Source of the DNA: a virus
Lineage: Duplodnaviria > Heunggongvirae > Uroviricota > Caudoviricetes
Virus record (IMG/VR): IMGVR_UViG_2875713109_000001
DNA length: 64,000 bases
Reading direction: 5' to 3' (one strand)
Part shown: in pieces, positions 1 through 64,000 of the stretch
How positions within the stretch are numbered: position 1 is the stretch's first letter
Layout: each line of letters opens with the position of its first letter
The notes under the pieces: generated by a model
What the model was told of the DNA's origin: nothing
Seen by the model: the letters and a program-made list of their open reading frames with translations, nothing else
Databases searched by the model: none
Made by a program: the position numbers and the translations under genes

Positions 1-3000
1 TCCCTGTGGTGGCGGCCTCCCTGATTGCTGTTACCCACGATTGAGTCAGCGCGGCGAATGCATGATTCAGATTGGCTTCCCGTTCTGCTGCGATGCGCGC
101 GCTTGCTGCGTCCATTGCCTGCTTGATCTCGGCTTTATTGCTGTAAATGCCAATGGTGCCAAACTGTGCTGTGGTGATCTCATAATCTGACGCCCGGAAC
201 TCATTGGTACCGAAAATGGCATTGGTGACTTCAAGTTCAGAATCCCCGTTACGAGTAGCCCCCTGGCTTGTTTTTTCCGGCATTCTGGCGATCGCATCCG
301 CTATTTTCTCCTGAATTGCTTCAGGGGATAGCGTATCTCCGTATGACGCGATTACATCGCCATAATTGGAGCCAAACAGTTCAACCAGGAATGTTTCTGC
401 CGAACGGATCTGGCGGTTATTCCCTTCCGACATCATACCAAGCACCCATTTTGCAATTGACGACTTCAGCGCGCCGTCACGGCGATCCGGGTAAACCGCA
501 TGCTTCAGTGGGTCCGTATAGGTACCAACAAAATCAATGCTATAGCCTGACTCTGTAGTCTGAACGCCGTACGAGTCAGTGATTTTGATCATGCCGCGCT
601 GCTGGAAACGGTAGAAATCGTCACAGGAAATGATGTCGTTAATCCCGGCGATGGAGACGCCACCACTGATTTTCTGCATAACAGCATCTTCATCGGGAGT
701 TACATCCACCTGTTTATCCAGCGTCTTCACATCCCAGTTACCCGATTTGGTGCCTCTTAAGGTAAAGATGCTCTCCACGTCTGCGCGCTGGCTGTCGAAG
801 TCCAGCGACTTAATGCGAACGATATCACCGGCACAATCGTAGTATTGGCCTACACGCCATGAGCGATCGCCGATAACAAGGAACTCATTCGCATGGTTAA
901 CCAGATCAGGATCAACATCCAGAATGCCTTTATTTATTGCATCCTCCACCAGCGGGCGCAGGCGTTTGATATCCGTCGCGGCCTTCTGAGTACGGTTCAA
1001 TAATTTCTCATAGCGGGAGATGGCCTGAGAGATATTAGCCTTGCGCTGAATGGCGCTTTTCAACGACGCGCGATACTGTGCTAACAACATACGGTCTGTG
1101 TGATGGACACTCCCCCAGCGGGCCTTCCAGTCTGCGTTATCCGCTGCCTTGGCCATTGCCGCCTGTTTGAATTTAGCTACCTCGGCGGTGGTCTTTTCAA
1201 GTTCCGCTTTGCTTCGCTCTAATTCAGCGGTAAGTACCTCCACATCCTCGCCAGCTGCGTGCTGCGCCTTGATGTAGTTCTGAAGGTCGATAGTAGCCTG
1301 TTCTTTCTGGCGAGCGCGTTTCGCAGCTTTCGCCTTATCCATTTGAACCTGCATCATTGCCAGACGTTCGCCGTCATCCTTCGCGGTATACATCTGCATT
1401 TCGATCATGTCATTGGCGTCGGCGTTCTCCATTTCTGACTTATCTGAACGGAGGATATCGGAGATCCAGCCTGCTTTACGCTTCAGCGTCTTCAGTCGGT
1501 ATTCATCGAAAGACCCCTTGCCGCAGTAGTAGTGAACGCGAACGCTTGCACGGTTGGAACCAACTCGGGCACCGCGACCGTTACGCTGTGCGATACTGGC
1601 TGGTGTCCACGGCAACGTCAGGTGGTGGATATCCGTCGTTCCTCGATGCAGGTTGATACCCACCTCTGCCTTTTTGTTGCAGATGATGATCGGAGTCCGG
1701 CCCTCCTGGAAGTCGGCTGCAATCTTTTCCAGACCGCCCAACGACATTTCATTTTGCTGCGCGATATAGGCGTCATACAGAGCCATTTGCTCGTTGTATT
1801 TCGCTATCTGTGCATCTGTTGGTTCATCCGGTAGCTCTTTCGGCGGTTTAACCGCTTTCAGTTTCTTACCGGTTTTACCTGCCTCGGCAACCGTCTGAGC
1901 ATTCAGGATCCCCACCTTTGAAGGTTCAAGGTTTAGAGCATTGCAGATAATGCGCTTGAGCTTCTGGTGCTGCGTTTTTTCATCGGTGAAGATGATTTGC
2001 TTACCTTCCGGGAAAAACTCCTTCAGCGTGGCGATCAGCTTCGCGTATTTGGGCGTAACGGGGTGAGTTACGGTCTGTTCGTCAATGCCAAACCTGGCCA
2101 GGCGCTTATTCACTTCCTGCTCGAACGCTTCCGGAACCTGCAACTGAATAAACTCGCCCTTATCTATCAGGGAGTATTGCGATTGCTGCGTGATTGAATC
2201 ATCACTGTCGTCGTCTTCGCTGGTGGCTTGTTTAGGCAAACTGTCCGCCAGCTGCTGCACCGCATCGGCGTACTCCGGCAGGAAACGATAGGTGATCCGG
2301 CGATAGTACAGGTCCATGTCAGTACATACGCGGTCCATATCCCTGATTATTGAGAAGATCGGACGGGCTTTCTCGTGCTCAATCACGCCGTCTTCATTGA
2401 CCGAGGTCGTTACGCCATTGTTGGCTTTGGCCGCCGCTTCCGCCTGCTGACGCAATTCTTCATACGCCGCCAGTTGTTCTTCAGTAAGTGGTGCATCCTG
2501 CTGGTGTTCGTCCAGCTCCGGGATCTCCACGGTATCCTTAACGTCTTCCGCCGTTTTAAGCGTTACCCAGCGATGGAATATACCGCGCAGCGCATCAAGG
2601 TTTTCAAAGCCCACCAGCGCCATTTTTTCTTCAACTTCACCGCTAATTTTCTGTACCGTTTCCAGCCTGGTCTTGCCGAAGAATTTAACGAAGTCATCAG
2701 GACCGTAGATCCCCATGTTCTGCCAGTATTCCTTCGGCAGAACATGAGAAAGCATGTTGTATGCATCGATCGGGGTGTTAACGACTGGCGTTGCAGTCAG
2801 GAGAACCGGCCCGCGCCCGCCATTCTTTTTCATCAGGTACGCGTTTTTAATTGCCATATCTCGCGCCGATTGCGCCACCGCGCTGGTGGGCAGATAGGCC
2901 AGCTGTGACGCTTCGCGACCATTTTTATAGCTATTGCGGTAGTTGTGGCCTTCGTCAGCAATCACGCTGTCGAAGCCCATATCCTCAAAGTACGGATACT

Positions 3001-6000
3001 TCTCTGCTTTTTCGGTACCGGTATCTGAATACTCCGACAATACCCGGCGACGCGCGGCCTCTTTGCGGTGGGAGTCGGAATCCATTGCGCTGGCTACGCG
3101 CCCGGCGGCAACGAAGTCATAAAGCATATCCTGTGCATGCTCATCTACGGTGTCATCACGTAGCGGAATGCGGGCGTATTGTTCTTTGGTAAACACGACT
3201 GCACGGTAATTTGAGTGCGGGATCGCGTTCATCCGCGCCGTGATAGTGGCTTCATCTGCCAGCTTAAGAGCATCGCGCATAACTGGAGTGCCATCAGTAC
3301 CAAGAACAGGTTTACCGTTCTCATCGAGCACCGGCACCTGGCGAATCTGATCGCCATCCATCAGCACATCAAGACCGACGAACAGGTAGTTACTGAATGC
3401 CTCTTCACTCAGGAATTCTTTTGCTTCGTAATACCAGTTTTCCAGCACTGATTTAGGCACTACATACGCAGTACGGGTGGAGCGACCGTTCTCATAGTTG
3501 AACGCCTCAAGCGCCAGCGCGGTCGTGGTTTTACCCAGCCCGGTGCCGAAGCCCAGGATGCCGCGCCCATCTTCGGACAGTCGGCGCACCTCGCTATTCT
3601 GGTAATCAAATGGCTGGCGCTTACCGCTTAATCCCTTCAACCCAAGCGGATCGCCAGAGTGTTCATACGGGATATTGCTATTGAACACATCGTTATATTT
3701 GGCAACCAGCTCATCGTAGCGATCGTGCGTCTTGATCCACTTATTGAACTGGTCCTCAAGCAGTGCCATCTGCTCGCGGTAGCCGTTCGCCGTCGCGCTA
3801 TCTTTGCCACCGATACGCGCACCATTGAGATACTTTTCCAGCTGTGCCGGGAACCCGGTCGCGTTTTCACCTGATTTACGGTCCCACTCGTAGCGGATCT
3901 CGCCTGTTTCTTTATCCTTGCGCTGGACGACACCGTATCGGTGCCCGACGAACAGACCATCACCACCGTGATAGGTGTCAGAAACCATTTCGTCGCCTTC
4001 CAGCTGCACTGACTGCACATAGCGCAGATCCGGATAGCCGTTTTCCTGCAAAAACTCCAGAATGACGGAGCGGTCGAACCAACGGCTATTGAGCTTAAAG
4101 CGGATATTCTCTGCTGGCGTCTTGATGCGCTTCTCTTCAATCGCTGCCAGCTGATTAAGGACGTTGTTTTTTACTGGACCGTCGGGGAGTGTGGCAAGGA
4201 ATTCCTGTTTTGGAGCCACTATCTCGTTAATGTCGCCGCTGGTGGCGCGGGCAAACGGAACAATCCCGCCATACGGTGAAACCGCAATGCCAGGGGTGCT
4301 GGCCAATAAATTAAGCAACTCGTCATCACTGGCTGGCAGTTCGCCGGTAAACGCAAGGCGGAAATCATCGAGCTGGATTGGATCGCGAGTGAGATCACTG
4401 TAGAGATAACGCAGGGTGTCCTGATAGCTGGTGGAGTCATAACTGGCGCTGGAATCATGCGTAACCAGTTTTCCTGTCAGCTCGTCAGAAATAGTGCCAT
4501 CCAGCTTAATTGCACCACGGAAAGCAAACCAGGCGCGCGCACCGCTCCCCGATAATTTCGCTATCGGACCGCGGCCGGGGTTACCAAAACGGTCAATCTC
4601 TGCCTGCAAACGGGATACCAGAGAAAGGCGCTGCTGTTCGATTTGTTCAGCACTATGCCCGGCGGCCTTCATGTCCTGATATTCAATTAACATCCGGCCA
4701 ATCATCGCCCCGCGATACAAGCGTTCACGGTATTTTTCAGGCTGGCTGTTAATCCAGTCCACCAGCTGCACCATATCGTCGCTGATTGATGTGGTGTACT
4801 TATCGCGGACATTTGCCATCTGGGTAAATGTCATACCGAGACGGCCTTCTGTTGTAGTCAGGTTACGCTGAAGAGCCTCCCAGCTATCCGCGCCATAACT
4901 GGCAACATCAATCTTCAGCTCCTTCCCGGCATCAGCTTCAATCCAGCGACCACCAGCATATTTTTGCCATACGCCATTAATCAGGCGCATTTCCCCTTCA
5001 TCAACAACATCTGCGGTCGGTGACGGTTCAGCCATATCGAGCAAAGACCAGTCGATACGACTTTCGAAACGATGAATCAGCTTCGCTTTAAGAGCCTGGT
5101 TATCAATCTGCCCGTCGGCACGAACCTCAATACGCCCCTGGAATCCCTTCTCCTGAGTGCCATGAACAAACCGGCGGCCGTCCTTTTCAAACCACTTGCC
5201 AGAAATAAACGTTGGCCAAAGCACATTTGCCGATTCAAGAGTGCCTTCATCCACCAGGGGGATTTTCTCAGCCATCTCCGCCGGATGTTTGCGCATCAGC
5301 ACCACGTCAACGACCGTACTGGTCCCGTTTGCGTCAAAAGTACCGGTAGGCAAGCGGTGGGCACCAAGAAATTCAGCTTTCCGTGATAGGCGCAGGCGTA
5401 ACCGCTTCATGTTTGAACCTGAAACAATGGACGGCGGCACAATCACGCACATGAATCCGCCTGGCTTTATCTTGTCCAGCATGCGGAGCATGAAGTAAGA
5501 ACCCATGTCCGTTTCTTCTGCGTAAGGCTTATCGATGTTGCGTGTGTTATCACGACCACCGAACGGAACGTTACCCACAACATGGTCGAATGAATCGTTA
5601 GGCGTGCTTACAGCCAGTTGTTCGAACGGGGAAATCTGTACGCTGTCTTCCGGATGTAACAGCTGGTTTATACGACCGGAAACACTGCTGATCTCAGTCG
5701 CGGTCATCACCGTGCCAACCGGTTTTGTCTCATTAAAAACGCCGGTGCCCGCCGATGGTTCCAGAGTGTTACCTACGTCCGCGCCGTAGAGCTTCATGAT
5801 CTCCCAGACACCTTCAGCTATCGGCTTTGGTGTGTAATATTCGGAGACGGACCCGCCAATGCCGCCTTCACCGGTGTACCCAGCCAGGATCTGGCGCTGT
5901 TCATCTGTCAGTGTCGCGCCGTCCACCAGCGAATTAAGCAAATCTATCGCCTTCTGATTCGCCTCACGGCGCAGTCGGTCATAGCTTTTGCCTTCCACCT

Positions 6001-6109
6001 TTTCCACGCCGTATTTAATCGGCGCTCGGTGAGATGTTATTGCCCTAATGTATTTCAATATTTCGCTGACACTTGAACAGCGAAACACCCCCATAGATAG
6101 CTTGTTCAT
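1..6109 (-). CDS. darB: DarB-like capsid-delivered anti-restriction protein, N6-adenine methyltransferase + SF2 helicase fusion; partial, 3' end beyond left edge
   Basis: ATG at 6109 (rc ATGAACAAG). Three motifs are in one frame with it: DHVVGNVPFGG (MTase motif IV-like, rc ~5571-5603), GFGTGLGKT Walker A (rc ~3527-3553), IADEGHNY DEGH box (rc ~2945-2968). Absent from ORF track because no stop lies inside the window; frame continuity below 2945 not checked codon by codon. Confidence 0.8.
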   Translation of the reverse strand, partial: MNKLSMGVFRCSSVSEILKYIRAITSHRAPIKYGVEKVEGKSYDRLRREANQKAIDLLNSLVDGATLTDEQRQILAGYTGEGGIGGSVSEYYTPKPIAEGVWEIMKLYGADVGNTLEPSAGTGVFNETKPVGTVMTATEISSVSGRINQLLHPEDSVQISPFEQLAVSTPNDSFDHVVGNVPFGGRDNTRNIDKPYAEETDMGSYFMLRMLDKIKPGGFMCVIVPPSIVSGSNMKRLRLRLSRKAEFLGAHRLPTGTFDANGTSTVVDVVLMRKHPAEMAEKIPLVDEGTLESANVLWPTFISGKWFEKDGRRFVHGTQEKGFQGRIEVRADGQIDNQALKAKLIHRFESRIDWSLLDMAEPSPTADVVDEGEMRLINGVWQKYAGGRWIEADAGKELKIDVASYGADSWEALQRNLTTTEGRLGMTFTQMANVRDKYTTSISDDMVQLVDWINSQPEKYRERLYRGAMIGRMLIEYQDMKAAGHSAEQIEQQRLSLVSRLQAEIDRFGNPGRGPIAKLSGSGARAWFAFRGAIKLDGTISDELTGKLVTHDSSASYDSTSYQDTLRYLYSDLTRDPIQLDDFRLAFTGELPASDDELLNLLASTPGIAVSPYGGIVPFARATSGDINEIVAPKQEFLATLPDGPVKNNVLNQLAAIEEKRIKTPAENIRFKLNSRWFDRSVILEFLQENGYPDLRYVQSVQLEGDEMVSDTYHGGDGLFVGHRYGVVQRKDKETGEIRYEWDRKSGENATGFPAQLEKYLNGARIGGKDSATANGYREQMALLEDQFNKWIKTHDRYDELVAKYNDVFNSNIPYEHSGDPLGLKGLSGKRQPFDYQNSEVRRLSEDGRGILGFGTGLGKTTTALALEAFNYENGRSTRTAYVVPKSVLENWYYEAKEFLSEEAFSNYLFVGLDVLMDGDQIRQVPVLDENGKPVLGTDGTPVMRDALKLADEATITARMNAIPHSNYRAVVFTKEQYARIPLRDDTVDEHAQDMLYDFVAAGRVASAMDSDSHRKEAARRRVLSEYSDTGTEKAEKYPYFEDMGFDSVIADEGHNYRNSYKNGREASQLAYLPTSAVAQSARDMAIKNAYLMKKNGGRGPVLLTATPVVNTPIDAYNMLSHVLPKEYWQNMGIYGPDDFVKFFGKTRLETVQKISGEVEEKMALVGFENLDALRGIFHRWVTLKTAEDVKDTVEIPELDEHQQDAPLTEEQLAAYEELRQQAEAAAKANNGVTTSVNEDGVIEHEKARPIFSIIRDMDRVCTDMDLYYRRITYRFLPEYADAVQQLADSLPKQATSEDDDSDDSITQQSQYSLIDKGEFIQLQVPEAFEQEVNKRLARFGIDEQTVTHPVTPKYAKLIATLKEFFPEGKQIIFTDEKTQHQKLKRIICNALNLEPSKVGILNAQTVAEAGKTGKKLKAVKPPKELPDEPTDAQIAKYNEQMALYDAYIAQQNEMSLGGLEKIAADFQEGRTPIIICNKKAEVGINLHRGTTDIHHLTLPWTPASIAQRNGRGARVGSNRASVRVHYYCGKGSFDEYRLKTLKRKAGWISDILRSDKSEMENADANDMIEMQMYTAKDDGERLAMMQVQMDKAKAAKRARQKEQATIDLQNYIKAQHAAGEDVEVLTAELERSKAELEKTTAEVAKFKQAAMAKAADNADWKARWGSVHHTDRMLLAQYRASLKSAIQRKANISQAISRYEKLLNRTQKAATDIKRLRPLVEDAINKGILDVDPDLVNHANEFLVIGDRSWRVGQYYDCAGDIVRIKSLDFDSQRADVESIFTLRGTKSGNWDVKTLDKQVDVTPDEDAVMQKISGGVSIAGINDIISCDDFYRFQQRGMIKITDSYGVQTTESGYSIDFVGTYTDPLKHAVYPDRRDGALKSSIAKWVLGMMSEGNNRQIRSAETFLVELFGSNYGDVIASYGDTLSPEAIQEKIADAIARMPEKTSQGATRNGDSELEVTNAIFGTNEFRASDYEITTAQFGTIGIYSNKAEIKQAMDAASARIAAEREANLNHAFAALTQSWVTAIREAATTG

Positions 6110-6120
6110 TGGTAATCCTT

Positions 6121-6142
6121 AACAAGTGACTAGTGTTAAATT
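6121..6142 (+). promoter_or_regulatory. late-promoter-like motif AACAAGTGACT-N5-TAAATT upstream of prt
   Basis: Motif recurs upstream of lyz, gene 23-like, R and lydA (see findings). Confidence 0.3.
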
Positions 6143-6176
6143 TCCGTTCAAACACGATGCGAATTATTCTAATTAA

Positions 6177-8907
<2,731 letters not shown>

Positions 8908-8918
8908 CCACCAAAAAT

Positions 8919-8940
8919 AACCCCGGCGGCTGCCGGGGTT
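8919..8940. terminator. GC hairpin AACCCCGGC-ggc-TGCCGGGGTT between convergent pro and lyz units
   Basis: Perfect 9-bp stem; A-run before and T after. Confidence 0.5.
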
Positions 8941-8951
8941 ATCGTTAACTA

Positions 8952-9206
8952 TTATCGCTTTCGCCTGCGTGCCATATATTTGCGCACCGCGCGGCGTGGA
9001 CAATCTGAAGCGGTTTCTTTCTGCTGCATCAATCTCGCAGCCATGCTCAAAAATGTCAGGCACAGCCGAAGCCCGGCATACAATAGCGGTTCCAGTGGCC
9101 ACGTTTCATTAAGCACATATACCGCCATGAAAATCGAGTCGAAAACTATCGCTGCCAGCGATAACTTCATTGTCGAAAGTCTGCGGAGCTGCCGGAGTTT
9201 ATTCAT
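8952..9206 (-). CDS. hypothetical small membrane protein coupled to lyz
   Basis: ATG overlaps last codons of lyz (ATGAATAA); two hydrophobic segments; basic C-terminus. Confidence 0.25.
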   Translation of the reverse strand: MNKLRQLRRLSTMKLSLAAIVFDSIFMAVYVLNETWPLEPLLYAGLRLCLTFLSMAARLMQQKETASDCPRRAVRKYMARRRKR

Positions 9207-9756
9207 TGACCAGTCCCGTCAGGCAAAGCTGGCGTTCTTTTTCACGGCGAATCTTTAAACCTCGCAGGGGCACGCCGTTACTGTTCACAAAATCAGGGAG
9301 ATGGTTACACATATTCACCCATTCCCCTTTCTGCGCCCACTTGTGGATGGACGTTTCGACTCGCATGCCTCGCGCTTTGCTGTAGTAGGTCCGTAAGCTA
9401 TTGCATCCCATATTGAATGCCGCGCTTGTCATTGCACTAAAGGCATTATCGGGCATGTCTTTGCCCCGGAAGTGCTGATTAATACAGCGTTCAGCGATCA
9501 GGATATTCTTTTCCCAATCAGCGGCGATTTGCTGGTCGGTTTTTCGCACACCCGGCGTTACCCCGTGTGTATTACCGATCCCGTCAGTCCATACCCCCGC
9601 CGGGCACATGTATGGATCACGTCGGCAACCTTCAGCGTTACCAATCAGCTCAAGCCCCGCCTGGTTGGTTCGCACATTGCCATTACCCATTACGATGGTA
9701 ATCATCACCGCGATAGCGCAAATTGCACCGCCTCCTGCGGCTGTTTTTCCCTTCAT
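9199..9756 (-). CDS. lyz: SAR endolysin (T4-lysozyme-like muramidase with N-terminal signal-anchor-release domain)
   Basis: Gly/Ala-rich weakly hydrophobic N-terminal segment; catalytic E-x8-D-x5-T pattern (NAEGCRRDPYMCPAGVWTDGIGNTHG); ATG with SD GAGG. Confidence 0.9.
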   Translation of the reverse strand: MKGKTAAGGGAICAIAVMITIVMGNGNVRTNQAGLELIGNAEGCRRDPYMCPAGVWTDGIGNTHGVTPGVRKTDQQIAADWEKNILIAERCINQHFRGKDMPDNAFSAMTSAAFNMGCNSLRTYYSKARGMRVETSIHKWAQKGEWVNMCNHLPDFVNSNGVPLRGLKIRREKERQLCLTGLVNE

Positions 9757-9844
9757 AAAGACCTCATAAGCGAATTTTTACGCTCCAGGACAAACACCCA
9801 TTCACAGCCAATACCGACTGACTCGATCCCTTTAGAAGGCACAG

Positions 9845-9868
9845 GATAATGCAAATCACTTGTTAGCT
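9845..9868 (-). promoter_or_regulatory. late-promoter-like motif (rc GCTAACAAGTGATTTGCATTATCC) upstream of lyz
   Basis: Shares the AACAAGTGAYT core with the prt and gene-23 upstream regions. Confidence 0.3.
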
Positions 9869-9888
9869 ACGTTTCAAAGATATACATT

Positions 9889-9905
9889 ATTGCTCTAATC
9901 ATTTT
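9889..9905 (+). promoter_or_regulatory. C1 repressor operator-like site ATTGCTCTAATCATTTT
   Basis: 15/17 match to the remembered P1 C1 operator consensus ATTGCTCTAATAAATTT; 20 bp upstream of ssb. Confidence 0.5.
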
Positions 9906-9924
9906 ATTTTATTAGGTAAGATAA

Positions 9925-10413
9925 GTGGCACAACGCGGTGTAAACAAAGTCATCCTGATTGGTACCCTGGGGCAAGACCCGGAGATCAGGTATATACCAA
10001 ATGGCGGAGCGGTCGGAAGACTAAGCATCGCAACAAATGAATCATGGCGCGACAAGCAAACGGGCCAACAGAAAGAGCAAACAGAATGGCATAGAGTCGT
10101 TTTGTTCGGGAAACTTGCTGAAATTGCGAGTGAGTATTTACGAAAAGGTTCTCAGGTCTACATCGAAGGGAAACTTAAAACCCGTAAGTGGACAGATGAC
10201 GCCGGTGTAGAACGTTACACGACGGAAATTATCGTCAGCCAGGGCGGCACCATGCAAATGATCGGCGCTCGCCGTGACGATTCACAGTCCTCAAATGGCT
10301 GGGGGCAATCGAACCAACCTCAAAACCACCAGCAATACAGTGGTGGCGGTAAACCTCAGAGCAACGCCAATAACGAACCTCCAATGGACTTTGACGACGA
10401 TATTCCGTTTTAG
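9925..10413 (+). CDS. ssb: single-stranded DNA-binding protein
   Basis: N-terminus (M)[24 protein letters not shown]-fold, Gly/Gln-rich linker, acidic tip DFDDDIPF; GTG start with SD AGGTAAG. Confidence 0.95.
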
Positions 10414-10615
10414 AGTTTATGAGTAAAAAACGACTGAAAGAAAAGCGGTGGTCAAGACGCCGACAAAAGCACGAACTCGCAAAAAAACGCCAAAGTTGGC
10501 AATGGCACGCGCTTTTCACGAAAAGAACACCCCGAGATATTGCTTTCGCTGGTGGGAAAACATTCCTGACCCACCTGAAGGCGCAATACATCAGTTTTTA
10601 AGCAGAGAAAAGACT

Positions 10616-11410
10616 ATGACAGCACAAAATACTAAAACAATTCAATACCGCCTGCGTAATGGCCAGAGTGTCGAAGTGACCATCAATAATGATGGTGTAC
10701 CTGGCGAAAAGGTTTCGATCTCTGATCTGGCTATCGAAAAAACCATCATGTGCCACCTTGGCTTTACTGAAGAAGTGAGCAAAAAGCATGGTGTAGCTAT
10801 CTGGCGCACAATGGATACTGGCATGCGCAGATTCATTACTGCTCGTACCCCTGGTATGACCATGATGGACCTCATACAGATTGCGCCGCTGTTTGAGTGT
10901 GAACCTTTGGATGTATTCAGCAATCCAGCTATCTGCCAGCAGTTATATGGTGAGATGAAACTCGCGGTTACCCCCATTGTGCTGCATGAAGGATCGCTTG
11001 CTGGCGTATGGAAAGTAGAGCGAATTTCAAGCTACATGCCATTCCACATCCATGTCAACGGCGTAATCGCAGGTGAAAATCAACCTGTTTCAGTTACAAA
11101 GTCAGACCTCAATCGCGCAATTCTTGAAGCAAGTTGTCGAGTTATCGGCCTGGGCAAACAGTCTTATGTTTCCTTCCCGGCTGGTCCTGAAGGCCCGGCA
11201 GAAATTCTGATTATGGATGCTGATCTGCTCTGGCAAATACAGTTTCTGATTGGCAAAAGCATCATCCGCGCTGAAGAACTCGATCAGTACATTACCTGCA
11301 CGATGACGGATGAAGTCAAAAGTGTGGCTATAGCCAATGCCCGGAACCTGTGTCGTGCTGCATTAACAGAACCGCAAGAAAACATTCCAGAAGAAACAGA
11401 AAGTGACTAA
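10616..11410 (+). CDS. hypothetical protein (264 aa from ATG 10616; frame opens at 10448)
   Basis: Long ORF between ssb and the kinase cassette; no motif recognised; start uncertain. Confidence 0.45.
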   Translation: MTAQNTKTIQYRLRNGQSVEVTINNDGVPGEKVSISDLAIEKTIMCHLGFTEEVSKKHGVAIWRTMDTGMRRFITARTPGMTMMDLIQIAPLFECEPLDVFSNPAICQQLYGEMKLAVTPIVLHEGSLAGVWKVERISSYMPFHIHVNGVIAGENQPVSVTKSDLNRAILEASCRVIGLGKQSYVSFPAGPEGPAEILIMDADLLWQIQFLIGKSIIRAEELDQYITCTMTDEVKSVAIANARNLCRAALTEPQENIPEETESD

Positions 11411-11416
11411 TAAAAA

Positions 11417-11434
11417 CCCCGTCAGTTGGCGGGG
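11417..11434. terminator. hairpin CCCCG-n8-CGGGG downstream of the 10616-11410 ORF
   Basis: 5-bp GC stem flanked by an A-run; terminator function uncertain. Confidence 0.3.
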
Positions 11435-11607
11435 AACTCCACGTCAAATGGCCAATTGTTATGTCAGCTAGCAGTTAAAGCGCCTAGTCATCATCTTTTA
11501 AAGAAGTCTTTTTAACTTACCTAAATTAGTGACACCTCCCGTTTTGCTTGCTATTGTACGCATTCATGAATCTATTCATTAATCTATTCACAATAGTAAT
11601 TAAAACT

Positions 11608-12912
11608 ATGGCTATACATGCAACAACAATCCGTAATTTGCTCAATCAAGGTCCTATGACACCAAGACAATTGGTTGAAAGACTAAGTGTTAGCCAACCA
11701 ACGATATCTAGAGCATTAAGAGATCTTGGTGATGAAATCGTTAGGATCGGAAATGGAAGATCTATTCAATATGCTTTACGAGACTCTTTTAGAGGATTCG
11801 AATCAGTCCCCATTTATCGTATAACTGAAGAGGGGTGTATTTGCGTTCTTGGTACTCTCATTCCGGTGAGGCCAGAAGGCTATGTTATGGTTGAGGAAGG
11901 GAAAAATAACAGGCATAGCGATGGGTTACCTTGGTGGTTATTTGATATGCGTCCACAAGGCTTCCTTGGAAGAGCATATGCATCAGCATATGCTCTTGAA
12001 CTTAACCTTCCCTCAAATCCAGAGCAATGGTCAGATACTGACGTGATCAAAGCCTTACTTAAGCATGGGCATGATGTTGTTGGTAATTTGTTAATTGGAG
12101 AGCAAGCACGCACGCATTTTTTAGAGATGCAGCCTCCTGTTCCTGTTAATCGTGAAAGTGAATATCCTGTATTAGCTTTAGCTGCTGGTGAAGGTGATGT
12201 GCCCGGTTCATCTGCTGGAGGTGAACAACCCAAATTTTGTACTTTCACAGAGCGTGGACATGTATTAGTGAAATTCTCTGCGCCTAACGACACCCCTATA
12301 AGTGAGCGTTGGAGAGATCTCTTGTTTGCTGAACATCTCGCATTAAAAGTTCTGGGGGTAGAAACAGAAGTTTTTGATTATAACGGTCAGAGATTCTTGG
12401 AAATTCCCCGATTTGATCGTGTTGGTCAACTAGGTCGGGTAGGTGTATTCTCACTTCGTGCACTTGATGCAGAATTTGTTGGGAATGCAAGAGCAACATG
12501 GCCCTTGCTGGTTAAAGAGTTGGTAAAAAATAAGTGCGTCCATCCTGATGCGATTATTATAGCAACAAGGCTATGGTCTTTTGGTTTGCTAATAGGCAAT
12601 ACCGATATGCATAATGGTAACCTATCGTTTATTAGTAGCCACGGACGCCCATATCATATTGCTCCAGCCTATGACATGTTACCTATGGGTTTTGCTCCAC
12701 GCTCTGGGGGAGCAATATCTAATGAGCTTAGAAAAACAGCACTACCAGACTTTGTAAGTCGAAAAATATGGGATGAATCTCTTGAATTGGCTGAAAAATT
12801 TTATGCATTGGCCTGTGAGTCCGACAAATTCTCAGCTAACTTTACTCCATGTTTAGAAGCGCTACGCATCCACCTAGATGATTGTAAGATACGCATAGCC
12901 CGCCTGGCATAA
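11608..12912 (+). CDS. HipA-like Ser/Thr kinase with N-terminal HTH domain (E. coli YjjJ-like)
   Basis: HTH TPRQLVERLSVSQPTISRALRDLGD; HipA P-loop-like SSAGGEQPKF; catalytic-loop-like IGNTDMHNGNLSF (D-x-H-x-x-N). AT-rich with frequent AGA/ATA/CTA/TTA codons. Start taken at ATG 11608; track frame opens at TTG 11548. Confidence 0.7.
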   Translation: MAIHATTIRNLLNQGPMTPRQLVERLSVSQPTISRALRDLGDEIVRIGNGRSIQYALRDSFRGFESVPIYRITEEGCICVLGTLIPVRPEGYVMVEEGKNNRHSDGLPWWLFDMRPQGFLGRAYASAYALELNLPSNPEQWSDTDVIKALLKHGHDVVGNLLIGEQARTHFLEMQPPVPVNRESEYPVLALAAGEGDVPGSSAGGEQPKFCTFTERGHVLVKFSAPNDTPISERWRDLLFAEHLALKVLGVETEVFDYNGQRFLEIPRFDRVGQLGRVGVFSLRALDAEFVGNARATWPLLVKELVKNKCVHPDAIIIATRLWSFGLLIGNTDMHNGNLSFISSHGRPYHIAPAYDMLPMGFAPRSGGAISNELRKTALPDFVSRKIWDESLELAEKFYALACESDKFSANFTPCLEALRIHLDDCKIRIARLA

Positions 12913-12917
12913 ACAAC

Positions 12918-31600: not shown

Positions 31601-32440
31601 ATCCTCTTTACGCCTGGCCTTTTCAGCACGTTCAGCACGGGCATCTTCCGCTGCGGCCTTACTCCCTGACTTTCCAATAAAACGACCACGCGCATCGCGT
31701 TGGTTTTGGCTTTTTTGCGCACCGCCTTTTTGATCGAACATTTCGCGAGCGTGTTCGGCTGCTTCGGTCCGTTGTGCCTTTATATCCTCTGGTATAGCCT
31801 TCCTGCGTCGTTTTTTACCCTTTGGTGTAGTTGATTTGGCCTGCTGTTCCTGTTGAGCAATGCCCTCCTGAACTACACGAGAAACGTCCCCTAAATTAAG
31901 CCGTTTCATTGCGTCAACAATAGGGTCTACTGATGGCGCATTGGCCACAAAGTCTGGCCGGGAATTTTCGATTGTTCGATTTAATGCCGACACACTGCGA
32001 GATACTGGGTCAACCGTTGCAACGCGTTCCCCTTTCAAATCACGAGCGAGTTTAACCGTTTCTAACCGCTGTGCTTTAACATCCTCTGTTATTGCCTCTC
32101 TTCGTCTATTTGGGGGATTGTGCGCTGTTGGTGCAGCCTGCTGTGCACGGTTAGTGACTTTGTCCTCCCGTATACGAGAAACGTCCCCTAAATTAAGCCG
32201 TTTTATTGCGTCAACAATAGGGTCCACTGATGGCGCATTGGTCACAAAGTCAGGACGTGAATTTTCGATTGTGCGATTTAATGCCGACACACTGCGAGAG
32301 ACAGGATCAACAGTTGCAACTCGTTCCCCTTTCAAATCTTCAACAGCTTCCCGAATACCTGCAAGCTCTTCCAGCTCTTTCGCGCTGGCGGTTTCAACTG
32401 TCCTTATAACATCGTCAATATTGGCGTTTTTTCTTTCCAT
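28649..32440 (-). CDS. sit: tail tape measure protein with C-terminal lytic transglycosylase domain
   Basis: 1263 aa; SLT motifs AIAATESGG, GALGMFQF, AYNAG; internal tandem duplications. Confidence 0.8.
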   Translation of the reverse strand: MERKNANIDDVIRTVETASAKELEELAGIREAVEDLKGERVATVDPVSRSVSALNRTIENSRPDFVTNAPSVDPIVDAIKRLNLGDVSRIREDKVTNRAQQAAPTAHNPPNRRREAITEDVKAQRLETVKLARDLKGERVATVDPVSRSVSALNRTIENSRPDFVANAPSVDPIVDAMKRLNLGDVSRVVQEGIAQQEQQAKSTTPKGKKRRRKAIPEDIKAQRTEAAEHAREMFDQKGGAQKSQNQRDARGRFIGKSGSKAAAEDARAERAEKARRKEDDERLNAESGLLKKLSKVAEGIGNPSETRAVDALGYAVAGPLWAAGKELGGISKEVGGSLNGARKSIADVIRGNDDNSRRKGFFRRKSQNSADVVQVNTQKRTVQELQEQTSEIKEGNDKILSALDQIAKNTGKKKGGLLSKLFSLLGKGAGGVASLLMGRGMLKKAGALAFGALGAKKLVGMLRGGGKKTIAHEGGDLAARAAGKLGLKAVGKGALRAIPLVGTVAGGIYDAVTGWNDTEAQRRAFGLKSGQDPSFQQKAAYTLANVLDMGGLVSGISSAIGEVLKSLGFEDIGNMLQSFSTESIAQAIDSGITNLETYISNLGDTISTKFEDYTAKIGDAVSAWFSDTSNKLLEKLDAIKDFFTVDNLKQVFSDAIDSAIDFIKNPGKHIKEAAGNIWDGVKNLPGKALDAAVDAVKNTPAAMIVSKIPNPIGEANAKEITPELKAPVNSEANAKEIAPQLKAPVNSEANAKEITPELKAPVNSHQETSDSKTESDAKQTNIVTRVINAALDTAKDSNKTVKETANQIINANAVETGNSALQKIDKAIGQNSSSSSSLNTTGTRSDIQKAADTYNNGRLDVKVGSLGSEGKANLDKLAPYFAELENKYGLPEGTLYAIAATESGGNPYAKSQTGALGMFQFTGIAREETGLAEGESFDPVKSAEAAALLMSKYLKQANGDLNEAITAYNAGFGTINKWKKGTGDLSKENREYAIKVNTHRARYLGGEIYTPGAGAQGGAQYGVRGPLPDNAVIDQSTGLAFTPGDSPFEKGGLVDKIGNAVGVNDLVNKFMNGRGMRREVVQGTLEERARGKGTATAAGNVYVDIPMPVEEARPVASNSSYFDQLGAQMGIDGLFDKLRNSPGMRKNNAPEPASTSKVTTAANDLQQPTGRMQIDGQVISDLGGSGAKPTMQLADNTVSLDGETKRLFAQMTSLLARIEEHTKDSAKGQGTVVKVSTPQPGVMRTVPLSIDDPLMNDYARVD

Positions 32441-32521
32441 GATCTTATCGCCTACCGTTTCGGTTTAAGTTTTTCTTCCAGTTTCTCCAACAGGAAAAAC
32501 GCATAGGATTCAGTAAGCCTT

Positions 32522-33403
32522 TCAGCGTCCTGAATCGGTATACCCCCATACAAAACCAGGTTGGACACTAAGGTCTGATAGCTTTTCAATCCCCACCTGT
32601 GGAATGAAGTCGGTAGCCCGAAAGGGCACCCACAGACGGGTATATGCACCCTCTGTGGACTCCTTTTTATCCTGATTTGGGCATTTATGCGGCGGGAGAC
32701 GAAGACGCATTTCACCTTTATCGATGTAGCACGGTAAACCATGTTCGAGCTTTTCATGAGCCAGTCGGATGTGTGCCGCCAGCTTCATAAATTCAGTATC
32801 AATGGCCATCCGTTTAATCGTTTCATAACGACGCTCAGCCTGATCTTCACGAGTACCGCTAACATCGTTATAAAGCTCACACTGATAAGCGAATTCCCAA
32901 AAACGCAAATCAACGATCGCTTCTTTGAATTCCGCGTCGTCTTCAGGTGGCAATGCTGCACGGCGCATCTCCAGCATTTCCATTGCCCAACCATCAAGCG
33001 GCACGATACGCCATTGATAAGGTACTCCCTCTACAGACACCTCAATATCGTCAATGAAAGGTTCCACTTCCAGGACCTGGATATCTTCAGCCAGAGCATT
33101 CATATCGCAATCGTAATAATGCTCTTTACCGCAATGTTTACAGGTGTAGGTGAATGTCTCGACCGGTGTTTCACGGGAGCCGGTAAATATCCACCATAAC
33201 GCGGTAATCCGGTCCTGCGCCGTCCATGTCAGGGGATCATGTTTCGCGGGTTCAGCCAGCAAGGCTTTTAAATACGCCGTTGTCTGTTGTTCTTGTTCCT
33301 CCGGTGTTATCGAGTTGAAACGCATCGCATCAGCAATATTTGGCTGACGGAACTGGATCAATTCAGTTGGCCGCGATGGTAGCGGGAAAAGGGGTAAAAG
33401 CAT
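32522..33403 (-). CDS. tail/baseplate protein (P1 PmgB-like by synteny)
   Basis: 293 aa, ATG start. Confidence 0.4.
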   Translation of the reverse strand: MLLPLFPLPSRPTELIQFRQPNIADAMRFNSITPEEQEQQTTAYLKALLAEPAKHDPLTWTAQDRITALWWIFTGSRETPVETFTYTCKHCGKEHYYDCDMNALAEDIQVLEVEPFIDDIEVSVEGVPYQWRIVPLDGWAMEMLEMRRAALPPEDDAEFKEAIVDLRFWEFAYQCELYNDVSGTREDQAERRYETIKRMAIDTEFMKLAAHIRLAHEKLEHGLPCYIDKGEMRLRLPPHKCPNQDKKESTEGAYTRLWVPFRATDFIPQVGIEKLSDLSVQPGFVWGYTDSGR

Positions 33404-33417
33404 CCTTGCTCCTTAAT

Positions 33418-34029
33418 TCAAAGAGAAAAACTAAAGCCCAGAAGGGAAGCCAAAGAACTTGAGGATTGGTTAAACGTGCTGTGCAATGCGAAGGTCATTG
33501 GGAATGACTTAAATTCCGTAACCTGATCCCGCGCATAGGTGACATCGCCGGTAGTGACCGGGAATACCGTCATCTCATTTTCCAGTTTGGTTAAGCCGGA
33601 AGACAGCAACCGATAAATACGCACATTGAGCAAATATTTAGACGGTATATTCCCGGTACCGTCCGGATTGATCACCCGACTTTTTGCCGTCTTAAACCAG
33701 TCTAAAACGAGGCCATCAACGGTATCCCTGACCATCATTGTTATCTGCCCAGGCGAACGCTCCGTTGGTTGAAGGATATTCCCTCCGCCGATTTTAATCG
33801 TTTCATATTCGATGCTGTAATCGTGGTAGGTAATGTCTTTGGCAAAGAAGTCTGCCCCCTCCAGTCCATCAACTTCGACAGAGAACTGCCATCCTTGCGC
33901 GAACAGCATTTTGTTCATGATGATTGACGTCAGCTTACCAACTTCCCGCTCACCAACGCCGGAGCCAAATAATGTCGTCGTTAATGCCGAAGATACATAA
34001 GACTTTACTGAAGCAACATTAAGCCCCAT
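33418..34029 (-). CDS. tail structural protein
   Basis: 203 aa, ATG start, in tail gene array. Confidence 0.4.
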   Translation of the reverse strand: MGLNVASVKSYVSSALTTTLFGSGVGEREVGKLTSIIMNKMLFAQGWQFSVEVDGLEGADFFAKDITYHDYSIEYETIKIGGGNILQPTERSPGQITMMVRDTVDGLVLDWFKTAKSRVINPDGTGNIPSKYLLNVRIYRLLSSGLTKLENEMTVFPVTTGDVTYARDQVTEFKSFPMTFALHSTFNQSSSSLASLLGFSFSL

Positions 34030-34039
34030 ATCAGCCCCC

Positions 34040-34630
<591 letters not shown>

Positions 34631-34686
34631 TTAACAGATTCTACGAGTTGTCATTTGTGACAGTATGCTCGCAATCGTAGTGATTA

Positions 34687-35226
34687 CTACCACCAACTGC
34701 TAGCTTTCTTCTCTCTAGCTTTTCCTTCGCTTTGCAGTAAATCTTTACTTCCTGTAGAAATATTTCTATTTGCATCAGCCTCAGACTGAATTACATCTGT
34801 CTTAGCTGCTCTCTCCTTCAACTCCTGCTCTATAAAATCGTTTTCTCGCTGGACACGAGCCGCTTTTGCTTGCAGTTCGAGTTTCATGCTTTCGAGTTGC
34901 AGCTTGCGAAGCTCATCCTCATAAGCTTGATCTCGCTTCTTGTCATTTGCTAGCTCGGCTTCTCGTTTCGCTCTACGTTCATTTTCTGCAGCAACACGCT
35001 GTTTTTCGCGTGCAGCAGCGGCAGATGCTGCTTTTTCTCTTCTAATACGTTCAGCTTGTGCTTGTTGGCGAATAAGTTCTTTTCTGGCATCCTCAGCTTG
35101 CTGCTCTTTAGCTCGCCCTTCATTTTCCGCTTGAGCAATAGCAGCAATTTGACTTTGCAACGAGTTAGCCAAGGCAGTGCCTACACTAAACGTAGAAAAG
35201 ATTAGAAATAAAATAATTTTATTCAT
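34687..35226 (-). CDS. secreted charged coiled-coil protein (signal peptide MNKIILFLIFSTFSVGTALA)
   Basis: Cleavable-type signal peptide then E/R/K/Q/A-rich repeats; AT-rich DNA. Confidence 0.55.
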   Translation of the reverse strand: MNKIILFLIFSTFSVGTALANSLQSQIAAIAQAENEGRAKEQQAEDARKELIRQQAQAERIRREKAASAAAAREKQRVAAENERRAKREAELANDKKRDQAYEDELRKLQLESMKLELQAKAARVQRENDFIEQELKERAAKTDVIQSEADANRNISTGSKDLLQSEGKAREKKASSWW

Positions 35227-35229
35227 AAA

Positions 35230-35751
35230 TTATTTCTTTTCTGGACAAGTAGCATTTGGCTGAATTCGAGTTTCATTATCTTTAGTTGAAATAAGCACAG
35301 CAAGCCCCGTTGTAAACTGGCATGCTTTACCAACTTGAGTTGAAGTGAACACCTTAGTTCCTTCTTTATAAGTCAGTGAAACACCTTCAACAATTGTTTT
35401 ATCACTAACCAAAGAACCAGCCGCTGCACCAAGAGCCGCACCACCAGTACCGCCAGCTACAGCACCCAGTGTCGATGTGCCTTTAACATTATAACCGGCA
35501 ACGCCCCCAGCAACAGCTCCCAGTACCGCACCAAATGTCTGTGCCGCTTCTTTATTAGCTTTATTATCAACTTTCACTTTAGCTGGAAGCACAGAGATAA
35601 TATTGACTGTCTTTGTTTCCTGCTTCGAATTCAATTGAGCGGTATCATAAACATCGGCAGCATAATCAGCACCGCTAGATTGACACCCAGAAAGAAGAAT
35701 TGCAGATACAACAAGAGCGCATAAAGTATACTTTTTAGACATAAGAATCAT
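35230..35751 (-). CDS. lipoprotein with glycine-zipper segment (SlyB-like)
   Basis: Lipobox LLSGC; GAVLGAVAGGVAGY...GAVAGGTGGAALGAAAGS; AT-rich. Confidence 0.6.
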   Translation of the reverse strand: MILMSKKYTLCALVVSAILLSGCQSSGADYAADVYDTAQLNSKQETKTVNIISVLPAKVKVDNKANKEAAQTFGAVLGAVAGGVAGYNVKGTSTLGAVAGGTGGAALGAAAGSLVSDKTIVEGVSLTYKEGTKVFTSTQVGKACQFTTGLAVLISTKDNETRIQPNATCPEKK

Positions 35752-36032
35752 CCCAGAAAAACAAAAACCGGCGAGAAGTTACCACGAGAACGGAAAGTAA
35801 ACAAGAATACTCCCATTGACTTATATCAAATAATCAACTTTTTATAAGCTATCCCTAACTTATTGTGTATAGCTGAAAAGTCAGAGATAAGTTCACCATC
35901 TGCATTATTTCTTAAGTTAATAGTTTATTGCTAACTTAATTTATGTATCGACTATTGATATCCATCTTAAAGTAACAATATCCCTCTGCATTATTTTTCA
36001 TCACAAATAATACATCTATTGCACTACGCTCA

Positions 36033-36049
36033 CCTGCTCTAATAAATTT
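36033..36049 (+). promoter_or_regulatory. C1 operator-like site (Op51-like) CCTGCTCTAATAAATTT
   Basis: 15/17 match to remembered C1 consensus; just upstream of the immI promoter. Confidence 0.5.
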
Positions 36050-36087
36050 GTATTTTTAAGTCGCGAATGCTATCTTTTCGCATCATA

Positions 36088-36116
36088 TTGACCTTTTAAT
36101 CGTTCAGGCTTATAGT
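36088..36116 (+). promoter_or_regulatory. sigma70 promoter TTGACC-17 bp-TATAGT for the c4-icd-ant operon
   Basis: Near-consensus -35 and -10 with 17-bp spacer. Confidence 0.5.
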
Positions 36117-36229
36117 TTCGCCGTCGTAGCAAATTCTGCGACCAGGTTTGACAGCCTGAATGATTGTGCGGACAACCGCAGATTTCCGATATTGCGGTAT
36201 TTTTGTGTCCGTTAAACCGCGTTACGCCC

Positions 36230-36340
36230 AAATTATGGTGGGGCGTGATGGGGAGGCTTCGGCCTGCTGGTTTCACAATCGCCAGTCTGTCAACCCTGTC
36301 ACGTCCTGCCACCTGTTTGACAGCGGGTAGCAGGTTGTTA
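36230..36340 (+). ncRNA. c4: c4-like antisense repressor RNA region (approximate)
   Basis: Leader between promoter and icd holds hairpin-prone GC segments and TTTGACAGC boxes (~36148, ~36315) with a partial complement CTGTCAAC (~36288). Confidence 0.35.
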
Positions 36341-36363
36341 AACCTGATTGTGAGGCCGTAACT

Positions 36364-36585
36364 ATGGTTAATGCCAATCCTTGCGCACGCCCAGAATTCA
36401 TCTGGCGTTTCTATTCCTGTAAAAAACACCACTATCACTTCGTTATCGCAGCAACTGAAGACGAAGCACGCTCTCAATTGCCTGATGGCCCCTGCATTTT
36501 TACTGCCCGTTTTTCAACTAACTCGCGCAATTCACTTAGTTACTGGAGCCTCCCCTTCTCTGCCGACGTTCAGGGGGGTTTATGA
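36364..36585 (+). CDS. icd: Icd-like small protein
   Basis: 73 aa, ATG with SD GAGG; stop overlaps ant start (ATGA). Confidence 0.6.
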   Translation: MVNANPCARPEFIWRFYSCKKHHYHFVIAATEDEARSQLPDGPCIFTARFSTNSRNSLSYWSLPFSADVQGGL

Positions 36586-37616
36586 AAACACCTCTCGTCA
36601 CCCGTAATGAAATAGCCGAAGCGATCGCCTTGCATACTGCCTGTATGCCGACACGGGAGATCCCCGGCGCAATTGCTAACTATTTCATGATAACCAGACG
36701 TTTTTATACCCGAACAGATAAGGCTGTGATCAACAGGCTACTGATAGCCGAGATCAGGGATTATTTGATTGAACAAGGACGTCTACGTTACGCAACAGTG
36801 GCAGCAGAAATGAGAAAGGAGGCACATAGAATGACCGGTAATAATTTAAATGTTGAAAAACCAGCACCTGTTGCTTCAGCTACGCCAGCACCAGCCCTGA
36901 ATGTCATCCCCAACACCGGAGACACAATCGACAGCCAAACATTGTTGAAGATGGTCAATGAGGCACGGAAATTATGTAGCGAAAAACCAGTTCGCAACAA
37001 TGATTTCATTGCCAGAGTTAAGGATGAGCTTGAAGGAGAAACCTACGAAATTTTCGTAGGTCAAAAAAACGGCGCAGAAATAGATATTATAACCATGACC
37101 TACAAACAAGCCCTGCGAGTTGCCGCGCGCGAGTCAAAAGCGGTCCGCCGTTCGCTGATCGACAAACTGGAAGAATTGCAGCAGGCAAACTCCCCTACCC
37201 CATCGATCCCCCAAACATTACCAGAAGCTCTACGCCTGGCTGCCGAGTTGGCAGAACAGAAAATGCAGTTGGAACAACAGCTGGTGGCCGCAGCCCCTAA
37301 AGTCGATTTTGCCGACCGGGTATCAGTGGCCAATGGAATCCTGATCGGGAACTTTGCAAAGGTCGTTGGACTTAAGCAAAACGCCCTTTTCTCATGGTTG
37401 CGCCAGAACGGCATTCTCATGGCTTTTGGTGCGCGCAAAAACGTACCGCGCCAACAGTACATCAACGCCGGGTATTTCACAGTGAAAGAAGTGGTGCTGG
37501 ATGATGAAAATGGCTACCAGATACGGCTGACGCCCCAATTAACGGGTAAAGGCCAGCAGTGGTTAACTCGCAAGCTACTTGATGCTGGTTTGTTAAAACC
37601 AGTAGCAATAGGTTAA
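36582..37616 (+). CDS. ant1: antirepressor Ant
   Basis: 344 aa; C-terminal antirepressor-type region shared with KilA (IPQTLPEALRLAAELAEQK...GKGQQWL). Confidence 0.7.
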   Translation: MKTPLVTRNEIAEAIALHTACMPTREIPGAIANYFMITRRFYTRTDKAVINRLLIAEIRDYLIEQGRLRYATVAAEMRKEAHRMTGNNLNVEKPAPVASATPAPALNVIPNTGDTIDSQTLLKMVNEARKLCSEKPVRNNDFIARVKDELEGETYEIFVGQKNGAEIDIITMTYKQALRVAARESKAVRRSLIDKLEELQQANSPTPSIPQTLPEALRLAAELAEQKMQLEQQLVAAAPKVDFADRVSVANGILIGNFAKVVGLKQNALFSWLRQNGILMAFGARKNVPRQQYINAGYFTVKEVVLDDENGYQIRLTPQLTGKGQQWLTRKLLDAGLLKPVAIG

Positions 37617-37694
37617 CAAAAGAAAAAAACCTGCCAGCAAACTGGCAGGTTTCTGAGCAGATCGTCCAACCCGATCTGGATCGAGTCAGAAAAA

Positions 37695-37711
37695 TTTGCT
37701 CTAATAAATTT
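37695..37711 (+). promoter_or_regulatory. C1 operator-like site (Op53-like) TTTGCTCTAATAAATTT
   Basis: 16/17 match; 70 bp upstream of kilA. Confidence 0.55.
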
Positions 37712-37780
37712 CGTTTTCTAAGTGCAAAGAATCACCATTTCGAGCTGGTGATTGAAGGTTGATGCAAATTTGGAGAAAAA

Positions 37781-38581
37781 ATGCAACAAACATTCAATGC
37801 GGATATGAATATATCAAACCTTCATCAAAATGTCGATCCTTCAACCACTCTGCCTGTTATTTGTGGTGTTGAAATTACGACCGACCGCGCTGGCCGTTAC
37901 AACCTTAATGCTCTACACAGAGCGAGCGGACTCGGTGCCCATAAAGCGCCAGCTCAATGGCTAAGAACGCTGTCAGCCAAACAGCTCATTGAAGAGCTTG
38001 AAAAAGAAACTATGCAGAATTGCATAGTTTCGTTCGAAGGCCGTGGCGGCGGCACTTTTGCACATGAATTGCTCGCAGTGGAGTACGCAGGTTGGATTTC
38101 TCCCGCGTTTCGGCTGAAGGTAAACCAGACATTTATCGACTATCGAGCTGGAAGATTACAACCTGCTATTCCGCAGAGCCTCCCAGAAGCTCTCCGTTTG
38201 GCTGCTGACCTGGCAGAGCAAAAGCAACGGCTGGAGCAAAAAATGCTGATGGATGCACCTAAAGTCGAATTCGCCGAACGCGTTGCTACCGCCAGCGGGG
38301 TTCTAATCGGCAACTATGCCAAAGTGCTCGGCCTGGGCCAAAACTATCTCTTCACCTGGTTGCGTGATAACGGAATTCTGATCGCAACCGGTGAACGCAG
38401 GAACGTCCCCAAACAAGAATACATATCCCGTGGGTATTTCACCCTTAAAGAAACCGTGATCGATACAAGCAATGGAAGCAGGATTTCTTTCACGACTCGT
38501 ATAACCGGCAAAGGTCAGCAGTGGCTGATGAAGCGATTGCTTGATGCTGGTGTGCTGGTACCTGTCGCGGCAACGCGCTAA
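37781..38581 (+). CDS. kilA: KilA (KilA-N domain plus antirepressor-type C-terminal domain)
   Basis: 266 aa; N-terminal NLNALHRASGLGAHKAPAQWLRT; C-terminus paralogous to Ant. Confidence 0.75.
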   Translation: MQQTFNADMNISNLHQNVDPSTTLPVICGVEITTDRAGRYNLNALHRASGLGAHKAPAQWLRTLSAKQLIEELEKETMQNCIVSFEGRGGGTFAHELLAVEYAGWISPAFRLKVNQTFIDYRAGRLQPAIPQSLPEALRLAADLAEQKQRLEQKMLMDAPKVEFAERVATASGVLIGNYAKVLGLGQNYLFTWLRDNGILIATGERRNVPKQEYISRGYFTLKETVIDTSNGSRISFTTRITGKGQQWLMKRLLDAGVLVPVAATR

Positions 38582-38610
38582 CAGACGTAGTAAGAACCAC
38601 CAGCATTGTA

Positions 38611-39456
38611 ATGCTGGCTAAAGTCACTTTCCTGAGCTGTATAACGATGAGCGATTTTACTTTTTCTGGCTATGAATTGGCTTGCTTTGTAACACACTCC
38701 GGTCTATCCCGTAGCGCCGGGCATATCCTGTCGCAATGTGCAAATCTCGCGGCAACAACCAGTGAATACTTCATTCACAAGCCTCACCGCTTGATCGCGG
38801 CAGAAACTGGTTATAGCCAATCAACCGTCGTTCGTGCATTCCGTGAAGCTGTAAACAAAGGAATCCTGTCTGTAGAGATTGTTATCGGCGATCACCGTGA
38901 ACGTCGCGCTAACCTGTACCGGTTTACACCATCCTTTTTGGCCTACGCACAACAAGCCAAAAATGCGCTGATTGAAAGCAAATTAAAGATCTCTTCAGCC
39001 GCAACCAAGGTTAAAGCTGTTCTCGCTAAGACATTGGCTTTATTTAATTTTTTATCCACACCCCCATGTCAAAATGATACCCCCTCCCCCTGTCAGGATG
39101 ACGTGGCAATAAAGAATAAGAAGTCACAAGTTAAAAAAACAAAAAGATCAGTTTCCGGCGGTGCCGGAACGACCAGACTCAAAAAATTGACTTCATGGAT
39201 CGCTGAGGCAAAAGCAAAGGCTGACAATCTGCGGTTATCCAAAAAACGCGCTCAAAAACATGAGTTCAAGCAGAAAGTAGAGGCGGCAGCGCGGAAATAT
39301 GCTTACCTGAAGAACAAGCGTTCTCCTGATATTGACGGGGTATCAAACTTCGATAATTTGCCGCATTGCATGACGGTAAACGAAGCTCTTAATGCGGTTT
39401 TAGCCAAAAATAAAGATAACGAACAATGGGGTATACCGGCAGGATTCAGAGGGTAA
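38611..39456 (+). CDS. repL: lytic replication protein RepL-like
   Basis: 281 aa directly after kilA; alternative ATG at 38647. Confidence 0.6.
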   Translation: MLAKVTFLSCITMSDFTFSGYELACFVTHSGLSRSAGHILSQCANLAATTSEYFIHKPHRLIAAETGYSQSTVVRAFREAVNKGILSVEIVIGDHRERRANLYRFTPSFLAYAQQAKNALIESKLKISSAATKVKAVLAKTLALFNFLSTPPCQNDTPSPCQDDVAIKNKKSQVKKTKRSVSGGAGTTRLKKLTSWIAEAKAKADNLRLSKKRAQKHEFKQKVEAAARKYAYLKNKRSPDIDGVSNFDNLPHCMTVNEALNAVLAKNKDNEQWGIPAGFRG

Positions 39457-39490
39457 TGAATTGTTCTAATTATAACCATGCATACTTTCA

Positions 39491-39527
39491 ACGCCTCTAG
39501 TTTGCCATGAGGCAAACTCATAGGCGT
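39491..39527. terminator. nested hairpin ACGCCT..AGTTTGCC-atga-GGCAAACT..AGGCGT after repL
   Basis: 8-bp inner plus 6-bp outer stem; no clear T-run. Confidence 0.4.
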
Positions 39528-39624
39528 CCTGGTAAGAGGGCACTGTTGCCAAAACTGGACGTCCCATTATTGCAATTAATAAACAACTAACGGACAATTC
39601 TACCTAACAATAAGTGGAGTTAAC

Positions 39625-40329
39625 ATGTTGAACCGAAGAACATTTAATGTATTCTGCGATGAATCCTGTCACCTACTAAATGATCATAATAAAGTCATGG
39701 TATTGGGTGCGCTTTGGTGCCCTGGCACTATCACAAAAAAAATTGCTAGAGACATCAAGGAATTAAAATTAAAACACAATCTAAAACCTGATTTCGAAAT
39801 CAAGTGGACTAAAGTATCTGCGTCCAAGGTTGAATTTTACTTAGATGTCGTAGATTACTTCTTCAGCAACCCAGCATTGCGCTTTAGAGGTGTTGTTGTT
39901 CCTGATAAAGAGCAACTGGACCATGCTCGATTCCATCAAGATCATAATACTTTCTATTATAAGATGTTTTTTTATGTCTTAAAAAACATAATAGAAAGTA
40001 ACAACACATACAATATCTACCTAGATATAAAAGATACTTTAGGTATTGAAAAAATTGAGAAATTAAGAGGAGTTCTTCACAATGATCGCTATGATTACAA
40101 TCATGAGTCGATAAACAGAATTCAACATATACGATCTCATGAAGTGCAACAATTGCAGCTAACGGATCTTTTCATTGGTGCGTTAGGCTACGTTCATCGA
40201 GGAATGAATAGCAACGCGGGAAAAATCCAAGTCATAAACAGGATAAAATCACATACAAACAGGGATTTACTAAAAAGCACTCTTCCAACAGAAAGTAAAT
40301 TTAATATTTTCGTGTGGGAGGCTCGCTGA
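39625..40329 (+). CDS. cassette gene A: unknown protein with N-terminal FCDES motif, possibly DUF3800-like nuclease fold
   Basis: 234 aa; ATG with SD GGAG; motifs NVFCDESCH and QLQLTDLFIGALG; ~35% GC with rare codons. Confidence 0.65.
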   Translation: MLNRRTFNVFCDESCHLLNDHNKVMVLGALWCPGTITKKIARDIKELKLKHNLKPDFEIKWTKVSASKVEFYLDVVDYFFSNPALRFRGVVVPDKEQLDHARFHQDHNTFYYKMFFYVLKNIIESNNTYNIYLDIKDTLGIEKIEKLRGVLHNDRYDYNHESINRIQHIRSHEVQQLQLTDLFIGALGYVHRGMNSNAGKIQVINRIKSHTNRDLLKSTLPTESKFNIFVWEAR

Positions 40330-40793
40330 TGCTTCAAATGCCAGATTTATTGTACTTCAATGGAAGTTGGCAAGAGTATATAGACGATGTATATTATGTT
40401 GTCAGAGAAGACATTTTAATCTCTAATATAACGTTTAAGGGTCTCCCTGTTCGGTTACGTTATTCACCGGAATATGATGGGAAAGAGTTCGGATTTTGGC
40501 ATTTAGTATCAGAGGGAAAAATAGAAGAAGAACGAATACCTGATCTTGAACGGTGTAAGCGGATCCGCTGGATCGCGCATATGATAAGGAATTATAACCA
40601 TTCCGATATATCATGTTGGTCTGAAAGACGAGGACCAACTGAAGAATGGGTAATCTGGAACGAGTGTGAAAACTACGTTGTTGTGCTATCCGCACGTAGA
40701 GACTATTGGCTTCTTAAAACAGCCTATGTTGTAACCTATAACAGTAAAATCAGAACACTCAAACAAAGCAGAAAAAGAGCGCTTGGGACATAA
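40329..40793 (+). CDS. cassette gene B: unknown Trp/Tyr-rich 154-aa protein, translationally coupled to gene A
   Basis: ATG overlaps gene A stop (TGATG) with strong SD GGGAGG 8 nt upstream; track frame opens at GTG 40314. Confidence 0.6.
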   Translation: MLQMPDLLYFNGSWQEYIDDVYYVVREDILISNITFKGLPVRLRYSPEYDGKEFGFWHLVSEGKIEEERIPDLERCKRIRWIAHMIRNYNHSDISCWSERRGPTEEWVIWNECENYVVVLSARRDYWLLKTAYVVTYNSKIRTLKQSRKRALGT

Positions 40794-40801
40794 AAAAGCT
40801 G

Positions 40802-40835
40802 AACCCGACACATATTGCTATGTATCGGGTTCGAT
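40802..40835 (+). terminator. hairpin AACCCGACACATA-ttgc-TATGTATCGGGTT after cassette
   Basis: 13-bp stem with one mismatch. Confidence 0.4.
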
Positions 40836-50670: not shown

Positions 50671-51063
50671 TTATTCTACGCTTTCGATAAGAAGACCATG
50701 TTCATAACATTTAAGCTCATCGCCTTCGTACAGGAATTGGTATCCAATACCACCATTTTCATGGACATTAGGGAATAACTCATAACTCACTGAAGAGCAA
50801 ATCACACCAATGCAGCGATCAACGCCTTCTCGTCCTTCAGTGCTGAAAAAATCCTCTTCGGTAAGAACATGAGTACATTGCTCATCAGCATAGGTCGGAA
50901 ATACATGCTCGATGCAATCCGGGTGTTTTAAACCAAGCTGATCGGCAAGCTCGAAAGCATGACGGTATTGTTCAGATCCTGGCTTGCCAACAGTGATGTG
51001 CTCAATTTTGTAGATTGAAGTCGCTTTGTTGATAGTTTTCTTTACTGTTACTTTATCAGACAT
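50671..51063 (-). CDS. hypothetical protein
   Basis: 130 aa, ATG start. Confidence 0.4.
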   Translation of the reverse strand: MSDKVTVKKTINKATSIYKIEHITVGKPGSEQYRHAFELADQLGLKHPDCIEHVFPTYADEQCTHVLTEEDFFSTEGREGVDRCIGVICSSVSYELFPNVHENGGIGYQFLYEGDELKCYEHGLLIESVE

Positions 51064-51074
51064 AAAAATCCCTT

Positions 51075-51407
51075 TTAGTTACCTCTGATAGCGCGGTTGT
51101 AATCATTAACGTTGCGATTCTTCCTGTTAATCCCCATCAGCATCGTTTCTGTATCGAGGATATACGCTGGCAGATCATCAAAATATTCACTGCTAAACTC
51201 TGGCATCCTGCACATAAATGCACTTTTGGGGGCAGGGTGGTTAACCTTTGTCGGCGTCGGCGTTAAATTCGGTGATCGACTGCCGGAGCAACCGCTGAGT
51301 GTCAGCAGGAATGCGCTGGCGAACATTACCCGCCGCAACCAGTTGTTTCTGAACTTCAGCTTTTCGTTCCATTTGCCTGTCAGCATATTTGGCTTGTTCT
51401 GATTCAT
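51075..51407 (-). CDS. Pro-rich lipoprotein, candidate o-spanin (Rz1-like) overlapping the 3' end of the upstream gene
   Basis: Lipobox LTLSGC then SGSRSPNLTPTPTKVNHPAP; candidate ATGs at 51407 (SD AGGAAG), 51386, 51326. Confidence 0.45.
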   Translation of the reverse strand: MNQNKPNMLTGKWNEKLKFRNNWLRRVMFASAFLLTLSGCSGSRSPNLTPTPTKVNHPAPKSAFMCRMPEFSSEYFDDLPAYILDTETMLMGINRKNRNVNDYNRAIRGN

Positions 51408-51663
51408 TTTTCACTTCCTGGCTGTGAAAATGTTGCTCTGCTTTGTTCATCGTCTCAATGGTCTGGTTAAGATCCATTATTGACTTATCACGTTCCTTAA
51501 CAGCCTGATCAAGACTGCCAATTTTCTCCATGGCTTGCTTTAGCTGATGACGTTCCCATGCAAACCCAGCACCAACAAGTGTGCAAATCAGAACAAGAAC
51601 ACCAGTAGCAGCAAGTTTCTCCTTCAAAGACAAAGCTGTTTTTAACGTAGAAAAGAATGACAT
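51241..51663 (-). CDS. membrane-anchored coiled-coil protein, candidate i-spanin (Rz-like)
   Basis: ATG at 51663 with SD AGGAGGAAG; TM AATGVLVLICTLVGAGFAW then Q/E/K-rich coiled coil. Confidence 0.5.
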   Translation of the reverse strand: MSFFSTLKTALSLKEKLAATGVLVLICTLVGAGFAWERHQLKQAMEKIGSLDQAVKERDKSIMDLNQTIETMNKAEQHFHSQEVKNESEQAKYADRQMERKAEVQKQLVAAGNVRQRIPADTQRLLRQSITEFNADADKG

Positions 51664-51702
51664 GTCTTCCTCCTGAAGAAAAATTATCAATGAAGTCCTT
51701 TG

Positions 51703-52491
51703 TTACTGTGCCGCTTTGTTTAATTCATCAAGAACAGAATCAGGAACCAAAGCGGCAACTGCGCTGGCTGTGCTGACCTTATTTGCTGATGCTTCCGCAA
51801 GCGCGGTACCGATAGCATGGTTATAAGCAGTTATGGCTACGTTGGCGCTTTCATTCGCTCGTTCATACTGCTGTTGTAACGCAGTTGTGGGCGCTGTTGT
51901 CTGGTTGAAAACAACCCCAAACTGTTCAGTTGCTACTTTCAGAGATTCAATTTGCTCTTCTGTTAGTGCTGGTGGGGGAGTGGCAGTGCCGCCGCCTGAA
52001 CCAGAGCCTGACGAGCTTCCTGAGCCAGTGTTAAGGGTCTGGTTAATCTCCCCCATAGCAGCGACTAAACTTGATGTATTAAGCGCGTTAACAGCGTCCT
52101 CAAGCGATTTAGTAATATTCACATCACCAATGGCAATAGAGATCGGCAGTTCTGAAACTTCTCGCTCATTAGCACGGCAGTAAACATCCCAACCAATATC
52201 GAGTTGAAGCAGCATTGACAGATCTGCATAACCAGCCAACAGGTCCGCGTGCTTAGTTGCCAGTTCTCCAATGTTCGTTAAGCCAGTTGTGGTTGTTCTG
52301 ATCGTTGAAACATAGCTGGTAATAGTGTCGGGATAGACAATTGTATCCAGAATTAATCCGGTCAATTCTTCTGCAAGCAGTTTTGCTGTGTTAGCACTGT
52401 TTCGTGCCGATGTTATGGCACCAGGTGTTTTCATCCCACCGGCGGCGGCCAATTTTTTATATGCGGATAACTGGTAGTCTTTTTCCAGCAT
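51703..52491 (-). CDS. hypothetical protein with Ser/Gly linker
   Basis: ATG at 52491 with SD AGGAGAT; track frame opens at 52548. Confidence 0.45.
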   Translation of the reverse strand: MLEKDYQLSAYKKLAAAGGMKTPGAITSARNSANTAKLLAEELTGLILDTIVYPDTITSYVSTIRTTTTGLTNIGELATKHADLLAGYADLSMLLQLDIGWDVYCRANEREVSELPISIAIGDVNITKSLEDAVNALNTSSLVAAMGEINQTLNTGSGSSSGSGSGGGTATPPPALTEEQIESLKVATEQFGVVFNQTTAPTTALQQQYERANESANVAITAYNHAIGTALAEASANKVSTASAVAALVPDSVLDELNKAAQ

Positions 52492-52499
52492 GATATCTC

Positions 52500-52784
52500 C
52501 TAACTTACCTGAACCAGGCCGTCTCCGGACGCTACGGTAGATCCGCATGAAACAGGGTCACCAACGCATACGATCCCTTTACCATTGACGGTAAACCATG
52601 CCCTGGTTGATATAGCTTGCCCACCGTGCGTACTGTTTCCATCGGTATGCTGTGCATATTGCTTACCATCAACTAACACTTCGACTCCGTTGACTTTAAG
52701 TAGTGGTTCACTCTCTACAGGAGGCCTGGATGGGAATCCTCCGTGCCCCGAACAAATGCTGTCTTTTGTTGCAATACTTGCCAC
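52500..52784 (-). CDS. small Gly/Cys/His-containing protein, possibly PAAR-like
   Basis: GTG start with SD GGTGA; no internal Met; TVNGKGIVCVGDPVSCG segment. Confidence 0.3.
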   Translation of the reverse strand: MASIATKDSICSGHGGFPSRPPVESEPLLKVNGVEVLVDGKQYAQHTDGNSTHGGQAISTRAWFTVNGKGIVCVGDPVSCGSTVASGDGLVQVS

Positions 52785-52864
52785 GTCATCACCAATTATT
52801 TGCTCTGGTTTTCGTTATTTTAACTTAGGTTACTTGTGGTCTACATGGTGTTAACTATTAAATA

Positions 52865-52881
52865 ATTGCTCTAATAAATAT
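52865..52881 (+). promoter_or_regulatory. C1 operator-like site ATTGCTCTAATAAATAT
   Basis: 16/17 match; upstream of the rdgC-dmt operon. Confidence 0.5.
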
Positions 52882-52952
52882 TGTTTTTTATGTCGTGTTT
52901 TCGGTACCATTCAGCCATCGCCCTTCAATGGGTATTTGTTTGGAGTCGTCAG

Positions 52953-53237
52953 ATGCAGATGGAGCTAATAAGCCGCAAAGAGTTCGATAGCCGTGTAACC
53001 AGCGGTGAACTCGACAACTTGCAGGCTATCAAGGTGAAAGAAGGCTTTTGCCTCATTGGGAATCAGAGCGGAACAAATCGCGTTTTTATGCTTCGCCGTA
53101 CGGATTTGAAGCCATTTGTCTGGAAGAACGAAATTGGTCCCAGCTCATACGCTCAAACTAGGGGGTGCCTCAACCTGGCCTTTTTCTACAAAAACGAGCT
53201 TTCTGTGGTTGATATTCAAGGGTTACAACATGTTTAA
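52953..53237 (+). CDS. small hypothetical protein upstream of rdgC-like gene
   Basis: ATG 52953 with SD GGAG; track frame opens at 52881. Confidence 0.35.
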
Positions 53238-54135
53238 GCACTGGAAAAACATTACTATTTTTAAACTTTCTCGTGAGGCGGATCTGACCGACTTGGAAGA
53301 TAAAAAGAAAATGATCCTTTTCACGCCATGCGGTAGTCAGGATATGGCCAAGTTCGGTTTTGTATCTCCATTTGGTGATAATTCCGAAGTTATCGCTATG
53401 CATGGAAATGGTTTTATCCTTGTTGAAGCAAAGCGCGAAACAAAAATTCTTCCCCCGCCGGTTATCCAGCGAGCTATTCAAGAAAAAATTGAAAAACTCG
53501 AGCAAGAACAAGCGCGTAAACTGAAGAAAACAGAGAAGGACTCCCTGAAAGACGAAGTTCTGCATTCTCTTCTGCCACGGGCTTTTTCAAAGTTCTCTGT
53601 TATCCAGGCGATCTACGACGGTTCAACTAAACGTATCTATATCAATGCCAGCGCGCGGCAGGCAGAGGATATGCTCGCGCTTATGCGTAAATCTCTGGGT
53701 TCTCTTCCTGTTGTTCCCCTAAGTGTTGAAAATCCCATTGAATTAACGCTGACCGACTGGGTACGTGATGGTAGTGCTCCACAGGGATTTCAAATGGGGG
53801 ATGCGGCAGAACTTAAGGCAGTGCTTGAGGATGGCGGTATTGCCCGAGTGAAAAAGCAGGACTTGGGAAGTGATGAAATATCCACACACCTGGAAGCTGG
53901 CAAGCTCGTCACTAAGTTGGCACTCGACTGGCAGAACCGCATTAAATTTACACTGGACCATAACTTCAGCCTTACCAGCGTCAAATTTGCGGATGAATTG
54001 CTTGAGCAGAACGCTGATATTGATAGTGAAGATGTTGCGCAGCGACTGGACGCAGATTTCTTCCTGTTGACCAGTGAAATTTCGTGCCTGGTTGATGCTC
54101 TGGTAAATGCCCTTGGTGGAGAGGCTAAGCAGTGA
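53230..54135 (+). CDS. RdgC-like recombination-associated protein
   Basis: N-terminus [20 protein letters not shown]...[19 protein letters not shown] resembles E. coli RdgC; ATG overlaps upstream stop. Confidence 0.75.
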
Positions 54136-56396
54136 AAGAGCTGTGCTATGGATCTGTTTGCAGTGGAATTGAAGCCGCGAGTATTGCCTGGGAACCGTTG
54201 GGTATGCGTCCGGCGTGGTTTGCTGAAATCGAGCCTTTTCCATCTGCCGTTCTTGCGCACCGCTGGCCCCATGTCGCCAACCTTGGCGACATGACAAAAC
54301 TTGCCAAAAAAGTCCTGGCTGGGGAAATCGAATCCCCTGATGTGCTCGTCGGGGGAACACCTTGTCAGGCATTCAGTATCGCTGGATTACGTGGTGGGCT
54401 TGATGATGAGCGTGGCGCGCTAACTTTAAAGTATGTGGAGCTTGCAAATGCAATTGACGACAAACGGGCTGAGTCATTTCTCAAACCAGCCGTTATCGTC
54501 TGGGAAAATGTCCCAGGAGTCTTGTCATCGGCAGATAACGCCTTCGGATGTTTCCTTGCCGGATTGGCTGGAGAAGATGCGCCATTTGAACCAGGTGATC
54601 GACCTGAATCAGGAAAAAGTAACGCGTTCTGGCGGTGGGATGGCAAAACCGGTTGCCATGCTCCAAAGTGGCCGCAGTGTGGTTGTATTTATGGACCGCA
54701 GCGAAAGGTGGCCTGGAGAATCCTTGATGCCCAATACTTCGGAGTGGCACAACGACGCCGACGCGTGTTTGTTGTCGCAAGTGCTCGAACAGACCTCGAT
54801 CCCGCAACGGTACTTTTTGAGTTCGAAGGCGTGCGCCGGGATATTGCGCCGAGCCGAAAAAAGAAGGAAATCGCTTCCGCCATTATTGCAAATGGCGCTG
54901 CAATCAGTGGCGAAAGCCTAAATCCATGCCTACATGCTGACATGCCACCCGGTATGAAATCGACGAAAGCCGTAAACGCTTTCAGGATGGCAGCATTTGG
55001 GGAATATATTGACGATGAAACCGCATCGACAGTAAAGGCAAGAGATTTTAAAGATGCCACTGACCTTGCCGTTTTTAGCAGCACAGGAGCAGCTTTTTGG
55101 TCAGAAGGGCATGGTACATTGCGGGCACGTGAGCAAGAAAGCCATGAGCATCTTGTTACATTGGCTTTTCCTGAGCGTATGAGCGGTACACAACATGCTG
55201 CAACTAAGAATACTTCACCATCTCTAATGGCTAAAAATCCAACAGCTGTTTGCTATGAAGTAAGAAACGCAGAAGTAGCTGTCCGCCGTCTTACCCCTGT
55301 CGAATGTGAAAGGCTGCAAGGTTTTCCTGATGGGCATACGTTGATCCCGACGGAAAAGCGTAAAAAAGTTAGTTCAGATGAACTGGCATATCTTCGCAAT
55401 CACTATCCAGATTTAAGCGAAGAAGAGGCCGTGATGCTTGCAGCTGACGGACCGCGTTACAAAGCGATCGGCAATAGTATGGCAATACCAGTAATGCGCT
55501 GGATTGGCGATCGGATTACTAAGGCCGTATGTCGGCAGAAAGAAGGAAGTGAAACAAAAGAGCGAAAAGTTAAACCAGCGGCAGAATTCGAACGGTCCAT
55601 ATTCAAATGGGCTGGTGGAAAATTTGGTGTTCTGGAACAAATCTTTCGCTATTTGCCAGAAGGGAAGCGCCTGATTGAACCTTTCGTTGGTGGCGGAGCT
55701 GTCTTCATGAATGCCGGATACCAGGAAAATCTGCTAAATGATGTGAATGCTGACCTGATTAACTTTTACAAGACTCTGCAACGCGAGGCGCATTCACTTA
55801 TCACTCTGGCACATCGTTTTTTCCTGGACTACAACACCCAGGAGGGATACTTGGCAGTACGGAATGCGTTTAACAAACAAGTCTATGATGATTTACATCG
55901 CGCAGCGGCGTTTTTGTTCCTGAACCGACATTGTTTTAACGGATTGACGCGTTACAACCAGGCCGGTGAGTTCAATGTCGGTTATGGGAAGTATAAAACT
56001 CCGTATTTCCCATTACAGGAGATGGAAGCCTTCCTCGGTGCGGAAGGGCGGTCTGAGTTTGTATGCGGTGATTTTGCAGCGGTGATTGAAGCTGCCGGAG
56101 AAGGAGATGTCATCTTTTGCGATCCGCCGTATGAACCGCTCCCCAATACAGAGGGGTTCACGAACTATTCCGGTCATGACTTTAAGTTTGAAGAGCAAAA
56201 ACGCCTGGTGTCTCTGTTGACGGATGCTCATCGTCGAGGTGCAAAGGTTCTCATTACTAACAGTGGCGCGCCAAACATCAGAGAGCTTTATCATGACAGT
56301 GGCTTCAGAGTGGAACCTCTTTTTGCCAGACGTTCTGTGTCTTGTAAGGGGGACACTCGAGGTGTAGCTCATGACGTTTTGGGTATATTGCTCTAA
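54132..56396 (+). CDS. dmt: bifunctional DNA methyltransferase: N-terminal C5-cytosine (Dcm-like) + C-terminal N6-adenine (Dam-like)
   Basis: 754 aa; [11 protein letters not shown] and VIVWENVPG (C5 MTase); [13 protein letters not shown]...[12 protein letters not shown] and FCDPPYEP (Dam-like); GTG start with SD GGAGG. Confidence 0.9.
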
Positions 56397-56403
56397 TAAA
56401 TTA
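56387..56403 (+). promoter_or_regulatory. C1 operator-like site ATTGCTCTAATAAATTA overlapping the dmt stop codon
   Basis: 16/17 match; encodes the last codons of dmt. Confidence 0.5.
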
Positions 56404-56577
56404 ATTAGTGTAATATCGCCTCAATGAATCGTGATTTATAGAGCGATTTAGCTGTTAGCCGCGACAGGCGCGGCGGTAAGCATGGCTGGGCCTAGTCCTC
56501 CCAGACAAACCACCGAGTTGCCAGGTTGACCATGCGCCTAAGTGGCAACGCCGAAGTGCGTTACGAGCTTCCAGTTT

Positions 56578-56603
56578 GCCCATCTTCGGGTGGGCGTTTT
56601 TTT
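56578..56603 (+). terminator. intrinsic terminator GCCCA-tcttcggg-TGGGC-GTTTTTTT
   Basis: GC stem followed by T7 run. Confidence 0.6.
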
Positions 56604-57069
56604 CAGGGTTTTCGTCATGGTTAGCGACTTTGCGGCGGTTTAGAAACTGACCATTAAAGTAAATGCAAACGATGATCTGATGATGGTAGCGGCCTAAGAA
56701 ACCAGATGCCACGGGGTATGAGTCGTCCCCCGTCAAAAAAATCGACCGCAGAGTGTCCCCGTCTGTGTATTAGGGAACGGGGAGGCACAACAGGTAAGGG
56801 CGCTGGTGTGATTAACCAGATGAACGAGAAGGGGCCATCTGTTGGTCAGCGTCCTTTCCTGTTGCGTTTTCTTTTCAGCGTAACAGCGGTGCTTAACAGC
56901 ACTTTGGGTACAGTTCCACGAATTTACGGGTATATCCCGTCATGCTGAAGGCGCTAATCACGCTGGAAGCCAGGGTTGTGCATCCCCTGTTACCGAATTG
57001 CAGCCAGGGCGCGGTGCGCCGAAAAGCATACGGAGGTGGAAGCCCTCGCCGGAGACGTACCCGGCAAGT

Positions 57070-57145
57070 GATGGTGTAGCTCAGCGGTTAGAGCGGTTGA
57101 CTGTTAATCAACGGGTCGATGGTTCAAATCCATCCACCATCGCCA
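57070..57145 (+). tRNA. tRNA-Asn (anticodon GTT)
   Basis: Full cloverleaf read by hand: acceptor GATGGTG/CACCATC, anticodon loop CTGTTAA, T-arm GATGG-TTCAAAT-CCATC, encoded CCA. Confidence 0.9.
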
Positions 57146-57147
57146 AT

Positions 57148-57223
57148 GCCGGTTTAGCTCAGTTGGTAGAGCGCCTGCCTTGTAAGCAGGATGTCAGCGG
57201 TTCGAGTCCGTTAATCGGCACCA
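57148..57223 (+). tRNA. tRNA-Thr (anticodon TGT)
   Basis: Acceptor GCCGGTT/AATCGGC, D-arm GCTCAGTTGGTAGAGC, anticodon loop CTTGTAA, T-loop TTCGAGT, encoded CCA. Confidence 0.9.
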
Positions 57224-57227
57224 GCAC

Positions 57228-57318
57228 AACAGGTAAGGGTATTTTGCGACGCCGGAGATCGCCGAGCTTGGCAGAGGGTTCGAATCCCTACGAAGTACCC
57301 TTACCGTTGTGATGAAGT
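57228..57318 (+). ncRNA. tRNA-like hairpin element A
   Basis: 17-bp inverted repeat CACAACAGGTAAGGGTA / TACCCTTACCGTTGTG enclosing AGGGTTCGAATCCCT (canonical T-arm). Confidence 0.35.
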
Positions 57319-57444
57319 GCAGCTCTTTGAAGCAACCAGAAGATAAGCATCTGGCTTCACAACATAAACCGCAGGAACGACCAATAAACGGTAGTCCGTA
57401 TGGAGAACACCCCGTTGAGGAAGAGGCCTGGCCGGAACCGTAAC

Positions 57445-57557
57445 CGGCACTACAACGTTGAGAACACTGGCGTAACGGGGTCATATCCCAATCTACGAAT
57501 AAATGTTGCGTTGCAGCGTGACAACCAGTGTTCTCAACATTGTGGTGAATGCACAGG
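57445..57557 (+). ncRNA. tRNA-like hairpin element B
   Basis: 18-bp inverted repeat CAACGTTGAGAACACTGG / CCAGTGTTCTCAACATTG enclosing ACGGGGTCATATCCCAATCTAC. Confidence 0.35.
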
Positions 57558-57722
57558 CTGATGTGCCGCAACTACAGTAGTGCGCGCTTTGCGGGGCTTG
57601 CTACAACCCTGTGTCGGAGTTCAGCACCGACCATCACAGTTTGATTCTCTGGCATGAGCATAACGCTGAAATAAGTCCAGTCTGGTGCGGCCCGATCACC
57701 CGCCGTTAGCTCCACGAAACGG

Positions 57723-57815
57723 AGCACGTAACAGGTAAGAGCATTCTCCTGTAACGGGTTCATATCCCAATCTACAGGTCCACCAAGAATGCTCTTTCCG
57801 TTGCGGTGAATGCGG
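57723..57815 (+). ncRNA. tRNA-like hairpin element C
   Basis: Inverted repeat AAGAGCATTCT / AGAATGCTCTT enclosing ACGGGTTCATATCCCAATCTAC; 5' ACAGGTAAG and 3' CCGTTGCGGTGAATGC shared with A/B. Confidence 0.35.
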
Positions 57816-57955
57816 CTAAGCGCACGCGGGGAAATGGTTATATCAGTCCATTCATTTCTCCTTGTTTCCCCGTCCACGGTGGATAACCAGCCAAAGGACA
57901 CCGGGAGGCACCCGGCACCGCAGCTTTTTTATTCGTTAAATAATGGAGTGAGAGG

Positions 57956-58192
57956 ATGCAGAACAATCCGAACAAATGTCGAACGCTATGGGTGCGGTTA
58001 TATATTTATGCCGTCCTCTGTTTGATTGTGTCACTGGTTCTGTATGTTTGGCTTTTGCCAAATATGATCTCATCTAACAGCACAATACTTGTATTGTTGG
58101 GAGTCCTTCTCGCGCTCATTTACCCGGCTTTCGCAGTAGTCTTTTTTCGTGAAAAAACCAGGAAATTAATTAATGAAAAAAACGTTGATTAG
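57956..58192 (+). CDS. small two-helix membrane protein coupled to SPFH lipoprotein
   Basis: 78 aa; ATG with SD GGAGTGAGAGG; overlaps downstream start. Confidence 0.45.
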   Translation: MQNNPNKCRTLWVRLYIYAVLCLIVSLVLYVWLLPNMISSNSTILVLLGVLLALIYPAFAVVFFREKTRKLINEKNVD

Positions 58193-59000
58193 TGCAGCGA
58201 TTATTTTGGGTTCTTTATGTCTGACCGGATGCGATCGGGTAGAGCCAGGTAACGTAGGGATCAAAGTAAATAAGCTGGGGGATGATAAAGGTATCGGTGA
58301 AGTAGTTGGCGTTGGTCGCTACTGGACAGGCTTGAATACTGAAGTTTATATCTTCCCGACCTTTAAGCAAATGAAGACATACGATGAGCCGTTCAGCTTC
58401 CAGATGAGCGACGGAACAACCATTGGTTACCACATCGGCGTAGCCTACAAGGTTGATCCAGCAAAAGTCACAACGGTATTTCAGACCTATCGCAAAGGTG
58501 TAGATGATATTACTGATACCGATCTACGCCAGAAGGTTGCAGATGCTCTGAACCGGTTAGCCAGCAAAATGACCACCGACAAATTTATCGACGGTGGCAA
58601 ATCTGAATTGCTTGATGCAGCCCTTAAAGACATTCAGGAAGAAATGACGCCAATCGGCATTCAGGTGATGAGCCTCTCTTATGTAGGTAAGCCAGAATAC
58701 CCGCCAACAGTTATTGACAGTATTAACGCCAAAGTCACGGCAAACCAAAAAACCCTGCAACGCGAGCAAGAGGTCAAACAACGTGAAGCAGAGGCCAACA
58801 TGCTGCGCGCGGAAGCTGCCGGACAGGCTGATGCTATTCGCACAAAAGCCCAGGCCGAAGCTGATGCCATTCGTTTACGTGGTGAAGCTCTGCGCCAGAA
58901 CCCCGGTGTTATGGAGTTGGAAGCGATCAACAAATGGAACGGTACATTACCGCAGTATATGACCAGTAATACCGCTGTTCCGTTTGTTCCGGTGAAATAA
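58173..59000 (+). CDS. SPFH/band-7 (prohibitin-like) lipoprotein
   Basis: Lipobox LCLTGC; SPFH-like core; C-terminal coiled coil QREQEVKQREAEANMLRAEAAGQADAIR. Confidence 0.7.
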   Translation: MKKTLISAAIILGSLCLTGCDRVEPGNVGIKVNKLGDDKGIGEVVGVGRYWTGLNTEVYIFPTFKQMKTYDEPFSFQMSDGTTIGYHIGVAYKVDPAKVTTVFQTYRKGVDDITDTDLRQKVADALNRLASKMTTDKFIDGGKSELLDAALKDIQEEMTPIGIQVMSLSYVGKPEYPPTVIDSINAKVTANQKTLQREQEVKQREAEANMLRAEAAGQADAIRTKAQAEADAIRLRGEALRQNPGVMELEAINKWNGTLPQYMTSNTAVPFVPVK

Positions 59001-59027
59001 AAGCGTAAGCAAAATTGGCAGTAATCC

Positions 59028-59103
59028 GGCCCTTTAGCTCAGTGGTTAGAGCTGGCGACTCATAATCGCACGGTCACCGGTTCAAGTCCGGTAGGGGCCA
59101 CCA
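59028..59103 (+). tRNA. tRNA-Ile2-like (anticodon CAT, lysidine-type)
   Basis: Near-identical in layout to remembered E. coli ileX: GGCCCTTTAGCTCAGTGGTTAGAGC...CTCATAA...GGTTCAAGTCC...AGGGGCCACCA. Confidence 0.85.
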
Positions 59104-59389
59104 TATTTGGTTGTAACACGGCGTCTGGCACATGCGTCGTTAGCGGTCTGGTGACGTTAAAAGGGGGGAACCTTGCCCCTAGCTCAGGCAACGAACCAGG
59201 TAGCCGGAATGTGCAAGCCACCGTTTGTTGTTTCTCGGGTAAAGGGATTCACCATCCTGGCGATTCGGTGTGACAGCCGGGAAGAGTCCGGCGCATTAAT
59301 CCTGATTTTCTGGTGATGACTCATATCGTTAGGAGTGATTTGAGTATGCCGATTATATCTGACATTCAGCACGCCTGGGTGGAGTGCTA

Positions 59390-64000: not shown

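What the first reader, a model, noticed from the sequence alone, without database searches (positions are those of the whole stretch)
1..6109. DarB-like methyltransferase-helicase gene unlisted in the ORF track because it runs off the window
The first 6.1 kb has no long ORF in the track, yet the minus strand reads as one frame from ATG 6109 with MTase and helicase motifs in frame. This is about 2036 codons of a gene I recall as ~2255 codons in P1. The short ORFs listed on both strands here are out of frame with it.
Basis: partly seen in the sequence, partly recalled or inferred. Interest (0 to 1): 0.35.

Follow-up and report, generated by a model that had tools for sequence, protein, structure and literature searches.

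The report
Phage P1 darB gene, cut by window
The first 6.1 kb of the window holds the first 90% of darB, the well-known giant anti-restriction gene of phage P1 and its plasmid-prophage relatives; the ORF list missed it only because the gene runs off the window edge.

Summary
The minus strand is open for exactly 2,036 codons from ATG 6109 to base 2. An in-frame TAA lies four codons upstream and an AAGGA ribosome-binding site 6 nt upstream. The chance of such an open frame is about 1e-45.

The product matches P1 DarB (2,255 aa) at 2,015 of 2,036 residues with no gaps. It differs by 4 residues from the intact 2,255-aa DarB of E. coli IncY plasmid NZ_AP027786.1.

- **Domains:** Pfam finds an N6-adenine methyltransferase (aa 90-290) and an SNF2-type helicase (aa 833-911 and 1455-1517), all above the curated cut-offs.
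- **Conservation:** the catalytic motifs and the 30-residue capsid-targeting signal are identical to P1. dN/dS against P1 is 0.08.
- **Context:** the portal gene prt is the divergent neighbour, and hdf-darA-ddrA-ddrB lie at 13.2-19.1 kb.
- **Missing part:** codons 2037-2255 (659 nt) and ulx lie beyond the left edge, so completeness can only be inferred. Twelve relatives are intact (11 of 2,255 aa, one of 2,251); phage SJ46 has a nonsense codon.

This is an already known gene and an artefact of the ORF track. Interest is low. How DarB works biochemically is still undefined in the literature, and this window does not help settle it.

The parts
1..6109 (-). darB coding sequence: codons 1-2036 of an expected 2,255, plus the first base of codon 2037. 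It is truncated by the left edge of the window.
   Evidence: No stop in 2,036 codons. 99.0% amino-acid identity to P1 DarB, ungapped. PHROG 1685 E = 0.
6116..6121 (-). In-frame TAA (6121-6119) that bounds the ORF upstream, overlapping the AAGGA Shine-Dalgarno sequence (6120-6116), which lies 6 nt before ATG 6109.
   Evidence: Sequence read directly.
6166..6196 (-). Predicted sigma-70 promoter PdarB (-35 TTGTCT at 6196-6191, -10 TAGAAT at 6171-6166). It is placed by homology to the P1 annotation and lies inside the 5' end of the divergent prt gene.
   Evidence: P1 annotation of PdarB carried over by alignment, with identical sequence in the window. The consensus scan finds only a weak overlapping site. 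This is a prediction, not a shown promoter.
6020..6109 (-). Codons 1-30, the capsid-targeting sequence of DarB (MNKLSMGVFRCSSVSEILKYIRAITSHRAP).
   Evidence: Identical to P1. In P1 these 30 residues are sufficient to direct a reporter protein into the capsid (PMC9024508).
5852..5872 (-). GEGGIGG (aa 80-86), which fits the GxGU motif of the N-terminal LPD36 domain described for DarB-like polyvalent proteins.
   Evidence: Motif read in the translation and domain description in PMC5512222. No Pfam model matched this stretch.
5240..5842 (-). N6-adenine DNA methyltransferase domain (aa 90-290): TP motif 93-94, SAM motif LEPSAGTGVF 116-125, catalytic motif GNVPFG 179-184.
   Evidence: Pfam N6_Mtase 32.9 bits (cut-off 20.4) and Eco57I 32.0 bits (cut-off 25.3). 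Weak PDB matches to the EcoKI M subunit. Motif positions; conserved in phages JK004 and D6.
3620..5239 (-). Linker of about 540 residues (aa 291-830) with no recognisable domain.
   Evidence: No Pfam hit above noise and no PDB sequence match. 40.5% identical to D6. dN/dS 0.056 against P1.
1559..3613 (-). SWI2/SNF2-type SF2 ATPase/translocase (aa 833-1517): motif I GTGLGKT 855-861, motif II DEGH 1052-1055, motif III TAT 1105-1107, motif VI QRNGRGARVG 1508-1517, with a long insert between the two lobes.
   Evidence: Pfam SNF2-rel_dom 42.8 bits (cut-off 24.9), ResIII 25.4 (22.5), Helicase_C 27.9 (23.5). Motifs located and invariant in P1, JK004 and D6. dN/dS 0.028.
2..1429 (-). Start of the C-terminal region (aa 1561-2036 of 1561-2255). 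It has no recognisable domain and is the fastest-evolving part of the protein.
   Evidence: No Pfam hit above noise and no credible PDB hit. 25.9% identity to D6 against 55-57% in the enzyme domains. dN/dS 0.25 against 0.03-0.06 elsewhere.
6186..7895 (+). prt (portal protein, TTG start), the divergently transcribed neighbour that fixes the P1-type synteny.
   Evidence: 99.5% identical to P1 Prt; ORF listed; P1 annotation.
13245..19136 (-). The rest of the Dar system in the same window: ddrB (13245-16229), ddrA (16248-16607), darA (16607-18523) and hdf (18528-19136). In P1 these are needed to load DarB into the capsid.
   Evidence: tblastn with the P1 proteins gives 95.8-99.0% identity over full length. 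Roles are from PMC9024508 and PMC12810830.

Best explanation
Window 1-6109 (minus strand) is the 5' 90% of darB of a P1-like (Punavirus, IncY-type) phage-plasmid of Enterobacteriaceae. The window boundary cuts it; in the real molecule it most likely continues for another 659 nt to a TAA and is followed by ulx and lxc.

Shown here:
- The frame is intact.
- It is near-identical to P1 DarB.
- The capsid-targeting signal, the methyltransferase motifs and the SNF2 helicase motifs are all intact.
- The gene is under purifying selection.
- The partner genes are present in the same window.

From published work on P1: the 251-kDa product is made during lytic growth. It is loaded last into the procapsid through its N-terminal 30 residues, after Hdf/DarA, DdrA and DdrB, at about 40 copies per head. 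It is ejected with the DNA, and it protects that DNA, and only that DNA (in cis), from the type I enzymes EcoKI and EcoBI.

Inferred, not shown anywhere: once in the cell, DarB stays on the incoming duplex. Its SNF2 motor translocates along it, and the adenine methyltransferase modifies or occupies the DNA so that type I complexes cannot complete translocation and cleavage. I put about 0.45 on a mechanism that needs both the motor and methylation, about 0.3 on a motor or roadblock mechanism without protective methylation, and the rest on something else.
For: - **Frame:** open for 2,036 codons with a bounded start.
- **Similarity to known phages:** 98.3% DNA identity to P1 darB and 97.8-98.5% to the other Punavirus-type records that cover at least 80% of the query (19 records in all).
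- **Protein identity:** 2,015 of 2,036 residues identical to P1 DarB, ungapped. Only 4 residues differ from the intact 2,255-aa DarB of NZ_AP027786.1.
- **Domains:** all above the Pfam cut-offs; PHROG 1685 matches end to end.
- **Motifs:** every catalytic motif is conserved even in the D6 homologue at 45% identity.
- **Selection:** dN/dS is 0.08 overall and 0.03-0.04 in the enzyme domains.
- **Synteny:** prt is adjacent, and ddrB, ddrA, darA and hdf are in the window.
- **Relatives:** all ten contigs that carry the identical Prt have an uninterrupted darB (nine of 2,255 aa, one of 2,251) followed by ulx- and lxc-sized genes.
- **Targets present:** the window's DNA carries 8 EcoKI and 9 EcoBI sites, so this element does need protection.
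- **Literature:** capsid-targeting signal and copy number (PMC9024508); packaging order (PMC12810830); action in cis (PMC12707154; PMC5512222); proposal that methyltransferase and SNF2 motor work together (PMC5512222).
Against: - The last 219 codons are outside the window, so an inactivating change there cannot be excluded. Phage SJ46, a close relative, has a nonsense codon at position 1499.
- No exact source record was found. The nearest relatives differ by 7 nt, so the leftward extension is by proxy only.
- The biochemical mechanism is explicitly described as undefined or unclear in 2024-2025 papers (PMC11109961; PMC12707154).
- The catalytic motif reads NVPF rather than the canonical NPP(Y/F), so methyltransferase activity is not assured.
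- One methyltransferase without an obvious target-recognition module would have to protect the unrelated EcoKI and EcoBI sites.
- The promoter is only a prediction.
Confidence: 0.92

Rival explanations
1. The gene is darB but a dead copy. In the real molecule the part beyond the window's left edge (codons 2037-2255) carries a stop, a frameshift or an insertion, so no full-length DarB is made.
For: The missing 659 nt cannot be inspected. Disrupted darB alleles do exist: SJ46 has a nonsense codon at 1499 and is annotated as two genes. Only 444 of 785 matching plasmid records cover at least 80% of the query, although many of the remainder are divergent alleles rather than broken ones.
Against: The 2,036 codons present are intact, with dN/dS 0.08. 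All ten contigs with the identical Prt, plus P1 and NZ_AP027786.1, have an uninterrupted darB of 2,251-2,255 aa. The partner dar genes in the window are full length.
Confidence: 0.05
2. DarB protects without protective methylation. The SNF2 motor, or simply the bulky DNA-bound protein, acts as a roadblock or remover of type I complexes on the DNA it was packaged with. The methyltransferase-like domain would serve only to bind DNA or S-adenosylmethionine.
For: The effect is strictly in cis and extends to systems with unrelated recognition sites (EcoKI, EcoBI and, for the Dar system as a whole, BREX; PMC12707154). That is awkward for a sequence-specific methyltransferase. Motif IV deviates from the canonical NPP(Y/F) (NVPF). 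The review literature favours 'physical shielding'.
Against: The SAM motif, the TP motif and NVPF are invariant down to 45% identity. The methyltransferase region has dN/dS 0.037, as expected for a working active site. The methyltransferase-SNF2 pairing recurs across polyvalent proteins (PMC5512222).
Confidence: 0.3
3. The anti-restriction effect attributed to darB comes from its DNA rather than its protein. Its many Chi sites trigger RecBCD/RecA recombination and ClpXP-dependent restriction alleviation of EcoKI.
For: Cloned darB, or only its first 350 codons, still alleviates EcoKI restriction when carrying a premature stop; this depends on a Chi site and on an EcoKI site in the vector (PMC11109961). 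The window's darB segment holds 9 Chi sites, and full P1 darB holds 11.
Against: That effect was seen with multicopy plasmids. The authors present it as a caution about assays, not as the mechanism in the phage. It acts in trans, whereas Dar acts only in cis on DNA from Dar+ virions. DarB is a virion protein at about 40 copies. A 6.8-kb frame kept at dN/dS 0.08 shows selection on the protein.
Confidence: 0.04

Closest known systems
DarB of Escherichia phage P1 (YP_006479.1; gene darB, NC_005856.1 10469-17236)
   Same: Same gene. 98.3% DNA identity; 2,015 of 2,036 residues identical with no gaps; same start codon, ribosome-binding site and predicted promoter. Same neighbours (prt divergent; dar operon downstream in the genome). 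Identical capsid-targeting signal and catalytic motifs.
   Different: 21 substitutions, 12 of them in the C-terminal region (aa 1597-2018). The last 219 codons are not in the window. One extra T lies in the darB-prt intergenic region, next to the -10 of the late promoter LPpro.
DarB of E. coli IncY phage-plasmid p2017-03-3CC_3 (NZ_AP027786.1, WP_089531146.1)
   Same: Nearest relative found. It differs by 7 nt and 4 residues over the 6,109 nt, has an intact 2,255-aa gene and the same flanking genes.
   Different: All 7 differences fall in window positions 50-379. V2018F (position 58) and a synonymous change at 379 were not seen in any of the 12 relatives compared.
DarB-like protein of Escherichia phage D6 (YP_009914692.1, 2,278 aa)
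   Same: Same architecture and the same invariant methyltransferase and helicase motifs, including NVPF. A ulx-like gene lies downstream.
   Different: Only 45% identical overall and 26% in the C-terminal region. The upstream neighbour differs.
Methyltransferase-SWI2/SNF2 'dyad' of polyvalent proteins (Iyer et al. 2017, PMC5512222)
   Same: LPD36-like N-terminus, gamma-class adenine methyltransferase with a TP motif, and an SNF2-type ATPase with helical inserts. DarB is the named archetype.
   Different: Many polyvalent proteins add further effector domains. None was detectable here in the linker or the C-terminal region.
Other phage anti-restriction proteins (T7 Ocr, T4 IPI*)
   Same: They counter host restriction at DNA entry. 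IPI*, like DarB, is packaged in the head through a capsid-targeting sequence and injected.
   Different: These are small, non-enzymatic inhibitors. Ocr is a DNA mimic that acts in trans on the enzyme, whereas DarB is a 251-kDa two-enzyme protein that acts only in cis.

Membership tests
P1 DarB (Punavirus defence-against-restriction protein B; PHROG 1685) | Collinear, near-full-length sequence similarity to P1 DarB | tested here: met
   2,015 of 2,036 residues identical, ungapped. PHROG 1685 E = 0, covering profile positions 1-2052 of 2278.
P1 DarB (Punavirus defence-against-restriction protein B; PHROG 1685) | N-terminal capsid-targeting sequence (first 30 residues) | tested here: met
   Residues 1-30 are identical to P1. 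Their function in P1 is shown in PMC9024508.
P1 DarB (Punavirus defence-against-restriction protein B; PHROG 1685) | Adenine methyltransferase followed by an SNF2-type helicase in one polypeptide | tested here: met
   Pfam N6_Mtase aa 90-290, SNF2-rel_dom/ResIII aa 833-911 and Helicase_C aa 1455-1517, all above cut-off.
P1 DarB (Punavirus defence-against-restriction protein B; PHROG 1685) | LPD36 domain at the N-terminus, before the methyltransferase | tested here: inconclusive
   GEGGIGG at aa 80-86 fits the published GxGU motif, but no profile matched aa 1-90.
P1 DarB (Punavirus defence-against-restriction protein B; PHROG 1685) | P1-type genomic setting: divergent from prt, and hdf-darA-ddrA-ddrB in the same genome | tested here: met
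   prt at 6186-7895; ddrB, ddrA, darA and hdf at 13245-19136, 96-99% identical to P1.
P1 DarB (Punavirus defence-against-restriction protein B; PHROG 1685) | ulx immediately downstream of darB | not testable with these tools
   It lies beyond the left edge and there is no tblastn hit in the window. It is present in P1, NZ_AP027786.1 and all ten related contigs.
P1 DarB (Punavirus defence-against-restriction protein B; PHROG 1685) | Complete reading frame of about 2,255 codons | not testable with these tools
   Codons 2037-2255 are outside the window. No 100% identical record was found from which to read them.
P1 DarB (Punavirus defence-against-restriction protein B; PHROG 1685) | Packaged in the virion and protects co-injected DNA from EcoKI and EcoBI in cis | not testable with these tools
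   This needs phage genetics. It is known for P1 only.
Gamma-class (EcoKI/TaqI-like) N6-adenine DNA methyltransferases | SAM-binding motif I (ExxxGxG) and the N-terminal TP motif | tested here: met
   LEPSAGTGVF at aa 116-125 and TP at 93-94. Weak PDB matches to type I M subunits, E = 1.6e-4 to 5.5e-4.
Gamma-class (EcoKI/TaqI-like) N6-adenine DNA methyltransferases | Catalytic motif IV, NPP(Y/F) | tested here: inconclusive
   It reads N-V-P-F (aa 180-183), with the first proline replaced. The same variant is invariant in P1, JK004 and D6. Activity has not been tested.
SWI2/SNF2 clade of SF2 ATPases | Motifs I (GxGKT), II (DExH), III (TAT/SAT) and VI (QxxGRxxR), with matches to the SNF2 profile | tested here: met
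   GTGLGKT 855-861, DEGH 1052-1055, TAT 1105-1107, QRNGRGARVG 1508-1517. SNF2-rel_dom scores 42.8 bits against a cut-off of 24.9.
Host defence helicases (DISARM DrmD, DpdE, Dnd restriction) | Score at or above the NCBIfam equivalog cut-off | tested here: not met
   The best score is DrmD at 45 bits against a cut-off of 610, and the hits cover only the shared helicase C-lobe.

The most novel reading that the evidence does not exclude
The C-terminal third of DarB (aa 1561-2255) has no recognisable domain and evolves about 4-9 times faster than the other regions of the protein (dN/dS 0.25 against 0.03-0.06; 26% identity to D6 against 55-57% in the enzyme domains). It could be a swappable module that sets which host defence systems are blocked. 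This window's allele carries a small mosaic patch there (7 differences from its nearest relatives, all in window 50-379, 4 of them amino-acid changes, including V2018F, which none of the 12 relatives has). On this reading the patch would be an adaptive variant rather than neutral drift.
Probability: 0.08. Interest if true: 0.35.

Novelty: already known. Interest (0 to 1): 0.08.

Why it matters
Its main value is for quality control. A 6.1-kb stretch that looked free of ORFs is really a well-known 6.8-kb gene that the ORF lister hid because it drops ORFs that run off the window. The stretch should therefore not be treated as non-coding or unusual. It also identifies the window as a P1-like phage-plasmid carrying a full Dar anti-restriction set. 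The interesting open question, how a virion-delivered methyltransferase-motor fusion protects DNA in cis, concerns DarB in general. This copy adds only supporting observations: the motifs are conserved, including the non-canonical NVPF, and the C-terminal region evolves fast.

Tried and rejected
- **Exact source record:** I looked for one so as to read the missing 3' end. Megablast against phages, plasmids and complete E. coli genomes gave at best 99.9% identity (7 nt differences). Looking up contigs that encode the identical Prt protein gave ten loci, none identical over darB (7-49 mismatches). The leftward extension is therefore by proxy only.
- **Unannotated linker (aa 291-830) and C-terminal region (aa 1561-2036):** Pfam at E up to 1 and PDB sequence searches gave only sub-threshold hits I take as noise: Lipase_chap, Par3_HAL_N_term, and 4iaj at E = 0.019.
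- **N-terminal 90 residues (LPD36):** the Pfam scan found nothing.
- **NCBIfam:** matches to DISARM DrmD, DpdE and Dnd restriction helicases are far below their cut-offs and reflect only the shared helicase fold, so I rejected them as family assignments.
- **Literature gap:** Piya et al. 2017 (Mol Microbiol 105:399), the main genetic paper on the Dar system, is not held in the library. Its findings are cited only through papers that quote it.
- **Not run:** structure prediction and large homologue searches. The verdict (a known gene) did not depend on them, and they are costly shared resources.


Full report
**Observation.** Translating window 1-6109 on the minus strand in the frame of ATG 6109 gives 2,036 codons and no stop. 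The other five frames of the same stretch contain 40-165 stops, with at most 184 open codons. At the window's base composition the chance of 2,036 stop-free codons is about 1e-45. The ORF is bounded upstream. An in-frame TAA at 6121-6119 lies four codons before the ATG, and AAGGA (6120-6116) sits 6 nt upstream as a ribosome-binding site. The ORF lister returns nothing longer than 177 aa inside 1-6109, and it states that ORFs running off an end are not listed. The four listed minus-strand ORFs are all shifted by one base relative to the 6109 frame.

**Identity.**
- Megablast of window 1-6400 finds 19 P1-type phage records that cover at least 80% of the query, at 97.8-98.7% identity. They include P1 itself (NC_005856.1 11128-17526, 98.3%), P7, SJ46 and RCS47, and the match is annotated darB plus prt.
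- In P1, darB occupies 10469-17236 on the minus strand, which is 2,255 codons.
- Without any gap, 2,015 of the window's 2,036 residues equal P1 DarB. Of the 108 nucleotide differences, 84 are in codons whose amino acid is unchanged. Nei-Gojobori dN/dS is 0.08.
- The one-base length difference from P1 lies in the darB-prt intergenic region, not in the gene.
- Among plasmids and complete E. coli genomes the sequence is common: 785 plasmid records, and 756 of 5,426 E. coli genomes, almost always on plasmids.
- The nearest relative is IncY plasmid NZ_AP027786.1. It has 7 nucleotide and 4 amino-acid differences, and an intact 2,255-codon darB followed by ulx- and lxc-sized genes.

**What is missing.** Window position 1 falls at the first base of codon 2037. 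The missing part is 659 nt, that is 219 codons plus the stop. No identical source record was found. Ten contigs that encode the identical portal protein differ from the window by 7-49 nt within darB. All ten have an uninterrupted darB (nine of 2,255 aa, one of 2,251). Intactness of this copy is therefore a strong inference, not an observation. The caution is real, because the SJ46 copy has a nonsense codon at position 1499 and is annotated as two genes.

**Anatomy.**
- Pfam places an N6-adenine methyltransferase at aa 90-290, an SNF2/ResIII N-lobe at 833-911 and Helicase_C at 1455-1517, all above the curated cut-offs. PHROG 1685 matches end to end.
- Motifs located:
  - methyltransferase: TP 93-94, LEPSAGTGVF 116-125, GNVPFG 179-184;
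  - helicase: GTGLGKT 855-861, DEGH 1052-1055, TAT 1105-1107, QRNGRGARVG 1508-1517.
- All of these motifs are invariant in P1, in Cronobacter phage JK004 (86% identity) and in phage D6 (45% identity). That includes the non-canonical NVPF in place of NPP(Y/F).
- Residues 1-30 are identical to the P1 capsid-targeting sequence.
- Two large stretches, aa 291-830 and aa 1561 onward, match no Pfam family or solved structure.
- The C-terminal stretch is the least conserved: 26% identity to D6, and dN/dS 0.25 against 0.03-0.06 elsewhere.

**Context.** The portal gene prt (6186-7895, TTG start) is transcribed divergently, as in P1. The predicted sigma-70 promoter PdarB of the P1 annotation is conserved at 6196-6166, but it remains only a prediction. 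The other Dar genes are in the window: ddrB, ddrA, darA and hdf at 13245-19136, 96-99% identical to P1. The window DNA carries 8 EcoKI and 9 EcoBI target sites. The darB segment itself has none and three respectively, and it holds 9 Chi sites.

**How it works.**
- *Published for P1.* DarB is a 251-kDa head protein present at about 40 copies. It is loaded last in an ordered pathway that starts with Hdf and DarA, and its first 30 residues suffice for capsid targeting (PMC9024508; PMC12810830). Dar proteins are ejected with the DNA. Loss of darB makes P1 sensitive to EcoK and EcoB, and protection acts only in cis on DNA from Dar+ particles (PMC11109961; PMC12707154; PMC5512222).
- *Unresolved.* The biochemical step is described as not defined or unclear.
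- *Proposed.* Iyer et al. suggest that the SNF2 motor translocates on the injected duplex while the adenine methyltransferase modifies it.
- *My reading.* The invariance of both sets of catalytic motifs at 45% identity, and the very low dN/dS in both enzyme domains, fit selection on both activities. I favour the motor-plus-methylation model at about 0.45, a roadblock or displacement model without protective methylation at about 0.3, and other mechanisms for the rest.
- *Chi-site rival.* Cloned darB DNA causes Chi-dependent restriction alleviation. That is a plasmid artefact acting in trans and does not explain a cis-acting virion protein.

**Comparison and novelty.** This is the same gene as P1 darB, in the same genomic setting, in a member of a very common group of E. 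coli and Salmonella phage-plasmids. Nothing about the copy departs from the known kind beyond ordinary allelic variation. The finding is a correct call about an artefact of the ORF track, and its interest is low.

Noticed in passing
window 11385-12945 (ORF 11548-12912, + strand): Where P1 has IS1 and isaB (P1 22506-24245), the window has a gene of about 434-454 aa for an HTH (ArsR/MarR-like) domain fused to a HipA_C kinase domain. This looks like a HipA-type toxin or regulator. The same gene sits at this position in most related contigs.
   Followed up: partly
window 20499-24054 and 34659-36034: Two further stretches have no megablast match to the corresponding P1 regions. The first corresponds to cin plus the invertible tail-fibre C segment, and the second to the sim superimmunity region. 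The window was not compared with P1 beyond P1 position 50000 (window about 37900).
   Followed up: partly
window 6137-6143 (+ strand): The only length difference from P1 in 1-6400 is one extra T directly after the -10 hexamer (TAAATT) of the late promoter LPpro, which drives prt. NZ_AP027786.1 has the same extra T.
   Followed up: partly
window 50-379: All 7 nucleotide differences from the nearest relatives (NZ_AP027786.1, L005) fall in this 330-nt patch at the 3' end of the visible darB, and 4 of them change the amino acid. Positions 58 (V2018F) and 379 (synonymous) differ from all 12 relatives compared. In L007 only 58 and 379 differ within this patch, which suggests recombination mosaicism.
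   Followed up: partly
L002 (Salmonella phage SJ46, KU760857.1), darB codon 1499: The SJ46 darB has a nonsense codon between helicase motifs V and VI (HHLT*PW; the window has L at this position). The record annotates it as two genes, 'DNA methylase' and 'putative DNA adenine methyltransferase'.
   Followed up: yes
L001, L002, L003, L005-L014: the region left of lxc (outside the window): The slot just beyond darB-ulx-lxc holds different cargo in each relative: the EcoP1I-type type III R-M system (P1, L007), a YaaC-family gene pair (L003, L005, L006, L010), a SIR2-domain gene (L008, L009, L014), a RelA/SpoT gene (SJ46), DUF2971 (L011, L012), and an ORF6N/ANT gene (L013). It looks like a hotspot for exchange of defence or accessory genes.
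   Followed up: no
window 1-6109: The visible darB segment holds 9 Chi sites (4 on the + strand, 5 on the - strand) out of 26 in the whole 64-kb window. It has no EcoKI site and three EcoBI sites. Full P1 darB has 11 Chi sites, matching the count given in PMC11109961.
   Followed up: yes
L015 (Cronobacter phage JK004, MZ188976.1), gene_107: The annotated DarB homologue (2,224 aa, 86% identical) lacks the first 30 residues, which form the capsid-targeting signal in P1. I did not check whether this is a mis-called start or a real difference.
   Followed up: no

Follow-up and report, generated by a model that had tools for sequence, protein, structure and literature searches.

The C1 repressor of phage P1 has an operator with the published consensus ATTGCTCTAATAAATTT, which is 17 bp long and asymmetric, and 22 such operators are dispersed over the P1 genome (PMC8546580). 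P1-like plasmid prophages attract interest as vehicles of resistance genes (PMC8546580). In Lambda-type systems CI is likewise a single prophage repressor that silences lytic promoters through promoter occlusion. The P1 operators are asymmetric 17-mers and dispersed (PMC8546580). Lambda-type repressors instead use a few clustered, symmetric dimer sites within one switch region.

The window analyzed here, which is the whole 64-kb stretch of DNA, is ~98% identical to P1, P7 and RCS47 (96% to 99% across the regions searched). Judged by its sequence, it covers roughly two thirds of a plasmid prophage of the P1 type (Punavirus). The closest complete record is the E. coli plasmid NZ_AP027786.1, with 99.8% to 99.9% identity by BLAST over the stretches compared. 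Because this plasmid is ~2.3 kb longer than the window across the corresponding span, the window was rejected as an exact piece of it and is regarded as a near-clone. P7, RCS47 and other P1-like plasmid prophages of Enterobacteriaceae have the operator set and module order of the window, and the operators of P7/RCS47-type prophages differ from those of the window by point differences only. Upstream of immI, the window is of the P7/RCS47 type and not of the P1 (sim) type.

A first-pass annotation had noted five 17-mers resembling C1 operators, each matching a remembered consensus at 15 or 16 of 17 positions. All five are present on the + strand at the positions noted, the remembered consensus equals the published one (PMC8546580), and the gene contexts given (ssb, immI, kilA-repL, the rdgC/hrdC-dmt operon and the end of dmt before the tRNAs) are all correct. 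A position weight matrix (PWM) scan, which had been proposed for the full genome, was run on the window and recovered the five sites, with two additions: Op72b and a homolog of Op55/Orlf. Six strong sites scored 19.4 to 27.4 bits over a background of at most 14.8 bits. Each site aligns base-for-base with a protein_bind feature of the P1 record (GenBank AF234172) that is labeled “phage repressor C1”, and both its orientation and its placement with respect to genes and promoter hexamers are as in P1. The window preserves without change every −35 and −10 hexamer that is annotated for P1ssb/P2ssb, P1c4/P2c4, PkilA, Pdmt and P1ban/P2ban. These 17-mers are therefore very probably the C1 repressor operators of a P1-like plasmid prophage. 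Note that the five sites as such are already known, being P1 immunity operators in the layout of AF234172 and textbook biology. The earlier claim that they map the lysogenic repression network holds in part: five of the seven annotated half-sites in the span were found, and Op72b and the Op55/Orlf homolog were missed. No further C1 operators are annotated in the parts of the homologous P1 span that were examined (the remainder, ~11.1–15.8 kb, lies inside darB), and the rest of P1's 22 sites, including those around c1, fall outside the window.

The ortholog of Op21/Ossb is at 9889–9905 (+) and reads ATTGCTCTAATCATTTT, matching the consensus at 15 of 17 positions. It covers the −35 of P1ssb and directly follows the −10 of P2ssb, and the GTG start of ssb is 19 nt downstream. 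Compared with P1 Op21, T12 is changed to C and A14 to T, an allele that recurs in two related IMG/VR loci out of 48. The ortholog of Op51/Oc4, at 36033–36049 (+), reads CCTGCTCTAATAAATTT (15/17) and overlaps the −35 of P2c4 (P51a), which serves the immI operon c4-icd-ant; C4 RNA and its a1b1 targets were recognized downstream with Rfam. Its first two bases are CC in the window, AA in P1 and TC in P7 (where the site reads TCTGCTCTAATAAATTT), and they differ from P1 because P1 homology begins inside the operator. The ortholog of Op53/OrepL, at 37695–37711 (+), reads TTTGCTCTAATAAATTT (16/17), is identical to that of P1 and covers the −10 of PkilA (P53), the promoter of kilA-repL. Of the 40 related loci with a gap-free alignment, 38 have the same sequence. 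Also identical to P1 is the ortholog of Op68/Odmt, ATTGCTCTAATAAATAT (16/17) at 52865–52881 (+), which abuts the −35 of Pdmt, the promoter of uhr-hrdC(rdgC-like)-dmt. The Op55/Orlf homolog, ATTGTTCTAATTATAAC at 39460–39476 (+), lies 3 nt past the repL stop codon and ~95 nt upstream of the PrlfA −35, which it does not overlap; the hexamers of PrlfA are unchanged. It differs from P1 by C5 to T and is weak in both phages, scoring 14.4 bits in the window and 19.7 bits in P1. Only 13 related loci of the kilA set cover this site.

The remaining sites form a bivalent operator at the dmt stop codon, two inverted 17-mers with an 11-bp offset that together span both ban promoters. Op72a/Obana is orthologous to ATTGCTCTAATAAATTA at 56387–56403 (+), a 16/17 match. 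The dmt open reading frame (54132–56396) ends within it, and thus the TAA stop (56394–56396) occupies positions 8 to 10 of Op72a as in P1, in agreement with the overlap first reported. Op72a also contains the P1ban −35 (56388–56393) and the P2ban −10 (56397–56402). Its inverted partner, the Op72b/Obanb ortholog ATTACACTAATTAATTT at 56398–56414 (−), has three mismatches and a PWM score of 22.6 bits, overlaps Op72a by 6 bp and extends into the P1ban −10 (56411–56416). In the overlap, the window has a T-to-A difference from P1 at 56403, which is position 17 of Op72a and position 12 of Op72b. This allele was found in none of the IMG/VR relatives compared, and the 141-nt region around Op72ab is 100% identical in just one of the 478 E. 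coli records that match it. Among 80 IMG/VR loci encoding relatives of Dmt, 75 have Op72ab itself at the stop codon of dmt.

By analogy with the P1 literature and annotation, C1 in a lysogen would bind every one of these asymmetric 17-bp sites, and RNA polymerase would be kept off because the sites overlap or abut the −35 or −10 of sigma-70 early promoters. Silencing would then extend to ssb (through Op21), c4-icd-ant in immI (Op51), lytic replication by kilA-repL (Op53), uhr-hrdC-dmt (Op68), the ban operon (Op72ab) and, through the weak site Op55, rlfA-rlfB, with repression presumably modulated by Lxc, Coi and Ant. Since the layout of early-gene repression is intact, the P1 annotation can be transferred with confidence. 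Beyond correct annotation the finding matters little; a possible effect of the rare Op72ab overlap allele on C1 binding is of mild interest.

Between Op72ab and ban are three tRNA genes, all on the same strand as ban: tRNA-Asn (GTT) and tRNA-Thr (TGT) at 57070–57223 (+), and a tRNA with a CAT anticodon at 59028–59103 (+), annotated in P1 as trnI (tRNA-Ile2), just upstream of ban. The ban gene itself (59384–60754, +) encodes a DnaB-like replicative helicase with DnaB and DnaB_C domains. Transcription from the ban promoters would proceed through a ~650-nt leader, tRNA-Asn, tRNA-Thr, an SPFH-domain gene and the third tRNA to ban and dbn. Where the P1 ban operon has the tciABC genes, the window has the SPFH/Band_7 gene, which is common to RCS47 and several “P1” plasmid records. 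Since tRNA genes lie between the operator-promoter and ban, C1 control of the tRNA/ncRNA region, as suggested in the first-pass annotation, is the accepted layout of the ban operon. Its degree is qualified by a hairpin resembling an intrinsic terminator in the ban leader at 56577–56603 (+), with a GC-rich stem of 7 to 8 bp, a UUCG loop and a following T7 run (−12.8 kcal/mol, z = −3.5). Because transcripts from the ban promoters meet this terminator before they reach the tRNAs, the degree of C1 control depends on read-through.

An alternative would be that the terminator stops most transcripts from the ban promoters, leaving just a short leader RNA of ~185 nt, and that the tRNAs are driven mainly by an unrecognized downstream promoter, in which case they would not be effectively controlled by C1. 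The hairpin is canonical and invariant in 74 of 75 relatives, and in phage D6 the module is retained from the terminator up to and including the tRNAs, with no P1-type operator (PWM score of 11 bits or more) in the 6.3 kb examined, both of which favor this reading. Against it, the bivalent operator Obanab is annotated in AF234172 as “controls expression of ban”, a gene that the terminator and the tRNAs both precede, and the record has no promoter annotated in between. A generic sigma-70 consensus scan of 56300–57300 likewise found no site at its threshold, and therefore the ban promoters themselves rest on the P1 annotation. Read-through from the upstream dmt operon would also be controlled by C1, via Op68. 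Classical P1 genetics has shown that ban becomes constitutive through bac-1, a class of operator/promoter mutations at Op72, and transcripts from the ban promoter do reach ban. In the literature searched, primary papers on Op72 and the ban operon did not turn up, and their description here otherwise follows the GenBank annotation. On balance we consider independent expression of the tRNAs unlikely and prefer C1 control of the region, with read-through into the tRNAs and ban expected from P1.

The terminator at 56577–56603 is the 3′ end of what the P1 record annotates as a “dicF-like region”. Positions 56471–56552 share ~80% identity with the sequence that lies directly 5′ of mature DicF in the ydfC-dicB intergenic region of K-12, and a leader RNA from this region would be a homolog of the 5′ precursor segment in the dicF transcript of the Qin prophage. 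The Qin DicF locus and the leader in the window both end in a Rho-independent terminator. The mature DicF body of Qin (52–53 nt) is absent from the window, where a different, shorter hairpin takes its place. The DicF model RF00039 gave no match in 56380–57300 at E ≤ 1, compared with 76.7 bits for the K-12 locus. A true DicF gene in the leader was rejected, as RF00039 is unmatched and only the sequence 5′ of DicF is common to the two. In the literature searched, “dicF-like” is used in contexts other than P1, and the P1 record labels the region only in this way. We raise, as a tentative suggestion, that a leader RNA of ~185 nt (~56423–56603, assuming a start ~7 nt after the P1ban −10) may be a discrete product of the C1-repressed ban promoters that ends at the terminator and acts as a small RNA or an attenuator. 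As a small RNA it would be specific to prophage induction, and as an attenuator it would gate read-through into the tRNAs and ban; we judge this reading to be rather unlikely. The role of this dicF-precursor-like leader before the tRNAs is of mild interest.

Conservation of the operators was compared with that of their flanks in ~200 IMG/VR relatives. Mean minor-allele fractions (operator versus flanks) were 0.008 versus 0.034 for Op72ab, 0.003 versus 0.012 for Op53 and 0.035 versus 0.021 for Op21. Operators are thus not clearly more conserved than flanks among these close relatives, and conservation gives little independent support because the relatives are too similar. This result would fit 17-mers that are merely inherited and have no present function, for example because the repressor was lost or altered, with the matches reflecting only the ~98% identity to P1. 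The c1 gene lies outside the 64-kb window, and in NZ_AP027786.1 a terminase gene is interrupted by an IS element, so the element may be a decaying prophage. Yet the C1 encoded by NZ_AP027786.1 is intact and matches P1 C1.100 at 281 of 283 positions (99% identity; a Pfam search of C1 gave no family match), and additional operator-like sites lie around c1 in that plasmid. In P1, C1 repression is required to maintain a prophage that carries kilA, repL and ant, and the same need would apply to this element. Loss of function at these sites is accordingly very improbable, and we retain their reading as C1 operators.

Chance recurrence of an AT-rich word as the source of the matches can be practically dismissed: the motif is AT-rich, but when its frequency was set against random expectation, as the first-pass annotation had proposed, 5 matches to ATTGCTCTAATAAATTT with at most two mismatches were observed in the window versus 0.02 expected, none of 100 dinucleotide-preserving shuffles gave 5, and all five are on the + strand, at promoters and orthologous to annotated operators. 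With at most three mismatches, 7 matches were observed versus 0.33 expected. One of these, at 6039–6055, was rejected as an eighth operator, since three mismatches and 14.8 bits fit the chance expectation at that threshold; it falls in about codons 19 to 24 of darB and is identical in P1, where it is unannotated. Weaker PWM matches at 58163 (−), 12258 (−) and 31250, all at 13 bits or less, were also set aside, the corresponding P1 regions having no annotated operator.

Exactly five matches to the C1 operator consensus ATTGCTCTAATAAATTT were found in the window when up to two mismatches were allowed, at positions 9889, 36033, 37695, 52865 and 56387, all on the plus strand. The five 17-mers listed in the first-pass annotation were thereby recovered at their exact positions, and the consensus used there is the published one, an asymmetric operator of 17 bp that occurs 22 times in a P1 genome (PMC8546580). 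Their frequency is above chance, with 0.02 matches expected and five reached in 0 of 100 dinucleotide-preserving shuffles. Allowing a third mismatch added two sites, 6039 (+) and 56398 (−), for an expectation of 0.33. When the window was scanned using a weight matrix built from seven P1 C1 sites, six sites scored 19.4–27.4 bits and all other positions 14.8 bits or less. The analysis confirms the observation and supports the interpretation of the sites as C1 operators. The basis established in this analysis comprises motif enrichment, operator orthology, intact promoter overlap and a near-identical C1 in the closest relative. The sites are already known features, with annotations in AF234172, the reference record of P1. 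The match at 6039–6055 (ATTGCCCTAATGTATTT, 14/17) was rejected as an operator and is probably due to chance; it lies in about codons 19–24 of darB, a gene on the opposite strand, where P1 is identical and has no operator annotated.

C1 operators in AF234172 were taken from its protein_bind features, and the P1 annotation was compared across almost the whole homologous stretch (∼11.1–76.3 kb), the remainder falling inside darB. Each of the five sites has its counterpart among these features in a base-for-base alignment. Ossb (formerly Op21; 9889, +) directly follows the −10 hexamer of P2ssb and lies over the −35 of P1ssb, Oc4 (Op51; 36033, +) overlaps the −35 of P2c4, OrepL (Op53; 37695, +) lies over the −10 of PkilA, and Odmt (Op68; 52865, +) adjoins the −35 of Pdmt. 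Obana (Op72a; 56387, +) has the −35 of P1ban and the −10 of P2ban inside it. All annotated promoter hexamers are the same in the window as in P1. Because exactly seven C1 half-sites, distributed over six loci, are annotated for P1 in this span, the first-pass map, although right in its five sites, contained five of seven half-sites. It missed Op72b (56398–56414, −; ATTACACTAATTAATTT), which together with Op72a makes up the bivalent operator Obanab, and the homolog of Op55/Orlf (39460–39476; ATTGTTCTAATTATAAC), which differs from P1 by C5-to-T. The placement of one operator on the dmt stop codon was correct: the dmt ORF ends at 56396, and TAA therefore occupies positions 8–10 of the 56387 site.

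Downstream of Op51, Rfam matches to the C4 antisense RNA (36110–36162, 68.4 bits) and its a1b1 target (36231–36316, 55.2 bits) confirm that the immI region is intact. For Op51 and Op68 (36028–36034 and 52860–52864, respectively), P1 homology begins within the operator or right at its left boundary, which places these operator–promoter units at mosaic junctions. Upstream of Op51 the sequence is P7/RCS47-like, with a lipoprotein gene at the position of P1 sim.

Three parts of the window were compared by megablast and showed 96–99% identity to Punavirus records, among them the Escherichia phages P1, P7 and RCS47. Of the complete records, the E. coli plasmid NZ_AP027786.1 (95.8 kb) comes closest, being 99.9% identical over 1–24000 and 99.8% over 1–3351. 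Because its span matching the window is ∼2.3 kb longer, we consider this plasmid a near-clone, which need not be the source. The c1 gene lies beyond the window limits. The plasmid does carry c1, whose 283-aa product, annotated as “phage repressor protein C1”, is identical to P1 C1.100 at 281 of 283 residues; more operator-like sites lie around this gene and near ref, as in P1. Since the C1 of the near-clone is near-identical and accompanied by such sites, the operator specificity of the element in the window should be that of P1. By analogy with established P1 biology, C1 would bind the asymmetric sites and occlude early promoters. That biology is known from the work of Schuster, Sternberg and Yarmolinsky, alongside the GenBank annotation and PMC8546580; Lxc (Bof) makes C1 binding stronger, and C1 is inactivated by Coi and Ant1/2. 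Outside the window span, a terminase gene of the plasmid (60972–63503) is split by the IS4-like element ISVsa5; from its position beside pacB and c1, as in P1, we take it to be pacA. NZ_AP027786.1 is probably a packaging-defective prophage.

Op55 is a weak site in P1 too, and the C5-to-T change in the window falls in its conserved core. Since no more than 13 related loci from the kilA search cover the position, Op55 seems to be dispensable or in decay. The Ossb allele (ATTGCTCTAATCATTTT, 9889–9905) is unlike P1 Op21 at positions 12 and 14 and is a minority form, seen in 2 of 48 related loci. Op72ab is present at the dmt stop in 75 of 80 IMG/VR loci encoding Dmt relatives; in the other five, dmt homologs are more divergent or end differently, finishing in a terminator. 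A T-to-A change at 56403, in the overlap of the half-sites, alters Op72a position 17 and Op72b position 12. The A allele occurs in 0 of the 75 IMG/VR loci with Op72ab, and among 478 matching E. coli records only NZ_AP027786.1 is 100% identical over the 141 nt surrounding 56403 and Op72ab. All four ban promoter hexamers are unaffected. The change is expected to be neutral, because natural P1 operators vary at both positions, Op21 and Op55 having T at position 12 and Op55 having C at position 17. Note that operator-versus-flank conservation is uninformative as an independent test, the relatives being too similar.

The proposed C1 control of the tRNA/ncRNA region agrees with the accepted P1 layout, in which the tRNAs lie between Op72ab and ban. 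Op72ab, with P1ban and P2ban, starts the ban operon and is followed by a leader of ∼650 nt, tRNA-Asn (57070), tRNA-Thr (57148), the oppositely oriented plp and upl, a gene for a 275-aa SPFH/Band_7 protein (58173–59000), a tRNA whose anticodon is CAT (59028; trnI in P1), ban (59384–60754; DnaB and DnaB_C domains) and dbn. The SPFH/Band_7 gene, which stands in place of P1 tciA-tciB-tciC and is also found in the ban operon of RCS47 and several P1-like plasmids, would likewise be under Op72ab control. No terminator separates the dmt stop from the ban promoters, and C1 would therefore also govern any read-through from the dmt operon, which is under Op68. A canonical intrinsic terminator does lie at 56577–56603, ∼185 nt beyond the start predicted for P1ban, and because it intervenes, the tRNA share of ban-promoter transcription is a question for experiment. 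That the tRNAs are largely C1-independent is nevertheless unlikely, as the annotated control extends to ban, further downstream than the tRNAs; ban is under Op72ab control in P1.

The terminator (GCCCATC-TTCG-GGTGGGC followed by T7; −12.8 kcal/mol, z = −3.5) is identical in P1 except for T-run length, and 74 of 75 relatives have its UUCG-loop form unchanged. It ends the “dicF-like region” of the P1 record, a label that has a basis in the ∼80% identity of 56471–56552 to the part of the Qin prophage that directly precedes mature DicF on its 5′ side. The DicF body itself is absent, RF00039 giving no match at E ≤ 1 in the leader region; K-12 gives 76.7 bits. The terminator-bounded leader stretch at 56415–56610, dicF-precursor-like in its 5′ part (56471–56552), may act as a small RNA repressed by C1 or as an attenuator in front of the tRNAs and ban. 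Phage D6 (MF356679, 2490–3140) has in common with the window a module spanning the terminator hairpin, tRNA-Asn and tRNA-Thr, with no P1-type C1 operator of at least 11 bits within the 6.3-kb locus examined. Judging from this comparison, the tRNA module is one that has moved between different regulatory contexts.

What the first reader, a model, noticed from the sequence alone, without database searches (positions are those of the whole stretch)
34687..35751. Two exported proteins in an AT-rich island at the P1 sim position: candidate superinfection-exclusion module
Between the last tail gene and the immI control region, where I recall P1 carrying simABC, lie a secreted charged coiled-coil protein (34687-35226) and a glycine-zipper lipoprotein (35230-35751). 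The DNA is AT-rich with atypical codons. Envelope-localised prophage proteins here are prime candidates for blocking DNA entry or modifying the cell surface.
Basis: partly seen in the sequence, partly recalled or inferred. Interest (0 to 1): 0.5.

Follow-up and report, generated by a model that had tools for sequence, protein, structure and literature searches.

The report
Phage-borne copy of host yfgH–yfgI
At the spot where phage P1 keeps its sim exclusion genes, this P7-type P1-like prophage carries diverged copies of the bacterial yfgH–yfgI pair (an outer-membrane-stabilising lipoprotein and its long helical periplasmic partner); the genes are already annotated in P7, and their role in the prophage is untested.

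Summary
Window 35230-35751(-) encodes a lipoprotein with a glycine-zipper helical hairpin. Window 34687-35226(-) encodes a signal-peptide protein predicted as one ~24 nm helix. Both lie in an AT-rich cassette (GC 40.5% against 48.3%; GC3 0.24-0.31) that exactly replaces P1 simABC between late promoter LPsit and the C1 operator of c4.

They are phage P7 genes upf50.5 and upf50.0. They are not related to Sim. They are paralogues of the E. coli core operon yfgH-yfgI (67% and 47% identity; Pfam DUF5384, E 3e-43). The lipoprotein model matches SlyB (Foldseek E 5e-8).

YfgH was recently reported as an outer-membrane stabiliser under envelope stress. Diverged alleles occupy the same slot in other P1-like plasmids under purifying selection (dN/dS 0.05-0.12). 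The pair also sits at moron positions in a P2-like prophage and on plasmids.

Most likely this is a lysogen-expressed module that remodels or hardens the outer membrane in the YfgH/SlyB manner. Superinfection exclusion is a live but untested rival, supported only by position and a partial TraT-like hairpin. The genes are already annotated; the function is open. Interest is moderate to low.

The parts
35230..35751 (-). YfgH-family (SlyB-fold) outer-membrane lipoprotein, equal to P7 Upf50.5, 173 aa. Lipobox LLSG|C23. Beta-domain with an inserted glycine-zipper two-helix hairpin (residues 64-112). Invariant Cys144 and Cys169.
   Evidence: 67% identity over 171 aa to chromosomal YfgH. 100% identical to P7 upf50.5. 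The AF2 model hits SlyB 7ojf_A at E 4.9e-8, TM 0.57/0.68. Pfam glycine-zipper and TraT hits fall below cut-off.
34687..35226 (-). YfgI-family (DUF5384) exported protein, equal to P7 Upf50.0, 179 aa. Signal peptide residues 1-20. The mature 159 aa are predicted as one ~24 nm alpha-helix. The C-terminal ~85 aa are conserved and end in SWW. The start codon lies 3 nt after the lipoprotein stop codon.
   Evidence: Pfam PF17358 at E 3e-43, 147.8 bits against a cut-off of 25. 47% identity to E. coli YfgI. AF2 gives a helix over residues 3-178, pLDDT 88. Family alignment. Composition.
35752..36032 (-). AT-rich (32% GC) upstream region of the two-gene operon, with no ORF of 40 aa or more. It contains a palindrome TTGATATAAGTCAA (35816-35829) conserved in three diverged P1-like alleles and resembling an FNR box. 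This is a lead only. The promoter is not identified.
   Evidence: Composition. Alignment of upstream regions. The consensus sigma-70 scan finds no promoter on this strand. The FNR-type pattern is not enriched in the window (5 found, 3.6 expected).
36033..36049 (+). C1 repressor operator Op(c4), the right-hand boundary of the replaced cassette. P1/P7 homology resumes here.
   Evidence: P7 annotation transferred by coordinates. Alignment. Sequence CTGCTCTAATAAATTTG read.
34638..34657 (-). Late promoter LPsit (-10 TAGAAT, -22 region) of the pmgC-tub-pmgB-sit tail operon, the left-hand boundary of the cassette.
   Evidence: P7 and P1 annotation. Alignment. Sequence.
34613..34647 (-). Strong RNA hairpin between the DUF5384 stop codon and the pmgC start codon. 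It overlaps the LPsit -10 and is conserved in P1. By inference, it insulates the late tail operon from read-through of the accessory cassette.
   Evidence: For the 101-nt stretch, strand folding gives -35.5 kcal/mol with z -5.67. Conserved in the P1/P7 alignment.

Best explanation
The two genes are a captured, diverged, mobile copy of the enterobacterial envelope operon yfgH-yfgI, carried as an accessory ('moron') cassette in the slot that holds sim in P1.

Proposed mechanism:
1. The lipoprotein is exported, lipidated at Cys23 and sorted to the outer membrane. This is inferred from the lipobox and Gln at +2.
2. It inserts its glycine-zipper helical hairpin into the membrane.
3. Like SlyB, and as proposed for YfgH, it oligomerises into rings that corral outer-membrane proteins and lipids.
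4. Its obligate neighbour, a ~24 nm charged periplasmic helix about as long as the periplasm is wide, acts with it from the periplasmic side.
5. Expressed in the lysogen on top of the chromosomal copy, the pair hardens or remodels the outer membrane of the carrier cell. That is lysogenic conversion for envelope-stress tolerance, for example against detergents or bile, chelators, or defects in LPS or OMP assembly.

Shown here: identity of the genes, export signals, fold, homology, position, purifying selection, and recurrence on mobile elements.

Inferred: outer-membrane localisation, ring formation, partnership of the two proteins, expression in the lysogen, and the fitness effect.
For: Homology to the host pair:
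- 67% and 47% identity to E. coli YfgH and YfgI, with the same gene order and tight spacing.
- About 69% DNA identity to a chromosomal locus present in 5420 of 5426 complete E. coli genomes.
- DUF5384 match at E 3e-43.
- SlyB fold match at E 4.9e-8.

What is known of YfgH and YfgI:
- YfgH fractionates with the outer membrane. Its deletion sensitises cells to SDS plus EDTA. It is induced by depletion of LpxC, LptD or BamA. [quoted passage not shown]
- yfgH shows aggravating genetic interactions with lptD (PMC3219608).
- A yfgI mutant is nalidixic-acid sensitive (PMC3536626).

The genes are maintained as functional:
- dN/dS is 0.05-0.12 between three P1-like alleles whose dS is 0.56 to above 1.4.
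- Cys144 and Cys169 are invariant.

The pair always travels together and recurs on unrelated mobile elements, which argues for a general benefit to the host cell:
- P1-like plasmids.
- The edge of a P2-like prophage next to the tail-fibre genes in E. coli and Salmonella.
- Plasmid-like contigs of about 100-115 kb.
- A Vibrio conjugative plasmid.
- A transposase-flanked island.
- A 7.5 kb ColE1-type plasmid, next to a phosphoethanolamine transferase.

The cassette lies upstream of the late promoter and outside the late operon.
Against: - No expression data exist for the cassette, and no clear sigma-70 promoter was found upstream.
- No experiment has been done on the phage copies.
- Lysogens already have chromosomal yfgHI, so the benefit of a second, 33-53% diverged copy is not obvious.
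- The slot otherwise holds an exclusion system (sim). In other P1-like elements it also holds a membrane-anchored DUF559 nuclease that looks like a defence gene. That context favours a defence role.
- The lipoprotein model is only moderately confident (mean pLDDT 60, below 50 in the hairpin).
- Ring formation by YfgH itself is so far only an AlphaFold3 prediction in a preprint.
Confidence: 0.5

Rival explanations
1. Superinfection or surface exclusion. The outer-membrane rings of the YfgH-like lipoprotein, with the periplasmic rod, block adsorption, tail penetration or DNA transit of incoming P1-like or other phages. They might also block conjugative DNA. This would functionally replace Sim and work like TraT.
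For: - The cassette occupies exactly the sim slot.
- The two cassette types together account for most P1-like elements in complete E. coli genomes: 182 P7-type and 292 with some sim match, out of 509 with the adjacent tub-pmgC genes.
- Both cassettes encode only signal-peptide proteins and both are AT-rich.
- The same slot holds defence-like genes in other P1-like elements.
- hhalign of the YfgH family against F-plasmid TraT gives probability 89%, E 2.3e-6 over 72 columns. The match covers the two-helix membrane hairpin, including a shared G-Y-N turn.
- Pfam TraT matches at E 7e-5.
- TraT is an outer-membrane ring lipoprotein of chromosomal origin that was co-opted by plasmids for exclusion, and it is reported to protect against some phages (PMC11733297, PMC12658005).
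- The position next to tail-fibre genes in a P2-like prophage is typical of receptor-blocking morons.
Against: - No similarity to SimC.
- No PADLOC hit.
- The TraT match is below Pfam's cut-off, is confined to a compositionally biased Gly/Ala hairpin, and is not supported at fold level (Foldseek E 0.09-0.33, TM about 0.27).
- The pair also occurs on non-phage elements and is a core chromosomal operon with a housekeeping envelope role.
- Hot spots commonly hold functionally unrelated cargo.
- Strict mutual exclusivity with sim was not demonstrated, only implied by counts.
Confidence: 0.3
2. Antagonist or modulator of the host YfgH-YfgI system. The diverged copies form mixed oligomers with, or titrate partners of, the chromosomal proteins. 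This would tune envelope properties for the phage's own benefit, for example by easing lysis or release after induction.
For: - Lysogens carry both copies.
- Divergence is concentrated in the hairpin turn and in the N-terminal half of the rod, while the interaction-prone conserved domains are kept.
Against: - The cassette lies outside the late and lysis operons and upstream of the late promoter.
- P1 itself lacks the cassette and lyses normally (established knowledge).
- The same pair is found on plasmids that never lyse cells.
Confidence: 0.07
3. Phage morphogenesis or lysis component, such as a spanin-like pair (outer-membrane lipoprotein plus periplasmic coiled coil) or a virion protein.
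For: - Superficial resemblance to two-component spanins.
- Location next to the tail operon.
- One phage record labels the genes 'minor tail protein' and 'tail tip protein'.
Against: - The helical protein has a cleavable signal peptide rather than the N-terminal membrane anchor of an i-spanin (sequence).
- The lipoprotein is a 151-aa SlyB-fold protein, not a short proline-rich o-spanin.
- P1 proper lacks both genes and is fully viable. The sim genes in the same slot are non-essential for plaque formation (PMC10695390).
- The homologues are core chromosomal genes.
- The cassette is upstream of, not inside, the late transcription unit.
Confidence: 0.03
4. Functionless hitch-hiker: horizontally acquired DNA with no selected role in the phage-plasmid.
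For: - AT-rich foreign composition.
- No phenotype has been reported.
Against: - dN/dS is 0.05-0.12 with near-saturated dS between alleles in the same slot.
- Both reading frames are intact in 163 plasmid records at 99% identity or more and in 182 E. coli genomes.
- The pair has been captured repeatedly and independently by different elements.
Confidence: 0.05

Closest known systems
E. coli YfgH (outer-membrane glycine-zipper lipoprotein) and YfgI (DUF5384), chromosomal operon yfgH-yfgI
   Same: Same two-gene order and tight spacing. 67% and 47% amino-acid identity over full length. Same lipobox and signal peptide, glycine-zipper hairpin, conserved Cys pair, conserved C-terminal DUF5384 block and terminal SW(W/F).
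   Different: Carried on a P1-like phage-plasmid in the sim slot, as a second copy in the cell. Much lower GC3 (0.24 and 0.31 against 0.43 and 0.49). Unrelated upstream region. Diverged hairpin turn (GYNVKGTSTLG against GHNVGSGSNSG) and diverged N-terminal half of the rod.
SlyB (PhoPQ-regulated outer-membrane lipoprotein that forms 11-13-mer rings around BamA, other OMPs and lipid; PDB 7OJF)
   Same: Same fold: a beta-domain with an inserted two-helix glycine-zipper membrane hairpin. Foldseek E 4.9e-8, TM 0.57/0.68.
   Different: Only 24% identity. SlyB is a solitary gene, whereas this lipoprotein always comes with a DUF5384 partner. The suppressor genetics of YfgH and SlyB differ (clsA against the Mla pathway, according to the YfgH preprint).
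P1 SimABC superimmunity (superinfection-exclusion) cassette
   Same: Same genomic slot between LPsit and the c4 operator. Same orientation. AT-rich. All products carry signal peptides. Dispensable accessory genes.
   Different: No sequence similarity. Three genes instead of two. None is a lipoprotein.
TraT, the surface-exclusion lipoprotein of F-like plasmids (decameric outer-membrane complex; PDB 9FS5, 9FSM, 9E2V)
   Same: Outer-membrane lipoprotein with a two-helix Gly/Ala-rich membrane hairpin. hhalign gives 89% probability over 72 columns, including the G-Y-N turn. A chromosomal gene family that has been repeatedly co-opted by mobile elements (PMC11733297).
   Different: TraT is 243 aa, with an LptE-like core domain and a long beta-hairpin that are absent here. 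The Pfam score is below cut-off (23.1 against 31 bits). There is no fold-level match (TM about 0.27). TraT has no DUF5384 partner.
Prophage lysogenic-conversion outer-membrane proteins such as lambda Bor (serum-resistance lipoprotein) and Cor or Llp (receptor-blocking lipoproteins)
   Same: Small exported or lipidated products encoded by AT-rich morons at the edges of late operons or next to tail-fibre genes, and expressed from the prophage. This comparison rests on established knowledge and was not tested here.
   Different: No homology was tested or expected. Those are single proteins without a periplasmic rod partner.

Membership tests
YfgH family / SlyB-like glycine-zipper outer-membrane lipoproteins | Lipoprotein signal peptide with a lipobox Cys and no inner-membrane retention signal at +2 | tested here: met
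   The sequence reads ...SAILLSG|CQSS, with Gln at +2. SignalP and LipoP were not available, so this was judged by eye against the L-[AS]-[GA]-C rule.
YfgH family / SlyB-like glycine-zipper outer-membrane lipoproteins | Full-length sequence homology to YfgH | tested here: met
   BLASTP gives 67% identity over 171 of 173 aa, E 6e-73. There are 482 homologues at E 1e-5 or better.
YfgH family / SlyB-like glycine-zipper outer-membrane lipoproteins | Two-helix glycine-zipper hairpin inserted in a beta-domain (SlyB fold) | tested here: met
   The AF2 model has strands 46-62 and 118-163 and helices 64-87 and 94-112. Foldseek against SlyB 7ojf_A gives E 4.9e-8, probability 1.00. Caveats: model pLDDT is 60, and the Pfam glycine-zipper models score below cut-off.
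YfgH family / SlyB-like glycine-zipper outer-membrane lipoproteins | Outer-membrane localisation, oligomeric rings around OMPs or lipids, and an envelope-stress phenotype | not testable with these tools
   These features are known only for E. coli YfgH and SlyB, from the literature.
YfgI / DUF5384 (PF17358) | Pfam DUF5384 match above the gathering score | tested here: met
   147.8 bits against a cut-off of 25, E 3e-43, covering profile positions 4-145 of 145.
YfgI / DUF5384 (PF17358) | Cleavable signal peptide, and a gene immediately downstream of a YfgH-like lipoprotein gene | tested here: met
   The signal peptide ends A-L-A|N. The gene is adjacent to a YfgH-like gene in all ten contexts examined. 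It is truncated in pNT1W25-7k.
P1 Sim superimmunity system | Homology to SimC, SimB or SimA | tested here: not met
   Only SimC was compared. BLASTP against SimC gives best E 0.044 and 5.0, with short spurious segments. The P1 and P7-type cassettes do not align at the DNA level.
P1 Sim superimmunity system | Genomic position between pmgC/LPsit and the c4 operator, with exported products | tested here: met
P1 Sim superimmunity system | Blocks superinfecting P1 after adsorption | not testable with these tools
   This needs efficiency-of-plating, adsorption and DNA-entry assays.
TraT surface-exclusion lipoprotein (PF05818) | Pfam TraT match above the gathering score | tested here: not met
   23.1 bits against a cut-off of 31 (E 7.2e-5). 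The match covers only profile positions 74-160 of 214.
TraT surface-exclusion lipoprotein (PF05818) | TraT fold: an LptE-like core, two transmembrane helices and a long beta-hairpin | tested here: not met
   Foldseek against 9e2v, 9fsm and 9fs5 gives E 0.09-0.33 and TM 0.26-0.28. hhalign similarity is limited to 72 columns of the hairpin (probability 89%).
Two-component spanin (Rz/Rz1 type) | An i-spanin with an uncleaved N-terminal membrane anchor, a short o-spanin lipoprotein, and a location in the lysis cassette | tested here: not met
   The helical protein has a cleavable signal peptide. The lipoprotein has a 151-aa SlyB fold. The cassette is outside the lysis and late operons and is absent from P1 proper.

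The most novel reading that the evidence does not exclude
Temperate phages of enterobacteria have repeatedly captured the host YfgH-YfgI system and repurposed it as an envelope-level exclusion or defence device. The system consists of an outer-membrane nanodomain lipoprotein of the SlyB type plus a periplasm-spanning rod. The captures seen here are in P1-like phage-plasmids in the sim slot and in a P2-like prophage next to the tail fibres. It would be functionally interchangeable with Sim and mechanistically akin to TraT. It would also be the first SlyB-family superinfection-exclusion system, and would make the sim locus a dimorphic envelope-defence slot.
Probability: 0.25. Interest if true: 0.65.

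Novelty: new member of a known kind. Interest (0 to 1): 0.35.

Why it matters
- P1-like phage-plasmids are found in about 9% of complete E. coli genomes (509 of 5426). They often carry resistance genes.
- About a third of them (182) carry this cassette instead of sim.
- If the cassette hardens the outer membrane, it is a lysogenic-conversion trait. It could affect tolerance to bile, detergents, chelators, complement or membrane-active drugs. One relative sits next to a phosphoethanolamine transferase on a small plasmid.
- If it excludes phages, it would add a new mechanistic class to superinfection exclusion and give a biological handle on the poorly understood YfgH/YfgI/SlyB family.
- Either way, the phage copy gives a natural gain-of-function experiment for a host system whose mechanism is only now being worked out.
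- YfgI (DUF5384) has no assigned function. Its invariable pairing with YfgH on mobile elements is the strongest hint so far that the two work together.

Tried and rejected
1. Sim homology: rejected.
2. Known defence systems (PADLOC): no hit for either protein.
3. Sequence search of the PDB: nothing significant for either protein. Only the fold search found SlyB.
4. TraT membership: Pfam below threshold, no fold match. Only the hairpin aligns.
5. 'Phage' homologues outside P1-like elements:
   - The TL-2011b hit, and about 60 IMG/VR hits at 66-69% identity, are host flanks (yfgG-yfgH-yfgI) at the ends of prophage records, not phage genes.
   - BFVD holds a few other viral SlyB-like proteins, but none with a known function.
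6. Spanin, virion and 'DNA methyltransferase' annotations: rejected on architecture, position and homology.
7. Promoter search: the consensus scan found no sigma-70 promoter on the coding strand. Manual placement of a -10 relative to the FNR-like palindrome was inconsistent between alleles. The palindrome alone is not significant in the window.
8. Rfam: only the known C4 RNA and its a1b1 targets, to the right of the cassette. Nothing inside the cassette.
9. Literature: no paper in the library mentions upf50.0, upf50.5 or DUF5384. No paper links SlyB or glycine-zipper lipoproteins to prophage exclusion.
10. The ~102 kb Salmonella contig carrying a 61%-identical pair (L007) has no nucleotide match in the phage collection. 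Its nature, plasmid or phage-plasmid, stays open.
Full report
**What the window is.** The region around the finding is a P1-family phage-plasmid.
- On the minus strand lie sit (1263 aa), pmgB, tub and pmgC.
- On the plus strand follow the c4/icd/ant1 immunity-I region, kilA and repL.
- Rfam confirms the C4 antisense RNA at 36231-36316 and its a1b1 targets at 36110-36162.
- Window 34000-36600 is 98-99% identical over its full length to phage P7, RCS47, SJ46, JL22 and others.
- P1 itself matches only the flanks, 47% of the query.

**Check of the observation.** Both ORFs are present as described.
- In the P7 GenBank record they are upf50.0 ('membrane protein of unknown function', with signal peptide) and upf50.5 ('outer membrane lipoprotein of unknown function', with signal peptide). 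Both notes say they resemble putative E. coli K-12 proteins.
- Aligning the window with annotated P1 and P7 shows homology with P1 ending just past late promoter LPsit (window 34638-34657). It resumes at the C1 operator of c4 (window 36033-36049).
- In between, P1 has simC-simB-simA and the window has the two-gene cassette.
- The cassette is AT-rich: 40.5% GC against 48.3% for the window. The two genes are 42.6% GC, the 6th percentile of equal-sized windows. GC3 is 0.24 and 0.31, against 0.41-0.52 for neighbouring genes. The upstream spacer is 32% GC.
- The P1 sim cassette is also AT-rich, at 33.6% GC.

**What the proteins are.** They are not related to Sim (BLASTP against SimC gives E 0.04 and 5) and match no PADLOC defence model.
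- The 179-aa protein is a full-length DUF5384 member (PF17358, E 3e-43).
- At the DNA level the pair matches, at about 69% identity, a chromosomal locus in 5420 of 5426 complete E. coli genomes. That locus is annotated yfgI (DUF5384) and yfgH (outer membrane lipoprotein / glycine zipper 2TM).
- In a K-12-derived chromosome the arrangement is guaA | yfgI-yfgH | yfgG, with the same order and tight spacing.
- Protein identities are 67% (YfgH, full length, E 6e-73) and 47% (YfgI, full length, E 9e-46).

**Structure of the lipoprotein.**
- It has the lipobox LLSG|C23 with Gln at +2, which implies outer-membrane sorting.
- Cys144 and Cys169 are invariant in 90 homologues, which implies a periplasmic disulfide.
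- An AlphaFold model built from those 90 homologues has mean pLDDT 60: 72-82 across the main block of the beta-domain (residues 121-170) and below 50 in the monomeric hairpin.
- It shows a beta-domain with an inserted pair of helices at 64-87 and 94-112.
- Its only significant PDB match is SlyB in the SlyB13-BamA complex (7ojf_A, E 4.9e-8, TM 0.57/0.68, 24% identity). The three TraT structures come next but are not significant (E 0.09-0.33, TM about 0.27).

**Structure of the DUF5384 protein.**
- It has a signal peptide ending A-L-A|N.
- The model is a single uninterrupted helix over residues 3-178, pLDDT 88.
- The mature 159 residues would measure about 24 nm, roughly the width of the periplasm. 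That comparison is my inference.
- The N-terminal half is a variable, highly charged Ala/Glu/Arg/Lys/Gln stretch with few hydrophobic residues.
- The C-terminal ~85 residues are conserved across the family and end in SW(W/F).

**What is known about the host homologues.**
- YfgH fractionates with the outer membrane.
- Its deletion sensitises cells to SDS plus EDTA and raises NPN uptake.
- It is strongly induced when LpxC, LptD or BamA is depleted, and its overexpression rescues such depletions.
- It is predicted, not shown, to form SlyB-like rings. Loss of cardiolipin synthase suppresses the deletion phenotype (bioRxiv 10.64898/2025.12.22.696046).
- An earlier genetic-interaction map tied yfgH to lptD and outer-membrane integrity (PMC3219608).
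- A yfgI mutant is nalidixic-acid sensitive (PMC3536626). Since YfgI is an exported protein, I would read that as a permeability effect.
- The S. Typhi orthologues (srgIL) are SdiA-regulated (PMC11619404).
- No paper in the searchable library mentions upf50.0, upf50.5 or DUF5384.

**Population and evolutionary evidence.** Among 5426 complete E. coli genomes:
- 509 carry the adjacent P1-like tub-pmgC genes.
- 182 carry this cassette at 80% coverage or more, mostly on plasmids.
- 292 have some match to the P1 sim cassette, 127 of them at 80% coverage or more.
- The two cassette types therefore account for most P1-like elements. Strict mutual exclusivity was not checked genome by genome.

In PLSDB, 205 plasmids encode the lipoprotein: 163 at 99% identity or more and 20 at 80-90%. 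Diverged alleles sit in the same slot of other P1-like elements:
- An E. albertii element has 88% and 81% protein identity. It carries extra genes between the pair and pmgC.
- E. coli pE189-1 has 84% and 80% identity. It carries an extra membrane-anchored DUF559 nuclease gene that weakly hits defence-system models.
- Between these alleles dS is 0.56 to above 1.4 while dN/dS is 0.05-0.12 for both genes. The alleles are therefore old, were exchanged as cassettes on a backbone that is 95-99% identical, and are under purifying selection.

The pair also occurs, always together, in other settings:
- At the edge of a P2-like prophage, directly after the tail-fibre and DUF4376 genes, in E. coli (73% identity, many assemblies) and Salmonella.
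- On 100-115 kb plasmid-like contigs of Salmonella and Enterobacter.
- On a Vibrio conjugative plasmid.
- In a transposase-flanked island.
- On a 7.5 kb ColE1-type plasmid next to a 534-aa phosphoethanolamine transferase. There the DUF5384 gene is truncated.

By contrast, the TL-2011b 'phage' hit and about 60 IMG/VR hits at 66-69% identity are host flanks at the ends of prophage records.

**Interpretation.**
- The identity of the genes (a mobile yfgH-yfgI pair), their export, the SlyB fold and their maintenance by selection are well supported.
- The most economical mechanism is that they do in the lysogen what YfgH is reported to do. That is to insert into the outer membrane and stabilise or compartmentalise it, with the periplasmic rod as partner. 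The carrier cell would gain a more robust or altered envelope.
- The spread of the pair to non-phage elements, and its company with an LPS-modifying enzyme, fit a general benefit to the cell.

- The cassette replaces sim precisely.
- All three Sim products are also signal-peptide proteins.
- The slot attracts defence-like cargo.
- Profile comparison shows that the membrane hairpin resembles that of the surface-exclusion lipoprotein TraT (hhalign probability 89%, E 2.3e-6, 72 columns, shared G-Y-N turn).
- TraT is itself a chromosomal family repeatedly co-opted by plasmids (PMC11733297).
- However, that similarity is confined to a Gly/Ala-rich segment, is below Pfam's threshold and is not seen at fold level.

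I give about 0.5 to envelope hardening or conversion and about 0.3 to exclusion. Small weights go to antagonism of the host system, a structural or lysis role, and no function at all.

**Regulation (weak evidence).**
- The cassette lies upstream of, and outside, the late tail operon. No consensus sigma-70 promoter was found on its strand.
- Three diverged P1-like alleles share a block about 70 nt upstream of the start codon. It contains a palindrome resembling an FNR box: the window has TTGATATAAGTCAA, pE189-1 has a perfect TTGAT-N4-ATCAA, and E. albertii matches 8 of 10 positions.
- In the window alone such a match is not significant, so this is a lead only.
- A strong hairpin at 34613-34647 (z -5.67 for the 101-nt stretch) overlaps the -10 of LPsit. 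Transcripts coming from the cassette would contain the whole hairpin. Late transcripts would start inside its loop. By inference, the hairpin insulates the tail operon from read-through.

**Novelty and verdict.** The genes have been annotated in P7 as of unknown function, with the E. coli similarity noted. Their family membership is clear, so this is a new (phage-borne) member of a known kind rather than a new kind of system. Three points are new and worth a modest follow-up:
- The link to the recently proposed YfgH/SlyB mechanism.
- The finding that a large share of P1-like elements carry this cassette in place of sim.
- The recurrent capture of the pair by different temperate phages and plasmids.

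Interest is 0.35. The most novel reading not excluded is a SlyB-type exclusion system interchangeable with Sim. I give it a probability of about 0.25 and an interest of 0.65 if true.

Noticed in passing
window 35230-35751; RefSeq records NC_050152, NC_042128, NC_031129, NC_019445: RefSeq phage records and PHROG phrog_1277 name this lipoprotein 'DNA methyltransferase'. One record calls the pair 'minor tail protein' and 'tail tip protein'. These names contradict the lipobox, the SlyB fold and the YfgH homology, and look like propagated misannotation.
   Followed up: partly
L004 (phage TL-2011b, record 41360-43105); L033-L094 (IMG/VR contigs): The TL-2011b record and about 60 IMG/VR prophage contigs end in host DNA (yfgG-yfgH-yfgI, and pdeF in TL-2011b). 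A common prophage integration site therefore lies beside chromosomal yfgI/guaA, and host flanks contaminate phage protein families.
   Followed up: partly
window 34613-34647 (minus-strand RNA): A 12-15 bp hairpin lies between the DUF5384 stop codon and the pmgC start codon. It overlaps the -10 of late promoter LPsit and is conserved in P1. Upstream transcripts would contain the whole hairpin, while late transcripts would start in its loop. It is a possible insulator or terminator.
   Followed up: partly
window 35816-35829: The palindrome TTGATATAAGTCAA resembles the FNR box TTGAT-N4-ATCAA. It is conserved upstream of three diverged P1-like alleles and is perfect in pE189-1. It is not significant in the window alone, and the promoter geometry is inconsistent between alleles.
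   Followed up: partly
L012 (plasmid pNT1W25-7k, NZ_CP075476.1) 3843-7127: A 7.5 kb mobilisable ColE1-type plasmid carries a YfgH-like lipoprotein (75% identity), a truncated DUF5384 gene and an AT-rich 534-aa phosphoethanolamine transferase side by side. This looks like an envelope-remodelling cargo.
   Followed up: no
L097/L098 6001-7071; L009 5001-6076: A P2-like prophage in E. coli (inserted near aspS-yecD) carries a 73%-identical YfgH/DUF5384 pair right after the tail-fibre and DUF4376 genes, at the prophage edge. A 74%-identical pair sits next to a DUF4376 gene in Salmonella. Together these point to a second, independent phage capture.
   Followed up: partly
L011 4890-6149 (pE189-1); L005 4032-4355 and 6175-8298 (E. 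albertii): In other P1-like elements the same slot holds additional AT-rich genes. One is a protein with N-terminal membrane helices and a DUF559/REase nuclease domain, which gives weak PADLOC PDC-S37 and Hhe hits. The others are a YfjT-like protein, a 389-aa protein with a hydrophobic segment and a C-terminal SH3_3 domain, and a 107-aa membrane protein. The slot is an accessory or defence hot spot.
   Followed up: partly
L002 2317-3601 (P1 simC, simB, simA): All three Sim proteins begin with signal-peptide-like sequences, and the sim cassette is 33.6% GC. Both alternative cassettes therefore encode only exported proteins and both look foreign to the backbone.
   Followed up: yes
window 28649-32440 (-): The sit (tape-measure/transglycosylase) ORF is 1263 aa. 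It contains an N-terminal block of about 85 aa duplicated in tandem (…DLKGERVATVDPVSRSVSALNRTIENSRPDFV…) and three copies of ANAKEI(T/A)P(E/Q)LKAPVNSE.
   Followed up: no
window 36123-36204 (+): A sub-threshold Rfam match to the Salmonella Hfq-binding sRNA isrK (43 bits against a gathering score of 50, E 2.9e-7) overlaps the c4 a1b1 target region of the immunity-I leader.
   Followed up: no

What the first reader, a model, noticed from the sequence alone, without database searches (positions are those of the whole stretch)
36033..36585. immI control region with operator, near-consensus promoter and repeated TTTGACAGC boxes around a putative c4 antisense RNA
The promoter-to-icd leader (~250 nt) is non-coding and hairpin-rich, and carries TTTGACAGC twice (~36148, ~36315) with a partial complement (~36288). 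This fits a c4-type antisense RNA pairing with target boxes near the icd ribosome-binding site.
Basis: partly seen in the sequence, partly recalled or inferred. Interest (0 to 1): 0.35.

Follow-up and report, generated by a model that had tools for sequence, protein, structure and literature searches.

The report
P1/P7-type C4 antisense immunity switch
This is the well-known immI control region of a P1/P7-like phage-plasmid, where a small antisense RNA (C4) keeps the antirepressor operon silent; it is ordinary as a system, but its C4 recognition boxes are a natural P1/P7 mix, one of many matched RNA-target "address" types in wild relatives.

Summary
Window 36033-36585 is the immI control region of a P1/P7-like phage-plasmid (98% identical to RCS47, 95.5% to P7, 94.6% to P1). 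Rfam finds C4 antisense RNA (36231-36316) and its a1/b1 target motif (36110-36162), both above the gathering scores. Transferring P1's curated annotation gives the C1 operator, promoters P51a and P51b, a1/b1, the 77-nt C4, a2/b2 and icd-ant1/ant2.

It is b2, not the TTTGACAGC box, that overlaps the icd ribosome-binding site.

The window combines P1-type a boxes with P7-type b boxes at all three places. In 152 related cassettes I found at least 3 a alleles and 9 b alleles in 15 combinations. Of these, 151 agree at all three sites. Across 46 unique sequences, 644 of 644 cells were Watson-Crick for each pairing. Elements carrying 2-3 cassettes always had different b alleles.

Verdict: a known system and a new specificity allele, of modest interest.

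The parts
36033..36049 (+). C1 repressor operator (equivalent of P1 Op51/Oc4), CCTGCTCTAATAAATTT
   Evidence: Aligns with the annotated P1 and P7 C1 operators. The 15-nt core matches exactly and is one of 5 such sites in the window against 0.17 expected.
36047..36076 (+). Promoter P51a/P2c4 (-35 TTTGTAT 36047-36053, -10 TATCTT 36071-36076); its -35 overlaps the operator
   Evidence: Identical in sequence to the annotated P1 promoter, transferred through alignment A1.
36088..36116 (+).
   Evidence: Promoter scan gives 10 of 12 matches. Identical to the annotated P1 P1c4 promoter.
36110..36162 (+). c4-a1b1 RNA motif: two hairpins, the second presenting a1
   Evidence: Rfam RF03163, 55.2 bits against a gathering score of 46.7; local fold.
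36148..36154 (+). a1 box TTGACAG (P1-type allele)
   Evidence: P1 annotation transferred. Pairs with a' in all 46 unique cassettes, with compensatory changes.
36162..36168 (+). b1 box GATTGTG (P7-type allele)
   Evidence: Pairs with b' in all 46 unique cassettes, and 6 of the 7 pairs covary.
36237..36313 (+). Mature C4 antisense RNA, 77 nt (GGUGGGG...GCCACC), inferred from the P1 and P7 annotations
   Evidence: Rfam RF01695, 68.4 bits. Coordinates transferred from the P1 and P7 misc_RNA features. The MFE fold is a long closing stem with two hairpins, -42 kcal/mol.
36274..36280 (+). b' CACAATC in the loop of the second C4 hairpin
36287..36293 (+). a' CTGTCAA in the single-stranded stretch of C4 between hairpin 2 and the closing stem
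36317..36323 (+). a2 box TTGACAG, at the apex of a short hairpin in the icd leader
   Evidence: P1 annotation transferred; fold; covariation.
36346..36355 (+). b2 box GATTGTG (36346-36352) overlapping the icd Shine-Dalgarno GAGG (36352-36355)
   Evidence: P1 annotation transferred; covariation.
36364..36585 (+). icd (73 aa, cell-division inhibitor); its stop codon overlaps the ant1 start (ATGA)
   Evidence: ORF list; annotated as icd in P1, P7 and RCS47.
36582..37616 (+). ant1 (344 aa), with ant2 in the same frame from ATG 36831: antirepressor of C1
   Evidence: ORF list; Pfam ANT/KilAC domain, E = 1.3e-30; annotations.

Best explanation
This is the immI immunity module of a P1/P7-like phage-plasmid, and it works as described for P1 and P7. 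One transcript starts at the constitutive promoter P51b. When C1 repressor is absent, transcription also starts at P51a, which overlaps the operator. The transcript carries, in order: a1/b1, the C4 precursor, a2/b2, icd and ant1/ant2. Host RNase P cuts before G36237 and releases a 77-nt C4 RNA. C4 has a long closing stem that displays two short recognition sequences: b' in a hairpin loop and a' in a single-stranded stretch. C4 pairs in trans with a2 (7 bp) and b2 (7-8 bp). Because b2 overlaps the icd Shine-Dalgarno sequence, icd translation is blocked. Because ant1 is translationally coupled to icd, antirepressor synthesis is blocked as well, so C1 stays active and the prophage stays lysogenic and immune. 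The upstream a1/b1 copy carries the same two boxes and also pairs with C4, either as a competitor for C4 or as a partner inside the precursor. Specificity lies in 2 variable bases of the a box and 6 of the b box. This element combines the P1 a allele with the P7 b allele at all three places, so it is a self-consistent immI specificity type of its own. Shown here: homology, both RNA motifs, the box positions, perfect complementarity, and population-wide compensatory covariation. Inferred from the P1/P7 literature: expression, RNase P processing, translational repression and coupling to ant.
For: Rfam hits to C4 and c4-a1b1 are above the gathering scores. The region is 94.6-98.2% identical to P1, P7 and RCS47, and up to 99.6% identical to sequenced E. 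coli plasmids. The curated P1 and P7 annotations of operator, promoters, c4 and a1/b1/a2/b2 align column for column. The C4 fold leaves a' and b' unpaired. The promoter and operator are confirmed. icd and ant are intact. In 46 unique cassettes, both C4-a1b1 and C4-a2b2 show 644 of 644 Watson-Crick cells, 8 of 14 pairs with changes on both sides, no one-sided change, slid controls at 27-51% paired, and 0 of 500 shuffles reaching the observed values. Of 152 cassettes, 151 are concordant at all three sites. Cognate duplex energies are -11 to -12 kcal/mol (b) and -9 (a), against -1 to -7 for non-cognate pairs, and the scaffold fold is unchanged in the 12 allele combinations modelled. The mechanism is stated in the literature.
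Against: Nothing in the sequence contradicts this explanation. There are no expression or processing data for this particular element. The primary papers (Citron and Schuster 1990 and 1992, Heinrich 1994, Lobocka 2004) could not be read here, so mechanistic details rest on GenBank annotations, secondary citations and my own knowledge. One related cassette (L144) is discordant at b2, but it lies 134 nt from a contig end in a genome with two cassettes, so an assembly chimera is likely. Covariation shows that a1/b1 pair with C4, but it does not show what that pairing does.
Confidence: 0.93

Rival explanations
1. The chimeric a(P1)/b(P7) arrangement is a defective or neutral recombination product of P1 and P7, not a working specificity type. 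C4 would then no longer control icd/ant properly.
For: P1 and P7 recombine readily. The window's flanks are P7/RCS47-like, while its a boxes are P1-like.
Against: The order on the DNA is a1-b1-b'-a'-a2-b2, so a concordant chimera needs three crossovers or six coordinated changes. All three sites nevertheless match perfectly. The same type occurs in 12 of 143 IMG/VR cassettes, on at least two different flanking backbones, and also in an Escherichia species-representative genome. icd and ant1 are intact. Plasmids 99.6% identical come from dog, pig, fox and human isolates.
Confidence: 0.03
2. The repeated boxes act at the DNA level, as binding sites for a protein, or the leader encodes a small protein (the + strand ORFs 36160-36330 and 36164-36361). 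On this view there is no antisense RNA. The old record X15639 annotated c4 as a CDS.
For: Mechanical ORFs of 56 and 65 aa span the region. An early GenBank record lists c4 as a CDS.
Against: The middle copy of each box is the reverse complement of the outer two, and every natural change preserves Watson-Crick pairing rather than identity or a reading frame. The six variable b' bases sit in a hairpin loop of a structure that Rfam scores well above threshold. Later records and papers describe c4 as a processed 77-nt RNA.
Confidence: 0.01
3. This is the same system, but a1/b1 do not act as a competing decoy for free C4. Instead they pair with a'/b' inside the primary transcript and control precursor folding, RNase P processing or the timing of C4 release.
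For: a1/b1 covary with a'/b' exactly as a2/b2 do. The a1-to-b1 spacing (7 nt) mirrors the b'-to-a' spacing (6 nt) much better than the a2-to-b2 spacing does (22 nt). All elements lie on one transcript.
Against: The published proposal is competition with a2/b2. The whole-leader MFE fold does not pair a1/b1 with a'/b'. Covariation cannot separate pairing in cis from pairing in trans.
Confidence: 0.3

Closest known systems
Phage P7 immI (c4-icd-ant1/2), AF503408
   Same: 95.5% identical over 1.8 kb. Same gene order, the same upstream lipoprotein gene upf50.5, the same operator core, promoters and C4 scaffold, and the same b boxes (GATTGTG/CACAATC).
   Different: The a boxes differ by 2 nt at each of three places: the window has TTGACAG/CTGTCAA and P7 has TTAGCAG/CTGCTAA. 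The a'-a2 duplex with a P7 partner is predicted to be weaker (-3.8 to -5.3 kcal/mol, depending on which partner supplies C4, against about -9 for cognate pairs).
Phage P1 immI (c4-icd-ant1/2), AF234172 / NC_005856
   Same: 94.6% identical from the operator onward. Every annotated regulatory feature can be transferred. The a boxes are the same.
   Different: The b boxes differ by 2 nt at each of three places (P1 has GTTAGTG/CACTAAC). The predicted cross duplex is about -5 kcal/mol against -11.7 for the cognate pair. Upstream, P1 has simABC where the window has upf50.5.
Phage-plasmid RCS47 and other sequenced P1-like E. coli plasmids
   Same: RCS47 is 98.2% identical and has c4 annotated. Plasmids such as NZ_CP010146 are 99.6% identical.
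   Different: RCS47 has the P7-type a and b boxes. The 99.6% identical plasmid records list only Icd and Ant proteins under the match. PLSDB's gene table holds no RNA genes, so whether the original records annotate c4 is unknown.
Rfam C4 family in other Proteobacteria and their prophages (Weinberg 2010; Acinetobacter baumannii group 1 sRNAs)
   Same: The same three-stem scaffold with variable a' and b' regions, and processing at a GGW motif.
   Different: Those are distant homologues with mostly unknown targets. Here the targets, operon and repressor circuit are those of P1/P7.
Satellite phage-plasmid P4 CI immunity RNA (from my own knowledge, and listed with C4 among RNase P substrates)
   Same: A small immunity RNA cut from the leader of the operon it controls. 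It is processed by RNase P and pairs with short repeated target sequences on the same transcript.
   Different: It has an unrelated sequence and acts by causing premature transcription termination rather than by masking a ribosome-binding site. Not tested here.

Membership tests
C4 antisense RNA (Rfam RF01695; P1/P7 c4) | Covariance-model score at or above the curated gathering score | tested here: met
   68.4 bits against 45, E = 3.4e-11, full-length match to model positions 1-87 at 36231-36316.
C4 antisense RNA (Rfam RF01695; P1/P7 c4) | Long closing stem enclosing two hairpins, with b' in the loop of the second hairpin and a' single-stranded between that hairpin and the closing stem | tested here: met
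   The MFE fold of 36237-36313 (-42.0 kcal/mol) has exactly this shape. It is unchanged in all 12 a/b allele combinations modelled.
C4 antisense RNA (Rfam RF01695; P1/P7 c4) | a' and b' complementary to a2 and b2 in the leader of the downstream gene, with b2 at its ribosome-binding site | tested here: met
   a2 is at 36317-36323, and b2 at 36346-36352 abuts or overlaps GAGG at 36352-36355, 8 nt before the ATG. All 46 unique cassettes are 100% Watson-Crick, with compensatory changes.
C4 antisense RNA (Rfam RF01695; P1/P7 c4) | RNA and target are made from the same promoter, under a C1 operator | tested here: inconclusive
   The operator and both promoters are conserved in sequence with the experimentally annotated P1 features. 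Transcription itself cannot be measured with these tools.
C4 antisense RNA (Rfam RF01695; P1/P7 c4) | 5' end produced by RNase P at GGU, giving an RNA of 77 +/- 1 nt | not testable with these tools
   The cleavage context AUUAU|GGUGGGG and the 3' GCCACC are identical to P1 and P7. The processing is reported in the literature.
c4-a1b1 target motif (Rfam RF03163) | Score at or above the gathering score; two hairpins, the second presenting a1, with b1 immediately 3' | tested here: met
   55.2 bits against 46.7 at 36110-36162. The fold is. a1/b1 pair with a'/b' in all 46 unique cassettes, with 8 of 14 pairs covarying.
P1/P7 immI operon | c4 followed by icd, with ant1/ant2 overlapping the icd stop, then kilA-repL behind a second C1 operator | tested here: met
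   icd is at 36364-36585, ant1 at 36582-37616 (ANT domain), kilA at 37781-38581 and a repL-like ORF at 38611-39456. An exact match to the operator core is at 37697-37711.
P1 immI specificity type / P7 immI specificity type | The four specificity bases (2 in a', 2 in b') and their targets match P1, or match P7 | tested here: not met
   The window has the P1 state in a and the P7 state in b at all three sites. It therefore belongs to neither reference type, although it is a full member of the system.

The most novel reading that the evidence does not exclude
The a and b boxes of C4 form a combinatorial address code in wild P1-like phage-plasmids. I found at least 3 a alleles and 9 b alleles in 15 combinations, and at least 7 combinations sit at the canonical immI locus. 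On this reading each combination is a separate heteroimmunity group, and the window's a(P1)/b(P7) type is insensitive to both P1 and P7 C4. The different types would let several C4-icd-ant cassettes work side by side in one element without cross-talk. The equally strict covariation of a1/b1 would mean that this 'putative' upstream site is a required working partner of C4.
Probability: 0.55. Interest if true: 0.5.

Novelty: new member of a known kind. Interest (0 to 1): 0.3.

Why it matters
For the window itself it matters little. This is the textbook P1/P7 immI switch, so it identifies the window as a P1-like phage-plasmid and supplies c4 and its target sites, which the plasmid hit tables I saw do not list. 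The wider pattern is more useful in three ways. First, it gives strong comparative evidence that a1/b1, which P1's own annotation still calls putative, really pair with C4. Second, it suggests that immunity groups among P1-like plasmids, which are important carriers of resistance genes in E. coli, are far more numerous than the classical P1/P7 pair and can be read directly from 8 bases. Third, it offers a ready-made natural set of small RNA-target pairs, predicted to be orthogonal, on one constant scaffold.

Tried and rejected
1. I tried to read the primary papers: Lobocka 2004, Citron and Schuster 1992, Heinrich 1994, and the Gilcrease and Casjens D6 paper. None is held in the library. One broad literature query was wasted on word-start matches such as 'immigrant'.
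2. RNA.duplexfold of full-length C4 against the target unfolds the whole C4 stem and is not meaningful. I used box-level duplexes instead.
3. The genome-contig scan gave only 4 species representatives. It helped with taxonomic range (Aeromonas) but not with allele frequencies.
4. I considered whether linkage alone explains the concordance and rejected it. Linkage explains co-inheritance of the boxes, but not why b1 = b2 = the reverse complement of b' in every allele.
5. I considered whether the single discordant cassette (L144) shows that mismatch is tolerated. I judged an assembly chimera more likely, because both cassettes of that genome sit at contig ends.
6. I rejected the protein-coding and DNA-site readings of the boxes (see the rival explanations).

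Full report
**1. What is in the sequence**

The region was read directly. TTTGACAGC occurs at 36147-36155 and 36316-36324, and nowhere else in the window. A 7-nt reverse complement, CTGTCAA, lies at 36287-36293. A sigma-70 promoter, TTGACC-17-TATAGT, lies at 36088-36116 with 10 of 12 matches. The sequence CCTGCTCTAATAAATTT lies at 36033-36049.

GATTGTG occurs at 36162-36168 and 36346-36352, and its complement CACAATC lies at 36274-36280.

Two copies of a 9-mer in 64 kb are not unusual on their own. The local arrangement is. In 20,000 dinucleotide-preserving shuffles of the 247-nt leader, 195 contained one 7-mer with two direct copies and a reverse-complement copy between them. Only 10 contained two such words, as the window does.

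**2. What it is**

A scan of the whole window against Rfam gave two relevant matches. C4 antisense RNA (RF01695) matched at 36231-36316 with 68.4 bits against a gathering score of 45. The motif 'a1, b1 targets of C4 antisense RNA' (RF03163) matched at 36110-36162 with 55.2 bits against 46.7.

The 1.8 kb around the finding is 98.2% identical to phage-plasmid RCS47, 95.5% to P7 and 94.6% to P1. It is up to 99.6% identical to sequenced E. coli plasmids, and 781 plasmid records match.

The curated P1 record annotates the C1 operator Oc4 (Op51), promoters P2c4 (P51a) and P1c4 (P51b), the a1 and b1 sites, c4 as a 77-nt misc_RNA, a2 and b2, and icd, ant1 and ant2. P7 and RCS47 annotate c4, icd and ant1/2. 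A four-way alignment has 97% mean column identity, so every feature can be transferred. Exact coordinates were then computed:

| Feature | Window coordinates |
|---|---|
| C1 operator | 36033-36049 |
| P51a | 36047-36076 |
| P51b | 36088-36116 |
| a1 | 36148-36154 |
| b1 | 36162-36168 |
| Mature C4 | 36237-36313 |
| b' | 36274-36280 |
| a' | 36287-36293 |
| a2 | 36317-36323 |
| b2 | 36346-36352 |
| icd Shine-Dalgarno (GAGG) | 36352-36355 |
| icd | 36364-36585 |
| ant1 | 36582-37616 |

- The ant1 start overlaps the icd stop codon. Ant1 carries the Pfam ANT/KilAC domain.
- The operator core occurs five times in the window against 0.17 expected by chance. One of these is an exact copy at 37697-37711, in front of kilA, which corresponds to P1's Op53.

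**3. How it works**

The published model runs as follows. C4 is cut out of the leader of its own operon by RNase P to give an RNA of 77 +/- 1 nt. Its a' and b' sequences pair with a2 and b2 around the ribosome-binding site and block antirepressor synthesis. The upstream a1/b1 copy was proposed to compete with a2/b2 for C4. This is taken from Weinberg 2010, Additional file 1, and from the papers read.

The window fits each sequence-level requirement.
- The 77-mer folds into a long closing stem with two hairpins (-42 kcal/mol). b' lies in the second loop and a' in the unpaired stretch after it.
- a1 and a2 each sit at the top of a short hairpin, and b1 and b2 are single-stranded.
- Cognate box duplexes are predicted at about -9 kcal/mol for a and -11.7 for b.

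Expression, RNase P cleavage, translational repression and icd-ant coupling are inferred from P1/P7. They were not shown for this element.

**4.

P1 and P7 differ at four specificity bases, two in a' and two in b', with matching changes in the targets. That difference is reported to be enough to prevent cross-reaction (citing Citron and Schuster 1990).

The window has the P1 state in a and the P7 state in b, at a1/b1, at a'/b' and at a2/b2. The order on the DNA is a1-b1-b'-a'-a2-b2, so a single crossover between P1 and P7 cannot produce this arrangement.

**5. Survey of relatives**

I ran three scans of IMG/VR and one of species-representative genomes:
- anchored on the C4 core;
- anchored on the a1b1 hairpin stem, which is independent of C4;
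- anchored on the C4 scaffold with all eight variable positions left open.

These gave 152 typed cassettes. The alleles found were:
- a alleles: TTGACAG, TTAGCAG, and TTTGCAG (seen once, in Aeromonas rivuli).
- b alleles, written as the six variable bases: GATTGT, GTTAGT, ACTTAC, ACGAAT, GTACAT, ACTTGT, GTTCAA, ACCAAA and GACAAA.
- 15 a-by-b combinations were seen.

Of the 152 cassettes, 151 have a1 = a2 = the reverse complement of a', and b1 = b2 = the reverse complement of b'. For five cassettes at locus ends, only the sites present could be checked. The single exception, L144, lies 134 nt from a contig end, in a genome whose other cassette supplies exactly the mismatching b2. It is probably an assembly chimera.

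On an alignment of 46 unique cassettes, the C4-a1b1 pairing and the C4-a2b2 pairing gave the same result:
- 644 of 644 cells form Watson-Crick pairs.
- 8 of 14 pairs change on both sides (157 cells).
- No pair changes on one side only, and no cell is unpaired.
- With the partner slid by 1-3 columns, only 27-51% of cells pair.
- None of 500 shuffles reaches the observed percentage paired or covariation score.

Within the 262-nt cassette, variation is concentrated in the boxes.

Further observations on distribution:
- The same a/b type occurs on different flanking backbones.
- At least seven types occupy the canonical immI locus, meaning the one with kilA downstream.
- The window's type accounts for 12 of 143 distinct IMG/VR cassettes. 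It also occurs in Escherichia sp. MOD1-EC7003.
- Phage D6 has the P1 a allele with b = ACTTAC.
- Eight contigs carry two or three cassettes. The additional ones drive paralogous icd-ant operons, one of them next to cre. In all 14 within-contig comparisons the b alleles differ.
- Predicted non-cognate b duplexes are -0.9 to -7.0 kcal/mol, against -11.1 to -11.9 for cognate ones.

**6. Comparison with what is known, and novelty**

The system is the P1/P7 immI C4 module. Every sequence-level defining feature that could be tested was met (see the membership table). The window belongs to neither the P1 nor the P7 specificity type. It is a third, self-consistent type.

Full-text searches found no paper that describes the combinatorial allele diversity or a P1/P7-chimeric C4. 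Several key papers are not in the library, however, so prior description cannot be excluded.

I therefore rate the finding as a new member (a new specificity allele) of a known kind. The finding as written is ordinary. The population pattern is a modest but real addition, mainly because it gives strong comparative support for a functional a1/b1-C4 pairing and points to many more immI immunity groups than the classical two.

**7. Limits**

- There are no transcript data for this element.
- Cross-immunity of the window type with P1 and P7 is predicted only from short-duplex energies.
- IMG/VR contigs are not phylogenetically independent. The number of independent compensatory events is therefore smaller than the number of cells counted, although nine b alleles cannot be explained by shared ancestry of a single change.

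Noticed in passing
window 35230-35751 (- strand): Upstream of immI the window carries the P7-type outer-membrane lipoprotein gene upf50.5 (173 aa, with a weak sub-threshold TraT hit) where P1 has the simABC superimmunity operon. The immI flank is therefore P7/RCS47-like, although the a boxes are P1-like.
   Followed up: partly
window 37697-39456: An exact copy of the C1 operator core at 37697-37711 precedes kilA (37781-38581; KilA-N plus ANT domains) and a repL-like ORF (38611-39456). This is the P1 Op53-kilA-repL lytic replicon arrangement.
   Followed up: partly
window 57070-57142, 57148-57220, 59028-59100: Rfam finds three tRNA genes on the + strand. I recall that P1-like phages carry a small set of tRNA genes, which would fit; this was not checked here.
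   Followed up: no
window 36168-36212: Between b1 and C4 there is a stable hairpin followed by a U-run (GGACAACCGCAGAUUUCCGAUAUUGCGGUAUUUUUGUGUCC). It looks like a terminator and is conserved across the cassettes. Whether it attenuates read-through into c4 is unknown.
   Followed up: no
window 36332-36347: CAGGTTGTTAAACCTG, just 5' of b2, can pair through G-U wobbles with the a1 hairpin region (36143-36158) and with a2, for both a alleles. In the whole-leader MFE fold it pairs with the a1 region. On its own it forms a hairpin. This could be an alternative structure that gates access to b2.
   Followed up: no
window 36297: A U/C polymorphism in the 3' side of the C4 closing stem (G-U or G-C) is largely linked to the a allele (U with TTGACAG, C with TTAGCAG). 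The exceptions are the GTACAT cassettes.
   Followed up: no
IMG/VR contigs, e.g. 2703718869_000013 (L058, L100, L137), 651053023_000001 (L061, L083, L108), 2713896909_000009 (L069, L105, L113): Some P1-like elements carry two or three complete C4-icd-ant cassettes at different loci, one of them next to cre. Their b alleles always differ from one another. The window holds only one cassette.
   Followed up: partly
L144 (IMGVR_UViG_2565956613_000015), 134 nt from the contig end: This is the only discordant cassette of 152. C4 and a1/b1 are type ACGAAT, but b2 is GTTAGT. The same isolate has a GTTAGT cassette at the end of another contig (L043), so an assembly chimera is likely. A real C4-insensitive recombinant is not excluded.
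   Followed up: partly
L134 (Aeromonas rivuli DSM 22539, NZ_CDBJ01000058.1) and L133 ('Bacillota bacterium' MAG, 2.9-kb contig): The same C4 scaffold occurs in an Aeromonas genome with entirely different but self-consistent boxes (a TTTGCAG, b GACAAAG). A 2.9-kb contig binned as Bacillota carries an E. coli-type cassette and is probably a binning contaminant.
   Followed up: partly
window 36160-36330 and 36164-36361 (+), 36070-36477 (-): Mechanical ORFs of 56, 65 and 135 aa overlap C4. The old P1 record X15639 still annotates c4 as a CDS, a historical artefact that automated annotation could propagate.
   Followed up: partly

What the first reader, a model, noticed from the sequence alone, without database searches (positions are those of the whole stretch)
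51075..51663. Overlapped i-spanin/o-spanin-like gene pair beside the plasmid origin, far from lyz and the holins
A membrane-anchored coiled-coil protein (51241-51663) overlaps out of frame with a Pro-rich lipoprotein gene (51075-51407, lipobox LTLSGC). This is the classic Rz/Rz1 overlapped architecture. The lysis genes here are dispersed (lyz ~9.5 kb, lydA/lydB ~19.5 kb) and no spanin is adjacent to them, so this pair may be the missing outer-membrane disruption step.
Basis: partly seen in the sequence, partly recalled or inferred. Interest (0 to 1): 0.5.

Follow-up and report, generated by a model that had tools for sequence, protein, structure and literature searches.

The report
Phage P1 spanin genes ppfA/mlp
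The flagged overlapping gene pair is real and is the ppfA/mlp pair of a phage P1-like prophage. The literature already lists it as P1's predicted two-part "spanin", the proteins thought to break the outer membrane at the end of lysis, so this is a correct rediscovery and not a new finding.

Summary
The window is a P1-like phage-plasmid, 96-99% identical to P1/P7.

- **ppfA (51241..51663, 140 aa):** strong AGGAGG ribosome-binding site, N-terminal transmembrane helix, long helical periplasmic domain.
- **mlp (51075..51407, 110 aa):** +1 frame, 167-nt overlap with ppfA, lipobox LTLSGC, Ser at +2, Pro-rich mature N-terminus.

The pair is kept in 81 of 81 P1-like loci. Three diverged lineages, down to about 29% identity, also keep it, each with a lipobox and a Shine-Dalgarno-like (purine-rich) sequence plus ATG at the same place.

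PpfA and P2 LysB hit the same PHROG (89). Mlp matches P2 LysC (BLASTP E=4e-7; PHROG 456). P2 LysB/LysC is the prototype of the "overlapped" spanin architecture.

The prediction is already published. Kongari et al. 2018, Table S1, lists P1 gp064 as i-spanin and gp063 as o-spanin, "ovl". Bednarek et al. 2022 attribute it to Summer et al. 2007 and say the function is not verified. RefSeq labels mlp "Rz-like spanin".

A CRISPRi knockdown scored both genes non-essential for plaque formation.

Verdict: observation confirmed, interpretation supported, already known, low interest.

The parts
51241..51663 (-). ppfA, the predicted i-spanin: 140 aa, type II inner-membrane protein with a helical periplasmic domain
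   Evidence: ORF and translation. 96-98% identical to P1/P7 PpfA. PHROG 89 'Rz-like spanin' E=5.9e-25, the same PHROG as P2 LysB. AF2 gives helix 3-110, a break, then helix 120-138. Listed as P1 gp064 'OIS' in Kongari 2018 Table S1.
51559..51615 (-). Coding region for the PpfA N-terminal transmembrane helix (aa 17-35; contains the protein's only Cys)
   Evidence: Kyte-Doolittle 19-residue maximum of 2.2 at aa 17-35. Kongari Table S1 notes 'one in TMD' and 0 periplasmic Cys.
51669..51674 (-). Shine-Dalgarno AGGAGG of ppfA
   Evidence: The sequence upstream of the ATG is ...TTCAGGAGGAAGAC|ATG. The same RBS is quoted in Kongari Table S1.
51075..51407 (-). mlp, the predicted o-spanin: 110-aa prolipoprotein with a 71-aa mature outer-membrane lipoprotein, in the +1 frame relative to ppfA
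   Evidence: ORF. PHROG 30284 E=1e-75 and PHROG 456 (the P2 LysC family) E=3.3e-5. BLASTP against P2 LysC gives 35% identity over 68 aa, E=4e-7. Intact in 81 of 81 P1-like loci and in JK004, L087 and L090. RefSeq product name is 'Rz-like spanin'. Listed as gp063 'OOS' in Kongari Table S1.
51288..51299 (-). Lipobox L-S-G-C (Mlp aa 37-40). Cys40 is the predicted lipidated residue, and Ser at +2 predicts outer-membrane sorting.
   Evidence: Translation. The lipobox Cys is invariant in the alignment of four Mlp lineages plus P2 LysC. Kongari Table S1 records a LipoP cleavage site at position 39.
51414..51419 (-). Shine-Dalgarno AGGAAG of mlp, lying inside ppfA codons Q-E-V
   Evidence: A Shine-Dalgarno-like sequence followed by ATG sits at the same position in the window, P1, JK004 and L087 (AGGAAG/AGGAGG), and more weakly in L090 (GAGG).
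51241..51407 (-). 167-nt region coding in two frames: the PpfA C-terminus and the Mlp signal peptide, lipobox and Pro-rich start
   Evidence: Frame offset of 1 and overlap of 167 nt. A single G-to-C difference from P1 changes both PpfA S131T and Mlp A46P.
50637..50657 (-). Terminator-like hairpin just after upfA; probable 3' end of the upfC-upfB-ppfA-mlp-upfA transcription unit, immediately before oriR
   Evidence: Nine-pair stem with 5 G-C pairs followed by a T-run. This is a pattern match only.
51703..52784 (-). Upstream genes on the same strand: upfB (51703..52548) and upfC (52500..52784, PAAR-like). Probably co-transcribed with the spanin pair.
   Evidence: ORFs. P1 annotation and gene order. 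upfC against the Pfam PAAR motif scores 26.4 bits, E=8.5e-6, against a cutoff of 27. The upfC-upfB-ppfA order is kept in the distant relative L087.

Best explanation
The pair is the two-component spanin of a P1-like phage, in the overlapped (P2 LysB/LysC-type) gene architecture.

PpfA is inserted in the inner membrane by its N-terminal helix. Its roughly 100-residue helical domain extends into the periplasm.

Mlp is translated from its own ribosome-binding site and ATG inside ppfA, in the +1 frame. It is then lipidated at Cys40, cleaved by signal peptidase II and sorted to the outer membrane, since Ser at +2 gives no retention signal.

The two periplasmic domains bind end to end, forming a bridge across the periplasm that is threaded through the peptidoglycan mesh. 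When the P1 holins (LydA/LydC/LydD) trigger and the SAR endolysin Lyz degrades the wall, the complexes are free to move sideways and change shape. They then fuse the inner and outer membranes, removing the last barrier to release of the phage.

Shown here:
- the ORFs, the frame relationship and the ribosome-binding sites;
- the membrane and lipoprotein signals;
- the helical prediction;
- conservation of the pair;
- similarity to LysB/LysC.

Inferred from the lambda Rz/Rz1 model:
- complex formation;
- the dependence on endolysin;
- the membrane-fusion step.

Timing of expression is unknown. P1 annotation gives only predicted sigma-70 promoters inside upfB, and I found only a weak late-promoter-like box upstream of upfC.
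For: 1. Identity. The region is 96-99% identical to P1/P7 and carries the genes ppfA and mlp.

2. Class-defining features are present. These are an N-terminal TMD plus a helical periplasmic domain with a break at GNVRQRIPA, and a lipobox with Ser at +2 followed by a Pro-rich mature N-terminus. The two genes are adjacent and overlap on one strand.

3. Homology.
- PpfA hits PHROG 89 at 5.9e-25, and P2 LysB hits the same PHROG at 5.8e-61.
- The distant PpfA relatives P0102 and P0108 independently hit spanin PHROGs 89, 739 and 214 at 1e-7 to 4e-5.
- Mlp against LysC by BLASTP gives E=4e-7.
- Mlp and its distant relatives hit the LysC PHROG 456 at 3e-5 to 9e-5, and LysC hits the Mlp PHROG 30284 at 5e-4.
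- The best NCBIfam hits are LysB and LysC respectively, though both are below cutoff.

4. Conservation of the pair.
- 81 of 81 P1-like loci keep a 110-aa Mlp ORF with its lipobox.
- JK004 (59% PpfA identity), L087 and L090 (~29%) keep a +1-frame 109-111-aa lipoprotein ORF with a lipobox, C66 and the C-terminal motifs.
- A Shine-Dalgarno-like sequence plus ATG sits at the same place in each.
- In L087 and L090 only 4-5% of synonymous recodings of the i-spanin gene keep the +1 frame open.

5. A weak relative, P0119, sits just after two holin-like membrane proteins. It is followed by a separate 92-aa lipoprotein gene, which is a lysis-cassette-like context.

6. No other candidate exists. Only three lipobox ORFs occur in the window. 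The other two are an SPFH-domain lipoprotein with Asp at +2 and a glycine-zipper/TraT-like lipoprotein without a C-terminal TMD.

7. Literature. Kongari 2018 Table S1 lists P1 gp064/gp063 as an overlapped i-/o-spanin pair. Bednarek 2022 names ppfA and mlp as the P1 spanin genes.
Against: - There is no experimental test of function. Bednarek 2022 says so explicitly.
- In a CRISPRi screen, knockdown of ppfA gave an efficiency of plating of 1.3/1.2 and mlp 0.24/0.19, both scored non-essential. In the same study lambda Rz gave 5e-4/0.15 and P1 lyz 0.05/0.0035. Knockdown is incomplete, and spanin defects are condition-dependent, so this weakens the claim without refuting it.
- The curated family models are not met. 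Pfam Phage_lysis (Rz) and Pfam LysC give no hit. TIGR03495 LysB scores 18 bits against a cutoff of 92.75, and NF038368 scores 12.8 against 27.
- Profile-profile comparison of the PpfA and LysB families reaches only E=2.7e-4 with 42% probability, over the TMD and first helix.
- The pair is not in a lysis cassette, and no late promoter is annotated for it.
- The Mlp signal peptide is unusually long at 39 aa. Kongari flags it as 'Too long signal sequence'.
- For the P1 and JK004 sequences, openness of the +1 frame is not in itself significant: 55% and 80% of synonymous recodings stay open.
Confidence: 0.8

Rival explanations
1. The pair modulates the timing of lysis, as in the older 'lysis regulatory protein' reading of P2 LysB/LysC, and does not itself disrupt the outer membrane.
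For: The original P1 GenBank note for mlp reads 'possibly involved in regulation of lysis (by homology)'. P2 lysB and lysC are annotated 'nonessential; affects timing of lysis' and 'regulation of lysis'. Many database names still read 'LysB family phage lysis regulatory protein'. CRISPRi knockdown had little effect on plating.
Against: The topology is exactly what a periplasm-spanning complex needs: an inner-membrane anchor plus an outer-membrane lipoprotein. The spanin literature reinterprets LysB/LysC as the prototype overlapped spanin (PMC6139136). A delayed-lysis phenotype is what a spanin defect produces in shaken cultures.
Confidence: 0.07
2. The genes are envelope functions expressed from the prophage, for example a surface- or superinfection-exclusion or serum-resistance-type lipoprotein with a membrane partner. 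This would fit their position next to the plasmid maintenance region.
For: The pair lies about 0.4-1 kb from oriR/repA and far from lyz and the holins. Only sigma-70 promoters are predicted for it in the P1 annotation, with no Lpa late promoter. Phages commonly carry lysogenic-conversion lipoproteins. Knockdown does not affect plaque formation.
Against: All family-level matches are to spanin families, and none is to Bor, Cor, Llp or TraT-type families. The overlapped i-/o-spanin arrangement is conserved over large divergence. The upstream gene of the same unit, upfC, is PAAR-like, which is a virion-type late function. The weak relative P0119 lies in a lysis-cassette-like context.
Confidence: 0.08
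3. The long mlp frame is not translated. Only a short non-overlapping ORF starting at Met65 (46 aa, no lipobox) is real, as several GenBank records annotate, so there is no lipoprotein partner.
For: MH422554, MH445380/1, JL22 and JK004 annotate only a 45-46-aa CDS downstream of ppfA. PHROG 15803 is built from such 46-aa entries. Given the PpfA protein sequence, the +1 frame stays open by chance in 55-80% of recodings for the P1 and JK004 sequences.
Against: The signal peptide, the lipobox and a Shine-Dalgarno-like sequence plus ATG are conserved in four lineages down to 33% Mlp identity. The alignment to P2 LysC begins in the signal peptide and includes the lipobox. In L087 and L090 the frame is open against 4-5% odds. 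Kongari et al. note that gene callers systematically miss overlapped o-spanin genes (PMC6139136).
Confidence: 0.03

Closest known systems
Phage P1 / P7 ppfA (gp064) and mlp (gp063)
   Same: This is the same locus. It shows 96-98% protein identity, the same coordinates relative to repA/oriR/upfA/upfB, and the same overlap. It is already catalogued as the P1 overlapped i-spanin/o-spanin pair (Kongari 2018 Table S1; Bednarek 2022).
   Different: Only a few substitutions: PpfA A28T, I45M, E128Q and S131T; Mlp S7N, V32A, A46P and S108R relative to NC_005856.
Phage P2 LysB / LysC (prototype overlapped two-component spanin)
   Same: Same architecture and sizes: LysB 141 aa and LysC 96 aa with a 146-nt overlap, against 140 aa, 110 aa and 167 nt here. 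LysB shares PHROG 89 with PpfA. LysC and Mlp cross-hit each other's PHROGs and align at 35% identity, including the lipobox and a conserved Cys-x-Met-Pro motif.
   Different: P2's pair sits in the lysis cassette directly after the holin, endolysin and lysA genes, whereas P1's is unlinked and lies next to the plasmid origin. PpfA and Mlp fall below the curated LysB and LysC model cutoffs. The LysB periplasmic domain has two invariant Cys (C120, C126 in alignment A2), while PpfA has none. Mlp carries a 27-residue N-terminal extension before the signal h-region.
Phage lambda Rz / Rz1
   Same: Same predicted topology and presumed mechanism: a type II inner-membrane helical protein plus a small Pro-rich outer-membrane lipoprotein encoded in the +1 frame of the same DNA.
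   Different: Lambda's Rz1 is fully embedded in Rz. There is no detectable sequence homology: Pfam Phage_lysis gives no hit for PpfA, and hhalign gives E=0.028 with 1.7% probability. Lambda Rz has periplasmic Cys that form disulfide-linked dimers, and PpfA has none.

Membership tests
Two-component spanin (functional class; criteria of Summer 2007 / Kongari 2018) | i-spanin: N-terminal transmembrane domain (type II) followed by a periplasmic domain that is predominantly alpha-helical or coiled-coil | tested here: met
   Kyte-Doolittle maximum of 2.2 at aa 17-35. AF2 gives helix 3-110, a break, then helix 120-138, with mean pLDDT 72.
Two-component spanin (functional class; criteria of Summer 2007 / Kongari 2018) | o-spanin: signal peptidase II signal with a lipobox Cys, no inner-membrane retention residue (Asp) at +2, and a small mature protein | tested here: met
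   LTLSG|C with Ser at +2 and a 71-aa mature protein, of which 6 of the first 30 residues are Pro. The Cys is invariant across lineages. Caveat: the signal peptide is 39 aa, which Kongari flags as 'Too long'.
Two-component spanin (functional class; criteria of Summer 2007 / Kongari 2018) | The two genes are adjacent on one strand in an embedded, overlapped or separated arrangement | tested here: met
   Overlapped, +1 frame, 167 nt. The same arrangement is found in JK004, L087 and L090.
Two-component spanin (functional class; criteria of Summer 2007 / Kongari 2018) | Location in or next to the lysis cassette (usual, not obligatory) | tested here: not met
   lyz and lydA/lydB lie about 41 and 31 kb away in the window. 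[quoted passage not shown]
Two-component spanin (functional class; criteria of Summer 2007 / Kongari 2018) | Required for outer-membrane disruption; the i- and o-spanins form a periplasm-spanning complex | not testable with these tools
   No experiment is published. CRISPRi knockdown scored both genes non-essential for plaques.
P2 LysB family (NCBIfam TIGR03495; PHROG 89) | Score at or above the curated cutoff of the LysB equivalog model | tested here: not met
   18.2 bits against a cutoff of 92.75, E=0.0024; it is nevertheless the top hit. At PHROG level the match is significant (PHROG 89, E=5.9e-25). hhalign of PpfA family against LysB family gives E=2.7e-4 with 42% probability.
P2 LysC family (NCBIfam NF038368 P2_Rz1; Pfam PF23793 LysC; PHROG 456) | Score at or above the curated cutoff of the LysC model | tested here: not met
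   NF038368 scores 12.8 bits for the window protein and 18.9 bits for JK004, against a cutoff of 27. Pfam LysC gives no hit at E<=1. Remote similarity is still supported by BLASTP E=4e-7 and PHROG 456 E=3.3e-5.
Lambda Rz family (Pfam PF03245 Phage_lysis) | Match to the Rz profile | tested here: not met
   PpfA gives no hit at E<=1, whereas lambda Rz itself scores 183 bits. hhalign gives E=0.028 with 1.7% probability.

The most novel reading that the evidence does not exclude
The P1 spanin pair may be transcribed separately from the rest of the lysis programme. It could come from sigma-70 promoters in an operon shared with a PAAR-like virion protein next to the plasmid origin. The complex could then already be present in lysogens or early in infection, and it may be dispensable or redundant for P1 lysis under many conditions. 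That would make P1 a natural case of a pre-positioned, unregulated spanin, or of a spanin pair recruited to another envelope role.
Probability: 0.12. Interest if true: 0.4.

Novelty: already known. Interest (0 to 1): 0.12.

Why it matters
This result matters little beyond correct annotation. It confirms that this P1-like prophage carries a full set of lysis functions spread over at least three loci: endolysin, holins and antiholins, and a spanin pair.

It also shows that several public records annotate the o-spanin wrongly, either as a truncated 46-aa ORF without the lipobox or not at all.

The open question is experimental and is already recognised in the field: do ppfA and mlp really carry out outer-membrane disruption in P1, and when are they expressed?

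Tried and rejected
- **Pfam** scan of both proteins gave only weak coiled-coil noise for PpfA and nothing for Mlp.
- **tblastn** against 50,697 phage records found only P1-family relatives.
- **Word-indexed protein search** likewise found only P1-like relatives.
- **Full HMMER search of 1.84 billion representatives** added only three full-length distant relatives (P0102, P0108, P0119), plus fragments and coiled-coil noise.
- **hhalign of the PpfA profile against single LysB or Rz sequences** was not significant. Family against family was marginal.
- **PDB sequence search** gave nothing below E=0.16.
- **Late-promoter search.** A weight matrix built from five annotated P1 Lpa-dependent promoters recovers the known sites in the window. 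Upstream of upfC it gives only a 9.2-bit partial match. That match is weaker still in P1 itself and absent in JK004, so I do not claim a late promoter.
- **Synonymous-recoding test.** Openness of the +1 frame is not significant for the P1 and JK004 sequences (55% and 80% open). It is significant only for L087 and L090 (5% and 4%). The argument for translation of mlp therefore rests on conserved signals and protein-level conservation, not on frame openness.
- **Unimolecular spanin alternative.** I rejected this for the two other lipoproteins in the window.
- **Papers not held.** The Lobocka 2004 and Summer 2007 papers are not in the library. Their content is cited only through GenBank notes and through Bednarek 2022 and Kongari 2018.

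Full report
**What the window is.** The region around the finding is 96-99% identical to phage P1, P7 and other P1-like phage-plasmids. The neighbouring 286-aa ORF at 49493..50353 (-) is RepA. By collinearity with NC_005856, the minus-strand gene order is upfC, upfB, ppfA, mlp, upfA, oriR, repA. The two flagged ORFs are therefore P1 ppfA (gp064) and mlp (gp063).

**Checking the observation.**

ppfA is 51241..51663 (-), 140 aa.
- Its ATG follows AGGAGG.
- Residues 17-35 are the hydrophobic maximum.
- The rest is rich in Q/A/K/E/R.
- AlphaFold2 on a 15-sequence alignment predicts helix 3-110, a break at GNVRQRIPA, then helix 120-138. Confidence is modest (mean pLDDT 72), as expected for an isolated coiled-coil monomer.

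mlp is 51075..51407 (-), 110 aa.
- Its ATG follows AGGAAG.
- It has a positively charged n-region, the h-region VMFASAFLLTL and the lipobox LSG|C.
- Ser at +2 predicts outer-membrane sorting.
- The mature protein is 71 aa, Pro-rich at its start, with one more Cys at position 66.

The genes overlap by 167 nt, with mlp in the +1 frame.

A six-frame scan finds only three lipoprotein-signal ORFs in the whole window, so the pairing is not a chance pattern. The other two are not spanin candidates:
- an SPFH/Band-7 lipoprotein with Asp at +2;
- a glycine-zipper/TraT-like lipoprotein without a C-terminal TMD.

**Are both frames real?**
- All 81 full-length P1-like loci retrieved keep a 110-aa Mlp ORF with the lipobox.
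- Three diverged lineages keep a +1-frame 109-111-aa ORF with a lipobox (LTLSAC or LSLSSC), the second Cys and the C-terminal motifs FMCxMPxF, DLxxYI and NxKNxxVNxYN. These are Cronobacter phage JK004 (59% PpfA identity), a ~92-kb P1-like contig (L087, ~29%) and a short metagenomic contig (L090, ~29%).
- A Shine-Dalgarno-like sequence plus ATG sits at the same position in all of them. JK004 and L087 have no alternative ATG before the lipobox, which supports the long start.
- A synonymous-recoding control shows that openness of the +1 frame alone is unremarkable for the P1 and JK004 sequences (55% and 80%). It is unlikely for L087 and L090 (5% and 4%).

The case for translation rests mainly on the conserved signals and on protein-level conservation.

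**Family relationships.** Curated models are not met.
- Pfam Phage_lysis (Rz) and Pfam LysC give no hit.
- NCBIfam LysB and LysC models are the top hits for PpfA and Mlp respectively, but both are far below or below cutoff.

At the remote-homology level the links are consistent.
- PpfA hits PHROG 89 at 5.9e-25, and P2 LysB is in the same PHROG at 5.8e-61.
- Mlp hits PHROG 456 (the LysC family) at 3.3e-5, and LysC hits the Mlp PHROG 30284 at 5e-4.
- Mlp and LysC align at 35% identity over 68 residues (E=4e-7), from the signal peptide through the lipobox and a conserved Cys-x-Met-Pro.
- The distant PpfA relatives, which cannot be members of the PHROG training set by identity, still hit spanin PHROGs 89, 739 and 214.
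- Family-against-family hhalign is marginal: E=2.7e-4, 42% probability, covering the TMD and first helix only.

P2 LysB/LysC has nearly the same gene sizes and overlap, and it is the textbook 'overlapped' spanin (PMC6139136).

One weak relative, P0119, lies directly after two multi-TMD holin-like genes. It is followed by a separate 92-aa lipoprotein gene, which is a lysis-cassette-like context.

**What is already known.**
- Kongari et al. 2018 (PMC6139136), Table S1, lists P1 NC_005856 as 'ovl'. gp064 is the overlapped i-spanin: 140 aa, 0 periplasmic Cys, 'one in TMD'. gp063 is the overlapped o-spanin: 110 aa, 71 mature, 39-aa signal flagged 'Too long signal sequence', LipoP cleavage at 39.
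- Bednarek et al. [quoted passage not shown] That text swaps the i- and o- labels. The sequence and Kongari's table show that PpfA is the i-spanin and Mlp the o-spanin.
- RefSeq calls mlp 'Rz-like spanin'. The original GenBank note already said 'possibly involved in regulation of lysis (by homology)'. Several other P1-like records call the pair Rz/Rz1.

**Functional data.** The only data found are from a CRISPRi screen (PMC10695390).
- ppfA gave an efficiency of plating of 1.3/1.2 and mlp 0.24/0.19. Both were scored non-essential.
- In the same study lambda Rz gave 5e-4/0.15 and P1 lyz 0.05/0.0035.
- The top agar contained 5 mM Ca2+ and 5 mM Mg2+.

This argues against a strict requirement for plaque formation. 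However, knockdown is incomplete and spanin phenotypes depend on conditions, so it does not refute the model.

**Expression.** The P1 annotation gives only predicted sigma-70 promoters inside upfB and no late promoter for this unit.

I built a weight matrix from five annotated Lpa-dependent promoters; the -22 box consensus is AAGTGACTT.
- It recovers the known sites in the window.
- Upstream of upfC it finds only a partial match (52817..52835, 9.2 bits, one of 17 such positions in the window).
- That match is weaker in P1 itself, absent in JK004, and present in a different form in L087.

The result is inconclusive. A terminator-like hairpin follows upfA at 50657..50637. upfC is PAAR-like, a virion-type gene, which hints at late expression.

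**Mechanism.** The most likely mechanism is that of lambda Rz/Rz1 and is inferred, not shown.
- PpfA in the inner membrane and lipidated Mlp in the outer membrane form a periplasm-spanning complex, which the peptidoglycan mesh restrains.
- Once Lyz degrades the wall, the complex fuses the two membranes.
- PpfA has no periplasmic Cys. Mlp has one, conserved in all lineages and in LysC, so any covalent dimerisation would be on the o-spanin side.

**Verdict.** It reproduces a published, still untested prediction. Novelty: already known. Interest: low.

Noticed in passing
window 52817..52835 (-), upstream of upfC (GTG start at 52784): There is a partial match to the P1 Lpa-dependent late-promoter motif: AAGTAACCT-AAGT-TAAAAT against the consensus AAGTGACTT-N4-TAnnAT. 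It scores 9.2 bits, where true sites score 19-24, and only 17 of 127,964 window positions reach this score. The match is weaker in P1 proper, absent in JK004, and L087 has AAATGACTG-GATC-CATACT at the same place. No late promoter is annotated here in NC_005856.
   Followed up: partly
window 50637..50657 (-): A terminator-like hairpin (9 pairs followed by a T-run) lies immediately after the upfA stop codon and just before oriR. It probably insulates the plasmid origin from transcription of the upfC-upfA unit.
   Followed up: no
window 52500..52784 (-) (upfC): The first gene of the unit that carries the spanin pair matches the Pfam PAAR motif at 26.4 bits, just under the cutoff of 27, with E=8.5e-6. 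The P1 note likens it to T4 gp5.4. A tail-spike-tip-like gene would then share an operon with lysis genes.
   Followed up: partly
window 51291..51407 (-) (Mlp aa 1-39); L003 3260..; L087 6278..; L090 576..: The o-spanin precursor has an unusually long, basic stretch of about 27 residues before the hydrophobic core of its signal peptide. The length of this stretch and the Shine-Dalgarno-like sequence plus ATG at its start are kept in four diverged lineages. It therefore looks like a real feature and not a mis-called start. Its role is unknown.
   Followed up: partly
L002 (MH422554) 1957..2097; L003 (JK004) 3458..3592: Several public P1-like records annotate the o-spanin as a truncated 45-46-aa ORF starting at Mlp Met65. 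That ORF lacks the signal peptide and lipobox. PHROG 15803 ('lipoprotein', 46 positions) appears to be built from such truncated calls. OP279344 and vB_EcoM-673R5 do not annotate mlp at all.
   Followed up: partly
window 51272 (-), = ppfA nt 392 / mlp nt 136: A single G-to-C difference from P1 NC_005856 changes both proteins at once: PpfA S131T and Mlp A46P. This illustrates the coupled evolution of the two frames.
   Followed up: yes
window 35230..35751 (-): A 173-aa lipoprotein (lipobox LLSGC) has a central glycine-zipper segment. It weakly matches TraT (23 bits against a cutoff of 31) and the glycine-zipper 2TM domain. It lies in the part of the genome where P1 has the variable sim (superimmunity) genes and may be a surface- or superinfection-exclusion function.
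   Followed up: partly
window 58173..59000 (+) (P1 plp): The 'putative lipoprotein' Plp is an SPFH/Band-7 domain protein (Pfam 107.6 bits). It has a lipobox and Asp at +2, which predicts retention in the inner membrane.
   Followed up: partly
Literature: PMC9025707, Introduction: Bednarek et al. 2022 label ppfA as the o-spanin and mlp as the i-spanin. The sequences and Kongari 2018 Table S1 show the reverse.
   Followed up: yes

What the first reader, a model, noticed from the sequence alone, without database searches (positions are those of the whole stretch)
52500..52784. Met-free small protein with PAAR-like Gly/Cys pattern upstream of the spanin-like pair
The 94-codon ORF starts at GTG with a good SD and has no internal Met; the segment TVNGKGIVCVGDPVSCG recalls PAAR-type spike-tip proteins. 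A spike tip encoded far from the baseplate genes would be unusual.
Basis: inference. Interest (0 to 1): 0.3.

Follow-up and report, generated by a model that had tools for sequence, protein, structure and literature searches.

The report
Phage P1 spike-tip protein UpfC

Summary
The ORF is real. It runs 52784 to 52500 on the minus strand, with a GTG start, 94 codons, a GGTGA Shine-Dalgarno and no internal Met.

The window is a P1-like phage-plasmid, 96.5-97.9% identical in DNA to phage P1. The ORF is P1 gene upfC.

- **Identity.** Its product is 93/94 identical to PDB chain 9vyi_A, named "UpfC".
- **Homology.** It matches the T4 spike tip gp5.4 (E about 1e-7) and a T6SS PAAR protein (4jiv_D, E 4e-4).
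- **Metal site.** The three His and one Cys that align with gp5.4's His and Cys are present (H14, H46, H53, C80).
- **Literature.** Published cryo-EM of P1 places one UpfC on the trimeric gp5 spike. UpfB, encoded by the next gene, forms a "tripod" anchored on the tip.
- **Dispensability.** Deletion and CRISPRi studies find upfC dispensable for plaque formation.
- **Location.** It lies 9 kb from spike gene 5 and 18-26 kb from the other baseplate genes examined. Scattered tail genes are normal for P1.

I add two small, unproven points. A close match to the P1 late-promoter motif lies 32 nt upstream of the GTG and is not annotated in P1 or P7. The upfB start is probably 19 codons downstream of the reference annotation and directly coupled to the upfC stop.

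The parts
52500..52784 (-). upfC coding sequence: 94 codons, GTG start, TAG stop. It encodes the PAAR-like spike-tip protein.
   Evidence: ORF. It matches P1 upfC, P1_gp066. It is 93/94 identical to PDB 9vyi_A. PHROG 281 E 2e-30. Against P1 it shows 13 synonymous and 1 non-synonymous change.
52789..52793 (-). Shine-Dalgarno GGTGA, ending 4 nt before the GTG.
   Evidence: Read directly from the sequence.
52817..52835 (-). Candidate P1 late (Lpa-type) promoter, AAGTAACCT-AAGT-TAAAAT. The -22 box is at 52835-52827 and the -10 at 52822-52817. Inferred only; not annotated in P1 or P7.
   Evidence: The pattern AAGTNACTT-N4-TANAAT with up to 1 mismatch gives 4 hits against 0.10 expected. The other three are the annotated promoters LPdar, LPs and LP23. 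With up to 2 mismatches LPpro is also found. The reference P1 copy is weaker.
52865..52881 (+). C1 repressor operator (Odmt/Op68 equivalent), ATTGCTCTAATAAATAT, in the divergent upfC / uhr-hrdC-dmt intergenic region. Listed as context.
   Evidence: P1 annotation at the homologous position; sequence read.
51703..52491 (-). upfB, 262 aa if it starts at ATG 52491. The literature describes its product as a 'tripod' anchored on the spike tip. The AGGAG Shine-Dalgarno overlaps the upfC stop codon.
   Evidence: PHROG 1559 E 9e-138, with the alignment starting at residue 20 of the 281-aa ORF. OP279344 annotates 789 nt. The D6 UpfB N-terminus aligns to this Met. Role from PMC12810830.
51241..51663 (-). 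ppfA, an Rz-like inner-membrane spanin candidate.
   Evidence: PHROG 89 E 7e-25; P1 annotation.
51075..51407 (-). mlp, an Rz1-like lipoprotein and outer-membrane spanin candidate. It overlaps the 3' part of ppfA in another frame and extends past the ppfA stop.
   Evidence: PHROG 30284 E 1e-75; P1 annotation.
50671..51063 (-). upfA, the last gene of the same minus-strand gene string. Function unknown.
   Evidence: PHROG 1453 E 2e-60; P1 annotation.
50637..50657 (-). Terminator-like hairpin followed by a T run, just after upfA. This is the likely end of the upfC-upfB-ppfA/mlp-upfA transcription unit.
   Evidence: Consensus scan. The number of such hits in the region is not above chance, so this is suggestive only.
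61799..62431 (-). Gene 5, the trimeric central spike on which UpfC sits. It lies 9.0 kb from upfC. It has no HxH motif near its C-terminus.
   Evidence: PDB 9vzk_q 'Gp5' E 1e-136. Pfam Phage_base_V OB domain E 4.5e-4. Translation.
62424..63440 (-). Gene 6, the baseplate hub.
   Evidence: Same size and order as P1 gp6. Role from PMC12810830.

Best explanation
The ORF is upfC of a P1-like phage-plasmid. Its 94-residue product is a PAAR-like spike-tip protein.

**How it works.**
1. One copy folds into a small cone.
2. The cone is held together near its apex by a metal ion. The ligands are three His and one Cys, here H14, H46, H53 and C80.
3. The cone caps the blunt end of the trimeric gp5 beta-helix spike at the centre of the baseplate.
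4. When the sheath contracts, this sharpened tip is the first part of the tail driven through the outer membrane.
5. In P1 the tip also carries the UpfB 'tripod'. UpfB is encoded by the next gene, whose ribosome-binding site overlaps the upfC stop codon, so the two are probably made together.
6. The gene is dispensable for plaque formation in the laboratory, like T4 gene 5.4.

**Shown here:** the ORF itself, its identity with P1 UpfC and the solved chain, homology to gp5.4 and PAAR proteins, presence of residues aligning with the gp5.4 His and Cys, gene order, and the lack of a C-terminal HxH motif in gp5.

**Taken from the literature:** the position on the spike, the monomer-on-trimer arrangement, the UpfB tripod, and dispensability.

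**Inferred:** the metal-binding role of the four residues, late Lpa-dependent transcription from a motif at 52835-52817, translational coupling with upfB, and a fitness role on hosts with altered envelopes.
For: - **Source of the window.** Its DNA is 96.5-97.9% identical to P1, P7 and relatives across 50500-54200, and the ORF falls on P1 upfC.
- **Solved structures.** 9vyi_A 'UpfC' E 1.7e-60, 93/94 identical. 9f4b_BA, a 97-residue chain, E 4.8e-10. T4 gp5.4 (5iv5_ZA, 4ku0_D) E about 1e-7. T6SS PAAR 4jiv_D E 3.7e-4.
- **Metal ligands.** In those alignments H14, H46, H53 and C80 line up with His and Cys residues of gp5.4 and 4jiv_D. All six His and Cys residues are kept in phage D6 UpfC at 57% identity. 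The gp5.4 paper describes a three-His, one-Cys metal site and reports that H14A abolishes spike binding (PMC12407873).
- **Profile hits.** PHROG 281 E 2e-30. NCBIfam T6SS_PAAR_dom E 4.5e-9 over residues 4-93. Pfam PAAR_motif E 8.5e-6.
- **Purifying selection.** 13 synonymous and 1 non-synonymous difference from P1.
- **Partner spike.** Gene 5 is present in the window (PDB 9vzk_q, E 1e-136). Its product lacks a C-terminal HxH motif. [quoted passage not shown]
- **Cryo-EM.** Monomeric UpfC sits on trimeric gp5, with the UpfB tripod on the tip (PMC12810830; bioRxiv 2025.07.21.665459).
- **Dispensability.** PMC9024508 and PMC10695390.
- **Conserved pairing.** upfC-upfB adjacency is kept in phage D6.
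- **Late-promoter motif.**, with four annotated P1 late promoters as positive controls.
Against: - The Pfam PAAR_motif score is 0.6 bits under the curated cut-off (26.4 against 27), and the match covers only residues 51-91.
- The literal P-A-A-R sequence is absent.
- UpfC was not detected by LC-MS/MS of P1 virions (PMC9024508). The authors attribute this to one small copy per virion.
- In the bioRxiv study the UpfC model was an AlphaFold prediction superimposed on the map without refinement. The direct structural evidence therefore rests mainly on the PLoS Pathogens work and the PDB entry.
- My own single-sequence AlphaFold model was unusable (pLDDT 40.5), so I did not check the fold independently.
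- No phenotype is known for P1 upfC.
- The proposed late promoter is weaker in reference P1 and is not annotated in P1 or P7.
Confidence: 0.95

Rival explanations
1. It is a 'moron' or host-directed PAAR protein. In this reading it belongs to, or feeds, a bacterial type VI secretion system, as the PHROG category 'moron, auxiliary metabolic gene and host takeover' and the label 'PAAR motif of membrane proteins' would suggest. It would not be a virion part.
For: PHROG 281 carries that category and label. The best NCBIfam hit is the T6SS PAAR model. The gene sits among plasmid-maintenance and methylase genes rather than tail genes. It was not found by virion LC-MS/MS.
Against: - The NCBIfam score is 36.3 bits against a cut-off of 124, so it is not a T6SS PAAR equivalog.
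- The closest solved relatives after UpfC itself are a 97-residue chain very similar to T4 gp5.4 (9f4b_BA) and gp5.4 itself.
- 1177 phage records carry a homologue, nearly all in T4-like myophages.
- The protein has no effector extension.
- Cryo-EM places it on the P1 spike.
Confidence: 0.02
2. It is a small enzyme, a 'phospholipase'. Many T4-like gp5.4 homologues carry that name in GenBank, and so does PDB chain 9f4b_BA.
For: Product names under many tblastn hits and the molecule name of 9f4b_BA.
Against: - No lipase family was hit in Pfam, NCBIfam or PHROGs.
- All 94 residues are accounted for by the PAAR-like cone.
- The T4 homologue is structurally a spike tip.
- The name appears to be an inherited mis-annotation.
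Confidence: 0.01
3. It is a chance ORF or a pseudogene, not a functional gene.
For: It has a GTG start and a short length. The gene is left unannotated in some P1-like records, OP279344 and MH160767.
Against: - 13 of 14 nucleotide differences from P1 are synonymous.
- It is 57% identical to the D6 orthologue, with all His and Cys residues kept.
- It has homologues of the same length with solved structures.
Confidence: 0.01

Closest known systems
Phage P1 UpfC (P1_gp066; PDB 9vyi chain A)
   Same: It has the same length, the same GTG start and 93/94 identical residues. It has the same neighbours: upfB, ppfA/mlp and upfA downstream, and the divergent uhr-hrdC-dmt unit upstream.
   Different: There is one substitution (A86S) and 13 synonymous changes. 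The -22 box of the candidate late promoter is closer to the consensus here than in reference P1.
Phage T4 gp5.4 spike tip (PDB 4ku0 chain D, 5iv5 chain ZA)
   Same: It is a single-domain protein of about 95 residues. Identity is about 30% over nearly the full length, at E about 1e-7. The three His and one Cys positions align. It is a monomer capping a trimeric gp5 beta-helix, and it is dispensable for plaque formation.
   Different: - T4 5.4 lies next to its spike gene; upfC is 9 kb from gene 5.
- P1 gp5 lacks the lysozyme domain.
- The P1 tip additionally carries the UpfB tripod.
- No conditional phenotype is yet known for upfC. T4 5.4 is needed on deep-rough LPS hosts.
T6SS PAAR-repeat proteins (the PAAR chain of PDB 4jiv; VCA0105 and c1882 are the T6SS tip proteins named in PMC12407873; Pfam PF05488; NCBIfam NF033420)
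   Same: It is homologous over the whole domain, at E 3.7e-4 to 4jiv_D and E 4.5e-9 to NF033420. The His and Cys positions align, and the conserved V-G-D follows the third repeat. It does the same job of sharpening a trimeric VgrG- or gp5-type spike.
   Different: - The literal PAAR motif is replaced by EVLV and GIVC at the aligned positions.
- The score is far below the T6SS equivalog cut-off (36 against 124 bits).
- The context is a phage tail, not T6SS.
- There is no effector extension.
Fused apex domains of P2 gpV-type spikes (HxH iron site)
   Same: It serves the same function, a metal-stabilised sharp apex at the end of the central spike.
   Different: In those phages the tip is part of the spike polypeptide and uses three HxH motifs. 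Here gp5 has no C-terminal HxH and the tip is a separate protein.

Membership tests
P1 UpfC orthologue | Near-identical full-length sequence to P1 UpfC | tested here: met
   93/94 identical to 9vyi_A and to the translated P1 upfC.
P1 UpfC orthologue | Same genomic position: between upfB and the divergent uhr-hrdC-dmt unit, next to repA/oriR | tested here: met
   Collinear megablast match to P1 at 96.5-97.9% identity, and the P1 feature table.
PAAR-repeat superfamily (Pfam PF05488 and relatives) | Profile match above the curated threshold | tested here: inconclusive
   Pfam gives 26.4 bits against a cut-off of 27, E 8.5e-6, over residues 51-91 only. Support from other profiles is strong: PHROG 281 E 2e-30 and NF033420 E 4.5e-9 over residues 4-93.
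PAAR-repeat superfamily (Pfam PF05488 and relatives) | Three PAAR-type sequence repeats that give a monomer local threefold symmetry | tested here: inconclusive
   The literal P-A-A-R sequence is absent. In the alignment to 4jiv_D the two aligned PAAR motifs correspond to EVLV (35-38, followed by DG) and GIVC (70-73, followed by VGD). T4 gp5.4 is equally degenerate. The first repeat (about residues 3-8, SIATKD) was judged by eye only.
PAAR-repeat superfamily (Pfam PF05488 and relatives) | Metal site of three His and one Cys near the apex | tested here: met
   H14, H46, H53 and C80 align with His and Cys residues of gp5.4 and 4jiv_D, and are kept in D6. The ligand role comes from PMC12407873, which names only H14. 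Metal binding by UpfC itself was not tested.
PAAR-repeat superfamily (Pfam PF05488 and relatives) | Cone-shaped fold of three beta-hairpins | tested here: inconclusive
   My single-sequence AlphaFold model had pLDDT 40.5, so no fold search was run. The literature reports 'striking structural similarity' of UpfC to gp5.4 (PMC12810830), and a solved chain of 99% identity exists (9vyi_A).
T4 gp5.4-type phage spike tip | Significant full-length similarity to gp5.4 in a single-domain protein of about 95 residues | tested here: met
   E 8.6e-8 over residues 7-90 against 5iv5_ZA, and E 4.8e-10 against 9f4b_BA.
T4 gp5.4-type phage spike tip | Partner spike with an OB fold and beta-helix, and no C-terminal HxH apex | tested here: met
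   Gene 5 is in the window (9vzk_q, E 1e-136). Phage_base_V OB domain E 4.5e-4. There is no HxH near the C-terminus. The rule comes from PMC12407873.
T4 gp5.4-type phage spike tip | One copy physically bound to the end of the gp5 trimer in the virion | not testable with these tools
   Reported by cryo-EM for P1. Not detected by LC-MS/MS.
T6SS PAAR protein (NCBIfam NF033420 equivalog) | Score above the equivalog cut-off, and a T6SS gene context | tested here: not met
   36.3 bits against a cut-off of 124. The neighbours are phage and plasmid genes. It is a homologue of these proteins but not a member of this equivalog.

The most novel reading that the evidence does not exclude
upfC, upfB, the ppfA/mlp spanin pair and upfA may form one late transcription unit. 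It would be driven by an unannotated Lpa-dependent promoter at 52835-52817, making it an 'envelope-crossing' cassette: tip and tripod for entry, spanins for exit. UpfC may then be conditionally required, as T4 gp5.4 is, on hosts with altered outer-membrane or LPS structure, acting partly by anchoring the UpfB tripod.
Probability: 0.3. Interest if true: 0.3.

Novelty: already known. Interest (0 to 1): 0.08.

Why it matters
This matters little as a discovery. It confirms that reading the sequence alone correctly spotted a PAAR-like spike tip, but the protein, its place in the virion and its dispensability are already published for P1.

There are three practical points.
- **Missed or misnamed genes.** upfC is left unannotated in some P1-like records. 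Its T4-type homologues are often misnamed 'phospholipase' or 'PAAR motif of membrane proteins' and classed as a moron.
- **upfB start.** The reference start of upfB is probably 19 codons too far upstream.
- **Promoter.** A likely late promoter for the tip-tripod-spanin gene string is not annotated.

The open biological question is what advantage the tip and the UpfB tripod give P1. It could be tested along the lines used for T4 gp5.4.

Tried and rejected
- **AlphaFold2 on the single sequence.** Mean pLDDT was 40.5 and pTM 0.27, too poor for a fold search, so none was run.
- **Large protein searches.** I ran no further search on building an alignment, because a solved chain of 99% identity already answers the question.
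- **Literature search.** A search for 'UpfC' alone returned power-engineering papers. Adding 'phage' found the relevant ones.
- **P1 genome paper.** It is not held under PMC523184, the id I recalled for it. I took the late-promoter layout from the GenBank feature tables instead.
- **Sigma-70 scan of 50600-53200.** It found 3 sites against 4.0 expected. One is upstream of upfC (TTAAAA-17-AATAAT, 52823-52795), but its start point would leave no room for the Shine-Dalgarno. I rejected it as uninformative.
- **Phage D6.** The region upstream of D6 upfC shows no obvious copy of the P1 late-promoter motif, so there is no comparative support from that relative.
- **Window-to-P1 mapping.** The BLAST mapping in the sandbox failed because locus L002 was not available there. 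I mapped genes by ORF sizes and order instead.
- **'Met-free' as a signal.** Rejected. It is expected by chance in 7-15% of proteins of this length.

Full report
**1. The observation**

The ORF exists as described, on the minus strand. It runs from GTG at 52784-52782 to TAG at 52502-52500 and has 94 codons.

Reading upstream in frame, a TAA lies at 52817-52815. No ATG, GTG or TTG lies between it and the GTG, so the GTG is the first possible start. GGTGA at 52793-52789 ends 4 nt before the GTG and can pair with the 3' end of 16S rRNA over five bases.

The protein has no internal Met, and the quoted segment TVNGKGIVCVGDPVSCG is residues 65-81. Lack of Met carries no information, because 7-15% of proteins this long would lack it by chance.

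The gene is real. Against P1 upfC there are 14 nucleotide differences, 13 synonymous and one non-synonymous (A86S).

**2. Where the window comes from**

The stretch 50500-54200 is 96.5-97.9% identical to phage P1, P7 and other P1-like phage-plasmids.

In the P1 reference record the ORF is upfC (P1_gp066). Its product line reads 'PAAR motif of membran proteins' and its note reads 'unknown protein function', with 31% identity to T4 ORF 5.4.

Gene order on the minus strand is upfC, upfB, ppfA with the overlapping mlp, and upfA. oriR and repA follow. Upstream and divergent lie a C1 operator and uhr-hrdC-dmt.

ppfA and mlp hit Rz-like and Rz1-like spanin families, PHROG 89 at E 7e-25 and PHROG 30284 at E 1e-75.

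**3. What the protein is**

Solved structures:

| Chain | Molecule | E-value | Note |
|---|---|---|---|
| 9vyi_A | 'UpfC' | 1.7e-60 | 93/94 identical |
| 9f4b_BA | 97-residue chain deposited as 'Phospholipase', very similar to T4 gp5.4 | 4.8e-10 | |
| 5iv5_ZA, 4ku0_D | T4 gp5.4 | about 1e-7 | |
| 4jiv_D | T6SS PAAR chain | 3.7e-4 | |

Profile libraries:

| Library and family | E-value | Score against cut-off |
|---|---|---|
| PHROG 281, 'PAAR motif' | 2e-30 | no cut-off given |
| NCBIfam NF033420, T6SS_PAAR_dom | 4.5e-9 | 36.3 bits against 124; residues 4-93 of a 94-position model |
| Pfam PF05488, PAAR_motif | 8.5e-6 | 26.4 bits against 27 |

In the pairwise alignments H14, H46, H53 and C80 line up with His and Cys residues of gp5.4 and of 4jiv_D. 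The T4 study describes a tetrahedral site of three His and one Cys that binds iron, and reports that H14A abolishes binding to the spike (PMC12407873). That study names only H14, so the ligand role of the other three residues in UpfC is inferred from the alignment. All six His and Cys residues are kept in the phage D6 orthologue at 57% identity.

The literal P-A-A-R sequence is absent. The positions aligned to the two PAAR motifs of 4jiv_D read EVLV and GIVC, and the third is followed by the conserved V-G-D. T4 gp5.4 is equally degenerate.

tblastn finds a homologue in 1177 phage records, almost all in T4-like myophages.

**4. What is already published**

- Gonzales et al. 2022 predicted by HHpred that UpfC is the gp5.4-like spike tip. 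They found that deleting upfC does not affect plaque formation, and did not detect the protein by LC-MS/MS. They attribute the miss to one small copy per virion (PMC9024508).
- A genome-wide CRISPRi screen scores upfC as non-essential (PMC10695390).
- A 2026 cryo-EM study built an atomic model of monomeric UpfC on trimeric gp5. It reports 'striking structural similarity' to T4 gp5 and gp5.4, and describes UpfB as a novel three-trimer 'tripod' anchored on the tip (PMC12810830).
- A 2025 preprint also places UpfC at the needle tip, but using an AlphaFold model fitted without refinement.
- The T4 preprint notes that gp5.4 and UpfC are the only tail-protein pair of T4 and P1 that BLAST detects. 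[quoted passage not shown]

**5. The partner and the location**

Gene 5 (61799-62431, minus strand) is in the window. It matches PDB 9vzk_q 'Gp5' at E 1e-136 and the Phage_base_V OB domain at E 4.5e-4. Gene 6 follows at 62424-63440.

The gp5 C-terminus (...AAQVSVDKA) has no HxH motif. [quoted passage not shown]

upfC lies 9.0 kb from gene 5. Between them are dmt, three tRNA genes, an SPFH-domain gene, ban and dbn. It lies 18-26 kb from tub, sit and the wedge genes.

That separation is real, but P1 tail and baseplate genes are spread over several operons in every P1 record. The 'unusual location' is a known trait of the phage.

**6. Two small additions (inference)**

*(a) The upfB start.*

The reference record starts upfB at the ATG equivalent to 52548. 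That gives 281 aa and a 49-nt overlap with upfC.

Four things point instead to ATG 52491, giving 262 aa:
- AGGAG lies 5 nt upstream of it and overlaps the upfC TAG.
- The PHROG 1559 alignment begins at residue 20 of the long form.
- OP279344 annotates 789 nt.
- D6 UpfB aligns from its own Met1 to this Met.

Tip and tripod genes are then 8 nt apart and probably translationally coupled. They stay adjacent in D6.

*(b) A candidate late promoter.*

From the annotated P1 promoters LP26 and LP23, the late-promoter layout is a 9-bp near-palindrome, 4 nt, then a -10 hexamer.

With up to one mismatch, AAGTNACTT-N4-TANAAT hits the window four times against 0.10 expected by chance. Three hits coincide exactly with the annotated LPdar, LPs and LP23. 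With up to two mismatches LPpro is also recovered.

The fourth hit is AAGTAACCT-AAGT-TAAAAT at 52835-52817 on the minus strand. Its -10 ends 32 nt before the upfC GTG. It lies in the only intergenic region that can hold the upfC promoter.

Caveats:
- I relaxed position 5 of the pattern to N after seeing the first hits.
- The -22 box is weaker in P7 and OP279344 (AAATAACCT) and weaker still in reference P1 (AAATAATCT).
- No promoter is annotated there in P1 or P7.
- D6 shows no obvious copy.

**7. Verdict**

This is the known P1 spike-tip protein UpfC, a degenerate PAAR-superfamily member of the T4 gp5.4 type and not a T6SS PAAR equivalog. Novelty: already known. Interest is low.

Noticed in passing
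window 52817-52835 (-): A close match to the P1 late-promoter layout, AAGTAACCT-AAGT-TAAAAT, lies 32 nt upstream of the upfC GTG. It is not annotated in P1 or P7. The same pattern search recovers the four annotated late promoters LPpro, LPdar, LPs and LP23 in the window. The -22 box is more degenerate in reference P1.
   Followed up: partly
window 52491 versus 52548 (-): The upfB start in the P1 reference record (281 aa, overlapping upfC by 49 nt) is probably wrong. ATG 52491 has an AGGAG Shine-Dalgarno overlapping the upfC stop. It also matches the PHROG profile start, the OP279344 annotation and the D6 UpfB N-terminus.
   Followed up: yes
GenBank OP279344.1 and MH160767.1 (loci L002 and hit H16); many T4-like records; PDB 9f4b chain BA: upfC is left unannotated in some P1-like genome records. 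gp5.4-type homologues are widely labelled 'phospholipase', 'HNH endonuclease' or 'PAAR motif of membran proteins', and PHROG classes them as a moron. These look like propagated misnomers for a spike-tip protein.
   Followed up: partly
window 51075-51663 (-): The spanin pair has an overlapped layout. mlp (the Rz1-like lipoprotein) starts inside ppfA in another frame and runs 166 nt past the ppfA stop. It sits directly downstream of the tip and tripod genes, so entry and exit envelope functions share one gene string.
   Followed up: partly
window 58173-59000 (+), between tRNA-Thr (57148-57223) and tRNA-Met (59028-59103): A 275-aa ORF with a strong SPFH/Band 7 domain (Pfam E 1e-30). It occupies roughly the position of tciA-tciC in P1 OP279344, where tciA is annotated at only 435 nt. 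I did not compare them further.
   Followed up: no
window 21078-25589 (-): A very long ORF (1503 aa) lies downstream of the late promoter LPs and gene R. It is presumably the tail-fibre gene S. I did not compare its size and sequence with P1, but it could mark a host-range variant.
   Followed up: no
window 50637-50657 (-): A GC-rich hairpin followed by a T run lies right after upfA and before oriR. It may end the upfC-to-upfA transcription unit and shield the plasmid origin from read-through. The scan's hit count in the region is not above chance.
   Followed up: no

Follow-up and report, generated by a model that had tools for sequence, protein, structure and literature searches.

The stretch analysed here very probably comes from a P1-like (Punavirus) phage-plasmid of E. 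coli and corresponds to its uhr-hrdC-dmt operon (the 'P1 DNA methylation operon'), which is already known and is neither new nor unusual. Within the window, by which we mean the whole 64,000-nucleotide stretch of DNA that was analysed, all 3167 bases of hrdC and dmt could be compared with positions 65510-68676 of P1 (AF234172), giving a nucleotide identity of 98.5%, and P1 annotates the two matching genes as hrdC and dmt with identical boundaries. With uhr included, the window coordinates map one-to-one onto AF234172 65233-68676 and both gene overlaps (8 nt and 4 nt) are kept, while the encoded proteins differ from those of P1 by 16 amino acid substitutions in total, 2 in Uhr, 3 in HrdC and 11 in Dmt. 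Plasmid NZ_AP027786.1 is 100% identical to the window over the hrdC-dmt stretch. Of 5426 complete E. coli genomes, 575 (approximately 10%) contain this stretch, and 581 of its 593 genomic places are on plasmids. Annotation of the operon in P1 reportedly dates from the 2004 genome paper of Lobocka et al., and the P1 dam gene is said to go back to Coulby and Sternberg in 1988, with Dam function known since 1988-1990, so that the operon in itself adds little to what has long been established.

Three genes, not two, are chained by overlaps on the plus strand. The first, uhr (52953-53237, 94 aa), overlaps the start of hrdC by 8 nt (ATGTTTAA). It is followed by hrdC (53230-54135; ATG at 53230, TGA at 54133-54135), which encodes a 301 aa RdgC homologue, and by dmt (54132-56396; GTG at 54132, TAA at 56394-56396), which encodes a bifunctional DNA methyltransferase of 754 aa. 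As the initial annotation had pointed out, the GTG start of dmt (54132-54134) overlaps the TGA stop of hrdC (54133-54135), the two sharing 4 nt as GTGA. This GTG is the only sensible start of dmt, because an in-frame TAA occurs just 6 nt upstream and because motif I would be lost with either of the in-frame starts that follow, TTG at codon 23 and ATG at codon 25, and the boundaries of dmt and hrdC agree across the P1, P7, RCS47 and RefSeq PGAP annotations. A Shine-Dalgarno-like GGAGAGG run is located 8-14 nt upstream of the GTG, within hrdC, so that the two sequence features of a coupled gene pair are present, namely a start/stop overlap and a ribosome-binding site that lies within the preceding gene. 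The overlap is thus compatible with a translational coupling of dmt to hrdC, but dense packing of the operon, and not a conserved functional pair, is the probable reason for it. As for Uhr, it matches PHROG 2213 (E=1.8e-62), which is labelled NTP pyrophosphohydrolase, and has no match in Pfam, NCBIfam, PADLOC or PDB sequences.

The assignment of the gene at 53230-54135 to the RdgC family, already made in the initial annotation, is well founded. HrdC matches the Pfam RdgC model PF04381 over its full length (protein residues 5-298, model positions 3-298 of 298; E=1.3e-97, 327 bits for a cut-off of 25), scores 376 bits against NCBIfam NF001462, above the curated cut-off of 330, and is 62% identical to E. 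coli RdgC (PDB 2OWL) over 296 aa (E=1.4e-112). Its score against the E. coli-type equivalog NF001460 is 417 bits, below the cut-off of 501. The host RdgC is a ring-shaped dimeric protein with affinity for double-stranded DNA and an inhibitory effect on RecA. As a phage copy of RdgC, HrdC would probably modulate recombination or replication intermediates in lytic replication. In a normal host, uhr, hrdC and dmt proved non-essential in a CRISPRi screen (PMC10695390). RdgC homologues were found in 444 phage records. A conserved rdgC-methyltransferase pair was also considered and found no support in the three non-P1 neighbourhoods inspected, a small sample, since in none of the three (Escherichia phage AVIO78A, Vibrio phage X29 and Pseudomonas phage F116) does a methyltransferase directly adjoin rdgC; in F116, two methyltransferases are found about 1.4 kb downstream of it.

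The operon is flanked on both sides by binding sites for the C1 repressor. Upstream, the operator Odmt (former Op68; 52865-52881, plus strand, ATTGCTCTAATAAATAT) matches the consensus at 16 of 17 positions, is identical in sequence to that of P1 and is found at the position annotated in AF234172. The sigma-70 promoter Pdmt (52881-52910, plus strand; -35 TTGTTT at 52881-52886, -10 TACCAT at 52905-52910) is transferred from the P1 annotation (locus L001 3652-3681), to which the window is identical over this stretch; a generic sigma-70 scan did not detect it, and its placement therefore follows P1 only. At the other end, the divalent operator Oban (former Op72a/b; 56387-56414) overlaps the stop codon of dmt and starts the next C1-controlled unit (tRNAs, ban). 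It is composed of a plus-strand match at 56387-56403 with 1 mismatch and a minus-strand match at 56398-56414 with 3 mismatches, and at this place the P1 annotation shows Obanab with the promoters P1ban/P2ban. Both sites fall where Op68 and Op72 are annotated in P1 and P7, and a search with the C1 consensus allowing up to 3 mismatches gives 7 matches in the window, where 0.33 are expected by chance. Neither uhr, nor Op68/Odmt with Pdmt, nor the Oban operators over the dmt stop had been mentioned in the initial annotation. An Rfam scan of 52000-60000 returned three tRNAs only, the 'dicF-like region' that the P1 annotation places 3' of dmt being below the DicF threshold.

Taken over from the P1 annotation on the strength of sequence identity, as is the coupling of the genes, this control region suggests that Pdmt would transcribe uhr, hrdC and dmt and that C1, bound to the overlapping Op68/Odmt, would repress it. 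Because the operon is directly behind this operator, it would be silent in the plasmid prophage and turned on once C1 is inactivated, that is, during lytic growth. Induction of hrdC and dmt transcripts has been observed during P1vir infection (bioRxiv 10.64898/2025.12.28.696737). Under such repression, sequencing the methylome of lysogens would probably reveal nothing.

Dmt combines two methyltransferases in one protein. The fusion of an N-terminal C5-cytosine domain with a C-terminal Dam-type domain, which the initial annotation had read from motifs, is confirmed by matches to PF00145 and PF02086, and the motifs quoted there were located at aa 75-85 and 125-129 (the C5 motifs), 492-498 (KWAGGKF) and 664-667 (DPPY). 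The Dam-type N6-adenine methyltransferase domain (55590-56396, aa 487-754, plus strand) matches the D12 N6-adenine methylase model PF02086 over residues 493-725 (E=1.7e-56, 192 bits for a cut-off of 22) as well as TIGR00571 (249 bits, cut-off 114.85), and bears FVGGGAV at aa 518-524; with its AdoMet motif FxGxG and catalytic DPPY it belongs to the D12 class of the Dam family. It is 40% identical to E. coli Dam (PDB 2G1P) over 262 aa (E=2.6e-57), but scores 243 bits against the host-type Dam equivalog NF008152, for which the cut-off is 441, and on these scores it is classified as a phage Dam-family member and not as an orthologue of the host Dam. Two of its residues differ from P1 (T526M and Q565L).

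PMC12707154 documents the GATC specificity of P1 Dam/Dmt. In that review and in PMC11437467, both referring to Sternberg and Coulby (1990), P1 is described as requiring GATC methylation at pac and dmt as essential only in Dam- hosts, because the phage Dam activity methylates pac for packaging. The Dam domain of the window would accordingly act on adenine in GATC; its established function in P1 is to methylate the GATC-containing hexamers of pac and so let the pacase cut, which frees packaging from the limited Dam capacity of the host during rapid replication. The window has no cluster of pac-type TGATC(A/G) hexamers, with no more than 3 of them in 170 bp, and pac must therefore be outside it.

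The initial annotation had assigned the enzyme a different task, namely to license the GATC-rich origin by self-methylation while also protecting against host restriction, which would here mean methylating oriR for plasmid replication in the lysogen. There is indeed such an origin 2.3 kb upstream of the operon: five GATC sites at 50553-50607, annotated in P1 as Dam methylation sites 1-5 of oriR, form the densest GATC cluster of the window (5 in 120 bp, and never more than 3 elsewhere) and adjoin five CAGCACACAT RepA iterons and TGTGGATAA DnaA boxes. P1 oriR reportedly needs methylated GATC, as Abeles and Austin are said to have found in 1987, and Dmt does possess a Dam domain. However, the same work reportedly has the host Dam supplying this methylation in the lysogen, and the licensing idea is undercut because the operon, behind an operator matching the C1 consensus at 16 of 17 positions, is expected to be off precisely when oriR is in use. 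Methylation of GATC, moreover, shields DNA only from MboI/DpnII-type enzymes. Lytic replication, according to the abstract of PMC9948254, relies on oriL/RepL and not on oriR, and reviews (PMC12707154, PMC11437467) explain the importance of dmt by pac cleavage and not by origin licensing. We therefore regard origin licensing by Dmt as improbable, and favour methylation of pac during lytic growth as the role of the Dam domain.

The C5-cytosine methyltransferase domain (54132-55580, about aa 1-483, plus strand) has its catalytic cysteine at position 78. It matches PF00145 (E=3.7e-36, 126 bits for a cut-off of 22) and TIGR00675 (117 bits, cut-off 100.65), and motifs I, IV, VI, VIII and X are all present: a motif I variant at aa 8-17, the motif IV stretch with PCQ at aa 75-85 (nt 54354-54386), ENVPG at aa 125-129, QRRRRVF at aa 207-213 and GNSMAIPV at aa 447-454. 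The PCQ, ENV, QxRxR and GN signatures together with the model scores make it a member of the C5-methyltransferases, even though its motif I, SGIEAA, deviates from the canonical FxGxG. The description of this domain as Dcm-like holds at the level of the superfamily, through TIGR00675, but not at that of the Dcm (CCWGG) subfamily: the score against NF007772 is 22.7 bits for a cut-off of 710, by which measure the domain is not a Dcm orthologue, and a CCWGG specificity cannot be assumed.

The target-recognition region of this domain (54852-55283, aa 241-384, plus strand) is variable, and in the window it holds a P1-type cassette of 144 aa. It is located between invariant flanks, and in its place relatives carry the P7-type cassette of 62 aa or others of 100 aa or 236-252 aa, swapped in frame between these conserved flanks; the C5 core itself is invariant across 9 variant Dmt proteins. 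Tandem recognition domains, as in an SPR-like multispecific enzyme, were looked for and rejected, the halves of the P1-type cassette being dissimilar (z=-0.79) and similarity between the P1 and P7 cassettes not being detectable (z=0.39). A structure prediction of full-length Dmt, for which the input was a 9-sequence alignment of near-identical relatives, was unusable (mean pLDDT 31, pTM 0.29).

The C5 domain is probably functional, judging from its conservation. Its most likely activity is the formation of 5-methylcytosine at a short target that the exchangeable recognition cassette would determine, a modification that would shield the DNA of progeny phage against Type II restriction in the host infected next; protection against host restriction, as the initial annotation had proposed for Dmt, is thus plausible for this domain. 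Alternatively, Dmt could be a Dam enzyme only, its C5 domain being a decaying or purely structural remnant without methyltransferase activity. The P1 annotation says no more than 'perhaps at C5 cytosine', and our literature searches found no reports of 5mC produced by P1 Dmt or of a Dmt intein. To this can be added the non-canonical motif I, the tryptophan at residue 74 beside the catalytic PCQ in both sequenced laboratory P1 genomes, without known phenotype, and the dispensability of dmt under CRISPRi. The ratio of non-synonymous to synonymous changes between the window and P1 is also higher in the C5 half (9:12) than in the Dam half (2:13), a difference that is not significant (Fisher p=0.077). 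Against a remnant stand the presence of Cys78, ENV, QxRxR and GNS, a frame still open in hundreds of natural copies, G74 retained in 121 of the 122 relatives having the motif, and a core (aa 4-260) that is 55-70% identical to many widespread stand-alone C5 methyltransferases of phages and bacteria. In-frame exchange of cassettes, and inteins with intact splice junctions at the catalytic Cys, are what is expected of a gene under selection for function. We thus consider the loss of C5 activity unlikely.

It could also be asked whether Dmt serves as the modifying component of a plasmid-borne defence system, of the restriction-modification kind or another, as PADLOC models for a Type II methyltransferase and for the DruM/DrmMII cytosine methylase match parts of the protein. 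This we find extremely unlikely. Among the neighbours of dmt, with upfC, uhr and hrdC on its upstream side and tRNA genes on the other, no cognate endonuclease or other defence gene was found; neither Uhr nor HrdC matches a PADLOC model, the best match of Dmt is to 'orphan methyltransferase', and lytic-phase control by C1 runs opposite to the needs of a resident defence system.

A further observation concerns residue 74, next to the catalytic Cys, which is glycine (GGG) in the window and tryptophan (TGG) in both laboratory P1 genomes; every copy other than laboratory P1 is described as G74. Separately, some relatives of Dmt carry an intein at the catalytic Cys.

Building on a functional C5 domain, we tentatively raise a wider possibility, which we hold to be rather unlikely as a whole. 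Natural Dmt alleles such as that of the window (G74, intein-free, with a P1-type cassette) may be active 5mC methyltransferases, and swappable cassettes, of at least four types among P1-like plasmids, may give their lineages differing anti-restriction specificities, whereas the G74W change of laboratory P1 may attenuate activity, perhaps having been selected on Mcr+ E. coli K-12. If true, such an attenuation would account for the C5 function having so far escaped observation. In E. coli, P1-like phage-plasmids are frequent vehicles of resistance genes, and knowing which restriction barriers are overcome by each Dmt cassette would aid the prediction of their host range.

The closest known system is the P1 operon itself (AF234172 / NC_005856), whose gene lengths of 285, 906 and 2265 bp are identical in the window and with which the Op68 operator, the Pdmt promoter sequence and the 3' Op72 operators are all shared; the two differ 3' of the tRNA-Asn/Thr pair, where the window has an SPFH/Band_7 gene and P1 has plp-upl-tciABC. 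P7 Dam (AF503408) and RCS47 Dmt (FO818745) have the same operon, operators and overlaps, and a nearly identical C5 core and Dam domain, but P7 Dam, with 672 aa in total, has a 62 aa cassette unrelated to the 144 aa P1-type one, while RCS47 Dmt (1095 aa) combines the P1-type cassette with a 341 aa LAGLIDADG intein before Cys78.

More distant likenesses are found for the individual proteins. HrdC resembles E. coli RdgC (2OWL) over its full length, at equal size and 62% identity, but is phage-borne and, according to its predicted operator, under C1 control. The D12-class signature KWAGGK, FxGxG and DPPY is common to Dmt, E. coli Dam (2G1P) and T4 Dam, yet only in Dmt is the Dam domain fused behind a C5 methyltransferase; Dmt further differs in being phage-encoded with an expression that, from its operator, would be restricted to the lytic phase. 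Finally, the multispecific C5 methyltransferases of the Bacillus phages SPR, phi3T and rho11 (PMC12707154) are, like Dmt, phage-encoded orphans, silent in the lysogen as Dmt is predicted to be, and they too combine a conserved catalytic core with modular, exchangeable recognition regions. In Dmt, no support was found for several recognition domains in one protein; the P1 lineage instead swaps a single cassette between genomes and adds a Dam domain.

Three genes lie head-to-tail on the + strand within 52865-56414, namely uhr (52953-53237, 94 aa), hrdC (53230-54135, 301 aa) and dmt (54132-56396, 754 aa), and the PGAP reading frames are the same three. The 3' end of uhr runs 8 nt into hrdC (ATGTTTAA), and that of hrdC 4 nt into dmt (GTGA). 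For dmt only the GTG at 54132 can serve as the start: 6 nt before it stands an in-frame TAA, and the later in-frame starts, codons 23 and 25, would each delete methyltransferase motif I; a GGAGAGG run is found 8-14 nt upstream of the GTG. Uhr has no match in Pfam, NCBIfam, PADLOC or PDB sequences. RefSeq and PHROG label uhr (52953-53237) 'nucleoside triphosphate pyrophosphohydrolase', a label whose basis we did not find.

The initial annotation, an RdgC-like gene overlapping a two-domain methyltransferase, is an accurate reading of the sequence and was confirmed in full with respect to genes, domains, quoted motifs and Dam identity. The N-terminal part of Dmt matches the C5-cytosine methylase family (PF00145, E=3.7e-36) and residues 493-725 the D12 N6-adenine methylase family (PF02086, E=1.7e-56), and in NCBIfam the protein clears the thresholds of both the general 'dcm' superfamily model and the 'dam' subfamily model. 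All quoted motifs are in place (an 11-residue motif at aa 75-85, ENVPG at aa 125, KWAGGKF at aa 492 and DPPY at aa 664), and the other catalytic motifs are likewise intact, including FVGGGAV of the Dam domain, which shares 40% identity with E. coli Dam. An AlphaFold model of full-length Dmt was too poor to use (pLDDT 31). NCBI names for this methyltransferase include the erroneous 'multidrug DMT transporter permease' (P0040 and P0051), an error that seems to have spread from the gene symbol dmt.

HrdC is an end-to-end match to Pfam RdgC (E=1.3e-97) and shares 62% identity with E. coli RdgC (PDB 2OWL). Host RdgC is a double-stranded-DNA-binding ring that restrains RecA, and by analogy HrdC is likely to dampen RecA activity on phage DNA as it replicates. 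Phages commonly carry RdgC homologues (444 of 50,697 phage records); in three unrelated phages examined the gene lies inside replication and recombination modules with no methyltransferase immediately adjoining it, so that the hrdC/dmt overlap seems particular to the P1 lineage and not the mark of a functionally conserved pair.

The operon is bracketed by operators for the C1 repressor. One, with a single mismatch to the consensus, lies directly upstream of uhr (52865-52881; Odmt or Op68 in P1, with promoter Pdmt), while two consensus matches (56387-56403, + strand; 56398-56414, - strand; Obanab or Op72) span the dmt stop codon; the window holds seven matches to the consensus against 0.33 expected by chance. 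The P7 annotation names these sites Op(dam), 'predicted to control expression of upf64.0, hrdC and dam'. A generic promoter scan did not detect Pdmt. Since the operators stand at the P1-annotated positions and the operator-promoter sequence is the same as in P1, the operon should be off in the prophage and switched on once C1 is inactivated. In the P1vir transcriptome, hrdC and dmt are among the infection-induced genes (bioRxiv 10.64898/2025.12.28.696737).

About 180 nt downstream of dmt, inside the P1-annotated 'dicF-like region', lies a strong hairpin that, with the T-run behind it, resembles a terminator (56574-56596); the Rfam scan returned tRNAs only, with DicF below threshold at this hairpin. 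Further on, between tRNA-Thr and an anticodon-CAT tRNA (57956-59000), a 78-aa membrane-like ORF overlaps a 275-aa SPFH/Band_7 protein (Pfam E=9.7e-31) with a lipoprotein-like N-terminus, whereas P1 carries plp, upl and tciA-C at this place, indicating an accessory-gene swap.

The functional account first proposed, in which self-methylation licenses a GATC-rich origin and protects against host restriction, is half right, and origin licensing is its weakest part. The origin in question is the plasmid origin oriR, with five GATC at 50553-50607 (Dam sites 1-5 in the P1 annotation) adjoining five RepA iterons and DnaA boxes. Because oriR is active in the lysogen, where the operon is expected to be repressed, its methylation should fall to the host's Dam and not to Dmt, and lytic replication, according to PMC9948254, runs on RepL/oriL. 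For the same reason, the methylome of uninduced lysogens, suggested as a check, would be the wrong test. Two reviews (PMC12707154, PMC11437467), citing Sternberg and Coulby 1990, state that P1 packaging requires GATC methylation at pac and that the phage methyltransferase is essential in Dam- hosts only. In a genome-wide CRISPRi screen, uhr, hrdC and dmt were non-essential in a normal host (PMC10695390). The pac site is not present within the window.

The C5 domain is no Dcm orthologue, scoring 22.7 bits against the 710 cut-off of the Dcm model. Over aa 4-260, its core shares 55-70% identity with C5 methyltransferases of various lengths that make up a very large family in phages and bacteria; proteins in which this core is fused to a Dam domain fall into at least eight distinct clusters at 50% identity. 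In a 702-aa protein from the representatives search (P0143) the same core is joined to an MT-A70 adenine methyltransferase, with no Dam domain, so C5-plus-adenine methyltransferase fusions arose with different partners. In the phage collection, full-length matches come from P1-like records only, about 20 of them. No nuclease gene adjoins dmt, the best PADLOC match is 'orphan methyltransferase', and our literature search turned up no account of P1 Dmt producing 5mC. Since the catalytic motifs are all preserved and hundreds of natural copies have retained the reading frame, an active C5 enzyme with an anti-restriction role appears more likely than a dead domain.

Dmt relatives vary at three places. 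The C5 target-recognition region (aa 241-384, window 54852-55283), between motifs VIII and IX, is a cassette exchanged in frame among P1-like plasmids with invariant flanks (compared with P0097, P0091 and P0052). The P1-type form of 144 aa (window, P1, RCS47) has no detectable similarity to the 62-aa P7-type, and further forms measure 100 aa and 236-252 aa, which suggests that cytosine targets differ between lineages. Exactly before the catalytic Cys78 lies an intein of 341 aa with LAGLIDADG and Hint domains (GGTP/CFTAGH...VVHN/CQAFS), so that Cys78 would also serve as the +1 splice nucleophile. This intein is carried by the dmt of RCS47 (L003, 1403-4690), that of the OP279344 'P1' (L005, 1103-4144) and many plasmids and P1-like elements, including the genes for P0001, P0116, P0130 and P0156; it co-occurs with P1-type and P7-type cassettes alike, and is found in relatives only 52-67% identical. 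Hint/LAGLIDADG domains occupy the Cys78 site in more distant relatives as well. The window copy is intein-free, and we found no paper describing a Dmt intein. Finally, codon 74 (54351-54353), four residues before Cys78 of motif IV, is TGG (Trp) in both sequenced laboratory P1 c1.100 genomes (L001, L004); the residue is Gly in the window and in all 121 other relatives having the motif. In the reference P1, the allele may have arisen as a laboratory variant whose C5 domain is impaired.

Plasmid p2017-03-3CC_3, from an E. coli isolate, matches the region 52860-56420 at 100% identity. Among 5426 complete E. coli genomes, 575 have the operon; 581 of its 593 places are on plasmids, and the surrounding 20 kb has matches in more than 1300 Enterobacteriaceae plasmid records. 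Over its full length of 3167 bases the feature is 98.5% identical to phage P1 (AF234172, 65510-68676; megablast), with gene lengths and overlaps the same as in the P1 annotation and residue differences of 2 in Uhr, 3 in HrdC and 11 in Dmt. It is the operon of phage P1 itself, textbook and already known, which one paper terms the 'P1 DNA methylation operon' (PMC6906374), on a very common E. coli phage-plasmid.

What the first reader, a model, noticed from the sequence alone, without database searches (positions are those of the whole stretch)
56780..57820. Family of paralogous tRNA-like hairpin elements with stem covariation downstream of tRNA-Asn/Thr
Between dmt and the SPFH gene there is about 1.5 kb without convincing coding potential; track ORFs here merely translate the repeats. 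Three elements (57228-57318, 57445-57557, 57723-57815), and possibly a fourth near 56783-56990, each have a long inverted repeat of a different sequence around a conserved core. The core is a canonical T-arm in A (AGGGTTCGAATCCCT) and ACGGG(G/T)TCATATCCCAATCTAC in B and C. A and C share the 5' box ACAGGTAAG; all three share the 3' box TTG(T/C)G(G/A)TGAA(G)TGC. Different stems around a conserved loop is the signature of structured RNA. They could be processed small RNAs, degenerate tRNA genes or protein-binding DNA sites.
Basis: seen in the sequence. Interest (0 to 1): 0.6.

Follow-up and report, generated by a model that had tools for sequence, protein, structure and literature searches.

The report
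Modular structured RNAs in phage leaders
The "tRNA-like" repeats in phage P1 are real RNA hairpins that belong to a large, unannotated family of modular structured RNAs, also found in phage lambda and about a fifth of complete E. coli genomes, in which the stem is conserved and the tip is hypervariable; what they do is still unknown.

Summary
The window is phage P1. Bases 56397-57955 are the untranslated leader of the C1-repressed ban operon.

There are four long hairpins (Z, A, B, C), and the boxes occur far more often than chance.

The interpretation needs inverting. About 130 copies from other phages show a conserved basal stem (AAC-A-GGUAAGAGCAUUG...CAGUGCUCUUUCC-GUU) clamping a hypervariable tip of 27-69 nt (47 unrelated tip families).

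That helix encloses a module built like the prophage sRNAs STnc100 and PasD.

Both modules show compensatory covariation (0/500 shuffles). G.U outnumbers A.C 62:9, so they are RNA on the + strand.

The unit usually lies between gene Q and the holin gene, and phage lambda has one right after tR'. In P1-like phages it alternates with tRNA genes. It occurs in 1,039 of 5,426 complete E. coli genomes. Neither Rfam nor RefSeq annotates it.

The reference ORFs plp and upl are not conserved reading frames.

Most likely these are co-transcribed RNA modules cut out by tRNA-processing nucleases. That mechanism is inferred, not shown.

The parts
56371..56416 (+). Pban promoters and the C1 operator (start of the ban operon); context only
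   Evidence: Coordinates transferred from the NC_005856 annotation. The offset between record and window is about 12280.
56779..56987 (+).
   Evidence: Inverted repeat I4. It forms in the minimum-energy fold of 56775-56995, z = -4.0. P1 relatives show only single-sided changes in it, so the comparison is neutral.
56788..56864 (+). Hairpin Z: a family-type module-1 hairpin (CAACAGGUAAGGGCGCUG...CAGCGUCCUUUCCUGUUG), not followed by a module 2
   Evidence: (-42 kcal/mol, z = -4.4).
57070..57145 (+). tRNA-Asn (GUU)
   Evidence: ARAGORN. Rfam tRNA, 74.5 bits.
57148..57223 (+). tRNA-Thr (UGU). Its CCA end is followed by GCAC and then hairpin A
57228..57308 (+). Hairpin A (module 1): AAC-A-GGUAAGGGUAUUU ... 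AAGUACCCUUACC-GUU. Its tip carries a canonical T-arm sequence at 57275-57289
   Evidence: Fold -41.7 kcal/mol, z = -5.0. The same tip family, with the T-arm unchanged, occurs in Enterobacter phage BUCT554 and in locus L036.
57307..57362 (+). Module 2-A, short form: closing helix UUGUGA/UCACAA around the hairpin CCAGA-AGAUAAGCA-UCUGG
   Evidence: The closing helix appears in the minimum-energy fold, but z is only -1.0. This block is 80-95% identical in Sashavirus, P22-like phages and Klebsiella phage-plasmids.
57363..57447 (+). Module 3: a conserved spacer ending in the mini-hairpin GCCGG-AACCGUAA-CCGGC (57431-57448), followed by AC
   Evidence: Shared with Citrobacter phage phiNP and locus L026. 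Not significantly structured overall, z = -0.6.
57448..57547 (+). Hairpin B (module 1 with a different stem sequence, AACGUUGAGAACACUGG...CCAGUGUUCUCAACAUU). The tip holds the shared B/C core at 57472-57496
   Evidence: 23-nt arms, 91% complementary. Fold -49.6 kcal/mol, z = -5.5.
57540..57639 (+). Module 2-B: closing helix UUGUGGUG/CAUCACAG, hairpin hp-a GCACAGGCUGAUGUGC (57551-57566), a variable stretch, and hairpin hp-b UCGGAGUUCAGCACCGA (57614-57630)
   Evidence: The minimum-energy fold gives all three helices, though z is only -0.8. Covariation across the family supports the helices.
57640..57729 (+). Module 4: a roughly 90-nt spacer ending in the mini-hairpin GCUCC-ACGAAAC-GGAGC (57709-57725), followed by ACGU. 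A genuine tRNA-Ser(UGA) fills this slot in D6, P7, CMS-2020a and L088
   Evidence: Homologous blocks occur in Klebsiella and Cronobacter lambdoid phages.
57730..57802 (+). Hairpin C (module 1, consensus stem AAC-A-GGUAAGAGCAUUC...GAAUGCUCUUUCC-GUU). The tip holds the shared B/C core at 57751-57775
   Evidence: z = -4.3. A homologue lies after Q and four tRNAs in Klebsiella phage ST16-OXA48phi5.2.
57801..57924 (+). Module 2-C: an STnc100-like RNA. Closing helix UUGCGGUG/CACCGCAG and hairpin hp-b CCGGGAGGCACCCGG (57901-57915), followed by a T-run at 57925-57930
   Evidence: Rfam STnc100 RF02076 scores 37.8 bits, E = 3e-6, below the gathering score of 47. Fold -53.1 kcal/mol, z = -4.1, with the closing helix formed.

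Best explanation
The elements are RNA, made as part of the long untranslated leader of the P1 ban operon. That leader runs Pban, sRNA-like region, hairpin Z, tRNA-Asn, tRNA-Thr, hairpin A, module 2, spacer, hairpin B, module 2, spacer, hairpin C, module 2, then the genes, tRNA-Ile and ban.

- Module 1 is a long hairpin. Its basal 16 bp, with a bulged A and a usually mismatched U.U, are conserved, and its tip is free to be almost anything.
It is a multi-branched RNA closed by a 7-9 bp helix. Just inside that helix sit a 5' hairpin and, abutting the 3' strand with no gap, a second 5-bp hairpin. This acceptor-stem-plus-T-arm-like geometry is the same build as the Hfq-associated prophage sRNAs STnc100 and PasD.

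Shown here:
- The structures are real.
- They are selected as RNA on the + strand.
- The family is large and modular.
- It lives in operon leaders, usually Q to holin.
- In P1-like phages it alternates with tRNA genes.

Inferred:
- The precursor is cut by the tRNA-maturation machinery. RNase P would cut at the 5' side of the module-2 closing helix, as established for the C4 RNA of P1/P7. RNase E or RNase III would cut around the hairpins.
- This would release tRNAs, module-2 sRNAs that act by base pairing through their variable segment, and the hairpins.
- The hairpin would stand where free-standing STnc100 and PasD have a promoter. It would give the module a defined 5' end and keep neighbouring modules folding independently.
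For: Identity and operon:
- The window is P1, and the region is annotated as the C1-controlled ban operon. In P7 the operator is annotated as controlling the tRNAs.

RNA on the + strand:
- The + strand folds 3-9 kcal/mol better for all four hairpins.
- G.U 62 against A.C 9 in 48 distinct arm pairs.
- About 83% of copies are co-oriented with flanking ORFs, and 29 of 29 nearby tRNAs are on the same strand.

Covariation:
- Module 1: 7 of 16 pairs compensatory, 44 cells against 7.8 expected, 0/500 shuffles.
- Module 2: 9 of 18 pairs compensatory, 41 cells against 6.5 expected, 0/500 shuffles. This set was extracted without any pairing requirement.
- The closing helix switches U-A to C-G and G-C to A-U together.

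Family size:
- Present in lambda, P22-like phages, Sashavirus, Uetakevirus, Phapecoctavirus and Klebsiella phage-plasmids.
- 1,039 of 5,426 complete E. coli genomes.
- Host range across Enterobacterales.

Context:
- The upstream gene is Q, from four unrelated PHROG families, in 62 of 82 cases. The downstream genes are holin and endolysin.
- The unit often comes directly after a tR'-like terminator.

Link to tRNA processing:
- Arrays read tRNA, hairpin, module 2, tRNA in D6, P7, CMS-2020a, pJN2-26 and L088.

Link to sRNAs:
- Module 2-C scores 37.8 bits against Rfam STnc100.
- The PasD locus in NC_049952 scores 38.3 bits.
- STnc100 and PasD are Hfq-associated sRNAs (PMC8550237; bioRxiv 10.64898/2026.05.13.724894).
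- Canonical STnc100 has a promoter where the hairpin sits in this family.

Transcription:
- Reads assigned to 'upl' and tciB are reported during P1vir infection (PMC8201110).
Against: - There is no direct evidence here for processing, for stable products, or for Hfq binding of the P1 modules.
- Modules 2-A and 2-B are not thermodynamically exceptional, z about -1.
- Modules 2-A and 2-B lack the U-tailed terminator typical of Hfq sRNAs.
- SJ46 shows that B, module 2-B, module 4 and C can be destroyed in a viable phage-plasmid.
- The variable segments of P1 have no obvious antisense target within the 64-kb window.
- Tip sequences match only other copies of the scaffold in phage genomes.
- The copies came from exact-match anchors in related prophages. 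Invariance of the anchored columns is uninformative, and the shuffle control ignores phylogeny.
- Module 2-C is below Rfam's gathering score for STnc100.
Confidence: 0.5

Rival explanations
1. The elements act only in cis. They matter only while part of the transcript. They would pack a long untranslated leader into structure so that Rho and RNases cannot attack it, insulate neighbouring tRNAs and sRNAs so each folds on its own, or stabilise the 5' end of the downstream mRNA. The released pieces would have no function of their own, and the tips would vary because nothing constrains them.
For: - They always sit in untranslated operon leaders, with a median non-coding gap of 656 nt.
- They often come right after tR'.
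- Tips are mostly not structured on their own, median z = -0.6.
- Tips show no detectable targets.
- The SJ46 deletion is tolerated.
- Tip and V2 are independent of each other.
Against: - The primary sequence of the arms, tail and module-2 hairpins is conserved far beyond what structure alone needs.
- Individual tip families are conserved across unrelated phages. One example is the T-arm tip shared by P1, BUCT554 and L036.
- Relatives of module 2 (STnc100, PasD) are trans-acting, Hfq-bound sRNAs (PMC8550237).
- The boxA-like UGCUCUUU changes whenever the stem covaries.
- The nut-site idea failed.
Confidence: 0.25
2. The hairpins are decayed tRNA genes, meaning pseudo-tRNAs left over from a larger tRNA cluster.
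For: - They lie in a tRNA array.
- A has a perfect T-arm sequence, and B and C have T-arm-like GGGKUCAUAUCCC.
- T-loop-like tips are enriched, 6 of 77 against 0.7 expected.
- Relatives have real tRNAs (Tyr, Ser) in neighbouring slots.
Against: - ARAGORN makes no call on them.
- The Rfam tRNA model gives no hit on them even at E<=10.
- 71 of 77 tips are not T-arm-like.
- Most copies (102 of 115) have no tRNA within 1.5 kb.
- The conserved part is a 16-bp stem unlike any tRNA arm, and it is under purifying and compensatory selection rather than decaying.
Confidence: 0.07
3. The elements act at the DNA level. They would be recombination sites or small mobile cassettes, similar to integron attC sites or MITEs. 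Conserved inverted ends (AAC...GTT) would flank a variable centre and drive module shuffling between phages.
For: - Tips, flanks and module-2 interiors are reshuffled among phages.
- A 66-nt segment lies inside lambda's module-2 helix but inside a hairpin-1-type stem in D6 and P7.
- The SJ46 deletion arose between repeated cores.
- The ends resemble the attC R''/R' boxes.
Against: - The G.U to A.C asymmetry of 62:9 is expected for RNA, not for duplex or cruciform DNA.
- The orientation is fixed relative to transcription.
- GTTGTGG and GTTGCGG do not fit GTTRRRY.
- No common recombinase can be named across P1, lambda, P22-like, epsilon15-like and 9NA-like phages.
- No target-site duplications or empty sites were seen.
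- Shuffling is equally explained by ordinary homologous recombination between conserved 17-40 nt arms.
Confidence: 0.1
4. The region encodes the proteins Plp and Upl on the minus strand, as annotated in the P1 reference genome, and the repeats are incidental.
For: ORFs of 125 and 109 codons exist on the minus strand. They are annotated as plp and upl in NC_005856.
Against: - The homologous DNA is split over two or three frames in Ro157c2YLVW and P7.
- upl is nearly absent from D6 and P7.
- There is no Pfam hit.
- plp starts with TTG and runs antisense into tRNA-Thr.
- plp matches its own opposite strand because it translates a palindrome.
- P7 and other records do not annotate these ORFs.
Confidence: 0.02

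Closest known systems
STnc100 (Rfam RF02076) and PasD prophage sRNAs
   Same: - Module 2 has the same build: a closing helix (C)AUGGUG/CACCAU(G) compared with UUGYGRUG/CAYCRCAA, unpaired AAU, a 5' hairpin, a variable middle, and a CCGG-type 3' hairpin abutting the closing strand.
- Both live in the Q-to-holin late region of lambdoid prophages.
- P1 module 2-C scores 37.8 bits against STnc100, and the PasD locus scores 38.3 bits.
   Different: - STnc100 and PasD have their own promoter and no module-1 hairpin.
- The P1/lambda type is embedded in a longer transcript behind a conserved hairpin.
- It has different hairpin sequences (GCGCAGGCUGAUGCGC and GCCGG-AGAUCAGCA-CCGGC).
- None of 20 loci reaches the gathering score of any Rfam family over these units.
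- Hfq binding was not tested.
C4 antisense RNA of P1/P7 (RF01695)
   Same: It is a small structured phage RNA cut out of an operon leader by RNase P, with variable loops that set its specificity (my own knowledge: Hartmann et al. 1995). A genuine C4 is present in this window at 36231-36316.
   Different: There is no sequence or model similarity to the elements, since Rfam gives no C4 hit at 56350-58000. RNase P processing of the elements is inferred only.
Stable 'species 1/2' RNAs in the phage T4 tRNA cluster, and tRNA-spacer sRNAs such as 3'ETS-leuZ
   Same: They are non-tRNA small RNAs co-transcribed with tRNAs and released by tRNA-processing nucleases (my own knowledge).
   Different: They are different sequences from different phages or hosts, with no homology tested or expected. 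This is an analogy of mechanism only.
Bacterial Y RNA-like YrlA (RF02553)
   Same: A long basal stem carries a variable, sometimes tRNA-like (T-arm) apical domain. Hairpin A looks like this.
   Different: The only YrlA hit (25.6 bits against a gathering score of 69) spans the two real tRNAs, not the elements. The order of arms differs. No Ro/Rsr gene association was seen.
Integron attC sites
   Same: Both are imperfect hairpins with conserved AAC...GTT ends, an extrahelical base and a highly variable centre, arranged in arrays.
   Different: - Strand asymmetry indicates RNA.
- The R' consensus is not met.
- There is no integron integrase context.
- The 'cassettes' are RNA modules and tRNAs, not ORFs.

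Membership tests
tRNA / pseudo-tRNA | Recognised by a tRNA detector or by the tRNA covariance model (cloverleaf with acceptor, D, anticodon and T arms) | tested here: not met
   ARAGORN calls only the three real tRNAs. Rfam RF00005 gives no further hit in 56350-58000 even at E<=10.
tRNA / pseudo-tRNA | T-arm: a 5-bp stem with a GTTCRANYC loop | tested here: inconclusive
   The sequence is canonical in A (AGGGTTCGAATCCCT). It is degenerate in B and C (GGGKTCATATCCC) and absent from Z. Only 6 of 77 family tips have it.
STnc100 (RF02076) | Score at or above Rfam's gathering threshold of 47 bits | tested here: not met
   Module 2-C scores 37.8 bits, E = 3e-6. Modules 2-A and 2-B give no hit.
STnc100 (RF02076) | Architecture: closing helix GGUG/CACC, AAU, 5' hairpin, variable middle, and a CCGG-type 3' hairpin adjacent to the closing strand | tested here: met
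   Seen in modules 2-B and 2-C and in the family. The helices covary. Canonical STnc100 copies were compared.
STnc100 (RF02076) | Free-standing gene with its own promoter and a Rho-independent terminator | tested here: not met
   - No sigma-70-like promoter lies in 56300-59500.
- A hairpin occupies the promoter position.
- Only module 2-C is followed by a T-run.
STnc100 / PasD | Hfq-dependent stability and base pairing with mRNA targets | not testable with these tools
   This is known for PasD and STnc100 from PMC8550237. There are no data for P1.
PasD | Sequence identity to the PasD1/PasD2 RNAs of EPEC E2348/69 | not tested
   - No PasD sequence is given in the papers held.
- By position, PasD in NC_049952 is the promoter-driven CAUGGUGAAUCC RNA at 43806-44010.
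- That RNA lacks the hairpin.
Lambda-type nut site (boxA + boxB) | The same boxB hairpin at both nutL and nutR of a phage encoding the cognate N, together with a conserved boxA | tested here: not met
   - In SPN9CC the short module 2 lies between PL and N.
- The cro-cII region instead has a P22-type boxB.
- It has no AGAUAAGCA hairpin.
- The boxA-like stretches are not conserved.
YrlA / Y RNA-like (RF02553) | Score at or above the gathering threshold of 69 bits over the element | tested here: not met
   The only hit, 25.6 bits, lies at 57090-57207 across the two real tRNAs.
Integron attC | R'' RYYYAAC and R' GTTRRRY core sites | tested here: not met
   AAC and GTT are present. However GCACAAC and CCATAAC, and GTTGTGG and GTTGCGG, break the consensus.
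Integron attC | Functions as folded single-stranded DNA with an integron integrase and ORF cassettes | tested here: not met
   - The G.U to A.C ratio of 62:9 fits RNA.
- The neighbours are Q, holin and tRNAs.
- They are not intI or gene cassettes.
HK022 put antiterminator RNA | A roughly 70-nt two-stem RNA just downstream of PL/PR that binds the RNA polymerase beta' zinc-binding domain | not tested
   The put sequence is not given in the paper read. The similarity of location is only partial.

The most novel reading that the evidence does not exclude
The conserved hairpin and the conserved module-2 frame are scaffolds that display two independently exchangeable, hypervariable segments: the tip (47 families in 77 sequences) and V2 (34 families in 50). 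These segments would act as programmable specificity determinants. They could be guide-like or decoy-like RNAs used in conflicts between co-resident prophages, or between phage and host (for example against RNA-targeting defences or rival phages' transcripts). That would explain why they are shuffled and diversified so fast while the frame stays almost invariant from lambda to P1.
Probability: 0.12. Interest if true: 0.85.

Novelty: new variant of a known kind. Interest (0 to 1): 0.62.

Why it matters
- If these are functional RNAs, two of the best-studied phages carry an overlooked, conserved non-coding RNA unit in key regulatory leaders. In lambda it sits right after tR', and in P1 it sits in the ban operon. 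The same unit occurs in roughly one in five complete E. coli genomes.
- It links the recently named virulence-associated sRNAs STnc100 and PasD to a much larger family. It also suggests how such sRNAs arise: as modules processed from late or early operon leaders that later gain their own promoters.
- It corrects the P1 reference annotation, since plp and upl are probably not genes.
- It offers a compact, testable case of conserved frame plus hypervariable insert in phage RNA.

Tried and rejected
- **Nut-site reading of the short module 2.** It sits between PL and N in the P22-like phage SPN9CC. That phage's nutR position has a P22-type boxB and no AGAUAAGCA hairpin. Rejected.
- **boxA (UGCUCUUU) in the 3' arm as a Nus-factor site.** The sequence changes whenever the stem covaries. 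Rejected.
- **HK022 put RNA.** The paper was read but gives no sequence. Left untested.
- **IpeX, a K-12 DLP12 RNA in the pre-holin region (recalled from memory).** The DLP12 quuD-essD region has no copy of the scaffold. Rejected.
- **Covariance model built from arms with the tip trimmed (R1).** It handles long tips badly. It only showed that C, B and A are the three best hits in the window.
- **Antisense targets of the P1 tips and V2 within the window.** Only scattered 11-mers were found.
- **Targets of eight common tips in 50,697 phage genomes.** They matched only other scaffold copies.
- **Tip-to-V2 complementarity within a unit.** None was found, p = 0.55.
- **PasD sequence.** It is not printed in the papers or supplement held.
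- **The P1 genome paper (PMC523184).** It is not held.
- **First extraction of module 2.** It required pairing and so was circular. It was replaced by an extraction anchored on the loop.
- **Literature search for the element's sequence strings.** It returned no papers.
Full report
**What the window is.**
- The region is 99.8% identical to P1 isolates and 99.2% identical to the P1 reference.
- In the reference record it is the start of the C1-repressed ban operon. That operon runs from the Pban promoters and operator at the end of dmt, through a 'dicF-like region', trnA (Asn) and trnT (Thr), to tciABC, trnI and ban. Two ORFs, plp and upl, are annotated on the opposite strand.
- P7's record says the operator controls the tRNAs and ban.
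- In this window the flanks are dmt (D12 plus C5 methylase domains), a 78-aa ORF, an SPFH/Band 7 protein, a tRNA(CAU) and a DnaB-type helicase.

**Checking the observation.**
That covers the three long inverted repeats, the T-arm sequence in A, the 25-nt core shared by B and C (96% identical) and the two boxes.
- AACAGGTAAG occurs three times in 64 kb against 0.08 expected. TTGYGRTGAA occurs five times against 0.86 expected.
- All four hairpins fold far better than shuffles, with z from -4.3 to -5.5.
- The 'possible fourth' element is a family-type hairpin Z (56788-56864) inside a 13-bp outer pairing, 56779-56791 with 56975-56987. That pairing forms in the minimum-energy fold, z = -4.0.
- In every case the + strand folds better than the minus strand.

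**Not coding.**
- The DNA homologous to plp is split across two or three frames in Ro157c2YLVW and P7.
- upl is almost absent from D6 and P7.
- Neither ORF has a Pfam match.
- plp runs antisense into tRNA-Thr.

**The key turn: a family, with the logic inverted.**
- Pieces of the region recur separately in unrelated phages.
- Pairing the 5' and 3' boxes found the same unit in an epsilon15-like Enterobacter phage, Klebsiella and Cronobacter lambdoid phages, Sashavirus and a Klebsiella phage-plasmid.
- One scan of IMG/VR for AACAGGTAAG-N45-75-GTGGTGAATGC hit its 120-contig limit.
- Across 86 unique copies the basal stem AAC-A-GGTAAGAGCATTG ... CAGTGCTCTTTCC-GTT and the following GTGGTGAATGC-GCAGGCTGATGCGC are nearly invariant. 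The 27-69 nt tip is entirely different from copy to copy.
- The 77 distinct tips fall into 47 unrelated families. The same tip family occurs with several different flanks.
- The shared B/C core is a feature of the P1 lineage. In phage SJ46, recombination between its two copies deleted everything in between and left a hybrid whose arms cannot pair.

**RNA, and on the + strand.**
- Positions fixed by my search pattern say nothing. The unconstrained half of the stem shows compensatory changes at 7 of 16 pairs, with 44 cells against 7.8 in shuffles (0/500) and a collapse when partners are slid.
- G.U pairs outnumber A.C mismatches, which would be G.U on the other strand, by 62 to 9.
- Copies are co-oriented with neighbouring genes about 83% of the time. 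All 29 nearby tRNAs are on the same strand.

**What the '3' box' really is.**
- Conservation continues downstream. UUGUGGUG-AAU is followed by a conserved hairpin (GCGCAGGCUGAUGCGC) and a variable stretch of 30-240 nt.
- After the variable stretch comes a second conserved hairpin (GCCGG-AGAUCAGCA-CCGGC). CACCACAA follows it directly and pairs back to the box.
- The closing helix changes in step: UUGCGGUG with CACCGCA, AUGCGAUG with CAUCGCAU, and CAUGGUG with CACCAUG.
- I tested this on a set anchored only on the unpaired loop motif at fixed offsets, with no pairing requirement. There, 91% of cells pair and 9 of 18 pairs are compensatory, including all five pairs of the second hairpin. That is 41 cells against 6.5 expected, 0/500 shuffles.
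- In P1 these modules are 57307-57362 (short form), 57540-57639 and 57801-57924. Minimum-energy folds recover the helices, though only the last is thermodynamically exceptional.
- The last one is a sub-threshold match to Rfam STnc100: 37.8 bits against a gathering score of 47, E = 3e-6.
- The geometry is a 7-9 bp closing helix, a few unpaired bases, a hairpin, a variable region, and a 5-bp hairpin abutting the 3' strand with no gap. It resembles the acceptor/T-arm stack of a tRNA. That resemblance is my reading, not a tested property.

**Relation to named sRNAs.**
- STnc100 and PasD are Hfq-associated prophage sRNAs of the Q-to-holin region (PMC8550237; bioRxiv 10.64898/2026.05.13.724894).
- Canonical STnc100 copies have a promoter immediately upstream and no hairpin.
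- The RNA at the published PasD position in NC_049952 is likewise promoter-driven. It scores 38.3 bits against STnc100.
- The hairpin-linked form is therefore a distinct, unnamed branch.
- No Rfam family reaches its gathering score on it in 20 loci.
- Nothing matches in the lambda late leader at E<=1.
- RefSeq annotates nothing over it in E. coli.
- No paper in the searchable library contains its sequence strings.

**Where it lives.**
- In 62 of 82 cases the upstream gene is a Q antiterminator, drawn from four unrelated Q families. Downstream genes are holins and endolysins.
- The unit often starts a few bases after a tR'-like terminator.
- Phage lambda has it. After tR' and tctgCAC comes the hairpin at lambda 44791-44859, then a module closed by GUUGUGCUG/CAGCACAAC, z = -4.3.
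- In P1-like phages and some phage-plasmids the units alternate with tRNA genes. D6, P7, CMS-2020a, pJN2-26 and L088 have a real tRNA-Ser(UGA) where P1 has its 90-nt 'module 4'.
- The conserved 3' block is present in 1,039 of 5,426 complete E. coli genomes.
- Exact 20-mers occur in Serratia, Klebsiella, Pantoea, Rahnella, Kosakonia and other Enterobacterales.

**How it most likely works.**
- Shown: co-transcribed, structured, selected RNA modules in untranslated operon leaders.
- Inferred: the precursor is processed by the tRNA-maturation machinery. RNase P would cut at the 5' edge of the module-2 closing helix, as is established for the C4 RNA of P1/P7 (my own knowledge). RNase E or RNase III would cut around the hairpins.
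- This would yield tRNAs, module-2 sRNAs acting through their variable segment like STnc100 and PasD, and free hairpins.
- The hairpin takes the place of a promoter in defining the module's 5' end, and it insulates neighbouring folds.
- The main rival is a purely cis role: protection of a long untranslated RNA from Rho and nucleases, or folding insulation. I cannot separate the two without expression data.
- Weak transcription evidence exists. Reads assigned to 'upl' and tciB are reported in P1vir infection, strand unstated (PMC8201110).

**Caveats.**
- Copies were retrieved with exact anchors from related prophages, so counts are lower bounds and the sample is not independent.
- The shuffle control is not phylogeny-aware.
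- Modules 2-A and 2-B, module 3 and module 4 are not thermodynamically distinctive.
- SJ46 shows that B and C are dispensable.
- No targets for the variable segments were found.

**Verdict.**
- The elements are members of a widespread, unannotated, modular phage RNA family related in part to STnc100 and PasD.
- Novelty: a new variant of a known kind.
- Interest is moderate to high, mainly because lambda and P1 both carry it, and because the combination of a conserved frame with a hypervariable insert is unexplained.

Noticed in passing
L273 992-1145 (phage lambda J02459 about 44791-44941): Lambda carries a complete unit immediately after tR'. It consists of a hairpin with the consensus stem plus a module closed by a perfect 9-bp helix GUUGUGCUG/CAGCACAAC. 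It overlaps the end of the unverified 'orf-64', and Rfam finds nothing there at E<=1.
   Followed up: partly
L274 (Salmonella phage SJ46), aligned to window 57480-57760: SJ46 has a 279-nt deletion whose endpoints lie in the 25-nt core shared by hairpins B and C. The result is a hybrid element whose arms cannot pair, so SJ46 is a natural knock-out of B, module 2-B, module 4 and C.
   Followed up: yes
L014 1896-1982 (P7); L013 2483-2569 (CMS-2020a); L003 2607-2693 (D6); L012 2071-2157 (pJN2-26): ARAGORN calls an 87-nt tRNA-Ser(UGA) in the slot where P1 has a non-tRNA spacer. The P7 record does not annotate it, and the D6 record flags it as doubtful. Ro157c2YLVW, CMS-2020a and L088 also have a tRNA-Tyr between Asn and Thr.
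   Followed up: partly
window 57194-57571 and 57572-57901, minus strand: The P1 reference genes plp ('putative lipoprotein') and upl are very probably annotation artefacts that translate the hairpins. Their frames are not conserved among P1 relatives, and they have no Pfam hit.
   Followed up: yes
L003 2697-2805 (D6) and L014 (P7), compared with L273 1066-1131 (lambda): A 66-nt segment (AATTAAGCGAATRCCGGAAGCAGAACCGGATCACCAAATGCGTACAGGCGTCATCGCCGCCCAGC) forms the interior of lambda's module 2. In D6 and P7 it is the tip of a hairpin-1-type stem. The same insert is therefore clamped by two different conserved helices.
   Followed up: no
window 56430-56612: Directly downstream of Pban lies the reference-annotated 'dicF-like region', ending in a strong intrinsic terminator (56577-56603). 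No Rfam family, DicF included, matched this stretch at E<=10. Transcription of the tRNAs and ban must read through it or start elsewhere.
   Followed up: no
window 57956-59000: This P1 variant carries a 78-aa ORF and an SPFH/Band 7 lipoprotein-like gene where the reference P1 has tciA-tciB-tciC. The swap begins right after the closing helix of module 2-C, and the T-run at 57925-57930 belongs to the variant arm.
   Followed up: partly
window 59028-59103: ARAGORN calls this CAU-anticodon tRNA as Met. The P1 and P7 records annotate it as tRNA-Ile2 (an ileX-like tRNA needing lysidine). The 280-nt non-coding stretch between it and ban was not examined.
   Followed up: no
L011 1499-1556 (Salmonella phage SPN9CC): A short module 2 (AUGCGAUG...CCAGA-AGAUAAGCA-UCUGG...CAUCGCAU) lies between a PL-like promoter and the start codon of gene N, 24 nt upstream of the ATG. 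It is not the boxB of that phage.
   Followed up: partly
H223-H236 (Phapecoctavirus, about 150-kb virulent myoviruses); L008 and L010 (Sashavirus and Nonanavirus): Copies of the scaffold also occur in virulent or 9NA-like phages, between structural genes. The family is therefore not confined to Q-to-holin leaders of temperate phages.
   Followed up: no
L261, L262, L264, L265, L268: Exact 20-mer matches to the 3' arm and tail occur in assemblies labelled Martelella, Geobacteraceae, Acidobacteriota and Mariniblastus. About one match is expected by chance in 596 Gb, and the rest may be enterobacterial contamination of metagenome-assembled genomes.
   Followed up: no
window 36110-36316: A genuine C4 antisense RNA (68.4 bits) and its a1/b1 target motif (55.2 bits) are present, as expected for the P1 immI region. 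This confirms that the window spans the immunity region.
   Followed up: no
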